A stretch of DNA of 60,508 nucleotides from positions 1-60,508 of the forward strand of contig CAVPXM010000065.1 in assembly GCA_963709405.1 (NCBI GenBank). Direction: 5' to 3'. Each line of letters begins with the position of its first letter. Position 1 is the first letter of the stretch. This DNA is from an uncultured Nitrososphaerales archaeon. GTDB taxonomy: Archaea > Thermoproteota > Nitrososphaeria > Nitrososphaerales > Nitrososphaeraceae. This document shows, in pieces, positions 1 through 60,508 of this stretch. Position numbers and translations under genes: made by a program. Below the pieces are notes generated by a model. That model was not told the DNA's origin and made no database searches. It worked only from the letters and a program-made list of their open reading frames with translations.

Positions 1-795
1 GGAAAGGATGGAGACGATGTCCAAGATGTGGATATCGATTGTTCTACCATCTTAAAGATAAGAGGTTTGGATGCAAACGTTGCAGATACAAATTTGGAGA
101 GTTGACAGGAACTTATCTTGGAGAGTTTTATTTCCCACTTGATATACTAGTGCACCTCCTCTATCTCTATGCTCTTGCAGTACCAGCTGTACAGAATCCG
201 ATTTTATGTTCCACGTAGCTTGGCCACAATAGAGAGAACATTGAGTATTCAGACAATCAATCTACAATGAATCACTTCAGAAATTAAAGGAGCTGAAGAA
301 GTCTGTCAGGAGAAATAGAAATAGACGAAGCATTATTTGGTGGACATAGGAAAGGAAAACGCGGATGGGGTGCAGAAGGTAAAAGCCTGGTATTTGGAAT
401 ATATCAAAGAAATGGGAAGGTCATCACATTTCCTGTATCTGACAGAATACAGGATACATTAATTCCAATAATTAAACTCCATACTAAGAAGCGTTCCTTG
501 TATTATACCGATGACCATACTGCATATGCTTCATTAGGTCTAATCGGAAAACATCAGATAATCGCTCATCGAATGGAAGAATATGTACGTGAAGATACTA
601 GTCATATCAATGGTATTGAAGGATTCTGGAGTTATGCAAAGACCTGGTTGTATCATTATCGAGGTATATACCCAAACAGTACCTTCACCTGTACCTTAAA
701 GAAATAGAATTTAGATTCAACCATAGGAACGAAGATATCTTCCGATTACTAGTGAAAATAATGGTAAGAACTGTTCCAACTTCTTAGGTATTACC
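1..795 (+). mobile_element. Degenerate IS1595-family (ISXO2-like) element, cut by the window start; frameshifted transposase plus terminal inverted repeat
   Basis: Fragments translate to CPRCGYRL, EIDEALFGG, YTDD and INGIEGFWSYAK, paralogous to 53376..54191. The end 772-795 (tgttccaacttcttaggtattacc) matches the TIR of the 53368..54300 copy at 22/24. Confidence 0.9.
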
Positions 796-869
796 TATTT
801 TTAAAGAGAGAAACTATCTATTACGAACAATAATTATAGTCGCTAATTCACAGATAAGCACCTATGAAT

Positions 870-1404
870 AGCAATTTTGTTTTTATTCACAATGCAATTA
901 CTTGATTTTTCGGACGGTTTTTAGGATATCTAAGGTCTGTTTTTGTAGTTGCTTTATTTCGTCCTTCAATTTGCTTGATTGACTTGAACTGTCTTTCCGT
1001 CAATGTAATGTACTTTTGAATGGTTTAAGAATTTTTGTTATTTGATTGTATATTACTGGTCTGTTTTGCAAGCTGCTTTATTAAATCTGATACCCGACTG
1101 GTTTCATCCAATCTAGCAGTACGTTTTATCAATTTTTTTCTTTTTTCTTTACTTTTGCCCTTGAGAGTGATCCACCTTCCTCTTGTTTAGTTGGTAATGT
1201 AGATGTTTGTTCATCATCTTTTTCTTCAAGCACTTCAGTTTCAAAATCCTGTCCAATTGGTAACTGTTCTTCAGACTGTTTGTTTTCAACTAGTAGCAAT
1301 TCCTTTTCTTGTTCCCTGTTTGATGGAAGGTCATTATTATCATCATTATCGATAGCCTCAGTAGGCATATAACTTAAATTATAATGATCATTTTTGTTGC
1401 TCAT
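870..1404 (-). pseudogene. Hypothetical protein with acidic N-terminus and basic coiled-coil C-terminus, frameshifted
   Basis: ORF 1129..1404 is acidic; K/Q-rich coding-like sequence continues downstream in another frame after an A-run. Confidence 0.4.
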
Positions 1405-1971
1405 AAGTATTACCTTGGTCTATCCAAAACATTTACGTCAGATATCAAAAGACAAAGACAAAATTAAGATCGAAGATAGAACTATAGCGTTCTAATATTA
1501 TGTTATCTTGATGCGCCTAATGTCGATTGCTTTTCATCAACATTGACTACTACCTTGGAATAGAATTGAATTCATTTTTTACTAGTTGAATTGGGAGCCT
1601 TAGTCTTCTTGTTACTCAAGTCTATTCCATCCAAAATATTCTCTTAGTCTTCGAGTTTAATGAAGTCTGGTGATCGAATTGACCCTTTCATATATTGATA
1701 TAGTTCACAAAGTAATGTTGCGTTTATAGGATTCTCCAATAAAGATATTTTATTGATATACGAGACGGCTAGTTAGAGATAATGCTTGAAGTCTAGTTTT
1801 ATGTTTGTCTGCTAAATAAGCGGATTTATTGTCGAAGCGCATCATATTGATTGGATTGAGTCCTGCAATCGATTGAATGGATGGATGGTGATAATACAAA
1901 AGAGTTGTTGGATAATACTCATTTAACGGTATTAGTAATACTACCAACAAAGAAATTGTCAAGCATTTTTA

Positions 1972-2385
1972 TCACAAAGTCTGGCCGCTTTCTGGAATCC
2001 AATGACCAGAGTTGGGAACTTGAATACCTGTAACATTTTGAGCCAATGCATTCATTCCATACAGTGCATAATTAATAGTAACATTCCCTCCAAATGCTGG
2101 GATGTATCCTGCTCCTACAGCCAGTACCGGCATTGTAAGCTTAGTCTTTGAATAATTTTCATTTTGAATTGCATCTTGTGGGAAAGCTCGGAAATAGTTA
2201 AATCCATCGCGCATTCCACCTGGGGCAGAATAATGGCTAACAAATTCGTTGATATCAGCATGGGTGATTGCAGATGGATTATGTGCAAGATTGTGATAAA
2301 ACCATGATAGGTACGTTATCTCTTTTCCGTCTACAAGAGCTTCTGGTAAATCAGGAAGTAATTGTTGAAATGGAAACAAATCCTC
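1972..2385 (-). pseudogene. Alpha/beta hydrolase (epoxide-hydrolase-like) C-terminal fragment
   Basis: LPDLPEALVDGKE, YSAPGGMRDGFNYFRAF, LTMPVLAVG and SGHWIPE (catalytic His motif); the N-terminal half is absent. Confidence 0.8.
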
Positions 2386-2544
2386 CTCCAACTCCATTAC
2401 GACAGCCAACTCGTCCACGGCCAGAAGCAACGACACCAAAAAAACTGGTCTCACCATCTTGCACTCCACCACCAGAAGGAGATTTCCTAAGGGTAAACTG
2501 CAGGTTTATCAAGCTCCTTATTATCAAAAGCATCAGAGGATTCG

Positions 2545-2691
2545 ACGTAAAAGGATCGCATCGTAACGTAACAAGATCGAGATTAACGTAATAACATATG
2601 AAAATCATCGCATTACGTAAATACTATTACGTCATTTTTTACGTAATAATGACTGGTGATCAAAAACAAAAGGCCTTTTTTTATTACGTCA
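2545..2691. repeat. Cluster of seven ACGTAA/ACGTCA motifs
   Basis: ACGT(A/C)A at 2545, 2566, 2586, 2615, 2629, 2641 and 2686. Confidence 0.7.
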
Positions 2692-2742
2692 AATTTTAAA
2701 AATCATCCCCAAATATTGCGAGTAAATCTACCGGCTCTAAAA

Positions 2743-2761
2743 TGGTGGACTGGGCGGGATT
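2743..2761 (-). other. tRNA-Ala 3'-end fragment (att-site scar)
   Basis: Reverse complement aatcccgcccagtccacca is the T-arm 3' strand plus acceptor CCAGUCC-A-CCA (pairs with GGGCUGG, G3.U70 Ala identity). The rest of the tRNA is absent. Confidence 0.7.
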
Positions 2762-3258
2762 ATATCCCTTGTGGTTAAGGGGTTCAACTACTCTATGGAC
2801 TAATCTTTCAGAGAATTTTGTTATGTTACTATCCTTGCTGTATCTTACATGCGAACGAGCACATTCTATCATTATCCATCTCAGTCTTTACTACCTGTTT
2901 TAGTTATGTTACCGTGATACGTTACCCCACCAGAACTATGCGTTGACTGGGACTAGTCCAGCATATGAACATAGATCGATCTGAATCAGGAAATCTGTTT
3001 ATTGCACCGATTTCACTTATTATGAGTAGAGCAGAATAATATCCTACCCCGGGAATTGTCGTAAGTAATCTTGTTGCTTTGTCTTTTTCATTCTGCTATA
3101 GGATCTATTGTTCTAGGCCTTACTGATACCTAGGACTTTGATAGCCGCAAATAACACTCCGATTACCACATGGCTATAGCATTCTTTACTATTAGATCAT
3201 TTATTGTTCTGAACTCAGGTAAACTGGACGGTAGAAAAGAATTGTTAGTATTATCCCT

Positions 3259-3816
3259 TCATTGCAGTATCGGTTCTTTCATTGTGATGTTTTTAATGAA
3301 TTCCTTAAGCTGAGGGAGAGTTTGCTCTAAATATGGAATGACGTCCAAGGAAGCATTGGCCGAAAGTAATGAACCATGCAATGAATAATTTCTTATATGC
3401 TTTATCATCCAATACCAGGTGCCTTCCTGATTTGCTTTGCTTAATTCGTTTGCCAAGTCTACGCTCTTACCCTGATCTGACAGCGCGCTAATTACTTTAT
3501 CCACCTCCATACTTTATCCACCTCCATTCTATCACCTGGAATGCCGGAGAACGAAACCTATCAATTATCCTAAATAGTAGAGAACCAAAGGTTCCAATCA
3601 TTTGGGAAATCAATGAGTCTATTTCCATTTCAGCACTTACTTGTGCATCCTTTGATGACAAGATCGCCGTGTTGCGATTTAATATTTTTTATATTCTTCA
3701 AATGTTCCTCGCAGGCATACAGTTTAAAGATCATTCTGTCTGACTGCAGAAAAGGTAGGTCTGGGTTGGTCATCAGTTATCTGTACAGGACTTCTACTTA
3801 TGTTCTTCGTGTCCAT
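3259..3816 (-). pseudogene. HEPN-like (RxxxxH) protein, multiply frameshifted
   Basis: C-terminal WYWMIKHIRNYSLH; upstream frames give IFKLYACEEHLKNI and AEMEIDSLISQMIG; 17-bp tandem duplication at about 3493-3526. Confidence 0.5.
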
Positions 3817-5029
3817 TCAATTTATAGAATCTTAACATTTTGTTTTTCTGACAGTGTTTACTCTATTGAATTGACTAACATTATAAGCTAATTTGCCCAA
3901 TATTCAATGAGGTTAATGTTATTATAGTCTACATTATCGTACCCATGATCATCATACATAGTCACTACCTGCTTTAATCAATGTCTCATCAATTATGAAC
4001 TCAGATATTGTCCTTCTAGTCTAAAATATCCTCTTTGGCTTTGTATCGTCGAATCCAATTCCAGATAGATAGAGAGATGGACGTTTTCCTGAGTGATAGC
4101 CCCGAGAGAATAGCTGCAATGCGTGATAAACATACTTTGAAGAGGTCCTGCTTCTTTCTTTGGATATAGCCATTATCGGGATGTAGGATGTTTTTAGGCT
4201 ATATGTCTATCCGTTAACTGAACAGTGCCTTATGAGAAATAGAAAGTCTTTAAAGCTTTTCTATTATTGATGAGGACCTGTTAAGTTAACGATATGTGAA
4301 CCATCTATCTATATTGATGTCAGACGGTATCCATGCTTGTTGGAATGGATTTGCATAAGAAGTATCTGCAAATAGCTTTAATGAAAAATATGGAAGGTTT
4401 GTTGTTATTGTTATTGTTGTTTGTTATATTGTTTTTATTATCTTATCCAGATGTAGTAGCGTTTTGCATAGCTCCGGGCTACTTTTTGTAGAAGAAGCAT
4501 CTTACCATGTGCGATTAATACATCTTGCAATTCCAATGCGCCAATTAGTGTCTTAAGAGTCTGCGGGACATCCAACGATCTGGACCTTATCCAACACTGG
4601 CAGCAAGTTCGGGATGTTCTGACCTCATTTGATTATCTTCGCCTTAATCATATCTCTTGTCACCATTCCTCCCGGTAGTGACATAGTGGCGTTTTGCGCT
4701 GCTGGATATTCGAAGGCAGGACAGTTACTGTAGCCAACAATACCGTGCTAATGCCATGCCTGCAAATCCAAACTTCATTTGTTTGCTCATGGTCAACTGA
4801 ACGAGGTGAAAGTATATAAGATTTCACCTTAACCTTGTTAACTAAGATTTTTAAATAATAAATCAACAGCATACGGTTTGAATAGATGCATAGTTGACAC
4901 ATAAAAGCATCCATAAAGGTTATATTTTCTAGTCTAAGGTGTAGTATTGCTTTCTTTTTCAAGAGAGTAATTTCATTAATTAATGGTTTTTGAATTTCCT
5001 AACAGGTCCTCCAAATATTTCTAAAATTC

Positions 5030-5152
5030 ACATGGATATGGATATAGGTGGATGGCAGAAACGGCATTATCTTCTATTAAAAGGATGTTTGGTGAACACA
5101 TAACGGCTAGAAAATTTCCTAACGGTGTTCAAAACATGGTTTCTACAGAGCC
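5030..5152. mobile_element. IS5-family transposase scrap (+) fused to an inverted 33-bp IS end
   Basis: YGYRWMAETALSSIKRMFGEH is a DDE Glu motif; the reverse complement of 5120-5152 matches 50824-50856 at 32/33. Confidence 0.8.
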
Positions 5153-5671
5153 ACCTGAAGAATATGTTGATGACTACAAAAGGATGCTCAAGACATTCGA
5201 TGAGACTTATCGTCAGAAAAAATTGCAAAAAGTGGAGTATTGCAAGAATAGATTATTTTATGTTATGCAGAAAATTCAGGATATTTACCAGTCGTATCTT
5301 CGTAGATAGAATCACAAAATATATCGCCATTCTTTCTCTTTGATTCTTGTTGAAGGAACTTACAGATTAGACAATACATTACCTCATTCGTTATCTTGTA
5401 CTCTTTCAATCAATACTGTTGTGCTGCCAAGTGTTACCATAATATGTAAATGTTTACATCTTCAACCCCGTTATATACTGGGCCCAAGTGGGTTAGGTCC
5501 CTGCATGTAGAGGGCTTCAATGGTTTGTGTTATTAATATTTCAATTAACTATAACAAGACGAATACATTATTCAAATAATCTGTTTCATAGGATTCTAAC
5601 CTAGTTAGTAAGTCCTATTTACCGTTCCTGCGACCTATGCAATATCATTGTAACTTCTGCCGTCTATCTGT

Positions 5672-5784
5672 TTTAGGATCCTTAGCAGAGGCTCTTCAAG
5701 AACATGTCGATAAAATATGGCAGTTAATTTTTCGAATGCAGGCGCACCATCAGCCCACTTGTACAAGGACGGTACAGAAATCAT
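5672..5784 (-). pseudogene. Truncated haemoglobin N-terminal fragment
   Basis: Hand translation MISVPSLYKWADGAPAFEKLTAIFYRHVLEEPLL resembles the group II trHb start (LYEWAGG...L...FY..V..DPLL). Confidence 0.6.
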
Positions 5785-6233
5785 TATCTTCCCCTTGATT
5801 ACTGCCCATTATTTATAATACTCCAAAAAGACACTTACGTGTTGCCATTCTCGTAATCTTTTTTCAGGGCTCAAGCGCATCCACCACGTGCTCAAACTCA
5901 AACTATCATCATTTCTAGAAGTATCTGATGCCAGGACATTATGGGCCTTTACCCGCAATGCAGATCTGTATGATGGATCATATCCTCTCTTTCGATCAGT
6001 CGGCTACTATTGATATATTAGGTCGAATGATCTTTTTATACTTTTGTTAAATCAATCAAATATTACCAAATTAAAAAAGTATCCAAGATTCAACATAAAT
6101 TTACACTTGCATTTGGAATCAGTCAACTATTAGTAGGAGGCAGCTTTTATAGTCCTACGTATATACTAGTCTAACAGAAGGCAGTCCAACATTGACAAGA
6201 TGAGCATTACTAGAACACAGATAGATATGCTTA

Positions 6234-6551
6234 TCACCACCCACACCTAGGAGCAGGACCTTTAGAGTGCCCGGAGGTATTCCCGCGGAGGCCATGAACT
6301 GTCCTCGAAATACCACCAAGGAACAAGGCTCCTGCACCAAAGAATATTAGAATCCCTAAGGTGAATATTGGAAGTTTCATTAGAATTATTGATAATCCTA
6401 TTATTAGCAGGCGGATTCCAATATTAACCAGGCGTGAACGTCCAGATAGTGGATCTTCTATTCCGATAGCTACCGGTTCAATTCCACTGGCGTTGTTGTT
6501 TGTGTTTTTAGTATGTCGATGATATAAATATATATTTGATTTTATGGCCAA
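6234..6551 (-). pseudogene. HdeD/DUF308-like membrane protein fragment
   Basis: GIE...IGI...SRLVNIGI hydrophobic helices; GALFLGGISRTVHG. Confidence 0.45.
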
Positions 6552-6605
6552 CTCCCAACGTTAAATTATTGCCACATCTCTGCAATTTTACCATCCGTTG
6601 TAATT

Positions 6606-6870
6606 CTAAAGAGATCGAATCCGGTAAATGGTTATTGGCTTGTCGCTAGGGGGCATGCCTAACATCTCCTTTTTGAGTATACCAAGAAATGTGCATCGAA
6701 TCAATACTTTATCTCCGTTAAATATTGTATCATGGTGTGTGACTTGATATATATGGGAGCTGTCTGCTACTGATGATGCAAATTTCTTTACACCTTCTGG
6801 ACCATAGGTAAACTCAGAAGGAAGCACAGGATTCTTTACCTCAGGATCCAATCCGCAGTTAAAATATCCT
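6606..6870 (-). pseudogene. SnoaL-like ester cyclase fragment
   Basis: GPEGVKKF...HHDTIFNGDKVLIRCTFLG...LGMPPSDKPITI. Confidence 0.7.
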
Positions 6871-8075
6871 CGGTTTAAAGCAATTATAGGATAAAACGAC
6901 TTTGCTCTAAAGTGTGTTCTGGAAGTGGGTGTATATGAGTGTATATGGATCATCATAAAAGATGTTATCTATATAATCTATCTTTATTGCAATATTTGGA
7001 TGATCGCTGGTCAGACCAAGTATAACAAAGACCCATGAATGAAATGACTTGGTTGATGAGCAAGTACCAACGACCATGATGTTTGCGGCAAGAATTATCT
7101 AGCATCGCATATGATATATATCTTATAAATTCTGTGGTAGTGAAACATACTATTTACATAATCATTGCTTACATGCCTTTCTGTTTCATTATTTTTTTAT
7201 CATATTTACTGCTTGGTCGCCAGCCTGAGCAAGGGAGCTATCTGTCGATATCCCTGGACATTCAAGTCACGAACCTGATAAATATTCAACTTATTTTTCA
7301 GTACTACTCACTGATAGCACAAAATATAATAGGCTGATGAAAAATGAGTTGAGATGTTGTCACAAGCCGAAGGGTATAACTTATTTAGAATACGAGAGTC
7401 TGAAGGATAGGCAAAACGTTATTCTTTATACACCACAATCCTTTATATCTATTACACCGTTACTTTGCTACATAATTTATCATGATAAAGCGATACTCTT
7501 TATAGATACCGACATAGTAGCTGGTAATGTTGCCCCTTATCATACTCTTAATGAAAGTTCAAGAAAATTGTGGAATTAAATAAAATGACCGGTGATTCTA
7601 GATTTGTAGAAAGTATTGGCACTAGTCGTAAATTGATTTACATTCCTATTGCAGGACTGATAATATCCACCCTTAGATTTTCGGTAGCTGAATTAGGTTT
7701 AATTTAAAATTTGGCCGTTTTGTATCACGAACGTGACATAAGTGAGAAAGAGAGAGTAGATAAATTGTAAATAATGTTCTAAAATGCTATCATTCCACTC
7801 AAAACTGCATAAAATATTCCCATAAACGTTATGAGTGACTCCAATGTGGCTATCAATGATATTTGTATTAGAATTATTATGATTAATGATATTCGATGTA
7901 TAATGTCAACCTGCGTGAGTCCAGAGATAATGAAAACAGTCCTTAAAGGAGGTAGACGTGGGTGGTCGACCCAAATGGTAAAACATTCTTAATAGAAGGC
8001 AGTCAACTCAGAAACATAAGTTGGTATTCTCAAAGAAGTTACATATATATAAGTTAGTTCCACGAAGAGGCAATA

Positions 8076-8859
8076 ATGAATCATCAAAGAATCTTACCGA
8101 TCGGTATCATATTGACGTTGCTGGTCTCGGCGCCATCATTGTTAATAACTAATCATCATATCTACGCACAAAATAATTCCAGGCAGCAATAAGAATAACA
8201 TTGATATCAAAACTATGATTCCTAAATTTTTGCAATCGTTAAGAAAGGATATCAGCGGACATTATAGTAATCCGACCTTTGGTATTAATGACATAGCCTT
8301 TCCTGGAGGATGGCATGGTCGTGCAATTGAGACCGAATTTGGACTTCTTATAAACATGCATCCTGGCAACGAAAGTCAATATTTACGTAATTTGTTAAAC
8401 AGAGAAAATCCAGTCATAAGTCCAGTTATATTGGTACAATCGCTTAACAATTCGGTGATTAATAAGCTAAGCTTTCCTACCTTTTCCATTTCCAAAAACT
8501 GCAAAGAATTGGCTGCAAACTCGACTTCCGTGGTAAATGGCAAGACATTTCATGTATATACAATAGAATGTCCGTTCTCCAAACTATTTTCGGGAGCGTC
8601 TATCAATAACCAGAGTGGAGCAAGTTCTAGTCTTGGCAATAATAGTGCTATCACTACGCCACCTAAAAATTTCAATATTAATGGCATAGGACAAACTAAG
8701 GTATATGAATACAAGACGCCAGATAGAACTTATCGACTGATGCTAGTAGTTAGCAGTCCTCTGTTCTCTTCAGCCACCCCTTCTACTACGCAGAAACCTG
8801 ATATTAGCAAGTATATTCCAGCCATCGACGCTACAGCAAAAACCCTGAAAATTAAATAG
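8076..8859 (+). CDS. Secreted hypothetical protein (one 1-nt frameshift near 8183)
   Basis: A signal peptide from ATG 8076 (ends HIYAQ) joins ORF 8215..8859 when one G is removed at aggcagc. Confidence 0.65.
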
Positions 8860-8910
8860 TAATATGAACAAAATACTCCCATTCTTTCATCTTACTCGTT
8901 TTTTCATTAA

Positions 8911-9350
8911 GAACCTATCCGAACAGTAGTGTAGTATAGCTCCCAGCCAGACCCAAGAGCAGTCATCAAATAGTGAATCGAATTCTGAGTGATACTGGAT
9001 AAAGTTAGAAGGAAGTCAAGCTAGCGATTAGCTATGAATGTTAACTTGAGGCATGAGATGGTTATTGTATGATGGAGGTATAACTAGAACCAACTCAATG
9101 AAGCTAGATAGTGATAGATTCTAATCATCACCAACGCTATAGATGGAATGTTGGAATCTAACTATTGATGATGAAATAAGCAGGTAAATTACAATGGAAT
9201 CACAGACAATCGAATCGAAGGTCCACTCCTGGCACAACAGGCTCAGAAAACTCTTAGTTAGATATGAAAAGAAATTAGAAAACTATTTTGCGTTAGTATG
9301 TTTGGGTTGTTGTATTCTTATTTACAGGAGGATAATTTTGGGATAGGCTC
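8911..9350 (+). mobile_element. Internally replaced IS5-family (IS1031-like) derivative or MITE
   Basis: Ends gaacctatcc / ggataggctc (imperfect IR) flanked by TAA on both sides; 9210-9345 encodes the transposase C-terminus WHNRLRKLLVRYEKKLENYFALVCL. Confidence 0.6.
8963..9171 (+). ncRNA. Candidate structured RNA
   Basis: Closing helix tcatcaa-a-tagt/acta-ttgatga; inner stems aagtta/taactt, agctag/ttagct, tggttat/ataacta, tagattc/gaatcta. Confidence 0.35.
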
Positions 9351-9943
9351 TAAGTCCTGATATTGGTAACAATCGCAGTGTATTTGCAAAACTACTAGAA
9401 ATCACATCTTTATGTTAATGTTAAAGATTGATACTGCACCAAAGATATAAAGGGCTGGTCTAGTTGTTAATAGTGCAATAAGAATATTGGGAATACATTA
9501 TTATCAAAACAGCAAACTTGAGATGCAAGTTCTCATAACATATAAGGTCTCGTATTATTGTAGTTGACATTTTGAACAATAAACATGACTATTATTCATC
9601 TTTCCTTACGATATATCCTTTTTATACTTTTATCTTCCTATAACTGCCTCAGTTCTAGGGATCCATGATAGAAGTAGTTCAGACTCATGTTTCACTTTTC
9701 TAATTCTGAGTTCGTCTATGAGGTGCATATCTAAATTTATATACGAGGAATTTATTCTTCAATTATCTGTATTTTGGAGATGTCCAAGGTACCTGTACAA
9801 GCCTAAATATTTCAGCTAGCAATAGTCTACATCGATCGATTGTGAAGTCTTATCAACACATTTTTGGGCCTGAACAAATGTATAAGATTTATAGAATTTT
9901 ATAGAATCAGTTATTTTATTGTTTTATTCAGTAGTAGTCTCAG

Positions 9944-10169
9944 ATCGTTGGTCTGGGTTCGGTGGAAACCAAGACAAATTTGACTCATTTTTGCCACCCA
10001 GAATTGGTCAATGATGGGACTATGGCGTCCTTCTAGGATAGATGAAACATCCTTTGATATGCCTCTACTCGTTTCTCTACCTGTCAATTGTGTTCTAGGT
10101 TTTTATAAGTACCAGAAAAAAAGCGATAGTAAGGGGTAAATTTTCAACACCCTTACGTCCACCATAGTT
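9944..10169 (+). ncRNA. Candidate structured RNA
   Basis: Stems atcgttgg/tcaatgat, tctgggt/acccaga, ggt-GGAA-acc, gactatgg/ccatagtt, gtaaggg/cccttac; TTTATAGA upstream. Confidence 0.45.
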
Positions 10170-10535
10170 AGCCGCGTTAATAAAAAAGCCCCTGACACTT
10201 ACATATTTAGGTTCATGGATAGAAAGGATAGGATCAAAAATCGGTGACGAAACATACAAGTTCGTGAACGTTGACTTTTTGACCGAAGCGAAAGAATTCG
10301 CTGAATAACTACATTATTAAGATTTGTATCAGCTTGGGAACCGCTACCTATACTTATAGCAGGTCATCACTATCATCATTACCATTATTACCACGAACTG
10401 ATGAAGAACAACTTCCAAGGCCCGTTTTCCAAAGACTACCTGAAATAGAAGAATAGCGAAACATATACGGTTGTCAGGAAGCAGGATAAATTGGTTGAAC
10501 ATAATTAAGTATTACCTTGATTTATTCTATGAAAT

Positions 10536-12399
10536 CTAAATAGCATTTCTATCAACTATGGTATATTTATACCCCCTTTCTGTTAGAAAAAGCTGCCTTT
10601 TGGATGCATACTCTTGGTCGACAGTATCCTTTGAAACAACTGTGTAGAAGTATGCCTGTTTATTTGGTTTCTTTGGTCTCAGGATCCTTCCAAGTCGTTG
10701 GGCCTCTTCTTGTCTTGAACCAAAGGTACCGGAAACCTGTATAGCAACATTTGCATCTGGAAGGTCGATTGCATAATTTGCCACCTTAGACACTACCAGA
10801 AGCTTGATTTCAGATCTTCTAAACAACGAGTAAAGTCTTTCTCTCTCAGAATTCCGTGTCTTCCCAGTGATAATAGGAGCATTCGTGAATAAAGATATTT
10901 GCATCAACTGATCAATGTAATCACCTATTACCAGAATACTATCCTCTCCTCCTTCATGTTCTGAGATGAGCTGTTTAACAAGCTGAAACTTTCTTGGATT
11001 CTCTGCAGCTATACGGTATTTGTTCCTCAATGGAGATGTAGCATATTTCATCCTGTAATCATAATCCATTCCAATCCTAATCTCGTAGCACGCAGCTTCT
11101 GCAATCCATCCTTGGTCTTCAAGCTCTTTCCAAGGTGAGTCAAACTTCTTTGGTCCTACCAAAGAAAAGACATCATCTTCCATGCCATCCTCTCTAACAA
11201 GTGTGGCTGTCAAACCTAGGCGTCGTTTGGCTTGAATCTCTGCGGTTATCCTGAACACAGGTGCTGGAAGTAAGTGAACCTCATCGTATATTATCAATCC
11301 CCAGTTCTTTTCCCTGAATATTTCAAGATGTGGATATGTTCTTTGATCATCAGAATCAGTGCTGCAAGTGCTGCTGTTATTATTTTGTCTTTTAATATTA
11401 TCTCTAGCCTTAGTACTACTATATGTGAGGCATTGATAAGTGGTTACAGTTATTGGTTTCAATTCTTTCAAGTCTCCTGTGTATTCACCAATCATATTCC
11501 TGTCTATATGTGACTTTTCTACAAGTTCACTTATCCATTGTCTTACGCCTACGGTACTACTACCTATGATGAGTGTTTCTTGACAAACCTTGGATATTAT
11601 ATCAATTCCAACAATAGTCTTTCCTGCTCCACAGGGCATGACAATCACTCCACTTCCTCCTCTTTCAGAGCCTGATGCATAAAACGCTTCTGAAGCATGA
11701 TTCTGATAGTCTCTAAGACTGAATGCAGCGTTGGTAGAGGCCATCTTCTCTCTAAGTCTGATTGGAAGAGGATCTCCTGGAACATATCCTACAAGATCTT
11801 CAACAGGATAACCTATTTTTATAAGAGCATTTTTAATCCTTCCTCTATACATGGCATCGACTAGCAGAGTATTAGAACTGAGCTTGCGGAGGATGTATTT
11901 GTTGACGCTCTTGTTATTATATATCTCTGTTATTAGCAGATCATCAGAAGAAGTTAACAGAAGTAAATTAACCTGTGGATGATGTTGTTGGTCGATGGTG
12001 TAGAATGCTGATGCTGAAGAAGAAGAATTTCTAATATTAGTTGATTGATGGTTGTCACCATTATTCTTCTCTTTGTCTGCTATCTTTTCAAGCTTTAACT
12101 TACCATACCTGAAGAACCAGTCTTGTATATCGGCTACGATGTTTTGCGGGAGTTGGTACTTACTGAATCTCTGGAGAATTTCAAGGACTTTTTCACTTTT
12201 TAATCCAGATGCTGCCAGCATTCCATGTTGCAAGTGGCGTTATCTTGTAGGTATGTATGTACTCTGGTGATTTTACAAGCTCGGCAAACCTAGAAAGCCA
12301 GTCCCTGCATTCTGCGTAGAATTCATTTTCAACTTCGAGTAAGATAGTACCATCGCCTTGGACGATCATTGGTTTTGATCCTATTGTTGCAGCTGTCAT
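10536..12399 (-). CDS. xpb: Bacterial-type XPB/Ssl2 DNA repair helicase with N-terminal Helicase_C_3 domain (1-nt frameshift near 12216)
   Basis: KPMIVQGDGTILLE, FAELVKSPEYIHTYKITPL, Walker A MPCGAGKT, DEVH, LGLTATLVREDG (RED motif), SRQEEAQRLGRILRPK. Confidence 0.92.
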
Positions 12400-12485
12400 G
12401 GTGTATTTTCCTAAGTAGGGTGTAGCTTTTGTTTGTTTGCTAATATTTTATTTCCGCCTGTTAAATTCTTTTTTATACATTGTTT

Positions 12486-13817
12486 TTACGACTTGATAAG
12501 ATATCCTAACTTATCACATCTTGACAAAATCCTAGACCTACTACCTGGCTTGATCTCTATTGTAGTATTTCCTATTCTAGATGTAATCTGCTTTCTAATC
12601 GTAGGATCATTCATTAAGCTCTCGGCTATAATCTCATCTCTGCACTTCAATACTTCTGCTGTTCTGATCTCTACTTCTCCGTATCTTTCTCCCCAAACCT
12701 TTAGTTCATGCTTAACATTCTGCGGGATACTATCAGCCGATCCAGTAGCTCTTGTGAGTAAATAAATGATCTTTTGCCAAGTGTAGTTTCCTGTTCTAAA
12801 AGCTCTAAGAACGCTTTCCCTGCTGAGTTTGAAGACCAGTACCGGTTCATCTATAATGACACCACCAGAGGAGTCAGGTTTGCTTAGCATATCACAAAAC
12901 TCCCTTAGATGGAATGCAAGGAGTCGTCCATCCGGTGACTGTGACTGTAGAATAACTTCAAAATTTGATGTCACTACAACTAAATTATCAGATTTGATAT
13001 CTGAAGAATCGCCTATTGCAGTATCAATAGAAATAGGCAGGCTTGCCCATCTTCCCAGCACCACTAACTCTTTCTTTGAATTGTTTGTTTGCAAGATCCC
13101 TAAAAGACATAGTGGAAATACCAGCATCATATAAAGAAACTCTTCGAACATTTCATCATGATTACTTATCACGCCTCTTGGTCCATACACACCTACGCTG
13201 TATCCTCCTCTATCTGTGAAGAGTTTTCCACTTGATTCAATGCTACATTTACCCAATATAGAATGTGTAAAGTACCAAGTGCCAGGTTTCATCTCATTTT
13301 TTATTTGCATGTAAAGTAATTTTCTTGTTGCGATCTCATCGGATTTTAATCTAGGCATATTCGTATCAAATTCGTATATTTTGGATTTGAATAAGAAAGG
13401 ATAGTTAGTATTCTTTCCATTTGCCCACCACTCTAGGAAGGCTTCGTTGAGCACCTTGCTTGATGAGAGCATCTCGCTTGCCCTAGACGATATAACTTCT
13501 AGTCGTTCTGCTTCTCCTTCTCTTCTGATAGATCTTCTTACAAGTCTTTTGTCATATAGAAATGCCATAAGCATCTCATTTAAAACATTCCAATCATAGT
13601 ACTTTGCATTATGAAGCGTTTTGTACACCTGAGAGCTAGCCACAAGTTGTTTGAATATTGGTAGGAAGATGGCCTTTGGAATGAGCCCAGCCTTAGGAGT
13701 CGGTTTAGGATGTTTTGAAGAGATATAGTCAAGGACTGTTTGAATTAGATTCGACAGCTCTGGTGTTTGTAGTGCAGAAGGCCTTGCTTTTTCTCCTGCA
13801 ATCTCATTATCCATCAA
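12486..13817 (-). CDS. XPB-partner protein with Helicase_C_3 (Tfb2/p52-like) C-terminal domain
   Basis: LVVVTSNFEVIL...FKLSRESVLRAF...IPQNVKHELKVWGERYGEVEI; lies immediately upstream of xpb on the same strand. Confidence 0.75.
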   Translation of the reverse strand: MMDNEIAGEKARPSALQTPELSNLIQTVLDYISSKHPKPTPKAGLIPKAIFLPIFKQLVASSQVYKTLHNAKYYDWNVLNEMLMAFLYDKRLVRRSIRREGEAERLEVISSRASEMLSSSKVLNEAFLEWWANGKNTNYPFLFKSKIYEFDTNMPRLKSDEIATRKLLYMQIKNEMKPGTWYFTHSILGKCSIESSGKLFTDRGGYSVGVYGPRGVISNHDEMFEEFLYMMLVFPLCLLGILQTNNSKKELVVLGRWASLPISIDTAIGDSSDIKSDNLVVVTSNFEVILQSQSPDGRLLAFHLREFCDMLSKPDSSGGVIIDEPVLVFKLSRESVLRAFRTGNYTWQKIIYLLTRATGSADSIPQNVKHELKVWGERYGEVEIRTAEVLKCRDEIIAESLMNDPTIRKQITSRIGNTTIEIKPGSRSRILSRCDKLGYLIKS

Positions 13818-14232
13818 ATGGAACGAGATCTACTTTAAGTGATCTTATGTTGAAGTATCTTCTTGCCTCCTTTGGAATTAAAAGGTAGACTTGACGATCC
13901 TCATTAAACCCCTTCTTGACGATGTAATTATAATCAATCGATAATGGTTTGGTGAAGACAAATACAGATGATAGAGGAGGGCTTTCTTGCCCGTACTGGT
14001 AATAGTTGTAGTAATTGTGATAGGAATGGAAAGCAAATCGACGTTCTAGGTCGTAATTGTAATTTTCATCATCCTCATCCTCCTCATGCTTACCTCGAGA
14101 GTGGGTAGCCTTTTCCCCACTAATCGACCTATTACCATGTTGTCCTTGATTCCTCTTAGAGGAATATACTGATGACTTTCTGTTTAGTCTGGATTCCATT
14201 TTCATCCTAGTCAGAACTTCCCATGCAGACAT
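13807..14232 (-). CDS. Hypothetical protein, probably the detached N-terminal part of the XPB-partner gene
   Basis: Overlaps the start of 12486..13817; ends YLLIPKEARRYF; the frame continues upstream past a stop to a junction near 14295. Confidence 0.45.
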   Translation of the reverse strand: MSAWEVLTRMKMESRLNRKSSVYSSKRNQGQHGNRSISGEKATHSRGKHEEDEDDENYNYDLERRFAFHSYHNYYNYYQYGQESPPLSSVFVFTKPLSIDYNYIVKKGFNEDRQVYLLIPKEARRYFNIRSLKVDLVPFDG

Positions 14233-14296
14233 GTACCCACCAGCCTGAAGGATGTAGAAAAAGAGCTAGAATTGTTCTTCTCTTCCATGATTTACC

Positions 14297-14600
14297 TTGA
14301 AGACAGGATCTTGGCATCAAAATAATGATAAAGAATATCTCGGAATTAAAAATGCCGTTGAAGAAAAAGTATATGCCACTTTATCTAATGGAGCAAGCCT
14401 GCTGAAACTTGCTCTCACTTGTGTAATCCATTCGGTAAGAAGCAACCCAGAACAATACGTTTCGGTAATGTATGGTAAATATTCACCATCGAATTACAAC
14501 CTCAGGATTTAAAAACCCTAGCAAATGATGCGGCGAACCTTTATAGCATACTCGCTAAGGATCTAGTAGATGAAATTCTTAACAATTACAATATTTGCAC
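14297..14600 (+). pseudogene. C-terminal remnant of a thaumarchaeal HTH-coiled-coil family protein
   Basis: EYLGIKNAVEEKVYATLSNGASLLKLALTCVIHSVRSNPEQY resembles the C-termini of this family (recalled, not searched). Confidence 0.4.
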
Positions 14601-15015
14601 CTCACAACCCTTAATGCAATCAATATCCCCATCAGACATATACCTAACTTCAAAATAATACACTGTCTGATCCTATTTTCGAAGATACATCTATTACGGT
14701 ATTCTCATTCGACAATTGCGCTTTATACCTACAACCTCCACTTGACATATATTTTACAAATATTGAATTGACTCCATCTTGATAGCCTCTATCTCTGTTC
14801 ATACAGGAAGTATTTTGTCTCATCACAAGCAGAAGGACTGACATAGTCTATCCAAAACTTATCTCCATTTTTTTCATGATATCGCCTGCTAAGTCGCTTA
14901 GGCAAAAATATAGTCATTTTCTCTTATACTTTTTCTTATCTAGTGATTATATAGTTGATAGAAAATAAAATTATTTTCAAACACATCGAACAGAACAGTA
15001 ATTTAGATTTCTCTG

Positions 15016-15267
15016 TCAAACTGTCAAAGCAATTATAACTACAAAAAAATTAGACCTGGCAATTTCGAATTCTAACTGTCCTTTAATCTCATCGTTTAGA
15101 TCTAGAGATGACTCTGGAAGGACAGCCTGCAATCCGAGTTTGACAAAATAGTCAAATATCGTTTGAGCTAAATCTCTATCTGCAAGCGAATGTGAGATAA
15201 AGAAGTTTAAAGGCCGATAATATTGTTCTGGTCTGAGGGTATTATCAGCCATCATTCTTAGTTTCAT
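15016..15267 (-). pseudogene. Truncated TIR (TIR_2-like) domain
   Basis: FFISHSLADRDLAQTIFDYFVKLGLQ...EIARSNFFVVII; stops before the catalytic Glu helix. Confidence 0.75.
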
Positions 15268-15458
15268 TTATGACTATAAAAATAAACCCCTTTGCAGAAC
15301 CTAGATCTGGATGATATTGTTGTAGTACTCAACTTCGCAACCAAAACCAAAATATGCAGGGAACCCTATGCTCTTGTCAAACGCTACGAGCGGGCCGCAT
15401 AATTTTTTCAATTTTGGTTCACACACCTCCGAGCCCGGACCACCGGTTATTCTATATT

Positions 15459-16389
15459 TTATGATTCATCATAATCAGCTCTCTCTTTATGTTCCAAACG
15501 ATAGCGTTCTATCATTAGCCTAATTGCATCGGTGTATTTACTGGGATGGGAAAAAACATCCATCACTATATTTTTTAGATTTTGTGGATTTATCACCTGC
15601 TTTGAATAATTCAGATCCTTGGGAGCTTTGTTTAACTCGTCTTCTGGGATCACCCACATCATATTTTCCTTTTTACGTTCCCAAAATTTCACTTGTTCTA
15701 GCTCTGTTTTGTACATGTCTCTTTCTTGATTTGATTCTTCTAGTTTCTGTTTTAATTGTTGGTTTTTCTCAAATAAGGGTCTATCATTCCAGTACTCTTC
15801 AAGTTTTCTTTCTGTTGTATGATGACCTTCCAATGCAAGTTTCTGTTCTGATTTTATTTGCTGTATTTGATCAATTAGACTATCTTTTTCAGCTTTCAAT
15901 TGTTCAATGTAGCCAGGAAAATTCTCAAGAGGAATATCGAGCTTATCTGCTGCCCAATACAGGTGATAGAGAATATCAAAAAACTGCTTTACAGATAGGT
16001 TCTGTTTAAAACAAAACACTTCTATACTTATTATGAAGGATTCCATTTTCTTTTCTGCAACTTCGTCAAGGCCATAGATGTCTGCTTCGCTTTCTCCTGC
16101 TTCTCCTGATCTAATATCTAATATCTAGCAACCATTCTTTTTCTACAAGAACTTCTCTTAGCCTGATTAAAGCTGCAAAGGATTCTATGCTCATACCTCT
16201 GTTTTTGAGGTTTAAAGCAACTTCCCTCAGCAAGTCAAATTCAGGGTCATCTTTTCTATATTCTTTTACTATGCCACTTACAGTACCAGCTCCAATACCA
16301 ATTTCATTTGCAATTTGGTCTCTCCTCTGGCCTTGAAGCCACTTTCTAATAACCTCTAGTCTGACTGGTCTTGGGATCTTTGAGCCCAT
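15459..16389 (-). pseudogene. HTH plus coiled-coil protein split by a 7-bp tandem duplication
   Basis: KWLQGQRRDQIANEIGIGAGTVSGIV HTH; tctaata x2 at 16110-16123, and removing one copy fuses 16111..16389 in frame to 15459..16046; paralog at 59016. Confidence 0.8.
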
Positions 16390-16487
16390 AGTATATGTCG
16401 ATAAATATTACTAAAGCTATAAATAAAAAAGAAACACAAAAATTATTTAATTTTATTGAAGACTCGGTTAAAATGAGTATACTACCT

Positions 16488-16560
16488 ATTTGACGTAGAT
16501 CTGACGACTATTTGACTGCAATTTGACGGATATCTGACTAGTATTTGACAGTGATTTGAC
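16488..16560. repeat. Seven ATYTGAC motifs at exact 11-bp period
   Basis: TGAC at 16491, 16502, 16513, 16524, 16535, 16546 and 16557, with variable 4-nt spacers. Confidence 0.92.
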
Positions 16561-16987
16561 TATAAATAAGACACCTGTCAGACATTTTCACGTTGTATCC
16601 GAGTAAGCAATCATGGTTCATAACACATAAGGAAATAACCAAACTTCTAAAGATTCTTATCAAGTAGCTTGAAAATATGGAAAAGTCAAATACATATATA
16701 CTAAAATGATTTTAAGATTCTTATTCAATATATTTATGATTAAATAAAAATTATAAAAATTAGATAGCATTCAGATGAATATTTCATGTGTCAAAGAATC
16801 GTATGATTGCTTTGGAGAAACAGAAGTGCAAGATCCAGCATGTCAAGGAACTGGGACGTTCTATTTATAAGTAGAGTCTGTGTCAGTTGAGGCCTACGAT
16901 GTAACGCCTGACGCATAGTATGTTTACATAGGAATACAGAAAGAACAAGATATACCAACGAAAAGTAGCATATAATATAAGAAGATT

Positions 16988-17239
16988 TTATGAATAAGCA
17001 GACACAAAGGCAATCCAACCTTTTAACAATTTCCTTCCCTTTGAAGTAATTGAATACAGTATCTTGTTTGCTGTATTTATACCATTTACATATCCTTCCC
17101 GCTTTAAGCGAATCTCTAGTGCATCCTTTAGTGTTGCAGGATTTTTGTATATACGTCCTTTGCTTCCTTTTGATATTACCGCAGATATTTGAGTTGTGGT
17201 TAAAAGCCATTCTGATTGGTTGGGTGCCATTAGGATCAC
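16988..17239 (-). CDS. Small winged-helix protein
   Basis: RLKREGYV...LYSITSKGRKLLKGW wing motif. Confidence 0.7.
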   Translation of the reverse strand: MILMAPNQSEWLLTTTQISAVISKGSKGRIYKNPATLKDALEIRLKREGYVNGINTANKILYSITSKGRKLLKGWIAFVSAYS

Positions 17240-17546
17240 AAAACTATTTGAGAGCTGTATGATGTTTCCAGCGGCAAAGATAGAAAAAATATCACATTAA
17301 AATTATGGGCTGGATGTTTAGATGCATCAAAAACTCTTCGCAAAAAATATGTACCTGATTGCAACCCAGACGGAACACCAAAAATGCGTCAGGATTATTT
17401 TAATAGCATATCTGGTTTGGGAGTAAGAGTAATCGGAGAGCAAGATAAGAAAATGTACTTGCGCCCCAAAATTATATAATATAGTAATGTAAGTTGTAAC
17501 ACTATGCTTGATATTATTATTGTTATCCCGGATTCTTTCTCTAGGT

Positions 17547-18104
17547 ATGGAATGTCTATCATCTATGAACATCCTAATAGCTGAGGACGAACGAGACATT
17601 GCATTGCTTTATAAAGAAGCTCTAGAGGCCAGAAAACACAAAGTTACGATCACATTCAATGGTGAAGATTGTCTCAAAACATATCACGATGTAGGTCATA
17701 TTGTCAAGTTTGGGAATGAATCATTATCGTTTCACCGTCATTGCAAGTATAATTCACCATTTGATGTGTTGCTTCTAGATTATAAAATGCCTGAGATCGA
17801 TGGCTTTGAAGTTGCAAAAGAAATACTTGCGGTAAATTCACATCAGCGAATAATTTTTGCGTCTGCACATGTGAAAGAAACCCTTGAAGATAGTATAAAA
17901 CAACTGAAACAAGTTGTAGAGTTAATGCAAAAGCCATTTACTCTAAAGGAATTAATTGATACCATAGAAGACAAGGAAGTATATACTGAGTTACAGAAAC
18001 TTAATGTGGATCTAAACATTGTCAAAGCTAGCAATCCGACTCACGAACAAATAATGGATCTGCTCAAGAGATTAAGAAGAATTGAGAAGATGCGAACATT
18101 TTAG
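17547..18104 (+). CDS. Response regulator receiver protein
   Basis: ILIAEDE, LLLDYKMPEIDG, IIFASA, QKPF. Confidence 0.9.
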   Translation: MECLSSMNILIAEDERDIALLYKEALEARKHKVTITFNGEDCLKTYHDVGHIVKFGNESLSFHRHCKYNSPFDVLLLDYKMPEIDGFEVAKEILAVNSHQRIIFASAHVKETLEDSIKQLKQVVELMQKPFTLKELIDTIEDKEVYTELQKLNVDLNIVKASNPTHEQIMDLLKRLRRIEKMRTF

Positions 18105-18264
18105 AATACCGGAAGTCGGCAATTTCTAATTATTATACTCCAGTTACTCTTGCAAGAGATACCATAGCTATAAGCAGATGGTTCAGTCAAAAATTCAGGT
18201 ATGATGATATTTAATCCCTAGATATAGTGAATATAAATTTACTAAATATGAAATATATATCAGG

Positions 18265-18672
18265 TTAGGAAGGTGCTGCAGTGAGATAAAAATGAGCCTC
18301 ATTTGTTGAGGTTACCGTGGAAAGGGCGCAATTCCTATAATTATTTTTACTATAGTTAGTAATGCACGCTGTTACCTTTTCACCTGTATGGAAAAAACCT
18401 GGTATCGCGTCCCTTTGAATATTATTGGAAATAAAGAGAATTAATCGCCATGCATTAGGCTGCCCTTTCTCTCCTGTTACTGCAATCATCACATTATTGA
18501 AAATATGCTTGTTTTTTAAATGAAAGAAGAATTTTATCATGGATGAGCTAAAGTTGGTATTATTTACTGCATTTGCTTCGTTATAATGTAATATTAATAC
18601 CGTAAATAGTAATGCCACTATCATGACAATGGATATAATCATCATAACATTACAATTCTGGTCATAAATCAT
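18265..18672 (-). CDS. Secreted hypothetical protein
   Basis: Hydrophobic signal ending EANA; two Cys in the C-terminal beta-rich part. Confidence 0.5.
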   Translation of the reverse strand: MIYDQNCNVMMIISIVMIVALLFTVLILHYNEANAVNNTNFSSSMIKFFFHLKNKHIFNNVMIAVTGEKGQPNAWRLILFISNNIQRDAIPGFFHTGEKVTACITNYSKNNYRNCALSTVTSTNEAHFYLTAAPS

Positions 18673-18969
18673 ATAAAACGCTAATGCTTTTTATTATTTT
18701 ATTTTTCTCAGTCCTGCAATTCAAAATCTTGAAACATACTCGTGTGATATTTTAATACAAGTTTTGCACTATATAGATTTCACGAAGATTCCGAGGCTGA
18801 CTTCAAACTTGTTAGCATCTATTTGCATAATCGGGAAAACAAAAATGGAAATTGATCTGTCCTAAACCGTGATTTATCGTATTCATTAAATCGTCTGTAT
18901 CGTCAAATTTCATGGGGGATTTTGATATCAATTCAAAAGAAATTTTGGATACTGACTAGTTGTATGGTG

Positions 18970-20079
18970 TTACGGATTGACAATTTTGGGAGTTAGCCTC
19001 TTGCCTGTTTCTAAGGTGAAATAATGAATCTTTGAATAAGGAATTCCAATTATGACCTCTTTCCCAATACTGGGGTCGAAATCTGGGTCTATATTTGTGA
19101 CTCTAATTGAATCCTTACCTACATTGACTTCGACTAGAGAATCATCTCCCAATAGCTCGGTGAACGATATCTTACCTTTTATTTTGATACCAATAAAGTC
19201 GTCGTTATTTAGAAACATAATATCCTTTGGCCTTATTCCAAGTATAAGACCATCAGATGAAGGTTCAAACATCGAACATGTTTGTGGGATTTGTAGCTGG
19301 ATATTATTTGATTGAAGTGTAATGCCAGAATTTTTTTCGATTATCTTACACTTCAGGAAATTCATAGATGGACTTCCTACAAAATCTGCTACGAATGTAT
19401 TCGCAGGTTCTCTGTACACTTCGCTTGGCGTACCAATCTGTTGGATTAAACCACTTTTCATTATTGCAACCTGATCTGCCATACTCATTGCTTCAATCTG
19501 GTCGTGGGTAATATAGAGTGTAGTTATTCCTACTTTCTTTTGTAGCTTCTTAATCTCAGATCGCATATATGTACGTAGTTTTGCATCTAGATTGCTTAGT
19601 GGCTCGTCCATAAGGAAGACCTTTGGTTCCCTAACTAATGCCCTACCTAATGCCACTCTTTGCATCTGACCCCCGCTTAATTCTTTGGGTTTCCTATCGA
19701 GAAGATTTTCTATGCCTAGCAGATTCGCTACATGTCTGACCTTATCATCTATCTGGTCCTTAGATACCTTTCTCATTTTTAACGGAAAAGCGATATTATT
19801 ATAAACAACCATGTGAGGATAAAGCGCATAATTCTGGAATACCATTGCAACATCCCGGTCTTTTGGAGGCAGATTGTTCACCAGTTGATCTCCTATGTAT
19901 ATCTGGCCACTGGTCGGATTAACTAGACCTGCAATACATCTTACTGCAGTGGTTTTCCCACAACCGGACGGACCCAAGAGTACCATAAACTGGCCAGAAT
20001 CGACTTTCAGAGAAAATTCATCTAGCGCGTTCGCGTAACCATATCTCTTAGTCAGGCTCTCAATCCGCAGACTAGTCAT
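18970..20079 (-). CDS. Carbohydrate ABC transporter ATP-binding protein (MalK-like)
   Basis: GPSGCGKT, LSGGQMQR, MDEPLSNLDAKLR, C-terminal TOBE-like region. Confidence 0.95.
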   Translation of the reverse strand: MTSLRIESLTKRYGYANALDEFSLKVDSGQFMVLLGPSGCGKTTAVRCIAGLVNPTSGQIYIGDQLVNNLPPKDRDVAMVFQNYALYPHMVVYNNIAFPLKMRKVSKDQIDDKVRHVANLLGIENLLDRKPKELSGGQMQRVALGRALVREPKVFLMDEPLSNLDAKLRTYMRSEIKKLQKKVGITTLYITHDQIEAMSMADQVAIMKSGLIQQIGTPSEVYREPANTFVADFVGSPSMNFLKCKIIEKNSGITLQSNNIQLQIPQTCSMFEPSSDGLILGIRPKDIMFLNNDDFIGIKIKGKISFTELLGDDSLVEVNVGKDSIRVTNIDPDFDPSIGKEVIIGIPYSKIHYFTLETGKRLTPKIVNP

Positions 20080-20291
20080 AACAAATATACTGCATGAGAC
20101 GATCTTTCTAAGGAAGATATTAATCTTCTCATGCAGGGATCTTTACTACTCATTTTGACTAATTCGTACAGGACGATCCTTATCTAATAGGATATTAGGT
20201 TTATGTTATACATTTCAATGATTTAGTAATATAATTCACGAGCTCACGCAAGGTAATAACACTTAAAAGCTATAGTGTCCTCAAGTGTCTC

Positions 20292-21626
20292 ATGAATATG
20301 AATAAAAAAATTACTTTTAGTGCTCTTTTTCTAATTCTATCTTTGGTTTTTACAATGACATCTGGCTTTATTATCCCAGTGTCGGCACAAAAAAAGCAAG
20401 TCACGCTTACTGCAATAGTAGCAGAACCAAAGGAAAGATGGGATGTCCTCTTTAATAGCGCCCTTCAAAAATTAAAACAGAAGCATCCGGACCTTGATAT
20501 TAAACTAGATTATAGAGTTTTGCCTTATGATGCCACTAGGACGCAAATTTTAACAGCAATGGCTGGCAGAACCCCAATTGATCTCATCTCTGCAGATCAA
20601 ATCTGGCTGGGTGAATTTGCCCAAGGTGGGTTTTTAACGGATCTTTCTGATCGCATTAAAACTTGGGGAAGACAAAGCGATTGGTATCAAACGAATTGGG
20701 AGGGCGGTAAATACAATGGCAAATTGTACGGTATCTGGGCCTGGACTGACATAAGGTCTATGTGGTACTGGAAAGATCTAATGAATAAAGCAGGGGTCAA
20801 TCCCGAGTCTTTAAAGACATGGGATGGGTATTTGACAGGATCAAAGGCGCTCAGTAATGCATTGAAAGATCAGGGAATACAATCAATGCACCTAGTAGGC
20901 GCTAGCCATTCACCAGACATGTGGTATCCTTATCTATGGATGCTGGGAGGAGAAATACTCAAGCTGAAGAGTGGACATCCAACAAAGGGTACGTACTGGT
21001 TTCCAGCATATAATAGTACACAAGGCATAAAAGCGCTAGGATTCCTAAAGCAACAAGTGGATGCAGGGATCAAACCCCAGGTAAATCATTTTTGGGGCCA
21101 GGAATTTGCTGACAGGAAGTTTGCTGTCATGTTAGAGGGATCCTGGCTGCTTGGAACATTCCCTCGTGATCAGTGGCCCGGCATTAACCAGAAGGTGGGA
21201 ATGTTGCCGGTCTTTCCAGTTCCGGATAAGAATACCAAGAGCACTACAATGATGGGTGGATGGATTCTTAGTATTCCTCAAACATCACAAAATAAAGACC
21301 TTGCATGGGAATTGTTGACGATTATGGTTGATCCAGGTGTACTAACTCCAATGTTGCAGAAAGAGGGTTATCTCCCAACCCAGAAACCAATTGGAGAAGG
21401 CCCGTATGCTTCCAAGTTGAATGCATCCATTCCATACTACAAGGAAATGATATCTATGATCCCGACTGCACATAGCAGGCCTAATATACCGGAATACCCA
21501 CAAATAGCTGATAATATAAAACAAGCAATTGATGAAGTGTACTACGGCATGAAGGATCCTAAACAGGCACTCGCCGACGCTGCTTGCGAAGTCAGCAAAA
21601 GTTTTAGGTTGGTAACGAAACTGTAA
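20292..21626 (+). CDS. Carbohydrate ABC transporter substrate-binding protein
   Basis: Signal peptide, DQIWLGEFA, GGWILSIP; removing one T at about 21584 restores the C-terminus DAAAKSAKVLGW. Confidence 0.92.
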   Translation: MNMNKKITFSALFLILSLVFTMTSGFIIPVSAQKKQVTLTAIVAEPKERWDVLFNSALQKLKQKHPDLDIKLDYRVLPYDATRTQILTAMAGRTPIDLISADQIWLGEFAQGGFLTDLSDRIKTWGRQSDWYQTNWEGGKYNGKLYGIWAWTDIRSMWYWKDLMNKAGVNPESLKTWDGYLTGSKALSNALKDQGIQSMHLVGASHSPDMWYPYLWMLGGEILKLKSGHPTKGTYWFPAYNSTQGIKALGFLKQQVDAGIKPQVNHFWGQEFADRKFAVMLEGSWLLGTFPRDQWPGINQKVGMLPVFPVPDKNTKSTTMMGGWILSIPQTSQNKDLAWELLTIMVDPGVLTPMLQKEGYLPTQKPIGEGPYASKLNASIPYYKEMISMIPTAHSRPNIPEYPQIADNIKQAIDEVYYGMKDPKQALADAACEVSKSFRLVTKL

Positions 21627-21640
21627 CGCTCTTCCTAAAT

Positions 21641-22508
21641 ATGTCAAATATTTTCGCAAAAGCCGAGCCGTATCTTTTCCTTACGCCTGCATTTGCGATA
21701 TTACTCATATTTTTGATATTCCCACTCTTTTGGAATCTGTACATCTCATTCCATGATGTATCTTTCATTACAATTCTGAAGGATTGGGAATACAGTGGAT
21801 GGACAAATTTTGTTGATTTGTTTAATGACCCTAATTTTTATACATCTTTGAAGATCACACTTCTTTTTGTGGCAGGATCAGTCGGTTTACAGTTCACCAT
21901 GGGTTTGCTTATGTCGGTATTACTAAATCAGAAAGTAAAAGCCTCAGGCATATTGCTTGCGATCTTTATAATACCATGGACTATATCTGCGGTAATAGCA
22001 GCTTTTTCATTCAAGTTCATTTTTGATTATAATTTTGGCATACTAAATTATATATTTCATCTGATGGGCCTACAACCTGTTGGCTGGCTTTCTGATCCTA
22101 ATATTGTGATCTGGTCTTTGGTAATAGCTAACATGTGGTATGGTGCCCCATTCACCATGCTCTTTCTTACTGCAGGATTATTATCTATAAACCCCTCAAT
22201 ATATGAAGGCAGCAGTGATAGATGGAGCAACGAAATTTAAATCTTTTTTGTATATCACACTTCCATTACTCAAGCCTTTCATCGTGATCAATCTCATTTT
22301 GATTACAATGTGGTCGGTAAACTTCTTTGATTTACAATTAGTTATGACCGGGGGAGGACCTTTGTTTGCTAGTACTACTGCTTCGCTTTATATGTATAGG
22401 CAGGCCTTTGAATTTGGGCTACTTTCTAAGGGCGCAGCTGCTGGATTGATCTTGATCATTATCAATATAGCCGTTACTTTTGTCTACATTAAACTCTTTA
22501 GAAGATGA
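21641..22508 (+). CDS. Carbohydrate ABC transporter permease (MalF-like; 1-nt frameshift near 22208)
   Basis: The EAA loop IYEAAVIDGA is restored by removing one G; TGGGP motif. Confidence 0.9.
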
Positions 22509-23374
22509 ATGGGATTATGCAAAAGGTAACAATTAGCAATAATCGAGTTTGGTTTTTCGCAGAACGAACCTTAGTATACTCATTAATTGCAATTTTATTA
22601 TTCATAACTTTGTCTCCGCTTGTTTGGGTGTTTTCAACATCATTTAAGCCGAATGAAGAGTCTATAAGCTTCCCACCAAAATTTCTACCAGAAAATATAA
22701 CCTTTGATAATTACAAATTTGTGTTAACTGATCCAGGTCTAGTACGTAGTATTATCAATAGCTTCATAGTTAGCATAGGCAGCACAGCATTGAGTGTTGC
22801 GGTAAGTGCTTTGGGAGGATATGCATTCGCCAGATTTGAGTTCAAAGCAAAGAATTTGATTATGAGTGTGATATTGGGTCTCTTCATGATACCAGTGGTT
22901 ATAAACATAATTCCATTGTATACAATGCTATCCAGCGTTGGTATGCTCAACTCATCTTTGGCTTTGATATTCACCTTTCAGATCCTGATAATACCATTGA
23001 ACATACTTTTGTTGAAAAGTTACTTTGAAACTATACCAAAAGATCTTGAAGAGTCTGCATTGATCGATGGTTGTTCTAGGTTGGGAGTATTGAGACGAAT
23101 TACCATACCTCTATCAATGCCTGGCTTTGCAATTGCGGCAGTTTTGTCCTTCAGATTTTCCTGGAACGAATTCATACTTCCTATAGTATTAGCGAACAGA
23201 CCTGATTCGATGGTGTTCCAGGTTGCATTGTATCAATTTATTTCGTTATATAGAATAGAATGGGGATACCTAACTGCGGGCATAACTCTTGCCATTATCC
23301 CTGTATTGGTTTTGATGCTTGTATTCCAAAAACAAATGATTAGAGGTTTAACACTCGGTGCAATTAGAGAGTAA
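22505..23374 (+). CDS. Carbohydrate ABC transporter permease (MalG-like)
   Basis: IPKDLEESALIDG, FSWNEF, GLTLGAI. Confidence 0.93.
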   Translation: MNGIMQKVTISNNRVWFFAERTLVYSLIAILLFITLSPLVWVFSTSFKPNEESISFPPKFLPENITFDNYKFVLTDPGLVRSIINSFIVSIGSTALSVAVSALGGYAFARFEFKAKNLIMSVILGLFMIPVVINIIPLYTMLSSVGMLNSSLALIFTFQILIIPLNILLLKSYFETIPKDLEESALIDGCSRLGVLRRITIPLSMPGFAIAAVLSFRFSWNEFILPIVLANRPDSMVFQVALYQFISLYRIEWGYLTAGITLAIIPVLVLMLVFQKQMIRGLTLGAIRE

Positions 23375-23488
23375 TTGTCATTACGTCTAATATGCATACC
23401 AGTCAATACAAGTCTAATGCGAAGAAGACTCCGCAAATCATGTATTCTATTTGGTAATGTATTATTATTTCATAATGTAATACACCTA

Positions 23489-24742
23489 CTAAAATCCCGC
23501 CCTTATGGGATCAAGTGGCTTCATTAATTCCCTAAGTAATATGGTGGCATATGAGCCTGCTGATAGTTTAAATGATAAAATTAATGAGTTGAGATAATGA
23601 AAATCTCTACACAAAAGAGGTGCCTGCCTAAATCCTCCTTGAGCACTTAGTTCTTCCATCTCGCTGACATAAAAGTCTCGTGGAGAAACGCTTTCGTCTT
23701 TTAGAATATTTGCTGTGATTGTTTCAAACCTTCCTCTGCCTGGTTGGAATGTATAACCGACTAATCTAATAGCTGGAACAATATCTGATCCAATATCAAT
23801 AGATGGGTTAAATTTTCTTATCTTGCCAAATGAGTCATTGCCTTCTAACTCGAAACATAAATCTCCGTTTTTAGGAACGGAGAGATCCTCCCCGTTCATA
23901 AGTGCATTACTTAAGCATTTATTGAAAAGGTATGCCTGATATGCCTGAACAAACAGTCTACGAATTGGTATAGGGATAGATCTAAGCGCAGTTATTGACT
24001 CTTTCCCTTTTACTAATGCTGATAACACCAAAAGTTCTATATCCATCCATTTCGGCAACTGTTTGTAAATGTGCGAGTAGTTTGTTGGATCTCGGAGCTT
24101 ATTTCTAATTTCCTTGCTAACTGCGGAGTCGTATTCCGTAGTATAAGACAATAACAGATCTGTAGCTTTTCTGAAATTTCGTTTGACAATTTCTTTTCCA
24201 ACTAAATGGGTTACCAATCTTTCCCTTCCAAATCTTTGCAATCCATAAAAATTAGCAATATTTTTTATTTCTGGGATGAATGAGGAAATATCTGAAAATT
24301 GTGGTTTTTGAACTGTAACGACAAATTCGTTTCCGCAAAGCAAGGACTTTTTCAATGGTACTCTGCTGAAGCCTAAAAGAGTTATTGTAGTATTTTGTGT
24401 CTTCGCCACTTTGGGTAACTTCTTTGTTTGCTCAGAACTTACATATTGAGTTGAATATGATTTGGCGTCCTTAATTCCCATGATCTTTAATCTTAGCCCT
24501 AATTTCATCTTAATTTCAATTAGGGCGTGATTTGAATCTATATTGTTTTTTTCTAGAATGTAAATTGGATATCTATTGACCCCATCTTGAATAGATGACA
24601 ATCTATCGAGAAATTGTTTATCTACTATTTCGAATACTTTGAAATCTTTGTTACTATTTTTTATCGAACCGCCGATCCCACTAAATTTTGTACAGTAAAA
24701 TTGTATTCCGGCTAGTTTATCGATCTCTGGAGAATTTAGCAC
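23489..24742 (-). CDS. truD: tRNA pseudouridine(13) synthase
   Basis: GIKDA, NFYGLQRFG, LFVQAYQAYLFN, GSYATILLREL. Confidence 0.93.
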   Translation of the reverse strand: MLNSPEIDKLAGIQFYCTKFSGIGGSIKNSNKDFKVFEIVDKQFLDRLSSIQDGVNRYPIYILEKNNIDSNHALIEIKMKLGLRLKIMGIKDAKSYSTQYVSSEQTKKLPKVAKTQNTTITLLGFSRVPLKKSLLCGNEFVVTVQKPQFSDISSFIPEIKNIANFYGLQRFGRERLVTHLVGKEIVKRNFRKATDLLLSYTTEYDSAVSKEIRNKLRDPTNYSHIYKQLPKWMDIELLVLSALVKGKESITALRSIPIPIRRLFVQAYQAYLFNKCLSNALMNGEDLSVPKNGDLCFELEGNDSFGKIRKFNPSIDIGSDIVPAIRLVGYTFQPGRGRFETITANILKDESVSPRDFYVSEMEELSAQGGFRQAPLLCRDFHYLNSLILSFKLSAGSYATILLRELMKPLDPIRAGF

Positions 24743-24896
24743 TACAAATATTTGTTAGTGAAACCACATAAAAAAGTACTAACGAGACAGTTTAAAAAAT
24801 AATGTGTACGGCTAATCTTGTAATTGAATCACTATGTGAATTTGCTTTTAGGACAAGTTGATTTGTTGATTTGCCATCTGGGAATAGCAAACCATT

Positions 24897-26024
24897 CTAT
24901 TCGAATATTTCGTCTTTAGAACCCTTTTTAGTGCTCTTTTTTGCATCTTCTATATCATCAGTGCCTCTTTCATTTACAGTAAATCTTGCATCTGAATAAG
25001 GATGATAGGGTGAATCTATCATCTTTGCTATTCTGTTCTCACCTGATTTTCGAAGATAAATTCTATAGGTTGAAGCATGTCCTAAAACATTTCCACCGGC
25101 TGCTTTTGTGGGATCTCCAAAAAAGGTATCTGGTGATGATTGAACCTGGTTAGTTATGACTATGGCAACATTATATATCTCTGAAAGTCTTATTAGTTTA
25201 TGTAAAATCGAATTAAGTCGTTGTTGTCTATCAGCCAAAGTTCCCCTACCAGAAAATTCTGCTCTATGGAGGGAAATTATGCTGTCTATTATAATCAATT
25301 TAGCCTTAAAATCATTGATATATTTACCTAAGTCTTTTATTATTAATTCTAAGTGTGAACTATTGTACACTTTGCATACTGCCACACTTTTTAGTACGTG
25401 TGTTGGATCAAAACCTCTTGCTCTAGCTATCTGATTTAATCTTTCTGGTCTAAATGTTCCCTCAGTATCTATATAGATTACATTACTATCTAGTCCAGCT
25501 GATTCTATAGGTTGCCTAGCTATCGCACACAAGGTGTGACATATTTGTGATTTACCTGAACCAAACTCTCCATAGAATTCGGTGACTGCTTGCGTCTCAA
25601 TTCCTCCTAATAGCAACTCATCTAGAACTTTGGAACCGGTAGAACAGCGCAACATAGACCTTCGTTTTTCAAGAGCTACATCAGCAGTTATGAATTCCTT
25701 CTCCAAGACATTAGAATCTCTCAATAATTTTTGTGCAGCCATTATGAAAGCTGCCGCACTATCCTTCGAGGCATTAATTTCTACGGCTAACTCATCTGCA
25801 CTTGTCACTGCTAAATCCATCACTGAGATAATGCCAGCTTCTTTCAATTTTTTTGCTGTTGTAGGGCCAATTCCTTCAATGTCTTGAATCTCCAGATCAA
25901 GTGCTGGAGATTCTGAACTCGAATCCATCCTTATGCCATCATCATTAACATTATTGCTATTATCAAGTTCGTTTTCAATATGTGATTTCTTATCTACCAT
26001 TGTCGTCTGTATTGTTACATACAT
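24897..26024 (-). CDS. radA: DNA repair and recombination protein RadA (start may be ATG 26000)
   Basis: HhH IEGIGPTTAKKL, GEFGSGKSQ, YIDTEGTFRPER, GGNVLGHAST. Confidence 0.97.
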   Translation of the reverse strand: MYVTIQTTMVDKKSHIENELDNSNNVNDDGIRMDSSSESPALDLEIQDIEGIGPTTAKKLKEAGIISVMDLAVTSADELAVEINASKDSAAAFIMAAQKLLRDSNVLEKEFITADVALEKRRSMLRCSTGSKVLDELLLGGIETQAVTEFYGEFGSGKSQICHTLCAIARQPIESAGLDSNVIYIDTEGTFRPERLNQIARARGFDPTHVLKSVAVCKVYNSSHLELIIKDLGKYINDFKAKLIIIDSIISLHRAEFSGRGTLADRQQRLNSILHKLIRLSEIYNVAIVITNQVQSSPDTFFGDPTKAAGGNVLGHASTYRIYLRKSGENRIAKMIDSPYHPYSDARFTVNERGTDDIEDAKKSTKKGSKDEIFE

Positions 26025-26283
26025 GTACTAGTATTAATAATATGGGCACTAACTGGGGGAGGGAGAGTATTGTGCTGTACAATCTATCGTGAATCGGCAA
26101 AGATCTCCTTGGCAAATGTAGTTTCGGGAATGTTTGGAGGAGGGACTGTAAGTGCTACCATCACTATGCATACATATTACTGACTAAAAATCCTTAAATT
26201 ATAATTGCTATTGAATAGAAGACTAGATATACAAAAAATATACAAGTCCACTAATTAGATAAAAAAAGACTGGAATTAGATAA

Positions 26284-26512
26284 AGCGAACAAAATCATCA
26301 GTTCAAAGGCATGTAGTACAATATCTGATTACATTTCATTCTACAGATGGATCGGCTTTGTAGAAAACATTCATTTGAACTAGTCAAAGCTTTCTAGGAG
26401 CGTAAATGCAATATAGATATTGAATCGATCCAGAAATGAATTAATGCTCGAGGAGAATTACAAATTCCCTATCCAGACACAATCGGGTTTGGGATCTTGT
26501 CATATCCTCGCT
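26284..26512 (+). ncRNA. Candidate structured RNA or leader upstream of the MFS gene
   Basis: Stems atgtagt/attacat, tctacag/ttgtaga, attcattt/aaatgaat, caata/tattg; closing agcga/tcgct. Confidence 0.35.
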
Positions 26513-26568
26513 ATATGCAACTCGTAATCCGAAATACGTATGACCAACTCTCCCCTTACTTATTTCCT

Positions 26569-28192
26569 ATGGAGGGGCAAGGAGGACAAGAAAAGAGTTC
26601 CGCGTCAGGTTTGAGTCCACTTCGAGATAGCCTGTATAGAGCTCTGTGGATCGCTGCCCTCTTTTCATATATCGGTGCAGCAATGTATGATGTTGGGGCA
26701 TCATGGCTAATGACTTCGCTTGCTCCAAATCCTTTATTCGTTTCTCTCATTACCACAGCAAGTACTCTACCAATTTTTCTCTTCGCATTACCATCTGGAG
26801 TATTATCTGACATTTTTGACCGGCGCAATGTACTCCTTATTACATGCGCATACATGTTTACAATGTCTATAATTCTAGGGATGCTCACACTTCTAGGCAT
26901 AACTACCCCTTCTTTACTGTTGATACTTACTTTTGCACTGGGAACAGGTACAACTATGATTAGGACTCCTATTATTCCTACCATGAGTGCACTAGTATCA
27001 AGATCTGAATTGCCCGCAGCTCTTACTCTTAGTGCTGTAGCAAGTAACATTGGTCGTGTGGTTGGCCTTATGGCTGGTGGTTTTATTGTAGCTGCAGTCG
27101 CACCTTCTGCCACATTTTTTCTTGATTCAGCCTCATTTATTGTTTTGATCCTGGTTCTGAGTAAATTGCCAAGAAGGTCTCAAGTCCAAACTTCGCTGCC
27201 ACCGGAGAATATAATTGCTGCCATTCGAGCTCAGATACGTTATGTGCACCATTCTCAAGCAGCACATGTACTAATGATTCGTGCAGGTTTGTTCACATTA
27301 TGTAGCAGTGCATTATTATCTCTCCTGCCACTTCTAGCGAGACAAGAACTAAGGCTTGATTCCACAGGTTTTGGGCTGCTATTAGGATCCTTTGGTACGG
27401 GAGCAATAATTGCTGGACTTGTTATTTTGCCGAAATTGCAACCTAGAGTCTCGGTAGAATCTCTTATCACAGGTTCTATTGTTCTCCTTGGCAGCGGTAA
27501 TATTCACGATGGGATATCTACGAGATTTTGGTACTCTTTGTATAGTCATGGGAGCAGGAGGAGTAGCTTACATTACCATTTTATCAAGATTTTATACGAT
27601 TGGAATGAAATCTGCGCCAAAGTGGATTGGAGCCAGAGTATTAGCAGTTTATCTGCTAATACTAAATGGTGGTTTGGCTGTTGGAAGTGTGATATGGGGT
27701 ACAATAGCTCACACAATTGGGATTCCAATTACCCTTTCAGTAGCTTCATTAGCCTTAGCTGCGACTATTATCGCTAGAAAGCGTTACAGCACTACTCTTG
27801 TGGATGATCTTGATTTCACACCAGCAGGCAGTGACTACTGGTCACTTCCTCCGCAGCTCCCTGTTGACACTACAAGCAGTGAAGGTCAAGCCCTAATAAC
27901 AATCGAGTATAAGGTTGACCCAGAATTATCTGAAGAATTCGAGCAGAATATGAGTGAGTTAGGACGTACTCTCAAGAGCGAGGGGATGGCCTATTGGGAA
28001 TTATTCCAAGACCCGGCAGATATTGGTCACTATCTCGAGATCAGAATTGCTGATACCTGGACTGACCATATGCGTCAGCATGAACGAGTCACCAAAAACG
28101 TTCAGATTATGGAAGATAGAATCCGAACACTTCTCAAAGATGGTCCAGAACCGATCGTCTCCCATTATATTGGAAAATCTGCATCCCAATAA
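26569..28192 (+). CDS. MFS transporter (MFS_3-type) with C-terminal ferredoxin-like domain (1-nt frameshift near 27490)
   Basis: LPIFLFALPSGVLSDIFDRR; C-terminal WELFQDPAD...TWTDHMRQHERVT. Confidence 0.9.
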
Positions 28193-28525
28193 TATGCTGC
28201 AATCTTTTGCACGAACCTATCGGCTTTGGCAACAAATGAGGCCCTTGTCGGCCGCCTTCTACATTTTAATAGAATGAAATGTATAATCCCTTAAAGTTTT
28301 GATCCTCTCTTGATATAACATTCCATTCGCATATACTTAATACTTCACAACGTCTTGCACCTTAACATTATACGGCTAGTCTTTGTAGGTTTAACGGCAG
28401 CCATTGAATAGCAGAAAAGGCAGTGTACAATTCGTTCCCACGGATCCGGAACAATCATGTTCTACTAATATTGTATATTGTGATCTCGAGCTATATATAG
28501 CGGCAAAAAATATAATCATTAGATC

Positions 28526-28912
28526 TCAATAGAAGCAGCCAAGAAAACTAGACAGCGAGATCGCGCTTACCCATCCCGGAAGGTAATGCGATTTAACGGA
28601 TTCGTAGGCCGCTACGACTGACTAGGTTATCATATAGATCATCGGAAAGGAAGAATCGAAGGAATTTATAGCGCTCAAATAACCTATAGCAAGCCTGCAA
28701 ATCATTATAGTGAATGCATTTATGGTTTAACCTCGAGGCCGATGGTTGCTGTAAAAAGAGAGTGGGACGGTAATCATTACGGACCCTTGGTACATAGAAA
28801 GTCGTCCTGACAATCTCTTAAGGCTTTGTCAACGAGATCGCCCCAACTAGGTGATTAGTACTTATTTTCGCTGCTGAAGGAAAGGTCTTGGATCGAAAAC
28901 CACCCTTATTGA
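28526..28912 (+). ncRNA. Candidate large (about 390 nt) multi-domain structured RNA
   Basis: Three nested closing helices around six hairpin domains; TATATATA at 28492-28499. Confidence 0.55.
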
Positions 28913-28999
28913 ACTTATTTTCCCATCATCGACTTGAAACAACTCACATACCATTCGCTAATTTTTATTAAAAATGTTTGAACCGCTCTTACCATAATT

Positions 29000-29640
29000 C
29001 CGTTATTAAGACTAAGTAACAAAAATTCATGCTGTCATCCATAATTGCTTTTAGTTCTTCATACTTGGGAATTTTGTGCTCTTTCGGCCGCGCAAATTTG
29101 ATCGTGTAATTATCATTTCAGTTTATCTTTTGAGTGCCTCTTTTAACTCGCCATTTTCTTGCATTAATAATTGATATGAATCTGTACCGTCAGTAGATGC
29201 ATCATAATGTTGACTTATCCTTCTACACATGCTACTTTTTTTACTAAATTTTCTCATTTATCGTCACATGAATCATTATCTCCTGTGCTATGAGTAAGAC
29301 GTAATGTACTGCCATTGCTATTATCCGCAGGATTTACATTATTGTCGGTTTTTAGTTCGGCACTATCCTTGCTATCTCTCTATCTCAAAAGTGGAGGCAG
29401 TTCACTTTTAACTGTATATTTTTGCTTATACTCTGAAGGAAGGCACTCTTCGATTCATTTTTCGGCGATTTTATGCTTCCCTGACTTGAACTCTGCTTAT
29501 AAGTACCTTCTTGATGCAATTCTTATGTGCGTTGTGAATGTCCTTGCCAGCACCAAAATCCTATATTGTATTGTATCCAACGCTTGAAGGATTCACGAAA
29601 ATGATGAATATTTTCTATAACCTCTTCATTAGTCTCGCCA
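29000..29640 (-). pseudogene. Decayed hypothetical gene
   Basis: The minus frame gives KIAEK*IEECLPSEYKQKYTVKSEL with internal stops. Confidence 0.4.
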
Positions 29641-29667
29641 TAGATGCTTAACCTGAATCTAAAATCA

Positions 29668-30684
29668 TTATCTATATTCATCACCACAATCTCCAACTAT
29701 CTCAAACAAATTATTTGACTTTGTACATACGGCATCTATAGCATCATAATCAGACTTATCCAAACTAAGGTTGAATACCTGCATGTTATTGTTTATGTGA
29801 TCAGCTATCCCAAGTCTAACGCCGATAATAACTCCTGCTACTCTGGGTTTATCAAGAATATAGCGTGTTGCTACATTTGCGATGCTTACATTGTGCTTTT
29901 GTGCAATCGTGTTCAGAGTTGACAAAAGATCTTGGAACAAATTCCATCTGCCCCATGCATCTATCATCCGTTTGTATTTCCGTAAGCTTAGAGTGTTTAA
30001 CTCAGCCGACGATGGCTGTAATCTCCCCAGATAGCGCTCTGAGATCAACCCACCACAAATACTTCCATAGGCAAGAAGACTGATGTTATGCTTTAGGCAG
30101 AATGGTATCATTTTTACTTCTGGCCTTCGATCTATAATCGAATATTGAACCTGGTTCGAGACAATTTTTAGGTTTGAATCTGTCATGATTTGCATCCGCT
30201 CTGTGTCAAAATTTGTGAGACCAATCTGCTTGATAATTCCTTCATCCCTGAGGTCCGAAAGGTATCTGAGAGCATCCATGTAATATGGATTGTTATAATC
30301 CCACCAGTGGAATTGAAGCAAGTCCAGCGAGCTAACACTCATTCTACGAAGTGATCTTTCCACATTTTCTTTAACGATAGAACGTGTAATCCCACCCAGT
30401 TGCGGCACCCATTTTGTTAATGCTTGAATTTTATCAAGCTCTTCATTTCCCTTCAGTGTTAATAATCTTCGTCTGAACTCCCCAACAAAATCTTCTGCTG
30501 GGCCATAAATATCGGCTAAATCCCAACTCCTCAAACCTGCATTATGATATCTCATCATGTCCGCGATTGCTAATTCATGATCTATATGTCCATGTCCACC
30601 TGAGACTTGCCACATACCATTAAGTATTTTGCATATTATCAAATCAGGTGCTAGTTGGTAGTATTTTTTACTAATTTCCTTCAA
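29668..30684 (-). CDS. Aldo/keto reductase
   Basis: DLADIYGPAE, LDLLQFHWW, IGLTNFD, SNQVQYSIIDRR. Confidence 0.93.
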   Translation of the reverse strand: MKEISKKYYQLAPDLIICKILNGMWQVSGGHGHIDHELAIADMMRYHNAGLRSWDLADIYGPAEDFVGEFRRRLLTLKGNEELDKIQALTKWVPQLGGITRSIVKENVERSLRRMSVSSLDLLQFHWWDYNNPYYMDALRYLSDLRDEGIIKQIGLTNFDTERMQIMTDSNLKIVSNQVQYSIIDRRPEVKMIPFCLKHNISLLAYGSICGGLISERYLGRLQPSSAELNTLSLRKYKRMIDAWGRWNLFQDLLSTLNTIAQKHNVSIANVATRYILDKPRVAGVIIGVRLGIADHINNNMQVFNLSLDKSDYDAIDAVCTKSNNLFEIVGDCGDEYR

Positions 30685-30921
30685 TTTGTTTTCTCAATTT
30701 TATTCACCATAATCAAGCACAAAAATTTGACGCTAACCCTTAGATCATTAATTATAACAATGATGGCTAAAAATACTTGTACTTGATTTTACGATCCCGT
30801 ATGGTTAGCCCCATCTTTTAAGATTAAAGTACAGCCTCCTTCCGATACTCGCCAAATGCTCTTACTTTTTCTTTTTCATAGTTTCTCACTAAAAGCTTGC
30901 AATAAGTTATCGTTCGAAATA

Positions 30922-31256
30922 GCTCTGCTAGGTCAGAGCAGTATCATGGGAATTTGGTGAATTTGAATCTCAGACGCATGTCTTTGTATTCAGTAATTTG
31001 TCAGAGCATTCTTTCATGGAATTATGGATGATCTTGACACTAGCGGATGATGCTTGGGCTCGCCTCGGCCTTACGTCATCTATGCACGTACAAGAGCCGT
31101 TAGGATCACCTCAAACATTTCATTTGTAGTAAGGACCAAATGAAGCATATTTTTTCAACATCTGGGTTCAGATCAGTCCAGATAAAGTCATAAATGACGC
31201 GTACCGTAGGAGATAATCTTAGATCCCGTAAGAGTTCAAACTCCTAAACTGTGGCG
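30922..31256 (+). ncRNA. Candidate structured RNA upstream of the integrase
   Basis: Consecutive stems gctctg/cagagc, tcttg+ggatgatg/cgtcatct+caaga, ttcatttg/caaatgaa, atctggg/tccagat, taggag+tctta/taaga+ctccta. Confidence 0.5.
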
Positions 31257-31399
31257 AATACTCTCTCAATTATTATGTGCTTAGATTTATTATATTTTAG
31301 GCTGATTGTAAGACTGGTAACTGCACTAGGTATGTTAAAGCATATTAAACAAACCATAAAAGTTATATTAACAGATTAACTCATTATGTATTAGTACGT

Positions 31400-32604
31400 A
31401 TGATTGGCCGAACCAAAGATGCTAGTGAGACTATAACGAAATTTTTGACTAGTGTACAACGTAACAGTTTGAAATCAAAATACGCATACGAAAGCGCACT
31501 TCACCATTTCCAAGTATTTTTAGATCAAAAATATTCTAGCCAGGATAATAAGATTGAAACCATTCTAAATCTATTATCAAGCGGTGAACTTAATGTTTAT
31601 GAATTGCTTGATGATTTCGTCGCAAACCTCATGTCCATTAATCCAGACCTCACCCCAACCAGTATAAGATTGTACGTCAGCTCCAGTAAGATCGTATTTG
31701 GCGTATTATGATATAGATGTTATTCCTTCTAAGTTCAGAAGGAAAGTAAGAATGCCAAAGATCTACCGTGAAGACGAAGAGCCTCTTGATGTTCAAGACA
31801 TTAGAAAAATTTTGCTCTCCTGTAACAATCGAAGGCTCAAGACATATCTTCTCGTTTTGGCTAGCAGCGGAATTAGAGCATCTGAAGGATTAGCTATTAG
31901 GCTTAAGGATATCGACTTTACTAGCAATCCAACGAAAATTCACATTAGAAAAGAATATACTAAGACACGAATTGCCAGAGATATTTATATTTCTGATGAG
32001 GCAACACAATATCTGAAACAGTGGCTAGACTGGAAATATCACAACCAAGAAAGGCCAAGAAAAGCTGATGAAGATGATCTAGTATTTACAATCTATAAAT
32101 CCAAGACTCCAAACGGTTTGTATTTTAAGTTACTTGTAGAATTTCAAAAATTACTAGCTATCGTGGGTTTAGATAAAAGAAAAGAAGGTGGCGTACAAAA
32201 AAAGAAGAAAAATAACTTTGCATTCCTTCAGGCGATTCGTGAAAACTGTAATTAGCGATCAAACAAATCAAGATTATTCAGAATGGTTTCTAGGTCACAG
32301 TAAATCTCCATACTATACAAAGAAAGAGAATGAAAGAAGACAGCTCTATGCCACAAAATGTATGAAGTATCTAACATTCTTAGATTACACAACGATAGAA
32401 GTAACAGGTAAAAATATTGAAGCTAAATTATCTGAGAAAGAAAAGGAGATTCAATTACTAAGACATCGTGATTCAATAAATACAGACGCAATTGCGGGTT
32501 TATCAGACCAGTTAGCAAAGGTAATGCAGGAGATAGAGGTGTTAAAGAGGCAGCCACAACCAGGGCAACAAATTCAAACAAGCAAGATTACTCTCCCCAG
32601 CTAG
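31400..32604 (+). CDS. Tyrosine recombinase/integrase (two frameshifts)
   Basis: SAM-like N-terminus, SSGIRASE (R), YTKT (K), HSFRR (HxxR), FLGH, Y; coiled-coil tail. Confidence 0.9.
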
Positions 32605-33210
32605 ACGCTAATAGCCCTGGATTATTGAAGTAACCTTAAATATCTCTAACCCGATACCATAGTCATATCAACTGATACAAAGATCAATATTAGACATGAT
32701 TTAGTGGAACAACACCTCGAGCATCTATTTTATAGGCAGTATACAGAACGTCTATAATATTCATTATGTCCGAATATGCCAGCTAAATTATCATCTTTAT
32801 TCCACAAGTATCCTCAAAGGAGATGAAAGTAAATGAGTGTTAGCTCGATGGATCATGGTAAAAAGTATAAAAGGCAGCGATTATTTTTCCGTGCTCCAAT
32901 TGTGGCTCCCATAATTTCATATCTTTTCAGAGAATCCAGATTAATAATCACAACTGCGTTCAAAAGGCAAAGTGTCAAATGCGAATGGTGCGAATTTGTA
33001 CATGCCAGAAAAACAACAATCGTTCTATCGATATTCTTCGGTATCATCAAAGAGATATACGAAAACGTCAAGACAAGATAAACGAACAATGTACTCGCTA
33101 CAATGAAAAATAATCACCATTATGATCAAAAGGCGTTCAAAAGTGAGTTTTCAATATCGTGACGACCGGAAAAAGTTACTGGTCGTTTCTCTTTCCTTAT
33201 ATAGCAGTTA

Positions 33211-34380
33211 TCAATATCCCTCTAATTTACATGCGCTGCCTTGTAAAGAAAAAAGATACTTTCGTATTGTCGCTGCTGTTATAAAAGGGCTAAATAACAG
33301 CACTACAAGACTAGAAGCAAAAATTGCCAAATAGTAGGTAGATGTGAAAGAGGCAATTGAAAGAGTAAATGAACCAAAGGTAGTGGTTGCAGATGGAAAA
33401 ATTATGCCAAAGATGTAATATGATGCGCAAGTTGGACAAGCTGTAAATAAACCAGCCACATACGCAATAGACTTCAAAAATGTATGGTAGCGCTCAGATC
33501 CTAATTTTGTAGTTGCAATCGTTCTTTTACTGTTAATGGATGCTATTGCAGCCAATAGCAGACTCTGAGTCTTAATGCAAAGATCGAAAACATTATGTTA
33601 AATCCTACCAATACAGAAACTGCTATGAGAATGAGTAAATTTATTGGAAATATGAATAGGCCTATATGATCGGTAATGTAAATTGATAAAGCGGGTGCAT
33701 AACCTACCGGGCCATACGTTATTGTTGTTACTGATGGTGTATTATCTATACCGTACAAGTATTTGAAGCTGTGAGATCTATATACTAATATACTGGAGAT
33801 CTGTGAGAATAGAATTCCGTAAATAATGGTTGCAATTAAGAAGATTCTAAAGTATCGCTTATTTCCAAAAGCCAATTGGACAAGAATAGACCAAGATGGT
33901 AATGACAACACTCTTCCTCAATTTCTTTTCAGAGTTTGTTATTGATGAGGAATTGTTATTGTTGTTGTTACCATCATAATTATTGTCATTATTTTCATGA
34001 CTACTACTACCATCGCTTTTCCTTTTGGTGGTATATCCATGGCCATTTGTGATCATTTCATGTTTGGCTGATGAAGGTGATGTTAATGATGGTAGTTGCG
34101 TTGATAAAAATGTAGTAATGATGGAAGCAAGCGTATTATGATTATTAATGCTACGATATAGCGGATTTGATATTAGTAGCCTGAAAAAGGCAATTGCAGT
34201 TGATGTAATTGCTATGAAGATAACAATATAGAAAAGGTAAGCTGTCTGCTGAATCCACATAGAATTCTGGCTTGTCCATATTTTAGGAAGAAGAGATGGA
34301 TAGACAAATATATCCACAATTATTACTGCAATTGCAGATACAATTAAAGACACAACTATAAATTTTAATTTTGACAGCAA
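33211..34380 (-). CDS. Polytopic membrane protein with CPTC motif, split into three ORFs
   Basis: Overlapping hydrophobic ORFs 33859..34380, 33543..33911 and 33211..33555; GLFTACPTCAS. Confidence 0.65.
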
Positions 34381-34549
34381 TCAAAACTCACTCCTGCATT
34401 GCATATGGGAATCGGTTTACATTCATCTCAAAAACCATTATTCTAAATATCAAGTAACAATGACAAAAAAATTAGAGGATTTATTATTTCCTTTCAATTT
34501 TTTGGCAAGTGTATTTATTTACTATATATTCATGCTATTGTATCTCTTT

Positions 34550-35673
34550 TTACCTAGATGCGTCGTGAACTATTAAAGTACCAATCATGTTGAAGTGATT
34601 CATTGGATCTGCATCAGGAAAAGCACAGAATGATGTGCATCTAAATGTGAATGTTCCAGGTTTATCAGCCATAAATTGTAACGTTTGGTTTGTGCCTTTT
34701 ATTAAGAATGTATTAATATTGTAGCTATCAATACCAAAGCCATGTCCATTATATAGTGCTACATTATCGTTGGCGGTTATGAAATGCAGTCTTACTAGGT
34801 CTCCTTTGTTAACTTCTATTTTATTTGGTGTAAACGACCATGAGACTACCTTGATTGTGATATCCTTTACAGAAGGTTGAGTATTGCTACTGCTACCAGC
34901 AGCAGTCGTAGTAGGCACAGCATTAGAATTAGTAGTCATCGTTGGTGTTATTGGCGTTGCCAGTGATGGTATGTTATTAATATTATTATTATTGCTACTG
35001 GCTGCTGTTGTATTTTCTGAAGGTGCTTGTACATTAACCGGAAAGTATGCTTCTTTTACAACATGAGGCTTTATGAAATTCGGCGACATAACTTGCTGAC
35101 CATAGATTACCCCTATGTTATAAGTGCCAGCTGAAGGGAATACATATGAGAATTGAACCATACTTCCATGTCCATGCATATTTGGCATTGCTAAGATTGT
35201 CTGTCCTGTATTACCATTTTTTATAAAAATATCAAGGTCGCTATGCCATAGCCATGTAGCATTTTTATAAAATACATTTAAAACGAAGGTCGATGGTTGG
35301 CCTGCAATCAATTGTTTTGGTAAATGAACCATTTCAATGATTAGAGGATCTTGGTACTTGCGCATTATCTGGGCCTTGTCTGGGGTAAACATTCTCTCAG
35401 CTGAAGGTATTGGAAGTCAGAAGCTTTATGATGTGCTAAAAATAGCGATAGTGTAGGATATGCTGTTGTGTTCGATATTGTTGCATTAGGATTTGTTAGA
35501 GTAGTTGCATTTGGTATATTGGGGTTTGTAAAATTAGTATTACTAGTACCTACTGCAAATGCATTATGGAGAGTCCCGCTACCATTACCAATGCCATTTA
35601 CTGCCATTACTATAGAGGCTGCTACCATTATTGTTGACAAATATATCGTGAATAGTGATTTGAAATTTGTCAT
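34550..35673 (-). CDS. Secreted cupredoxin (CuA-like) domain protein, frameshifted near 35415
   Basis: Signal ending NAFA; WSFTPNKIEVNKGDLVRL, HGFGI, DKPGTFTFRCTSFC...HFNM; upstream His/Met motif MPNMHGHGSM. Confidence 0.85.
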
Positions 35674-35917
35674 TTTGATGACAAAAGAACTATAACAATA
35701 TCTAGTATATTAATTCTATTAATCTACATTAACTAAGTTACATGGATTATAATCAGGATACTGTTCATCTTTGAATAACGAACTTGACATACATGATATT
35801 GTTGTTGGAAGAAATAAAAGTAGTGTTCATTGTGGTTATTAGTAAGTAAATAGCATTGTGGTCAGGAGTAAGTCAATAGCACTTTAATAACTGTCAAGAA
35901 TGAATGTCAGAATCCCT

Positions 35918-36228
35918 GTGCGAACGAAACTTTTCACTGAGCAGTATGCTGTAAGTACATCAATATGCCAAGACAGCAATCAACGAGATAAGGACACACA
36001 CTTGTACTTACTATTGTAGATATCAAAATCATATCCGTGGAGAAAAACTGCTTGCGTTAAGGCCGATAAAGTGGAACCATCGATTTATAAAGTACGGGCC
36101 CCTTTTAGCACCGATGTCGTCGGTAATTCCGCCGAATAATAACAGAAAAGAATTTCATCATGACTAATGCAGGATATAGGGCCATGTTCCGTATCACGGA
36201 AATTCGTCATATTCTCTTATCTTCGCAT
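35918..36228 (+). ncRNA. Candidate large (about 310 nt) structured RNA
   Basis: Closing gtgcgaa/ttcgcat; nested tttcact/agtggaa, gagcagt/actgctt, gtaagtaca/tgtacttac; TTTAATAA at 35883 and T8 after the end. Confidence 0.55.
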
Positions 36229-36235
36229 TTTTTTT
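36228..36235 (+). terminator. Oligo-T archaeal terminator candidate
   Basis: T8 run directly after the closing helix of the 35918 element. Confidence 0.4.
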
Positions 36236-36703
36236 GTATGACATGCTAAGTAAAAAATCTACTGGATTAAGACCTGTGCAATAGGCCGCATCAAAATAAA
36301 TATCAATTTAACAGAGTTACCAAATATTATACTCCTTGGGACTGGAGGATTTGCAATATCAATCTTCTTCTTTTTGCATAGTAAGAAGAATTGGTACTAT
36401 TAAAACTAATTATAGATCACGAATTGATATCACTATCAAAATGATCGAAAGCAGACTTATCAATGCACCGAGATTAATGACCCTTGTCAAATATAGACAC
36501 TACTAAAATATTTATGCACATTGGAGTTGATTATTCGGTAGATTGATAATCTCTGATTTGTGCTTTCATTAAAATACAAAGCCCAAACCTACTTGCAAGT
36601 GCTGTTTCTTAGATGAGTTTCAAAAATATCCAGTTTGAGCCAACGATTACACTTTAAATAGGATGATTTTTACTCATTTGTACAGGTATGCAGATCTCCC
36701 GGT

Positions 36704-38635
36704 ATGCTAGTTGATATAGATCCTAACTTCCGAACTGATCCGAGGGAATACTCCAAGGTAGAGATTGCGAAGATTAACTCTAATGATTTAAGAGGTAATC
36801 TATTCAACGAGTTTAGAAACCAGGATACAGAAAATATCTCCTGGGAGTCTGAACAAATAGCAAAATCACATGGAATTTACTTGGAATTCAATAGAGCAAA
36901 GACAGGAAACGAGAAAGATTGGATATACATGATACGTATAAGTATACCCGGGGGTGGACCAATAATGTGTCAACAGTGGAATATACTTGACAAAGTAGCT
37001 GATTTGTATGCAATACGACCAACTGATTCCAGCTCCATCGCTATGCCAAGTCTTAGAATAACAACCAGGCAAAACATACAGCTCCATTGGATCAGAAAAA
37101 GGAATGTTGTCGATGCAATAAGCGAGATAGCAAAATCTGGATTCTTTACAATCAATGGCTGTGGCGATAATACTCGAAATGTAGTTGGCTGTCCATTGGC
37201 AAGATCTTCATGTATTTTTGATTCTAATAAATGGGCTCAAAAGGTCGGAAAATATTTTGCTCTTCCTCCATCAGCATATATCGAAATTTTTGAGATAGAT
37301 CCAAATTACATCAGAAAAGCAGGATTGTACGATAGGTATCCTGGAGTAACAAGATTTGATTATGGTCGAAACCAACTGAACAGAAAATTCAAAATCGCAT
37401 TTTCGGCAATCCATAAAGTTGGGGAGAAGAAATACGTTCCGGATAATTGTGTTGAGCTAAGAACGAATGATATAGGAGTTGCTCCGATCATAAATAATAT
37501 CGCAGATGATTGTCCTAGCGTAGACAGATTTCAGGTCTATATAGGGGGAGGCCAAGGTCAACAATCGGGTAAACCAACCATCGCTGCTCTGGGTGAGCCG
37601 TTTGGTGTATTCACTGAAGAAAACCTCCTCAAGGGTCTAGACGCCATTGTAACTGTCCATAAAGAATGGGGAGATAGACAAAATAGGCACTGGGGCAGAC
37701 TCAAATATGTAGTTAAAGTTAAGGGAATTGAATGGTTCAGAGAGCAAGTGAGAAGTGTTGTTGGACTGATTTTTGATCCTCCCCTATCAGATTATGATTA
37801 TGGAGAAAGAAACTTACATTTGGGCTGGATAAAGCAGTATCTGCCAGCTGGTGATGGCAGGAACTTCAAATGGTCCTATGGTATGTTTATAGAAAATGGC
37901 AGATTAATAGACGGAAGTCCAAACGGAGATTTGAAGAGTATGATAAAATATCTAGTTAACAAGTATCGGGCGATTGAGCTTTTTACAACCCCGAATCAAC
38001 ATTTACTCTTTTCAAATATAGACAATAGTGAAAAAGACGAATTTGAAAATGATATGAAGTTTTTTGGCTATGGTCTTCGCAAATATATAGGTGGCCCGTC
38101 CAAAAACAAGCAAGTAAATGTCAAACCATATTCAAAACTAAGGATGTTATCTGGAGCGTGCGTCGGTAGAGACACTTGTAGACTAACTTATACTGATTCA
38201 GAAAAATTTGAGCCCTACCTTATCGATATATTAGAGGATAAGTGGGGAGAATTGAACGAATCTATAGGTGTTACAGGCTGTGAAAAACAATGTTATAGAC
38301 CAGCAACAAAGACAATAGGTTGGGTAGGCACTGGCTTTAATCTCTACCAGTTGACGATAATGGGAACAGAAGATGGAAAACATCAAGGAGGCCCACTCAT
38401 TGATCCTAAGACAAAAGAACAATACCTTCACTTTGTGCCACGAAATGAAGTTGCCACTGTTACAGATGCACTCTTCAAATTATATTTAGAAGATAGATCA
38501 AAAGAAGAAGATAGGCCTGGAGGAATGGGATATTTCTTCAGAAGGATAAAAGCCGAAGAAATAATTTCTAGCTTAAAGTCAAATCCTAAAACTGTCGAGC
38601 TAATGAAGAGGATATTTAAAGGACAACGGCTTTAA
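36704..38635 (+). CDS. Siroheme/[4Fe-4S] nitrite/sulfite reductase, ferredoxin-dependent type
   Basis: TTRQNIQLH, CGDNTRNVVGCP, RKFKIA, ACVGRDTC...GVTGCEKQC. Confidence 0.92.
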   Translation: MLVDIDPNFRTDPREYSKVEIAKINSNDLRGNLFNEFRNQDTENISWESEQIAKSHGIYLEFNRAKTGNEKDWIYMIRISIPGGGPIMCQQWNILDKVADLYAIRPTDSSSIAMPSLRITTRQNIQLHWIRKRNVVDAISEIAKSGFFTINGCGDNTRNVVGCPLARSSCIFDSNKWAQKVGKYFALPPSAYIEIFEIDPNYIRKAGLYDRYPGVTRFDYGRNQLNRKFKIAFSAIHKVGEKKYVPDNCVELRTNDIGVAPIINNIADDCPSVDRFQVYIGGGQGQQSGKPTIAALGEPFGVFTEENLLKGLDAIVTVHKEWGDRQNRHWGRLKYVVKVKGIEWFREQVRSVVGLIFDPPLSDYDYGERNLHLGWIKQYLPAGDGRNFKWSYGMFIENGRLIDGSPNGDLKSMIKYLVNKYRAIELFTTPNQHLLFSNIDNSEKDEFENDMKFFGYGLRKYIGGPSKNKQVNVKPYSKLRMLSGACVGRDTCRLTYTDSEKFEPYLIDILEDKWGELNESIGVTGCEKQCYRPATKTIGWVGTGFNLYQLTIMGTEDGKHQGGPLIDPKTKEQYLHFVPRNEVATVTDALFKLYLEDRSKEEDRPGGMGYFFRRIKAEEIISSLKSNPKTVELMKRIFKGQRL

Positions 38636-39030
38636 GTTTGCTAAGACAAATAAGATCATCTATTCACTTATCTATGTTAATTCTTCGGCACAGAAAGGGC
38701 GCTCAGTTTTATTTTAGATTATCGAACCAGTTTCGTGATGTGAATCAATCATCTATTCATCTAGAAAGACTGATTCGATTGTCCTCTTTTTGCTGAATAG
38801 TCAGAAATTAATGTTGCTTTACATCATACTGAACTAATGCTAATTATATTTTGATAGATTTCAAAATTGTGTTAAGGCAGGGAATATCATACTAAGCTCT
38901 GAGAATAGATTGAATCGGATAGAAATGCTTGTTGAAACAGAACAATATAGACATTCCATTCAGCCCATTCAGATAATCGAACACCTCTAAATCGACTAGA
39001 TTTATTAAGACTTCATAATCGATAATACGT

Positions 39031-40236
39031 ATGCTTATCGGTATAATTGGGAAATCTAATGTTGGTAAATCCACATTTTTCAATGCTGTGACAGATCTTA
39101 GTGTCCAGACAGCTAATTATCCGTTCACTACTATAGAACCAAATGTAGGTGTTGCGTATGTTAGGATTGAATGCATTTGTAGAGAATTTGAAGTTCAAGA
39201 TAACCCTGTACACTCAGTTTGTATTGATGGTATTAGATTTATCCCAGTAAAAGTAATAGATATTGCAGGGTTAGTACCAGGAGCTCATCTCGGAAAGGGT
39301 ATTGGAAATAAATTTCTAGACGATTCTCGTCAAGCAGATGCATTGATTCATGTAGTAGATGCTTCTGGATCTACAGATAGCGAAGGCAGGCCTGTCGCTG
39401 CCGGGACAGCTGACCCTCTATATGATATTAAATTTGTGGAGGAGGAGTTCGACCGGTGGTTGTGCTCCATCATAGGTAAAGAATGGAGCAAGTTCGCAAG
39501 AGAGGCTGAGAATAAAGGACAGAGGATCGACCTTCTGCTAACAAAACGGTTATCAGGGCTAGCGATTGACGATAATCAAATAACAAGAGCAATTAATCGG
39601 GCAAATTTGAACAATAAGAAGCCTACGCTGTGGCAGGAAGAGGACATTTTCAATTTGAGCAGAACCGTAAGAATGTTATCCAAGCCTACCATAATTGCTG
39701 CAAATAAGATAGATATCCCTTCTACCGAAACAAATATTATGATCATGAAAGAGAACGGATACGCTAACATCATCCCCTGTGCGTCGGAAGCCGAGGTATT
39801 GCTTAGACGTGCTGCGAAAAAAGGAATTTTACATTACCTTCCAGGAGATCGTTCTTTTGAAGTAAGGCCAAATGTTAGTTTGAGCGAACAACAGACAAAA
39901 GTCCTGAATACTATTAGCACACTCTTTAAAAAGTATTGTGGTACTGGTGTACAGGATGTCTTGAACAAGTTGTGCTTCGATTCTCTGAAGTTCATCGCTG
40001 TATTTCCTGTTGAGGACGAATTTAAGTTAACTGACAAAAAGGGAAATGTGTTACCAGACACCTACTTGTTACCACCTGGCTCGACACCAAAAGATCTAGC
40101 ATTCAAGATACACGCTGATATTGCAAAAAGTTTTCTTTATGCAATTGACGTCCGAACGAAACAACGATTAGGTGCTGAATATGTTCTCAAACACAGAGAC
40201 GTAATAAAGCTAGTTTCCACAACTAGTAGGAGGTAG
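39031..40236 (+). CDS. ychF: OBG-family ATPase/GTPase YchF with TGS domain
   Basis: GKSNVGKST, NYPFTTIEPN, DIAGLV, ANKID. Confidence 0.95.
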   Translation: MLIGIIGKSNVGKSTFFNAVTDLSVQTANYPFTTIEPNVGVAYVRIECICREFEVQDNPVHSVCIDGIRFIPVKVIDIAGLVPGAHLGKGIGNKFLDDSRQADALIHVVDASGSTDSEGRPVAAGTADPLYDIKFVEEEFDRWLCSIIGKEWSKFAREAENKGQRIDLLLTKRLSGLAIDDNQITRAINRANLNNKKPTLWQEEDIFNLSRTVRMLSKPTIIAANKIDIPSTETNIMIMKENGYANIIPCASEAEVLLRRAAKKGILHYLPGDRSFEVRPNVSLSEQQTKVLNTISTLFKKYCGTGVQDVLNKLCFDSLKFIAVFPVEDEFKLTDKKGNVLPDTYLLPPGSTPKDLAFKIHADIAKSFLYAIDVRTKQRLGAEYVLKHRDVIKLVSTTSRR

Positions 40237-40242
40237 GACACT

Positions 40243-41262
40243 TTGTATTCACTTGGAATAGAAAGTACTGCCCATACAATTGGATGTTCCGTGATTAAAG
40301 TCAATTCAGAAAGTCTGGAATCAGACAGTAGATGTAAGATCCTGTCAGATGTGCGTGGAGTTTACAAACCTCCAACCGGATCTGGTATCCATCCTCGCGA
40401 AGCTTCTCGACATCATTGCGAAAAAGCTCCGTACTTGGTAAAAAAATCGCTAAATGACTCTGGAATCGAGGCTGAAGATCTAGATATAATCGCATATTCA
40501 GCTGGGCCTGGTTTGGGGCCATGTCTCAGAGTTGGTGCCGTTCTTGCACGTACATTAGCAGCCTTCCATCATAAACCACTTGTTCCGGTGAATCACGCTC
40601 TAGGGCACATAGAATTGGGAATGATGTTAACTGGGTCGTCAGACCCATTGGTTCTACTGGTCTCAGGAGGACACACAATGATCTTAGGATTTAACAATAA
40701 AAAGTGGAGAGTATTTGGTGAAACTCTTGACATCACATTAGGACAGCTACTGGACCAATTCGGAAGAGCAATGGGATTTGCCTCCCCTTGTGGTTCAGTA
40801 ATCGAGCAGCTCGCAAACAAGTCCTCAATGCGGTACTCTCACTTGCCATACATAATAAAAGGTAACGACGTTTCTCTCTCTGGATTACTTACCGCTGCAA
40901 TAGAGTTAGGAAAGGAAAAGAACACTACCTTGGCTGATGTATGTTACTCACTACAAGAAACATCATTTGCAATCCTCACAGAAGCTGTAGAAAGAGCACT
41001 CTCGTTTAGCAACAAAAATGAAGTATTGGCTGTGGGAGGAGTAGCTGCGAATAAACGACTAGGGCAAATGCTAAGTGGCGCATGTACGAGGTTGATGAGC
41101 AGTCTACGTATCTGCCCGATTCATTATGCCGGTGATAACGGTGCGCAGATCGCATGGACCGGCGCAATTGATCACCTCTCTTCTGGGAAAAGAGTCGAGA
41201 TTGAAAAAGCAGCAATTCGGCAATCATGGAGACTAGATACCGTCGAGGTGACTTGGCGATAA
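40243..41262 (+). CDS. kae1: KEOPS t6A synthase Kae1
   Basis: LGIESTAHT, GPGLGPCL, VNHALGHIE, LLVSGGHT, GDNGAQIA. Confidence 0.96.
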   Translation: MYSLGIESTAHTIGCSVIKVNSESLESDSRCKILSDVRGVYKPPTGSGIHPREASRHHCEKAPYLVKKSLNDSGIEAEDLDIIAYSAGPGLGPCLRVGAVLARTLAAFHHKPLVPVNHALGHIELGMMLTGSSDPLVLLVSGGHTMILGFNNKKWRVFGETLDITLGQLLDQFGRAMGFASPCGSVIEQLANKSSMRYSHLPYIIKGNDVSLSGLLTAAIELGKEKNTTLADVCYSLQETSFAILTEAVERALSFSNKNEVLAVGGVAANKRLGQMLSGACTRLMSSLRICPIHYAGDNGAQIAWTGAIDHLSSGKRVEIEKAAIRQSWRLDTVEVTWR

Positions 41263-41275
41263 TAGATAAAAATAT

Positions 41276-41653
41276 TCATGAATGACTAGGCTTGGATCGT
41301 TCGTTTGAATCAGTACCTCTTTTTAGGTATAGTCCTTTCTGTTCTTCAATAAGCTTTATCCATTTACCAATATTAAAAACTCCAAATTTCAAAGACCTCC
41401 CATCTGATGTGGTGATCACAACCTTTTTAATTACAAATCCTTCGGATCTAACCGAGGATATTCTATCGAGAGGTATGTCCAGAAGAACACCTTCAACCTT
41501 CTTTGATAGTGTGGCCATCCTGCCTTCAGTCTTTTCAAAGATGATCCTCTGGTTTGTTAATGTAAGAATTCCATTCTTCAGTTTGTCCTCTGCACAATCT
41601 TCCTGAAATACTCTTATTTCCCCCTCCCTAGGATCCGCTTCTGAAGAACTCAC
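41276..41653 (-). CDS. PH-like/GRAM-like domain protein
   Basis: GILTLTNQRIIFE...IPLDRISSV...WIKLIEE. Confidence 0.7.
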   Translation of the reverse strand: MSSSEADPREGEIRVFQEDCAEDKLKNGILTLTNQRIIFEKTEGRMATLSKKVEGVLLDIPLDRISSVRSEGFVIKKVVITTSDGRSLKFGVFNIGKWIKLIEEQKGLYLKRGTDSNERSKPSHS

Positions 41654-41745
41654 ATCGAATCTATATTAGTTAACAGAGTATTATGTATTACGCAATAATA
41701 GTCTCCCATCCGCTGAATTAGGATGCGAATTTCATACTCCAAGCT

Positions 41746-41963
41746 CAAACATTGTTGTTTAACAAATTTGTGATGGTAGATCTGTATTAAAGACTGGATG
41801 CTGTAATACTATAGGAGGTCCTAATTATTTCCACTCTTCACAAATTTAACTGTTAGCAACCTAGGTGGATATTAAACCCACAGTCATTGTATTGCAGTCT
41901 ATCATATAATATCCACAGTTTTACTATTGCTAACCACCATAGCCATATTGCCCTTAACGTTTG
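41746..41963 (-). ncRNA. Candidate structured RNA with loop-loop pseudoknot
   Basis: Perfect stems of 10, 10, 8 and 6 bp; closing helix with a minus-strand G.U pair; TTTATATA (minus) at 42001-41994. Confidence 0.6.
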
Positions 41964-42295
41964 TAAGTAGAATAAATAAGTGTCATAGATGCATATATAA
42001 ATCGAATATATCTGTCGGTGTTAATATAAGATTAGAATGTCATAATTGTAGCGGCTTCGACAAACATATTTGCTATAGGTAACAGTATAAAATCATCACA
42101 ATAAAACACTTGCACCGGAGCATATGGATTGAATTTTGATAATATAGGCAAACGGCACGTATTGATATGGTATATAGTAGAGAAGGATCAGCAAAGACTT
42201 ATCCTATATTTGCAGCCAATTGCAAACATGCACTTATGCTGATATATATGTTTTAATAATATAATTTCTCATATTAAATAGGGTATTAAACTCAA

Positions 42296-42670
42296 ATGAA
42301 GACGAAATTTTTAGCAGATAATAATTTCCTGCAAACAGATTCACAAAATAAATTATCTCTTTATGAAATATCGCCTGTGTGGGCCAAACGCCTCAACCAA
42401 GCTATAAATGAAATCCCTCGGCTTTCACTGATACGTCTAAAATGGTATTTTGAACTGAAGAATGCGTCGAGATGCGTAGTAGGAGAGGCATATGGATTTT
42501 CCTCAGCATATGTATCTAAATGCAAAAAATGCAATAGGCTGGGTTGGTGCTTTATGTTTTATTTCATGGTTCAGTCAAATTCAAGGATTGAAGAGACAAA
42601 AATAAAATTCGTAGATCATTGGAATAAAGCACATTCTGGGATCGGGAATAATAAGAGCCCGGTTGAATGA
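42296..42670 (+). CDS. Hypothetical protein with Cys/His motifs
   Basis: RCVVGEAYG...CKKC...FVDHWNKAH. Confidence 0.7.
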   Translation: MKTKFLADNNFLQTDSQNKLSLYEISPVWAKRLNQAINEIPRLSLIRLKWYFELKNASRCVVGEAYGFSSAYVSKCKKCNRLGWCFMFYFMVQSNSRIEETKIKFVDHWNKAHSGIGNNKSPVE

Positions 42671-42967
42671 TCTTTGTTAGAATGTGAAACTCCAGACACA
42701 GCCGTGACAACAAAATAATGGTTTGCCTGGTGGGTCATCCTTGGTTAATGTATTCAGTTATTCTTATCATTATGGTTAATTTCTTATCATATTCTGTGGT
42801 CAACTCAGTTTCGCTTTTTCACCACATGCGATATCACAATTTTGCTTATGCTATAGATGCTGTAATGAAATAGCAATTTCATCGCACCGAACACTTGCTC
42901 ATTACAATCAAGTAAAACCCTCTATTTCTTGTCTCATGATTAGTTATGTCGAGGTATCGATTGAATT

Positions 42968-43222
42968 CTAGTCTTGCAATAAATAAATAGCTTACTAGTT
43001 AGATTAGTTTGAAGGTTGGCAGACGCATCGATACTTCTGTCATAATTGTCAAACACAATTTTTGCTCAGAAGCGAGGACCTAAGGAGAATAGGCCCACAA
43101 GCCAACCTTTGTTATACCACGCGTAATAAAATATCAAGATATGTTCTTTCACCTAAGTATAATTCTGGCCATGTTTTGTTACAACAAATATCTGTCGATA
43201 ACTAGTAAGATACAAGTACTAG
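42968..43222 (+). ncRNA. Candidate structured RNA
   Basis: ttactagtt/aactagtaa (9 bp), gaaggttggc/gccaaccttt (10 bp with one G.U), aattgt/acaatt. Confidence 0.55.
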
Positions 43223-43437
43223 GCGTTAGGCTGAATTGTGAGTTTTTGGATTGTTTATCTATTTATAATCATATACCAGCCCAGATAATATTCGGACGCC
43301 GTTTCTAGTATTTTAGAGGAATGCTGGTGAACTGAACATATTTGCATTTACAGTGCATTCGATGAATATACTTGTCACTAGTAACATCGATTTGTTTTAT
43401 TAGAAGTTACACTATTAACTCGAAGAGTCAGACAAGG

Positions 43438-43548
43438 ATGATAGTAGCAATCGAAGATGTAATAGTGGCAATTGCATTTGTAGCCACGGCGCCCATTCTA
43501 ATCAAAAATGCCTTTGCACATTCTGGCCATCACTACCATCACCACTAG
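43438..43548 (+). CDS. 36-aa secreted His-rich peptide
   Basis: Hand translation MIVAIEDVIVAIAFVATAPILIKNAFA-HSGHHYHHH*. Confidence 0.5.
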   Translation: MIVAIEDVIVAIAFVATAPILIKNAFAHSGHHYHHH

Positions 43549-43630
43549 TAGAAAGCAGCATTTTAGATTTGCATGAAAATGACGAATATATCAGCTAAAA
43601 CCCCAACTGTCGCTGGTCTAAATGAAATTT

Positions 43631-43845
43631 GTGGTTCTAGACCTCGATATGATACGTTGATGGTGTAGCCCCAAAGCGATTTGCAAGAACGAAGCAAGTT
43701 TGCAGATAGCTTCTGGGGTTTCCAACCAACACCCGTTATAAAACAGGTTGTTGTTAAAAAGCCCTAGAACACGTGTTAAGGAGGGGGAGGGTTGCAACTG
43801 GCTAGGACTAAGCGGTTCCCAATTCTTGATCATTCAGTGATTGGA
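43631..43845 (+). ncRNA. Candidate structured RNA
   Basis: 75-nt interrupted hairpin 43656-43730 enclosed by gttctag/ctagaac. Confidence 0.45.
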
Positions 43846-44062
43846 TTGTTAGAGGAGAAATATTATAAATAGACTCCCACAAGCAAATTTAAGATGCTAA
43901 TACCAATGTGACAGAGGTCTCACAATTATCAAAACAAAGGCCATTTAAGAAAATATAAGCAATCTCAAAAAGTAATATGATATAAAATATTGTCATTGTT
44001 GCACCAACTAATATTATAATTATCAATTAATCTAGGATGTAGCTGCAAATAAATAAAATTCA

Positions 44063-44764
44063 TTACATTACTAAGTGAACCTTTGCTATCAATAGTCTTT
44101 TTAGATGTGAAAGAATCGTGTTTAAGTGTGGTTGTATATCTGAAGATGCATTTTTGTTTGCGGCCTCTAGTGACTTGAGGTACTTTGCAAAGATTTCTTG
44201 AGCTTGTTTGACATACGCCTGAGCGTTCTCATAATCTGACTCATTTAGTATATTATTCATCTTATTCCCCATGGCTGGCATATTCCTGTTGCTACTAGCA
44301 TTCGTGTTAGCCAATATTTGCCTCATGCTTTTTCCTTGCATATTCATATTACTACTCACTGCTGACATATTCTTAGTTGCAACCATATTAGTCAACTTTG
44401 CCTCTGGAAATCCAAGGGCCTGAGCATAGATATAAAATATTTCGTTAATTGTATTACCTAGCGCCAGTGCCTGATTTGTTGAATTATTTACAGGAGCTTT
44501 CATCATCCTTGCTGATACGGCCTCATCTAGTAGACCACTTAAATTATCTATATTGTCTTGAATTACAGAACTACTATTAGTTTGTGCAGGTTTACTATCA
44601 GATCTACCAGATGCTGGAGTTGCTTTCTGAGTAAAAGAAACCTTTAAGTCGATTAATCCTTTGGTAAGATCCCTTGCTATTCGTTGATTTCTTTCTGCAA
44701 TCTCTTGGTTCCATGTGAAATTGTTTACAGAAGCTTTTTGATTCAGTAATGCTATTGCCTCCAT
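44063..44764 (-). pseudogene. Secreted helical hypothetical protein fragment
   Basis: WNQEIAERNQRIARDL, NLSGLLDEAVSAR, DYENAQAYV; the N-terminus is degraded. Confidence 0.55.
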
Positions 44765-44971
44765 CGCATCGGTTTGAGCTAATTTGGTATTATTCGTATT
44801 ATTATTGCCAGAAGTTGAATCGGTAGAAAAGAAAATTCTGAATCAATTGTAGCTGAGAATGCATTTGATGTATTCTAGTAAGGAACAACGAATTTTCATT
44901 TTGTGAAAATGTATGTCCAAATGTATCCTTGAATTTCTTAAAACACGGTACATAGTATTTTTTTTTATTCG

Positions 44972-45232
44972 GTGATTGACAATAAACTTGCGTTGATGAC
45001 TATTACATCCATAATAACGGTAGTATTATTATTTGTTATAACAGGAACTGACGTAGATAGCAGTGCATTTGCAAAAAAATATAACACTCAGACGGTAACG
45101 CAAATTAATAATTGCGGAAATTACGTATCACCAACAAATGTAACCTGTTCTAATTTTGGCTTGGATCCTGAAGGACATGAAAGCATTAACAATATAAGTA
45201 TAGTAGACCATTCGTGTCTACCGTTCCCTTAA
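44972..45232 (+). CDS. Small secreted protein with NNCGN...VTCSN motif
   Basis: Signal peptide ending SAFA; paired Cys. Confidence 0.65.
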   Translation: MIDNKLALMTITSIITVVLLFVITGTDVDSSAFAKKYNTQTVTQINNCGNYVSPTNVTCSNFGLDPEGHESINNISIVDHSCLPFP

Positions 45233-45349
45233 AACATCTGGGTAACCTACATACTTTGATTAGGTATTGGCACTATGTGGTAGCAGGTGGGTTATGGATT
45301 ATCGAACTAAACTTAAATATCTCTAACAAGAATATCATAGTCATATCAA

Positions 45350-45763
45350 CTAATACAAAGATCCTGGGGCTAATGTGATCAATAATTCGATTAACCTCGA
45401 AACCTTATCTAGAAAACGTCTAGTAAATATAATGAAAGCTTCTATATCGCATTCAATAAAGCTCCGCATTTTGAAACTCTGTATATTTACATTCCTAAGT
45501 TCCAGACTTTCCTGTTCAGAGAGCTTGCCATTTATGTAATTGGACTCTAGTTCAAGGCTTTTCATGTGGACAATTGCTCTATATTTTAGTCTTATTCTAT
45601 TCCATATGATATTCAGATACTGTAAATATTGCAAATAATCTGTATGGACATAGAGGAACCGTGATCCGTCATCTCTTCTTTTTAGGTATATAATGTGGAA
45701 GGAATCTCTTGTAATGAAATCATCCAGGATGAATGCCGGAGGTGGATCGTCAACCATACACAT
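45350..45763 (-). pseudogene. Hypothetical fragment, possibly the N-terminal half of a Cthe_2314-like HEPN protein
   Basis: DIEAFIIFTRRFLDKVSRLI helix; truncated with no RxxxxH motif. Confidence 0.35.
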
Positions 45764-46039
45764 TATTATAGGTTCGATGATTTATTTCATGTTCTGCTAC
45801 TGCTATCTACTTGGATTACCATATTCAGGTATCAATGAACCTGTGTTAGCGAGAGTAGCTTGCGATCATAGTGCAGCAATAGAAGGCGTGGTTACACTAC
45901 ATGATCAAAGAATCGAAAGTCATTTTTTCGATCTCTACGCACTCACGACCTGCTGTTGTTGCGCCAGAGGCTCATGGTTAAACTGATGACTACCTAAAAA
46001 TTAAGGAGGCATGTATTCCAATAGATAAATAAGCATTAA

Positions 46040-46369
46040 CTAATATGTATCGTAGATAAAAATCGGTTGCAGGATTCTTTCTCTCGTAGCAAGCTCCTGA
46101 CCTACTTTGGCATTGATTTGTTCGTCAGTCTTGACTTTCTCTGCATAATCCGTGAATTCTTTCGTAGAAGATTGAGAATCGATTATTTGAAATCTCATTT
46201 CGCAGCATTCCAACACGAGCTTCATCGCTTTAGTCCTTTCTTTGCCTTGAACTCGGATCATCAATAATTCTTCTGTGGTTGCGTATAAATTGTAAGTCTC
46301 TAGATACAGAAGATTGACTTCCCTGCAAAGTAGATGATATTTCAAATTGTGAATAGCCCTATTATACAT
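46040..46369 (-). pseudogene. Hypothetical helical protein fragment
   Basis: Coding-like ORF of 109 aa with no recognisable motif. Confidence 0.35.
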
Positions 46370-46591
46370 AATTCACGAACTTTCATCCTACACCAACTGA
46401 TCTGCATTCTGTATTTTATTGCAATAATGTTCGCTCTTAGAGTCTTGTTGGTGCTTGTCCAAATCTATAAATGAATTAATATATCTGCATTGCAATCGTA
46501 TATTATTATTTGACTATTCTTCTAATGAATTTATGCCTTTCATTTGTCCAATTTAGGAGTTATCTAAAAAGACAAAACAGACATTATTTTG

Positions 46592-47881
46592 CTATGCTTC
46601 TGTAGATTTCGGGGCTTCTGGACCTAATACTTTTTTGCCATCTTCTACGACTTCTTTTGGATTTGATATCGTTTTCTCCTTTTTGGTGTCAATTGAACCA
46701 TTGGTTACGCTTGTTTCCCACTTCATTGCATCTTCATGTATTCTAGTATTTACCATCATTGCACTTCCATGATATATGATGTTTTTGAACAGGTATCGCA
46801 ACCAATCAAAATTTTCATTAGCTTCATAGATAACACCTAATCCTCCAAAGAATGATTTTTGTTCTTCTGGTGAGTTTTTTATCCTTTTCCAAATTTCTAA
46901 CAATACCGAAATTCTACGGATCCCATATCTCTCATCAAGGATTTTGTCTAAGTGTTTGGTTTTAGAGTTATCCACAGTCACAATCACGTCACCTGAAAGA
47001 ACGGTAAGTATAGCTTGATCCTTCCAATCTTCTATGATCTCTTCAGGAAATTTTGTCTTCTTGGATAACTTCTTAGGATAGCAGAGGGCCATTTGTTGTA
47101 TGACATCAACTCCTTCTTCATTAAGCCGATCGGCTGTAATGGAGTTTATTCCCTCCAATTGTGTGAGAAGTTTATTTCCCGCTATATCTTTTCTCTTCCA
47201 GCCTTTATAGATTCTTGAAATCTGACTATCAGCAAAATTAATCAAGATCTGCACCGGCGCCACACCAGCAAGAAAACACAGAAGTAACATTTGTGGAGGA
47301 ATCTCTGTATTATTGAAAGCAACGGAGCTCGAATAAACGTTGCTAGCATAGGATGTTAACAGGTAAAATAGGTAAATTATAACAGAAACGACTGCAGACA
47401 ATAATAGTCTGAGAGAAGCTAGTAAATATACTCTAGGAATAAGATCGTTTCGTAAGAACCTGGTGAGTAAGCTTATAGAAGTATATACAAAGCCTCCTAG
47501 GAACCCCCATTGTACAACTACAATAGGTATTGTGTACTGCGTCGTAAAAAGAGGAATAAACGTCGTCTCCGCTGTACCTGTGAATATAGAGGCAATTAGC
47601 GGAAGGGTGATTAAAAAACCAGCGAGGTATGAAAACAAAAAGAAGGACAGTGGAAGGAGATATGCCCGAAAACTTATGCCTTCTTCTAGCATATTTTGCT
47701 CAACAGCCTTTTTTAGCAATTCATCAAAATCGAATTCAAGTAGGCCACTTCTTGTGGAAGTTTTTATCTCATTCGACATGCTTTCATTTCGCTCTCTTTT
47801 TAACCATATTTCGTATGCCTGATGATAAGTCGAATTTAGGTCATCATCACTTACAAGGAGATCCGACCTCTCTTTAAACAT
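46592..47881 (-). CDS. Multi-TM membrane protein with C-terminal HhH (DUF4332/Rad51-N-like) domain
   Basis: WGFLGGFVY...DLIPRVY...RL...CFLAGVAP; LTQLEGINSITADRLNEEGV...WKDQA. Confidence 0.7.
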   Translation of the reverse strand: MFKERSDLLVSDDDLNSTYHQAYEIWLKRERNESMSNEIKTSTRSGLLEFDFDELLKKAVEQNMLEEGISFRAYLLPLSFFLFSYLAGFLITLPLIASIFTGTAETTFIPLFTTQYTIPIVVVQWGFLGGFVYTSISLLTRFLRNDLIPRVYLLASLRLLLSAVVSVIIYLFYLLTSYASNVYSSSVAFNNTEIPPQMLLLCFLAGVAPVQILINFADSQISRIYKGWKRKDIAGNKLLTQLEGINSITADRLNEEGVDVIQQMALCYPKKLSKKTKFPEEIIEDWKDQAILTVLSGDVIVTVDNSKTKHLDKILDERYGIRRISVLLEIWKRIKNSPEEQKSFFGGLGVIYEANENFDWLRYLFKNIIYHGSAMMVNTRIHEDAMKWETSVTNGSIDTKKEKTISNPKEVVEDGKKVLGPEAPKSTEA

Positions 47882-47902
47882 CGACTTGAAATCCTGAGAA
47901 TC

Positions 47903-48058
47903 TACGACGATGCCATAAGACTTTATGACAAAGCTATAGAGATAGATCCAAAGCATGCTGAGGCGTTCAATCACAAAGGGTTAGTTCTTGAAAAACTCGG
48001 AAAAGTCAAAGAAGCGCAAGAGTCTTTTGCTAAAGCAAGAGAATTTGGATATAAATAG
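47903..48058 (+). pseudogene. TPR repeat C-terminal fragment
   Basis: YDDAIRLYDKAIEIDPKHAEAFNHKGLVLEKLGKVKEAQESFAKARE. Confidence 0.8.
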
Positions 48059-48438
48059 CCATAAGCATCTCTGGCAGCGACTTTGAAAGAATACGGTCTA
48101 CACCTGAGAATGATTAGCGAGAGGAATTACAGGCATATAATCCTAAAACAAAAGAATGGACAGCATTAATTACATCATTTCAAGGTTTTGGAGATAACAG
48201 GTTTTAATTGTGAACGATGCGAGATAAGTAATGAGGTAGAGAGAGGTCTATAATCATGTCATATAATGAAATAAGGTATATCGTAGAGCCATACACTAAA
48301 CAGCAAATGATGGATATGGATAGTGAATTAGAGCCTATGCGAAAAGTCCACTTCTTCTATAGGTGATCCATGCACATGAAAAATGTGACATTCCAATATA
48401 GTTTTCAATCCTCTTTTCCTGTTTCCTCATACAGAGCA

Positions 48439-48528
48439 GATCTAAACAATAAGAGCTTATATTCTATTACTCCAAAAGGTAAGAAGTTATTAGAGGGTTG
48501 GATTGCTTTTCTGTCTGCGTTTTCATAA
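48439..48528 (+). pseudogene. Winged-helix C-terminal remnant, paralog of 16988..17239
   Basis: LYSITPKGKKLLEGWIAFLSAFS* versus LYSITSKGRKLLKGWIAFVSAYS*. Confidence 0.85.
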
Positions 48529-48889
48529 AGCTATGGTAGTCTATAAAGTACTAGTTACAACAATCATGACTACAACTCTTCATTGTGGATTAGCAATTGA
48601 GACAGCCAATTCACCCGGCCCACTATGCAATCGTCATCTGTTTGGTATAACACATATCGTCATCTATCTGAGAAAAGGAAACTTGATGTGGCAAGACATA
48701 CACAATAGTAAGACTATCTTGGAAAGTAAAAGCCTCTTTCTTTTATTTTACTCTGTATCCTACACCACCGAGTGTTTGTTTTGTATTATGTGTAGATCTG
48801 CTGCCTGATCCAAAATCACTTTTGCATAAAATGTCTAGTTGTAAACAAGTTCTACTAACCAATATGAAAAAGTTTCTGTGTATAACAAA

Positions 48890-50306
48890 CTATTTGGCTT
48901 CTGCAAAGTTTTCCTTGATATATGTCTTTAGTCTTTGTGCATCGGTATTGTTTACAAGTATATCTTCATTGAATACATTCTTCTTTTTTCCCTTGAATGC
49001 TCTTACCTTAATGGCGTATTCATTTTCTGCCTTGCGAACTATCTCTATTCTCAAGTCTGGTCCTTTAGCCAGCATACCTCTTATACCTTGGGCTTCAAGG
49101 ATAATGTTATCATCAGTAGTGTCTGGGCGTTTACGAGGTTTATCAAATTCTAAGTTAAATCTGTTGATTCTATCTTCTATCATTAGTTTAAGCTTGCCAT
49201 CTTCTTTTTCAATCCTCATAATATATTTCTCTAGACTCTCTATTTCTAGAAACGGAGCAGAAGAAGATGCACTTTGATCTGAAGATGATACAGATGAAGA
49301 TTCTTGTAAACTTTGTTGTCGTTCATTTTGTAAGCCACTACTATCCCACACCATTCCTTCTCTAGCTACAGTTATTCTGAATTTGCCCTCACTTCCCATA
49401 ATGCCAAGATGTGAATCTATCACCTTTTGAAGTTCATCTGTTGTCATAGCTTTAACAGGCCCTCTAAACCACTGGTTTGTAGCTTCTTCAAAGTCTAAAA
49501 GACCTCGATAATGAACTATATAACATTCTTTGGCATTCCATCTTCTAACTAGTTCGAATGCTTCGCTTACAGAGATCATCCCAGTTTGAGGATGAGGATT
49601 GTAGCTTTGTGTACCTAAAATAACAAGATCTGGATTCCACAACAAATTTTCATTTACATTGGGTAATGAAAGAAAATCCCATCCAATTATTACTTTATGA
49701 TTAGCTAGTTTCACCACGTATATGACAGACCCAGATGGAGAATTGTCACCATGGTCAGCCAAAACTGGTGTTATCAAAAAAGGACCTATTTCAAAGGTTT
49801 TGTCTGGCTGTATTGTGTTAAACGATATTCTATGATTATTGCTTTCTGAAAGCTGAGGAAATCTTTTGGTAAGCTGTTCACGGCACTCTGCAGTACAGAA
49901 TATCTTTAACTTCGACGATTCGTTATCGACCTTGTTTATCAATAAAGGCAGTTCTTTAATGTGATCATCATGTGAATGAGTTATCAATACTGCATCAGGA
50001 ATAGACGACGATGATAATGTCGATGAACTAAATCCAAGTTCAGAGATGCTTTTTTCAACACTTTTAACTATTCCTTGACCCACATCAACAAGAACATGAA
50101 AAATCTTATCTGTTTTATCTGCAGCAAACAAAGAGCAAGAAGTGTTTGTACTTATACCTTTTTGTTTTACTTCTGCTGCCTCTTTCTGATTCTTCCACAC
50201 TACCTATTGTTGAAATATCTGGAAGGGTACCATTTATTCTTACTAATAATTGATCTCCTGCAAGTATCCTAGTAGGAGAAGGGATTTGTGAGTTTAACAT
50301 ATTCAT
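48890..50306 (-). CDS. MBL-fold metallo-hydrolase (1-nt frameshift near 50180)
   Basis: LVDVGQG, ITHSHDDH, LADHG, YIVHY. Confidence 0.88.
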
Positions 50307-50556
50307 TTATTTTAGTAGGACATATCAGATAAACCTAACTATTAAATACATCTAATTATTTTAGATTTATTGTATATATTTATAAATTTTATAACTACAA
50401 TACTGCTTTTTTTGAAGACATTTATTATTTATGTATAACATTAAATATGTCTTATTAGTATGATAACAAAATGCATTTGAGCAAACCTAAATCCTTTCCA
50501 GTGGGTTTAATTTGCACTACCGCGTTGATGGCATTTGCTTTATTAACATCATCATT

Positions 50557-50750
50557 ATGCAAGCGTATTTAGGCTTACTTTCTTTCGTCTGCTTCACTAC
50601 GTAATAGTTGTTCATATTCTGAATCTATTCTAAATGGTATAGTGGCTATCTTTTTTCGTTTGATTCTTTTGTTATTATCATCATTACTTACACTATTATT
50701 ATCGCCCTTGCTACTATTCTTTTCCATGTTCTAGATTCAACTTGCATATC
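50557..50750 (-). pseudogene. Ribbon-helix-helix N-terminal fragment
   Basis: IATIPFRIDSEYEQLLRSEADERKVSLNTLA*. Confidence 0.6.
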
Positions 50751-50823
50751 GCCGCACTGTAAGCGTCTTGCCCAAATAATCTATATGTTAATATGTTATT
50801 ATATATATGAATAGTCAAAAATT

Positions 50824-51415
50824 GGCTCTGTAGAAACCATGTTTTGAATACCGTTAGAGCTTTGTAGAGGTATAATCCAATATGGATGTTGAAGGAATCA
50901 AGATATGTTAGGCTTGCAAATACTATGTACCGTGTTTTAAGAAATTCAAGGATACCGTTGTTTCTTCACAGAAAGAGCAACCATGTCTTTACGATGTGGC
51001 AGCATTTAGTATTGCTCACAATAAGACATACTTCTGTAGTATGGTAAGTATGAGTTTGGAACGATGATTCACAGAATGAAAATATGATTTGTCCCAAGCT
51101 ATAATTATTTCGAAATCTACGTTATGTAATGAATGAATAACGACATAAACTTAGACACCTCACTTACGAACACGTGCCTGTATGGAGAACACATGGTAAA
51201 TACAGAAAAGAGATGAAACGCAACTATTCCAAATTACTGTACAATCAACGAAACAAAGATGAAACCATAATGTCAGTCATAAAACGACTGTTTGGAGAGC
51301 ATCTGATGTCTAGATTGACTAGAACACAGAACAGAGAATTGTCATTCAGATGCATAACCTACAACATGCATAGATTGACTAATCTGATAATACGGATGAT
51401 GTTTTCTACAGAGCC
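50824..51415 (+). mobile_element. Internally deleted IS5-family element (592 bp)
   Basis: TIRs ggctctgtagaaa / tttctacagagcc; transposase remnants, including YNQRNKDETIMSVIKRLFGEH. Confidence 0.85.
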
Positions 51416-51548
51416 AAGTCCAGTATTGTTAGTTATATACAATTATGGTAATCGAGGTATTATCGTGGAGACATTTTGTATATGCTACCATCATTTCACT
51501 TCAATTATAATCAAGCAATTTACAGACAATTTTGACAACTTCCTTCCC

Positions 51549-53009
51549 TTACCACAATTGATTATTGTCATTTGCTACAATTTTGTAAACCATTCCATCA
51601 AAATATGTCAGAATATACAGATAACCATCTGGACCAGTTTTGATATCAGTTATTCTACCCTCAAAATTAGTTGCAAACAATGGTTCTGAAGCCTCTTTTT
51701 TATTATCGGCTACTAAATCCTCTAGGCCAATATACTGATTGTTATCATAATCACTATAAAAACTCAATCTTGTTCTGTCCTCGTTATTTACTTGGAAATA
51801 GTAGATATTTCCATTGTTAATATCTCCTACAAAGATATTATTTTCATATTCTTTGCCAAGAATTGATGAATTAAGGAATTCTATTGCTGTAACACCAATT
51901 GGTATGCGCCAGCTGAATTTAGGATCAGAATATCGTGAGCCATCTAACTTTAGAAGTTTAGATTCTGTTGAAAGATTATTATTTCGAGAAAGAGGTCCCA
52001 TAATTTTGTCCCATCCACTATTAAATCCTGGTTTTACCAAATTAATTTCGTCATAGTTATTCTCTCCATTTTCAGTATCCCATAAATAACCTGTGACAGG
52101 ATCAAATGCCAATCCAAAACTATTACGGATACCATATGCGTAACTATAGTTTAGACCGGCGATTTCAGCATTATTGTCGGCTAGTCTGTTATGCAGAAAA
52201 GGATTGCCAGCAGATGGTAGACCACTCATAGGGTCTATTCTTAGTATAACAGATGAGTAAGTACTTGTCTTTCCGTATTTGTAGTTCTGCGTTACAGTAT
52301 TAGGAGTGTTCAAATCACCAATTGCTACATAGAGTTGACGATCTCTGGGACCTATTGTCATTTTCCCACCATTATGGTACAAACCTGCTAATGAGGGAAA
52401 TTCAGATATCAGTTTAGGATTTAGTAAAGAATTTCTATTCCAATCATATCTGTATAACACATTTTTTGGCTCACCATTTTCTCTCAATTTAGTAAAATAG
52501 AGGAATACATATGCCTTTGGATAAGTGGAATAGAGATGTGATGATGGTCGTAGTTCGTTTTTCTTGTCTTCCTCAGATATAGCTGATGAGGTGTTATTCA
52601 ATATAGCCAAACCTAATAATCCTCGTTCTCCTTTACCATCGACATCTAGTGTCAGAATAGGTTTTTGTCTTAACACACCATCAGATATAAGACGAACAGC
52701 ACCAGTATTTTTTTCCAATACCAGAATGTTATGTTTATCTATGACTGCCATGCTAGTTGGAAAAGATAATCCTGTTGTCACTAATTCTATCTTAAGACTT
52801 TTTTTGTTATCGCCTACAAGAAATGGGAAATGCTGATCTTGGCTATATGTAATATAATTATCAAATATAAAATAACCAGTAACGACGATGACTATTATCA
52901 TGATAAGTATAATAAATGGTATAAACAATGAATTTACTATCATTGTATTCATATACCTGACGAAATAACTATCATAAACCTGGGCATTCAATATATATTC
53001 TAAGAGCAA
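51549..53009 (-). CDS. PQQ-dependent glucose/sorbosone dehydrogenase family protein (true start probably further in)
   Basis: GLSFPTSMA, GERGLLGLA, HNGGKMTIGP, YGIRNSFGLAFDP, DEINL. Confidence 0.92.
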   Translation of the reverse strand: MLLEYILNAQVYDSYFVRYMNTMIVNSLFIPFIILIMIIVIVVTGYFIFDNYITYSQDQHFPFLVGDNKKSLKIELVTTGLSFPTSMAVIDKHNILVLEKNTGAVRLISDGVLRQKPILTLDVDGKGERGLLGLAILNNTSSAISEEDKKNELRPSSHLYSTYPKAYVFLYFTKLRENGEPKNVLYRYDWNRNSLLNPKLISEFPSLAGLYHNGGKMTIGPRDRQLYVAIGDLNTPNTVTQNYKYGKTSTYSSVILRIDPMSGLPSAGNPFLHNRLADNNAEIAGLNYSYAYGIRNSFGLAFDPVTGYLWDTENGENNYDEINLVKPGFNSGWDKIMGPLSRNNNLSTESKLLKLDGSRYSDPKFSWRIPIGVTAIEFLNSSILGKEYENNIFVGDINNGNIYYFQVNNEDRTRLSFYSDYDNNQYIGLEDLVADNKKEASEPLFATNFEGRITDIKTGPDGYLYILTYFDGMVYKIVANDNNQLW

Positions 53010-53367
53010 TTACTATATGTTTCGTGTTATCAGTATTATCTACCATCATTAATATTTCTGGCATAACCCTGAAAGATGCTATCGTAAAAGAGTTACACAA
53101 GTCAGACTAAATTACTTAGAATGAATCCAAATTTGATATCGTATCACACTCTTAATAATGATAATAATATGACAGTAGTATCATAAACAACCCAAAATAA
53201 GGTAAGTAACCTGTCATCAATAACTAAAAACTCTAATGATGGTTCATTATTTGTGATGTTAAATTGGGATCCTCTAGAATTGAAGGAAGGAAGAGACACA
53301 ATATTCTTGGTTGGCATCTTTGACCCAAAAACAAATTTGGAAGTAAGGCAAATTGACTATTCCTTTA

Positions 53368-54300
53368 GGTAATACCTAAGAGTTTGGAACAGATTCTATC
53401 ATCATCTTTGTCAGTATTCTGAAGATATTTTCGTTCCTACGATTGAACCTGAACTCTATTTCCTTTAAATAAAGTTCAAAGTATGATTTCGGTACACCTC
53501 GGTAGTGATATAGTAGCCATGTCTTGGCATAGCTCCAGAATCCTTCGATACCATTAATTTGAGTTGCATCATCTCTAACATATTCTTCCTTTCCATGAAG
53601 TATTATCTGATGTTTACCTATCAAATTCAATGTAGCATATGCAGTATGATCATCCGTATAATACACGGAACCTTTCTTTGTATGTTGTTTTATCAAGGGA
53701 ATCAGTGTATCATGTTTTCTGTCGGATACAGGGAATGTGATGACCTTGCCATTTCTCTGGTATATTCCAAATACTAGGTTTTTACCTTCAGATCCCCATC
53801 CACGTTTTCCTTTCCTATGTCCACCAAATAATGCTTCGTCTATTTCTAATTCTCCGGACAACTTCTTTAACTCTTTTAGTTTCAGCAACGACTCATTGTA
53901 GATTGATTGTCTGAATACTCTGAATGTCTTCTCTATCGTAGTCAAACTAAGTGGTACATAAAACCTGATCCTGTATGCAGGTACTCCTAGAGCGAATAGG
54001 TACGTAAGATGTACTAGTTTATCAAGCGAAAAGTTGAATTCTCCGATATACGTTCCTGTAAACTCTCCAAACTTGTATTTACAACGTCTGCATCCAAATC
54101 TCTTATCTTTAAGATGATACAACAATCGGTATCCACATCTTGGACATTGTCTCCTTCCCTTCCATCTAGCATGACGAAAGTACGCGGCCACTTTTTGTCA
54201 CGCTTCCAGCGAGTTCTATTGGGCTGTATTCACGCACGCAGCACGAATGTACCAGTCAAAATTATTCTTTATTTCTTGTTCCAAATGTTTGGGTATTACC
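53368..54300 (-). mobile_element. Complete IS1595-family element, 933 bp
   Basis: 24-bp imperfect TIRs (ggtaatacctaagagtttggaaca / tgttccaaatgtttgggtattacc) and 8-bp TSD ttccttta at 53360-53367 and 54301-54308. Confidence 0.95.
53376..54191 (-). CDS. IS1595-family transposase
   Basis: Zn finger CPRC...CRRC, EIDEA, YTDD, INGIEGFWS, YLKEIEFRFN. Confidence 0.93.
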   Translation of the reverse strand: MAAYFRHARWKGRRQCPRCGYRLLYHLKDKRFGCRRCKYKFGEFTGTYIGEFNFSLDKLVHLTYLFALGVPAYRIRFYVPLSLTTIEKTFRVFRQSIYNESLLKLKELKKLSGELEIDEALFGGHRKGKRGWGSEGKNLVFGIYQRNGKVITFPVSDRKHDTLIPLIKQHTKKGSVYYTDDHTAYATLNLIGKHQIILHGKEEYVRDDATQINGIEGFWSYAKTWLLYHYRGVPKSYFELYLKEIEFRFNRRNENIFRILTKMMIESVPNS

Positions 54301-54591
54301 TTCCTTTAAAGCAGTATTTTCATTTACTTACATCACAATTAAGGATGTAAAGCATCAAAAGGCTCCCGGCGGAATTGGAATTCTCTGTTAAAATAACTCC
54401 ACCGCAGCAGAATCTTATAAATGAGAGTAACAATAACGTGAACACTTCGAATGGAACAGGATATGTGAATTTTACCATTAGGATTCCCAAATGACAATGA
54501 ATTGTCAATTAGGACAAATGTAATCATCCTTGACTTATTACTGTGCGACAATACAATCCGTGTCGAAATTCTATTACCTGATATAGTATTG

Positions 54592-54891
54592 TTATTTTCT
54601 TGTGATCCATAATAGGACCGATAAGGCTACAGATTGAGCAACATTAATGACAAGCAAATATGGTGCTGCTGTTTCAACCATACTCTTGATGGATGGTCCC
54701 GCCATAAAGAGCTTGGTCCAAAAAAGGATAATGACAATATTTTGTACAACGAATAAAGAAGATACCAATACGAGACCTATGGTAAAATAAGATTTTATCA
54801 GTCTTAAATTTCGAATATATACAGCTGTAACACCACCTAATAGCCCAATGTTGAGTACACAGACAGCAACAGCAGGTAACATAAAATCCAT
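54592..54891 (-). CDS. Small three-TM membrane protein paired with an ArsR-like regulator
   Basis: Three hydrophobic helices, SYFTIGL motif; directly downstream of the wHTH gene. Confidence 0.75.
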   Translation of the reverse strand: MDFMLPAVAVCVLNIGLLGGVTAVYIRNLRLIKSYFTIGLVLVSSLFVVQNIVIILFWTKLFMAGPSIKSMVETAAPYLLVINVAQSVALSVLLWITRK

Positions 54892-54924
54892 TCTTACTAG
54901 ATCTCGTCCTACAATAGACTTAAT

Positions 54925-55287
54925 TTACTTTTTCCCAATTTTTGCCAATATCTCCTTCCTAAATAACTCATAATTCATTTCCATAATTGGTGTGAGAAAA
55001 TACGTTGCACCGTATGACTGTGGATTATCCGTTATAATTAAACCATTTTGTGCAAGTACCTTCAGATGATGAGTTATAGTCTTGTAATCAACCTTTAATT
55101 CTGATGCAATTTGATTAGTATTCGAAGGATTTGATTTGATAAAATCAAGAATTCTAGCTCTATTCACACCTCCTTTCGTACTAGCAATCAAGTACCATAA
55201 TAGACGCTTAAAACGCGGATCAACGTATCTATTATTACTGTTATGATCTATGTCATTTGGTGTCATGATGTTCCCAAAACAGACCAT
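54925..55287 (-). CDS. ArsR-like winged-helix regulator
   Basis: LLWYLIASTKGGVNRARI, NQIASELKVDYKTITHHLKVL, YGATYF. Confidence 0.88.
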   Translation of the reverse strand: MVCFGNIMTPNDIDHNSNNRYVDPRFKRLLWYLIASTKGGVNRARILDFIKSNPSNTNQIASELKVDYKTITHHLKVLAQNGLIITDNPQSYGATYFLTPIMEMNYELFRKEILAKIGKK

Positions 55288-55853
55288 GAGAGGAAATAAT
55301 ATAGGAAGACATGAATGCCGTAAATAGCACGTAGTATGTTCATTATCGAGAAAATATAAAGTTGTCTGGATGTTGTGTATATTGGCGTGGATTAAGTAAT
55401 GTACATTATGACCAGGGATCCAACTGGACTTAGGTGCTACATGTAGAAATCCGAAAATTCAAGGTAAGGTACAGATAACGATGAGCAAAACAAAGGCATC
55501 GCCTCTTATATTTGAGAAAAGATAAAGAACCCAAAAGATGTTCCAGGCGGGAGGTGCATGGACATATTAATGCAACAAATGGAACATTAAGTATCCCTCA
55601 TTATATTATTATCTTCTGATAATAATTTTGCTCTACTGACCCGTTTAACTAGTCTTTTAAATGATAATAACACTAATGATAGAGTATCACATCACAGAAT
55701 CGGTAATGAACTTGATCTTGTTAATCGAAAGCTCAATTAGTCCAGAATCTTACTTAACAGTTATGTAAAGAATATGTAATGCTCTTCTGTAAACTAACAG
55801 TGCTCGTTCAGATACCATAACACCTTTAGCTTACTCTCTTTTAAATTATCAGC

Positions 55854-56893
55854 ATGAGGGATACATTCCTCAGATTGCTTACAAATAATGAAAAGAATAG
55901 GTTACATGATAGCATACTTGAGGATAGAGAATCTGGATACCGTGCAAAGATTATTCTTCTTAAGGATGATGGATACACAGTTCCTGAAATAAGGAAGGCA
56001 ACTAACCATCATGATAGCAACATAAGAAAATGGATTCATCGTTTCAATGAAAAAGGTATAGATGGAATAGCATCAAAAATACACAAGCATAAACCAATCA
56101 AAATATCTGACGATATGGAGAATAAGATTGTGGAGATAGCAACCAAAAATTCAAGAAAAGATTATGGATTACCATTTTCCACATGGTCATTAAGAGTACT
56201 AGCAGGATTTGTCTCCAAGGAGATGAGCCTTGTAGATGCTATCAGCCACACCGAGGTTAGAAATATCCTCCTAAAACACGGAATAAAATATAGGCAGTCA
56301 AAGATTACTCTGGGATACAGCCTAGATCCTGAATATCATTTGAAAAAAAGAGAATTGAAGAACTAAGATACAGTAACCTGTCTTCTGACTCAGGACCACT
56401 CTACGAGGATGAGAAAGGACCGATAGTAGCAAAAACATATGGCGGTACATCTTGGTCCTCTACACAGTCTAAGGTATCCAAAGCTCAAAAGACAAAGGGA
56501 ATTCTAAACGTGTTTGGTATATACGATTATACCAATGATCAAATGTGGACGCATGGCTACAAAAAGAAAACCGGAAAACAGTTTTTAGATTTTATCAAAA
56601 GAATGGACCAAAAGTATGACGATAGTATCAAGCAGATATTTCTGATACTTGATAACGCATCGATACATAAATCAAACAAGGTGAAAGCAGTATTATCCAA
56701 ATATCATCCAAGGATACACCTTGTATTTCTTCCCACCAGATCACCCGAGCTCAATCTGATAGAGGTAAGATGGCTATGGATGCAACGACAAGCAATAAAC
56801 AATTCCACCTTTCAAAATGAACGTGATATAGGTAAAGCAGTATCTGATTGGGCATGTGATTATAATAAAAACATAGAGGCAAAACTAGTATAA
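55854..56893 (+). mobile_element. IS630-family transposase, HTH and DDE parts joined by a -1 shift at an A7 run
   Basis: IRKWIHRFNEKG and WSLRVLA; the -1 frame from 56348 gives YEDEKG, ILDNASIH and SPELNLIE. Element ends not resolved. Confidence 0.88.
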
Positions 56894-57170
56894 ACAGTTT
56901 ACATGGAGAAAGCATCTACATGTTTACATAACTCTTAACTGATGTTTCGATGGATCAAAGACCCTAATAATTTAAGATTAATCTAACGCCAATAAATAGG
57001 CGCACATTGTGTAATTTTGATATCTCTAGAGCATATTCTTCAAATGAGGAACACAAACAAGCAAAATCGCTCAGAGAGTGTAATCAGCAAATAACATGCG
57101 GATTGTCAAATAATAATAATACTATTATTATACTAATAATAATACTATTTCTGTATCTAGATTCCCATAG

Positions 57171-57740
57171 TCACCGAAATAAATGCGAAATCTGTAATTC
57201 TATCATATCCAGATCCTTAGTCCCGATCAAGTCATAAACGATTGTTTGTCTTCTAAACGATTCAACCTCATTAAGAGAACATGTCAAGACAGGATAAGGA
57301 GCAACTGCACCTGTAATTCTACCATTCCCATTAACCCCATTTTTATGCAAGGATAGTAATGCCTGACCCGATCTATGACCCTTTACATCTATACCACAAA
57401 CGATAATATGATGTAAGCTTGGATTTTTTAATCTGAACTTTATCATCTCATCTATTCCCCTGTTTTCCGATAGCAATCTCCCAGCAATCAATATTTTATT
57501 CATTATGCGACTGGCCTTGGAGATTTCTCTTAGTAAATCCATACTTGAAAGGGTACAAATGGCAATAACCGATCCCTTTCCAAAGTAATATTCCTGATTA
57601 ATGGGGACTATATTTTCACACACTTTTCCAATAGCATTATCAAATTTCCTTCTAAGGATCGCGAATAAATCTTCATCTGGATCGTGCCCAGAAAACATAA
57701 TTATATGCACATTCCCCAAGAACCCTCGATAGTCATCCAA
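57171..57740 (-). CDS. Stand-alone MtrA-like (corrinoid-binding) domain protein
   Basis: IAICTLSS, SENRGID, NPSLHHIIVCG, GHRSGQAL, GAVAPYP. Confidence 0.85.
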   Translation of the reverse strand: MDDYRGFLGNVHIIMFSGHDPDEDLFAILRRKFDNAIGKVCENIVPINQEYYFGKGSVIAICTLSSMDLLREISKASRIMNKILIAGRLLSENRGIDEMIKFRLKNPSLHHIIVCGIDVKGHRSGQALLSLHKNGVNGNGRITGAVAPYPVLTCSLNEVESFRRQTIVYDLIGTKDLDMIELQISHLFR

Positions 57741-58186
57741 TATATATTAGATCTTTCTCAGATGAGGACGAAAATCAAATCACCAGCGATCGTATGTCTA
57801 GTAGTCTATATTTTCTCGTGGAATCAATTCGTACTTTCTAAATAATCTATAAAAAAGGTATCAATCTCATAGGATTCTCTAGGCAGGTATTGATAAGAAT
57901 ATACTAGAGACGCTGAACCTTAAAGGCATCGATCTAATATTAGGCGTGATCGAAACTAGTCCCTTCTTCATAATCATAACCCATGTATGAGCTATTTGCC
58001 CTGACTTGCTGGATATCACCCTGGTTGCGATTTGACAGCGTTTGTTTATCCTAAAAATAATAAATAAGGTAGAACAAGTGCCCTGACTGCGTAGAAAGGA
58101 GGTTAAGATAAGCCCAAAGAAATACCCCAAGTGACAGTAATGCGTGTATTATTATATTCTATATATATGTATGATATAGTAAATTA

Positions 58187-58825
58187 TTGCGTCAAGAACC
58201 AAAAAGAAAGTTAATAAAAAAGGGAGCAGAGGCAGACATTTTCCTAATCAGTTGGTTTGGAGAGAAGGCTATCTCAAAACTAAGAAAACCAAAGCCATAT
58301 CGAAATGCATTGCTTGATAGCGAAATTCGCAAAAAAAGAACAATTCACGAAGCTAATATGCTTTCTGCTACGAAGATAGCAAAAGTACCGTCTCCATTTG
58401 TGTATTTTGTCGATCCCATCCACGCAGAGGTCATAATGGAGTGTATAGAGGGCGAGAATGTAAAGGCTATAATTGATCCCCAATTGGCAGCAGAAATAGG
58501 AAGACATACTGCTCGCATACATTCTAGAAACATCATTCATGGGGATCTTACAACTTCAAATTTTATTTTTGATAAGTTGCATCAGAAACTTACGGTTATC
58601 GATTTTGGGCTTTCCTATTTTTCCGAGCGTGTTGAAGATATGGCAGTAGATATACGTTTGATTAAGGAGATTCTCATGAGTGCCTATGCCAATGACTACG
58701 AGGAACTATTCTCTGGTTTTTTGATGGGTTATAAAGATATCTGTGGTGATAATCAGTTGACGGCTAAAATACTAAGTACTGTCCGAGCGATAGAAAGACG
58801 CGGTAGATACGCGAGAATGACTTGA
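58187..58825 (+). CDS. bud32: KEOPS kinase/ATPase Bud32
   Basis: KGAEA, RTIHEA, HGDLTTSN, IDFGLS, ERRGRY. Confidence 0.95.
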   Translation: MRQEPKRKLIKKGAEADIFLISWFGEKAISKLRKPKPYRNALLDSEIRKKRTIHEANMLSATKIAKVPSPFVYFVDPIHAEVIMECIEGENVKAIIDPQLAAEIGRHTARIHSRNIIHGDLTTSNFIFDKLHQKLTVIDFGLSYFSERVEDMAVDIRLIKEILMSAYANDYEELFSGFLMGYKDICGDNQLTAKILSTVRAIERRGRYARMT

Positions 58826-59015
58826 GGAATTGTTGTTGAGAACAGCTTTAGACAATAGCGAGCTTTGTTTCAGTGCCCCCAAAAGTGGCTTCACCTACAT
58901 CCCTTAATGCAATATCCCTTAACAGTTTGTATGCTAGGCAGATATCTGAAACGACGACGAATATGCCGACGAAAATGACGATAAATTTATATTTTTATAA
59001 TTATGATAAACCTTA

Positions 59016-60200
59016 TTGAGAATTTCGACATCTGACCAGACGAGACAAGAAGCTATAGCGAAATGGCTCAGTGGATGGCCTAGGGACAAAATCGCCGGGG
59101 AGCTTGGGATAGGTGCGGGCACAGTCACTAATATTATTGCAAATTGGACTAATGAGGTAGGAACTCCGACAGCTGCTTCTCTCAGGGAATTAAGCGTAGA
59201 AATTCGAAGGGCAGGTATGGGTATTCGTGATTGTGCAAGGGGGCTTCGGATTATGCGGATATTGTCCAGCAGGATGGGAGACGATGAGATTAGTCAAATT
59301 GAATTATTTGTAAATAAAGTATATAATAAATGTAAATATTTGAATATTTCTCCTGATCATTTAGTTGAAATAGCGAGTGAGATATGGGAACTATCTAAAA
59401 TCATGCCGACATCACACATTTCTACTTATTTGAATGAAAAGTTGAAGGAGAAAGAGAGTTTGGAAGCCGAGATAAGGAAGATTAATAAAGAGAAAGACCT
59501 TGCAGAGGTGAATTACAAGGAAAGTCTCTATCGATCTAATATAACAGCCCAAGCACTAGAAGAATATGAGATGGTTCGCGCTTATCTTTCGGGATATGGC
59601 TTAGGGACGGCTGATCTTCATAAATTGATGCTGGCTCTTCAAAATGTGGAGAAGTATGGATTTGATATTGATCAAATTATGAAGAAAATTTCAAATAACC
59701 AATCACTTGCCGATGAAGAACTGGACTTACGTAAGAAATTAGCGCTAGGACGAGAAGAATTGGAGAGCCACTAAGAATACTAGCAAAGTTTTAGAAATGG
59801 ACATGGAGCAAAATGCGATAAAAATAAGTTACTACGACGATTTGAGTTCTCTAGGTTTCGGCCTTGAAGAGATGAAAAGTCTTAAGAATGCTTTAGTAGA
59901 AATTGCCGAGGCCAAGAATAGCGGCAGTTCAGCTAGTAATCCAGCGGATACAGTTAAGCTTTTCTTCAAAAGATTGGAAGAATACGGGGATTTGGAGGCT
60001 AGAATAAAATCACTTAAAGAAGAAAAAAATGGTATTGAAGAGGCACGTAACTTACTCATTAATGAGATGAAGGATTTTGCATCGGACAGACAAAAAAGGA
60101 TGTAAAAGAAATGTCCAATATGGCAATTGAAGCGATAAAGATGGCTTATGAGCGGAATAATAGGAATTCCGCTCAAAATACAACCTGATAAATGTTTTTA
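59016..60200 (+). CDS. HTH plus long coiled-coil protein, frameshifted near 59768 and 60090
   Basis: KWLSGWPRDKIAGELGIGAGTVTNII HTH, paralog of 16111..16389; heptad-rich continuation in 59797..60105. Confidence 0.75.
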
Positions 60201-60508
60201 GATAATCTTAAAAAATAGGTAAGCAGGACAATTCCTTGTTGAATTTGATGCAACCTGACGTCAGCTATATTAATAAATTGTTGATACAAATTACATATGT
60301 TATAATATTTGGCATACCAGCTGCTCGCGATAATCTATCTGTTATATAGAAAGGGAATCTTATAACCGGTGACTTAATTTTTTATATTCAGCTGGATACT
60401 AGAATCAAAGTGGGTAGTCTCGCTATAGTTGATCGTTGTACAGTATTAGGGCTTGGGAGTTTGGGGCACATTATCCAGATAACTAGTGGCAAAGAAAGAA
60501 AAGAATAT

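Follow-up and report, generated by a model that had tools for sequence, protein, structure and literature searches.

Do the long ORF-free gaps in the genome of a soil archaeon conceal a repertoire of large structured RNAs? The question is raised by a window of 60,508 nt, the whole stretch of DNA analysed here, from the 4.8 Mb, ORF-poor genome of a member of the Nitrososphaeraceae, soil ammonia oxidisers of major importance for soil nitrification. A sequence-only reading of the window had proposed that 16 gaps (nine main and seven weaker candidates) are filled with multi-stem elements of 200–400 nt, either independently transcribed structured RNAs or decayed RNA/ssDNA mobile elements. We consider it probable that most of these gaps consist of drifting spacer and of insertion sequence or gene debris, and that two conserved elements, blocks A and B, are most likely small RNAs, whose transcription we infer.

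Extent, folding and conservation of the gaps

The gaps themselves are present: with ORFs of at least 50 aa taken greedily, intervals of 250–1040 nt were found at every position given. ORF poverty is a property of the entire genome, long intergenic stretches included, with ORFs of at least 100 aa covering 57% of the genome and 60% of the window. Long intergenic DNA is likewise found genome-wide in Ca. Nitrosocosmicus, whose coding density of 74–77% is the lowest among ammonia-oxidising archaea according to PMC6657660; our 57% is a crude ORF cover and not annotation-based, and the two are likened by density alone.

Folding energies of the main candidates were compared with exact dinucleotide shuffles (n=60) over ~250 nt from each start, on both strands (Table 1). 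The absolute z-score stayed below 2 on both strands in 14 of the 16 candidates, no better than shuffles or coding controls. The seven weaker candidates ranged from -1.16 to +0.95 and nine 250-nt coding controls from -2.50 to +1.75, and values of -1.97 or lower were equally frequent in coding controls (3 of 18 strand values) and among the 18 main-candidate values. A tiling scan with 200-nt windows on both strands, for which the expected energy was modelled on 158 calibrated windows (R2 0.84), gave a mean z of -0.14 for non-coding (n=410) and -0.06 for coding DNA (n=560; Mann–Whitney p=0.73). The proposed multi-stem folding thus does not exceed chance in these 14 candidates, and the helices recognized by eye would be a chance product of AT-rich sequence.

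No known RNA family was detected in the window, as Rfam 15 returned no match at gathering score and none at E<=5, and ARAGORN identified no tRNA or tmRNA; the SRP and RNase P RNAs are located on other contigs of the genome. Within 42950-43850, the sole Rfam match at E<=10 was to an irrelevant miRNA model (13.7 bits).

When an 18-kb query was compared with 40 related genomes, all matches listed fell on genes. Within the genus, flanking genes are 75–81% identical, homology ends at the gene edges and the gaps are unconserved: alignments to five same-genus loci stop at 38620-38626, restart at 38983-38990 and stop again at 41695-41708, and MFS homologues are alignable over 26529-28193 only. Conservation beyond that of flanking non-coding DNA was found in blocks A and B and in none of the other 14 candidates. 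Judged from these comparisons, the gap at 42.9–43.8 kb is the only one in the window to hold conserved non-coding elements. The 14 other loci offer no homologues for a covariation analysis; apparent compensatory changes were found in blocks A and B.

Table 1. Features of the window and folding z-scores of the main candidates
Feature	Coordinates	Strand	z (+) / z (-)	Remark
IS110-type transposase gene fragment	2925..3095	-		inside candidate 2940-3200
IS6-type transposase fragment (N-terminal part)	3941..4231	-		spans candidate 4070-4215
80-nt palindrome	4212-4291	.		after IS6-type fragment
Frameshifted gene	7229..7704	+		C-terminal part 7555-7704 = candidate 7580-7740
Degraded N-terminal (signal-peptide) part of gene 8215-8859	8024..8214	+		overlaps end of candidate 7905-8040
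Candidate 8963	from 8963		0.0 / -0.2	
IS5-type insertion sequence 3' end	9188..9356	+		transposase C-terminal fragment and terminus; end of candidate 8963
Candidate 9944, repeated non-coding segment	9945..10229	.	-1.8 / -0.1	92% identity to C22:15238-15520
Candidate 26284	from 26284		-0.8 / -0.3	
Truncated short dispersed repeat, ~80 nt	26353..26434	.		inside candidate 26284
Short gene fragment	28348..28461	-		start of gap 28278-29314; paralogues elsewhere in genome
Candidate 28526	from 28526		0.05 / 1.1	
Candidate 30922	from 30922		-0.6 / -1.9	
Candidate 35918, anonymous spacer	35674..36645	.	0.3 / 0.1	no match among the matches listed, 40 related genomes
Further anonymous spacers	28462-29314, 30850-31353, 38636-38982, 41709-42295	.		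likewise unconserved
Candidate 41746	from 41746		0.4 / -0.2	
Candidate 42968	from 42968		-2.5 / -2.2	
TATA-like box of block A, AATAAATAAATA	42978..42989	+		alignment of 7 genus copies
Block A, candidate small RNA, ~100 nt	~43011..43113	+		overlaps candidate 42968
Small unannotated gene, 36-aa peptide	43438..43548	+		spacer between blocks A and B
Candidate 43631	from 43631		-2.0 / -0.4	
Block B, conserved element	43648..43794	+		overlaps candidate 43631
IS630-type element left end	55752..55853	+		truncates spacer of candidate 55400-55575

Two conserved elements between 42.9 and 43.8 kb

Blocks A and B look like undescribed small RNA genes on the basis of their sequence conservation and predicted structure. 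They overlap two of the main candidates, for which independent transcription, as originally proposed, may hold; the other 14 gave no such indication. At ~100 and ~150 nt, they are shorter than the 200–400 nt claimed. Neither block matches an Rfam family, nor do block B homologues from 6 loci, and ARAGORN found no tRNA or tmRNA in 12 loci that carry either a copy of block B or a B-like motif. For the Nitrososphaeraceae, we found no regulatory or structural small RNA described in the literature besides the SRP and RNase P RNAs.

Block A is most likely a genus-specific small RNA of ~100 nt. The conserved block as a whole (42963-43109) is 75–77% conserved in G004, which has two copies, and in G005, with unalignable flanks; model R2 recovered block A from 6 of the 151 family genomes, exclusively in the genus of the window and as a single copy outside G004. 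Its predicted fold comprises an 11-bp closing helix, which would hold the RNA together, a long internal hairpin and a small third hairpin, and an invariant purine-rich single-stranded stretch is a likely contact site. The folding z-score is -3.4 on the plus and -4.3 on the minus strand, and none of 60 shuffles was as low as the plus value. In an alignment of seven sequences, three of them nearly identical, pairing is kept in 96.2% of the cells and both sides have changed in 4 of 34 pairs, the structure being derived from these same seven sequences; under this dependence, the covariation score was reached by 3 of 500 shuffles. The TATA-like box is near-invariant, with one substitution (in G001) across the seven genus copies, and ends 22 nt upstream of the first base of the closing helix, suggesting that block A is transcribed from its own promoter. 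A contig assembled from an RNA library of a soil run spans 42908-43234 over block A; it may be DNA carry-over because the promoter and 120 nt past the block A RNA are also covered.

Block B is most likely a member of a family-wide class of structured RNAs of ~150–200 nt, which would begin with a long hairpin with near-invariant stems and internal loop. The 5' part (43654-43736) corresponds to the family-wide hairpin, and within the genus the purine-rich 3' tail is conserved as well, block B being 80–83% identical in G003, G004 (2 copies) and G005 with indels of 1–2 nt. The hairpin model (R1), which scores 97.7 bits on block B of the window, detected 1–4 copies per genome in 52 of 151 Nitrososphaeraceae genomes, representing 12 of 18 genera and including cultured Nitrososphaera strains, and none in 127 genomes from 19 other families. 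Between two invariant blocks, the hairpin measures 51–81 nt, with lengths of every residue class modulo 3, which means that a reading frame is not maintained. In an alignment fitted to the model, 4 of 14 pairs are changed on both sides, and among 500 shuffles none reaches the covariation score and 8 reach the pair count. Stability is less pronounced than for block A (z of -2.4 in the window; +0.39 to -2.11 for single sequences of 8 homologues). Non-standard cells include 9 A–C/C–A and 4 G–U/U–G, so the helices alone leave the strand unfixed. The near-invariance of the stems and internal loop suggests a bound protein or RNA partner.

Like archaeal sRNAs with their own promoter (C/D-box, H/ACA, SRP and RNase P RNAs), both blocks are short, conserved, helix-rich and non-coding, and the TATA box of block A lies at the usual archaeal distance. 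They differ from these classes in lacking any Rfam match and, as judged by inspection against the customary definitions, the boxes and pocket that characterise guide RNAs. C/D-box sRNAs are ~50–70 nt long and carry RUGAUGA (box C) close to the 5' terminus and CUGA (box D) close to the 3' terminus; block A is ~100 nt long and has no conserved 3' CUGA. Six of its 7 copies contain GUGAUGA or GCGAUGA internally; the window copy deviates there. H/ACA sRNAs form a hairpin that encloses a large internal pocket, with an ACA/ANA box immediately following the stem; block B has a small internal loop (5 versus 3 nt) and no conserved ANA after the stem.

Tentatively, block B could represent an undescribed non-coding RNA confined to the Nitrososphaeraceae, ~150–200 nt long with 1–4 genes per genome and a near-invariant internal loop, acting in trans as a regulator or contributing the RNA of a ribonucleoprotein; block A would have evolved alongside it as a small RNA specific to the genus. 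This positive result is modest, and it provides in block B a concrete family-wide small-RNA candidate.

Alternative readings of blocks A and B

We regard it as unlikely that the two blocks act as DNA, that is, as dyad-symmetric binding or recombination sites (operator-like, for example) whose helices are palindromes recognized by a protein. Block B would fit such a site in that two near-invariant blocks, in part inverse complements of each other, flank a variable spacer of 40–46 nt, in that most pairs of its conserved helices never vary, and in having no consistently placed TATA box upstream; in genus g14, a divergent gene starts 25–84 nt away from it. However, apparent compensatory changes preserve pairing at four positions in each block, and the variable apical part of block B is self-complementary with G–U pairs that make the plus strand more stable in 25 of 30 sequences. 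The G–U/U–G pairs of block A (11-96 in 6 sequences, 17-71 in 5) fit the plus strand only and become A–C mismatches if read as symmetric DNA, and its near-invariant TATA box stands at promoter distance.

We also consider it very unlikely that blocks A and B are the two ends of a single unit, be it a small element of mobile or cassette-like type or a transcript spanning both. Block A does lie upstream of block B on the same contig in the window, G001, G002, G004 (2 copies), G005 and G006, always together and in constant order and orientation, with a spacer of 480–1340 nt and variable content, and the flanks of the other copies are not syntenic with the window. Yet block B occurs without block A in 11 other genera and has genus-stable positions, the spacer of G001 and G002 carries a 266-aa gene on the opposite strand, and no match was found in the viral contigs searched. 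Conservation in G004, G005, G006 and G001 extends more than 1.2 kb past block B into an SDR gene, indicating that block B is not an element end.

Neither block behaves as a MITE or other mobile repeat. Whereas MITE-like repeats are dispersed, block B has few copies at stable positions within genera, flanked in g14 by an RNase H-like ORF and a CHAD gene and following a UDG gene in g2, a synteny that argues for vertical descent, and block A is single-copy. The 36-aa peptide encoded between the blocks is hydrophobic with a histidine-rich C-terminus, and is conserved in G001 and G002, where it is encoded at other loci.

Content of the remaining gaps

Most of the DNA in the long intergenic stretches would have no function or a local one only. 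These stretches may combine promoters and UTRs beside genes, insertion sequence fragments (IS5, IS6, IS110 and IS630), parts of genes disrupted by frameshifts, a single dispersed-repeat remnant, a gene for a small peptide and lineage-specific spacer too diverged to be recognized even within the genus.

Homology to protein genes was found in five candidates (2940, 4070, 7580, part of 7905 and part of 8963). The fragment in the first is 72% identical by tblastn to C54:44501-44608, part of a 354-aa frame that we take to be of the IS110 family from its N-terminus, with no library match. The IS6-type fragment has 13 further matches on 11 other contigs (71–87%); its longest copy (C86) contains a 224-aa frame with the motif IDETLIKV...WLW, and a homologous locus in another genome (one locus) matches Pfam DDE_Tnp_IS240. 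The frameshifted gene corresponds to a single intact frame of 119–140 aa in G003, G004 and G005 that aligns to both window frames, with DNA homology from 7303 to 7723, and homologues of the 8215-8859 gene in G004 and G005 are 276 aa long with a start equivalent to window position 8024. The IS5-type end has ~45 copies in its own genome and dozens in relatives, and fuller frames of other copies (up to 145–166 aa) continue through the same C-terminal peptide. Beside the IS630-type end, present in 8 further genome copies at 97–100% identity, ORFs match HTH_32 and DDE_3. The short gene fragment at the start of gap 28278-29314 matches five places on C73, C25, C50 and C51 (tblastn, 55–79% identity) and, at the DNA level, G003 (78%).

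Several gaps are ordinary IS and pseudogene debris with many copies elsewhere in the genome, in contrast to the anonymous spacers (candidates 28526, 30922, 35918, 38675 and 41746), which lack such homology. There, z-scores are near 0 and flank-anchored blastn alignments end at gene edges; missing homology among the matches listed does not prove that they are functionless. None of 140 open segments matched Pfam and none of 44 matched PHROGs. The three TATA motifs cited as promoters exist, and the sequence around none of them is conserved in relatives.

That most gaps encode independently transcribed 200–400-nt structured RNAs, alike in architecture and not in sequence, is scarcely credible: the gaps are long and ORF-free, TATA-like motifs lie near three and two of 16 overlap conserved structured elements, whereas 14 cannot be told from shuffles and coding controls by z-score, conservation is lost even within the genus, five loci are gene or transposase fragments and TATA-like hexamers occur ~3–3.5 times per kb, both strands summed. 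The null result, in which the window gaps appear as debris and drift, cautions that such long gaps in soil ammonia-oxidising archaea should not be taken for a hidden RNA world.

The suggestion of decayed mobile elements holds for several gaps, in the form of IS transposase debris and one short dispersed repeat in place of RNA/ssDNA elements with one common architecture. Candidate 9944 starts with ~55 nt of a short motif recurring in many related genomes (piece 9945-10004 is present in G001–G003, G007 and G011). The repeat at 26353-26434 is similar to MITE-like repeats in its sharp left edge and its several copies per genome in other genera: it is 75–89% identical to copies in genera g4 and g15–g18, with up to 4 per genome among the matches listed, and these extend ~25 nt beyond the window copy.

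Folding and conservation of the gaps

Two of the 16 gaps that the sequence-only reading picked out as folded, 42968 and 43631 (named by their starts), lead to real conserved elements absent from Rfam, which we designate blocks A and B and which are apparently non-coding; the other loci do not. The broader proposal, a repertoire of large ncRNAs, is unsupported: the gaps are ordinary for the lineage and filled with debris and drift.

The gaps are indeed ORF-free where they had been placed, and their multi-stem folding does not exceed chance. Both strands were tiled with 200-nt windows, and 20 dinucleotide shuffles of each of 158 windows served to model the expected shuffle energy (R2 0.84). Non-coding tiles (n=410) had a mean z of -0.14, with 9.0% below -2, and coding tiles (n=560) a mean z of -0.06, with 6.1% below -2, which is no difference (Mann-Whitney p 0.73). 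Using 60 shuffles per sequence, exact z values ranged from +1.1 to -1.9 for seven of the nine main candidates and reached -2.5/-2.2 for 42968 and -2.0 on the plus strand for 43631; the seven weaker candidates spanned -1.16 to +0.95. The candidates thus behave like the nine coding controls (z -2.50 to +1.75), of which three of 18 values were at or below -1.97, as many as for the main candidates. No fold in the window is stronger than that of a near-perfect 80-nt palindrome at 4212-4291, which adjoins an IS6 transposase fragment and has a modelled z of about -4.7 on either strand.

Rfam returned no match at either the gathering score or E≤5, and no tRNA was detected by ARAGORN. The three TATA boxes described ahead of closing stems exist as motifs, but conserved sequence contains none of them, and TATA-like hexamers occur at about 3-3.5 per kb (both strands combined), so that three motifs suitably spaced from stems picked by eye are expected by chance. 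Such motifs occur less often across the whole window than in its dinucleotide shuffles, with 212 YTTAWA observed versus 345 ± 16 and six TTTAWATA versus 21 ± 5, a shortage that would fit selection against stray promoters.

When 26000-44100 was compared with 40 related genomes, all of the matches listed fell on genes, with 75-81% identity within the genus. Flank-anchored blastn (word size 7) against five loci of the same genus gave alignments that end at 38620-38626, where a gene stops at 38635, restart at 38983-38990 and end again at 41695-41708; the relatives have spacers of similar length there, which are thus not alignable. Likewise, alignment with homologues of the MFS transporter is confined to 26529-28193. 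RadA directly adjoins the aldo-keto reductase gene in three related genomes (G003, G004 and G005), gene order from which we infer an insertion in this lineage, made up of the MFS pseudogene and the gap of 1 kb that follows it, 28526 (within 26100-29486). The 70 nt directly upstream of the RadA start (26026-26094), which are 81-89% identical in the same three genomes, are probably the RadA promoter and leader.

For the window region, two RNA-library and four further soil sequencing runs of unknown kind were available, all as assembled contigs, from which starts, ends, strand and level are not readable, and RNA libraries may contain DNA. Of the words sampled from 35600-44100, these runs contain 16-44%, and over 25900-44100 their contigs, from related strains, cover genes and spacers alike. 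Contig 15 of the RNA library X2 covers 42908-43234, and X2 does not cover 41075-42895; these too are assembled contigs, with DNA carry-over possible.

Genome setting and contents of the gaps

The window corresponds to contig C65, one of 100 in an assembly of 4.83 Mb with 37% G+C, and the genomes closest by RadA are labelled Nitrososphaeraceae archaeon, which bears out the family assumed in the sequence-only reading. Pfam identifies genes for XPB helicase, an ABC sugar transporter, TruD, RadA, aldo-keto reductase, a nitrite/sulfite reductase-like protein, an Obg-like GTPase and Kae1. ORFs of at least 100 aa make up just 60% of the window's length, and genome-wide they account for 57%. An excerpt of one study gives Ca. 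Nitrosocosmicus a coding density of 74-77%, the lowest among ammonia-oxidising archaea (PMC6657660); together with the low ORF cover found here, this makes long gaps a known trait of such organisms.

Many genes in the window are broken according to Pfam, which also finds IS1595 and IS630 fragments, and several gaps hold gene or element remnants (see table).

Broken genes, gene fragments, repeats and a small gene in the window
Feature	Position	Strand	Remarks
Transposase gene fragment	2925-3095	-	Intact paralogue on contig C54, 354 aa
IS6-type transposase gene, N-terminal part	3941-4231	-	A further 13 matches, spread over 11 other contigs
Out-of-frame C-terminus of a gene	7555-7704		Gene intact in G003-G005
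Degraded N-terminus of gene 8215-8859	8024-8214		
IS5-type element, 3' end	9188-9356		About 45 copies in own genome, dozens in relatives
Repeated non-coding segment	9945-10229		Terminal inverted repeats absent
ABC permease, site of the split	22203-22240		Pfam
Short dispersed repeat, truncated copy	26353-26434		Up to at least 4 matches per genome, other genera
MFS_3 transporter split across two frames	26497-27777 and 27479-28192		Pfam
Gene fragment	28348-28461	-	Five paralogous places
Tyrosine integrase in three frames	31400-32604		Pfam; one continuous alignment in relative G006
Conserved 36-aa peptide gene, histidine-rich end	43438-43548		
IS630 end	55752-55853		

From the frame of its paralogue, we read the first transposase fragment as IS110. 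Reading the repeated segment in gap 9944 as a MITE was rejected, as terminal inverted repeats were not found; at its start (9945-10004), about 55 nt containing a short dyad form a motif that recurs in five related genomes (G001-G003, G007 and G011), at times in several copies per genome. A second copy of 1-10312, 98-100% identical, lies on contig C37, which terminates at exactly this point, and C87 holds part of it; this may reflect either redundancy in the assembly, with strains co-assembled, or a segmental duplication of recent date.

The MFS_3 frameshift lies near 27480-27520. One base, at 27490, is absent in a related strain of soil run X1, whereas run X4 agrees with the window, so the break seems real in this population, although X4 may be the source sample. 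After the broken integrase, 32618-33173 is repeated at 79-85% identity on five other contigs and 33585-33776 is 98% identical to C25; an integrated element probably had one of its ends here (31400-33800), now decayed. A 51-aa ORF at 42718-42873, with a paralogue at C20:53907-54068 (52% identity), may be another small unannotated gene.

Five gaps remained anonymous (28462-29314, 30850-31353, 35674-36645, 38636-38982 and 41709-42295). Their reading as pseudogenes is unsupported: none of 140 open segments of at least 30 aa matched Pfam (E≤0.01), none of 44 matched PHROGs, and a paralogue was not found in the own genome.

Block A, a genus-restricted candidate RNA

Conservation at 42963-43109 (block A) and 43648-43794 (block B) is sharp-edged, and the surroundings are not conserved. 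Block A carries a TATA-like box (42978-42989) that is near-invariant in the seven genus copies, with one substitution in G001, and whose end lies 22 nt ahead of where an 11-bp closing helix begins. With 34 pairs and 96.2% of cells paired, the predicted RNA (43011-43113) folds with a z of -3.4, none of 60 shuffles being as low. Two positions of the closing helix vary through G-U intermediates (A-U/G-U/G-C and C-G/U-G/U-A), and the many U-G pairs are compatible with the plus strand only. Both sides change in four of the 34 pairs and the covariation score was reached by 3 of 500 column shuffles, in seven sequences of which three are nearly identical and from whose alignment the structure was itself derived. 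Its covariance model matches six of 151 family genomes, all of the window's genus, in single copy apart from two copies in G004. Block A is absent from G003, in an assembly that is 75% complete and whose block B copy lies 700 nt from a contig end.

Throughout the genus, block A lies upstream of block B in the same orientation, with a spacer of 480-1340 nt. In G001 and G002 this spacer contains a gene of 266 aa in reverse orientation, and in G006 remains of that gene. Conservation among relatives extends past block B into a dehydrogenase gene. On these grounds we take blocks A and B to be neighbours but distinct units.

Block B, a family-wide candidate RNA

The first 83 nt of block B form a hairpin with near-invariant 5' and 3' blocks and an apical part that varies in sequence and length. 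The hairpin model matches 52 of 151 family genomes in 12 of 18 genera, with one to four copies per genome (four in the own genome, on C65, C40, C73 and C100), and G019, G094 and G122 among the matching genomes are complete; across the order it matched 9 of 23 other family genomes and none of 127 genomes from 19 other families. On this distribution, block B defines a family-wide class of candidate RNA that is absent from Rfam. Nitrososphaeraceae ncRNA families beyond SRP and RNase P RNA, the two described in an excerpt of PMC13475601, were not found in a limited literature, which does not prove their absence.

In 30 copies, aligned by fitting to the model and hence in favour of the structure, 96.7% of cells pair, both sides change in 4 of 14 pairs, and the covariation score was reached by 0 of 500 shuffles and the pair count by 8 of 500. 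Among these changes, C-G became U-A independently placed in two genomes and U-A became C-G in a single case; a pair of changes, G-C/C-G to A-U/U-A, is seen in one genus and one further genome. The model strand is the stabler one in 25 of the 30 copies, by a mean of 3.5 kcal/mol. Most conserved pairs are invariable, the conserved helices hold nine A-C or C-A cells versus four G-U or U-G, single-sequence z values are weak (+0.39 to -2.11 in eight homologues tested), and a promoter with consistent placement was not seen.

A coding origin would account for the open frame present in some copies, but the window copy has a stop and close relatives differ by 1-2-nt indels. Hairpin lengths (51-81 nt) include every remainder modulo 3, which leaves no reading frame to join the two invariant blocks. 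Reading block B as a tRNA fragment or att site was rejected, no tRNA being found at the 12 loci examined, and so was its reading as SRP or RNase P RNA, both of which are encoded elsewhere in the genome. Its exact pattern had no match in viral contigs, against a viral origin.

The position of block B is stable within genera, with an RNase H-like ORF on one side and a CHAD gene on the other in genus g14, and after a uracil-DNA glycosylase gene in g2, which speaks for vertical descent and against mobility of this candidate RNA. In other genera, conserved blocks extend about 120 nt past the hairpin. At all g14 loci examined (L060-L064, L071 and L072), a conserved ORF of about 170-200 aa on the other strand starts 25-84 nt from the hairpin; it has no Pfam match and, on our reading, an RNase H-like motif pattern.
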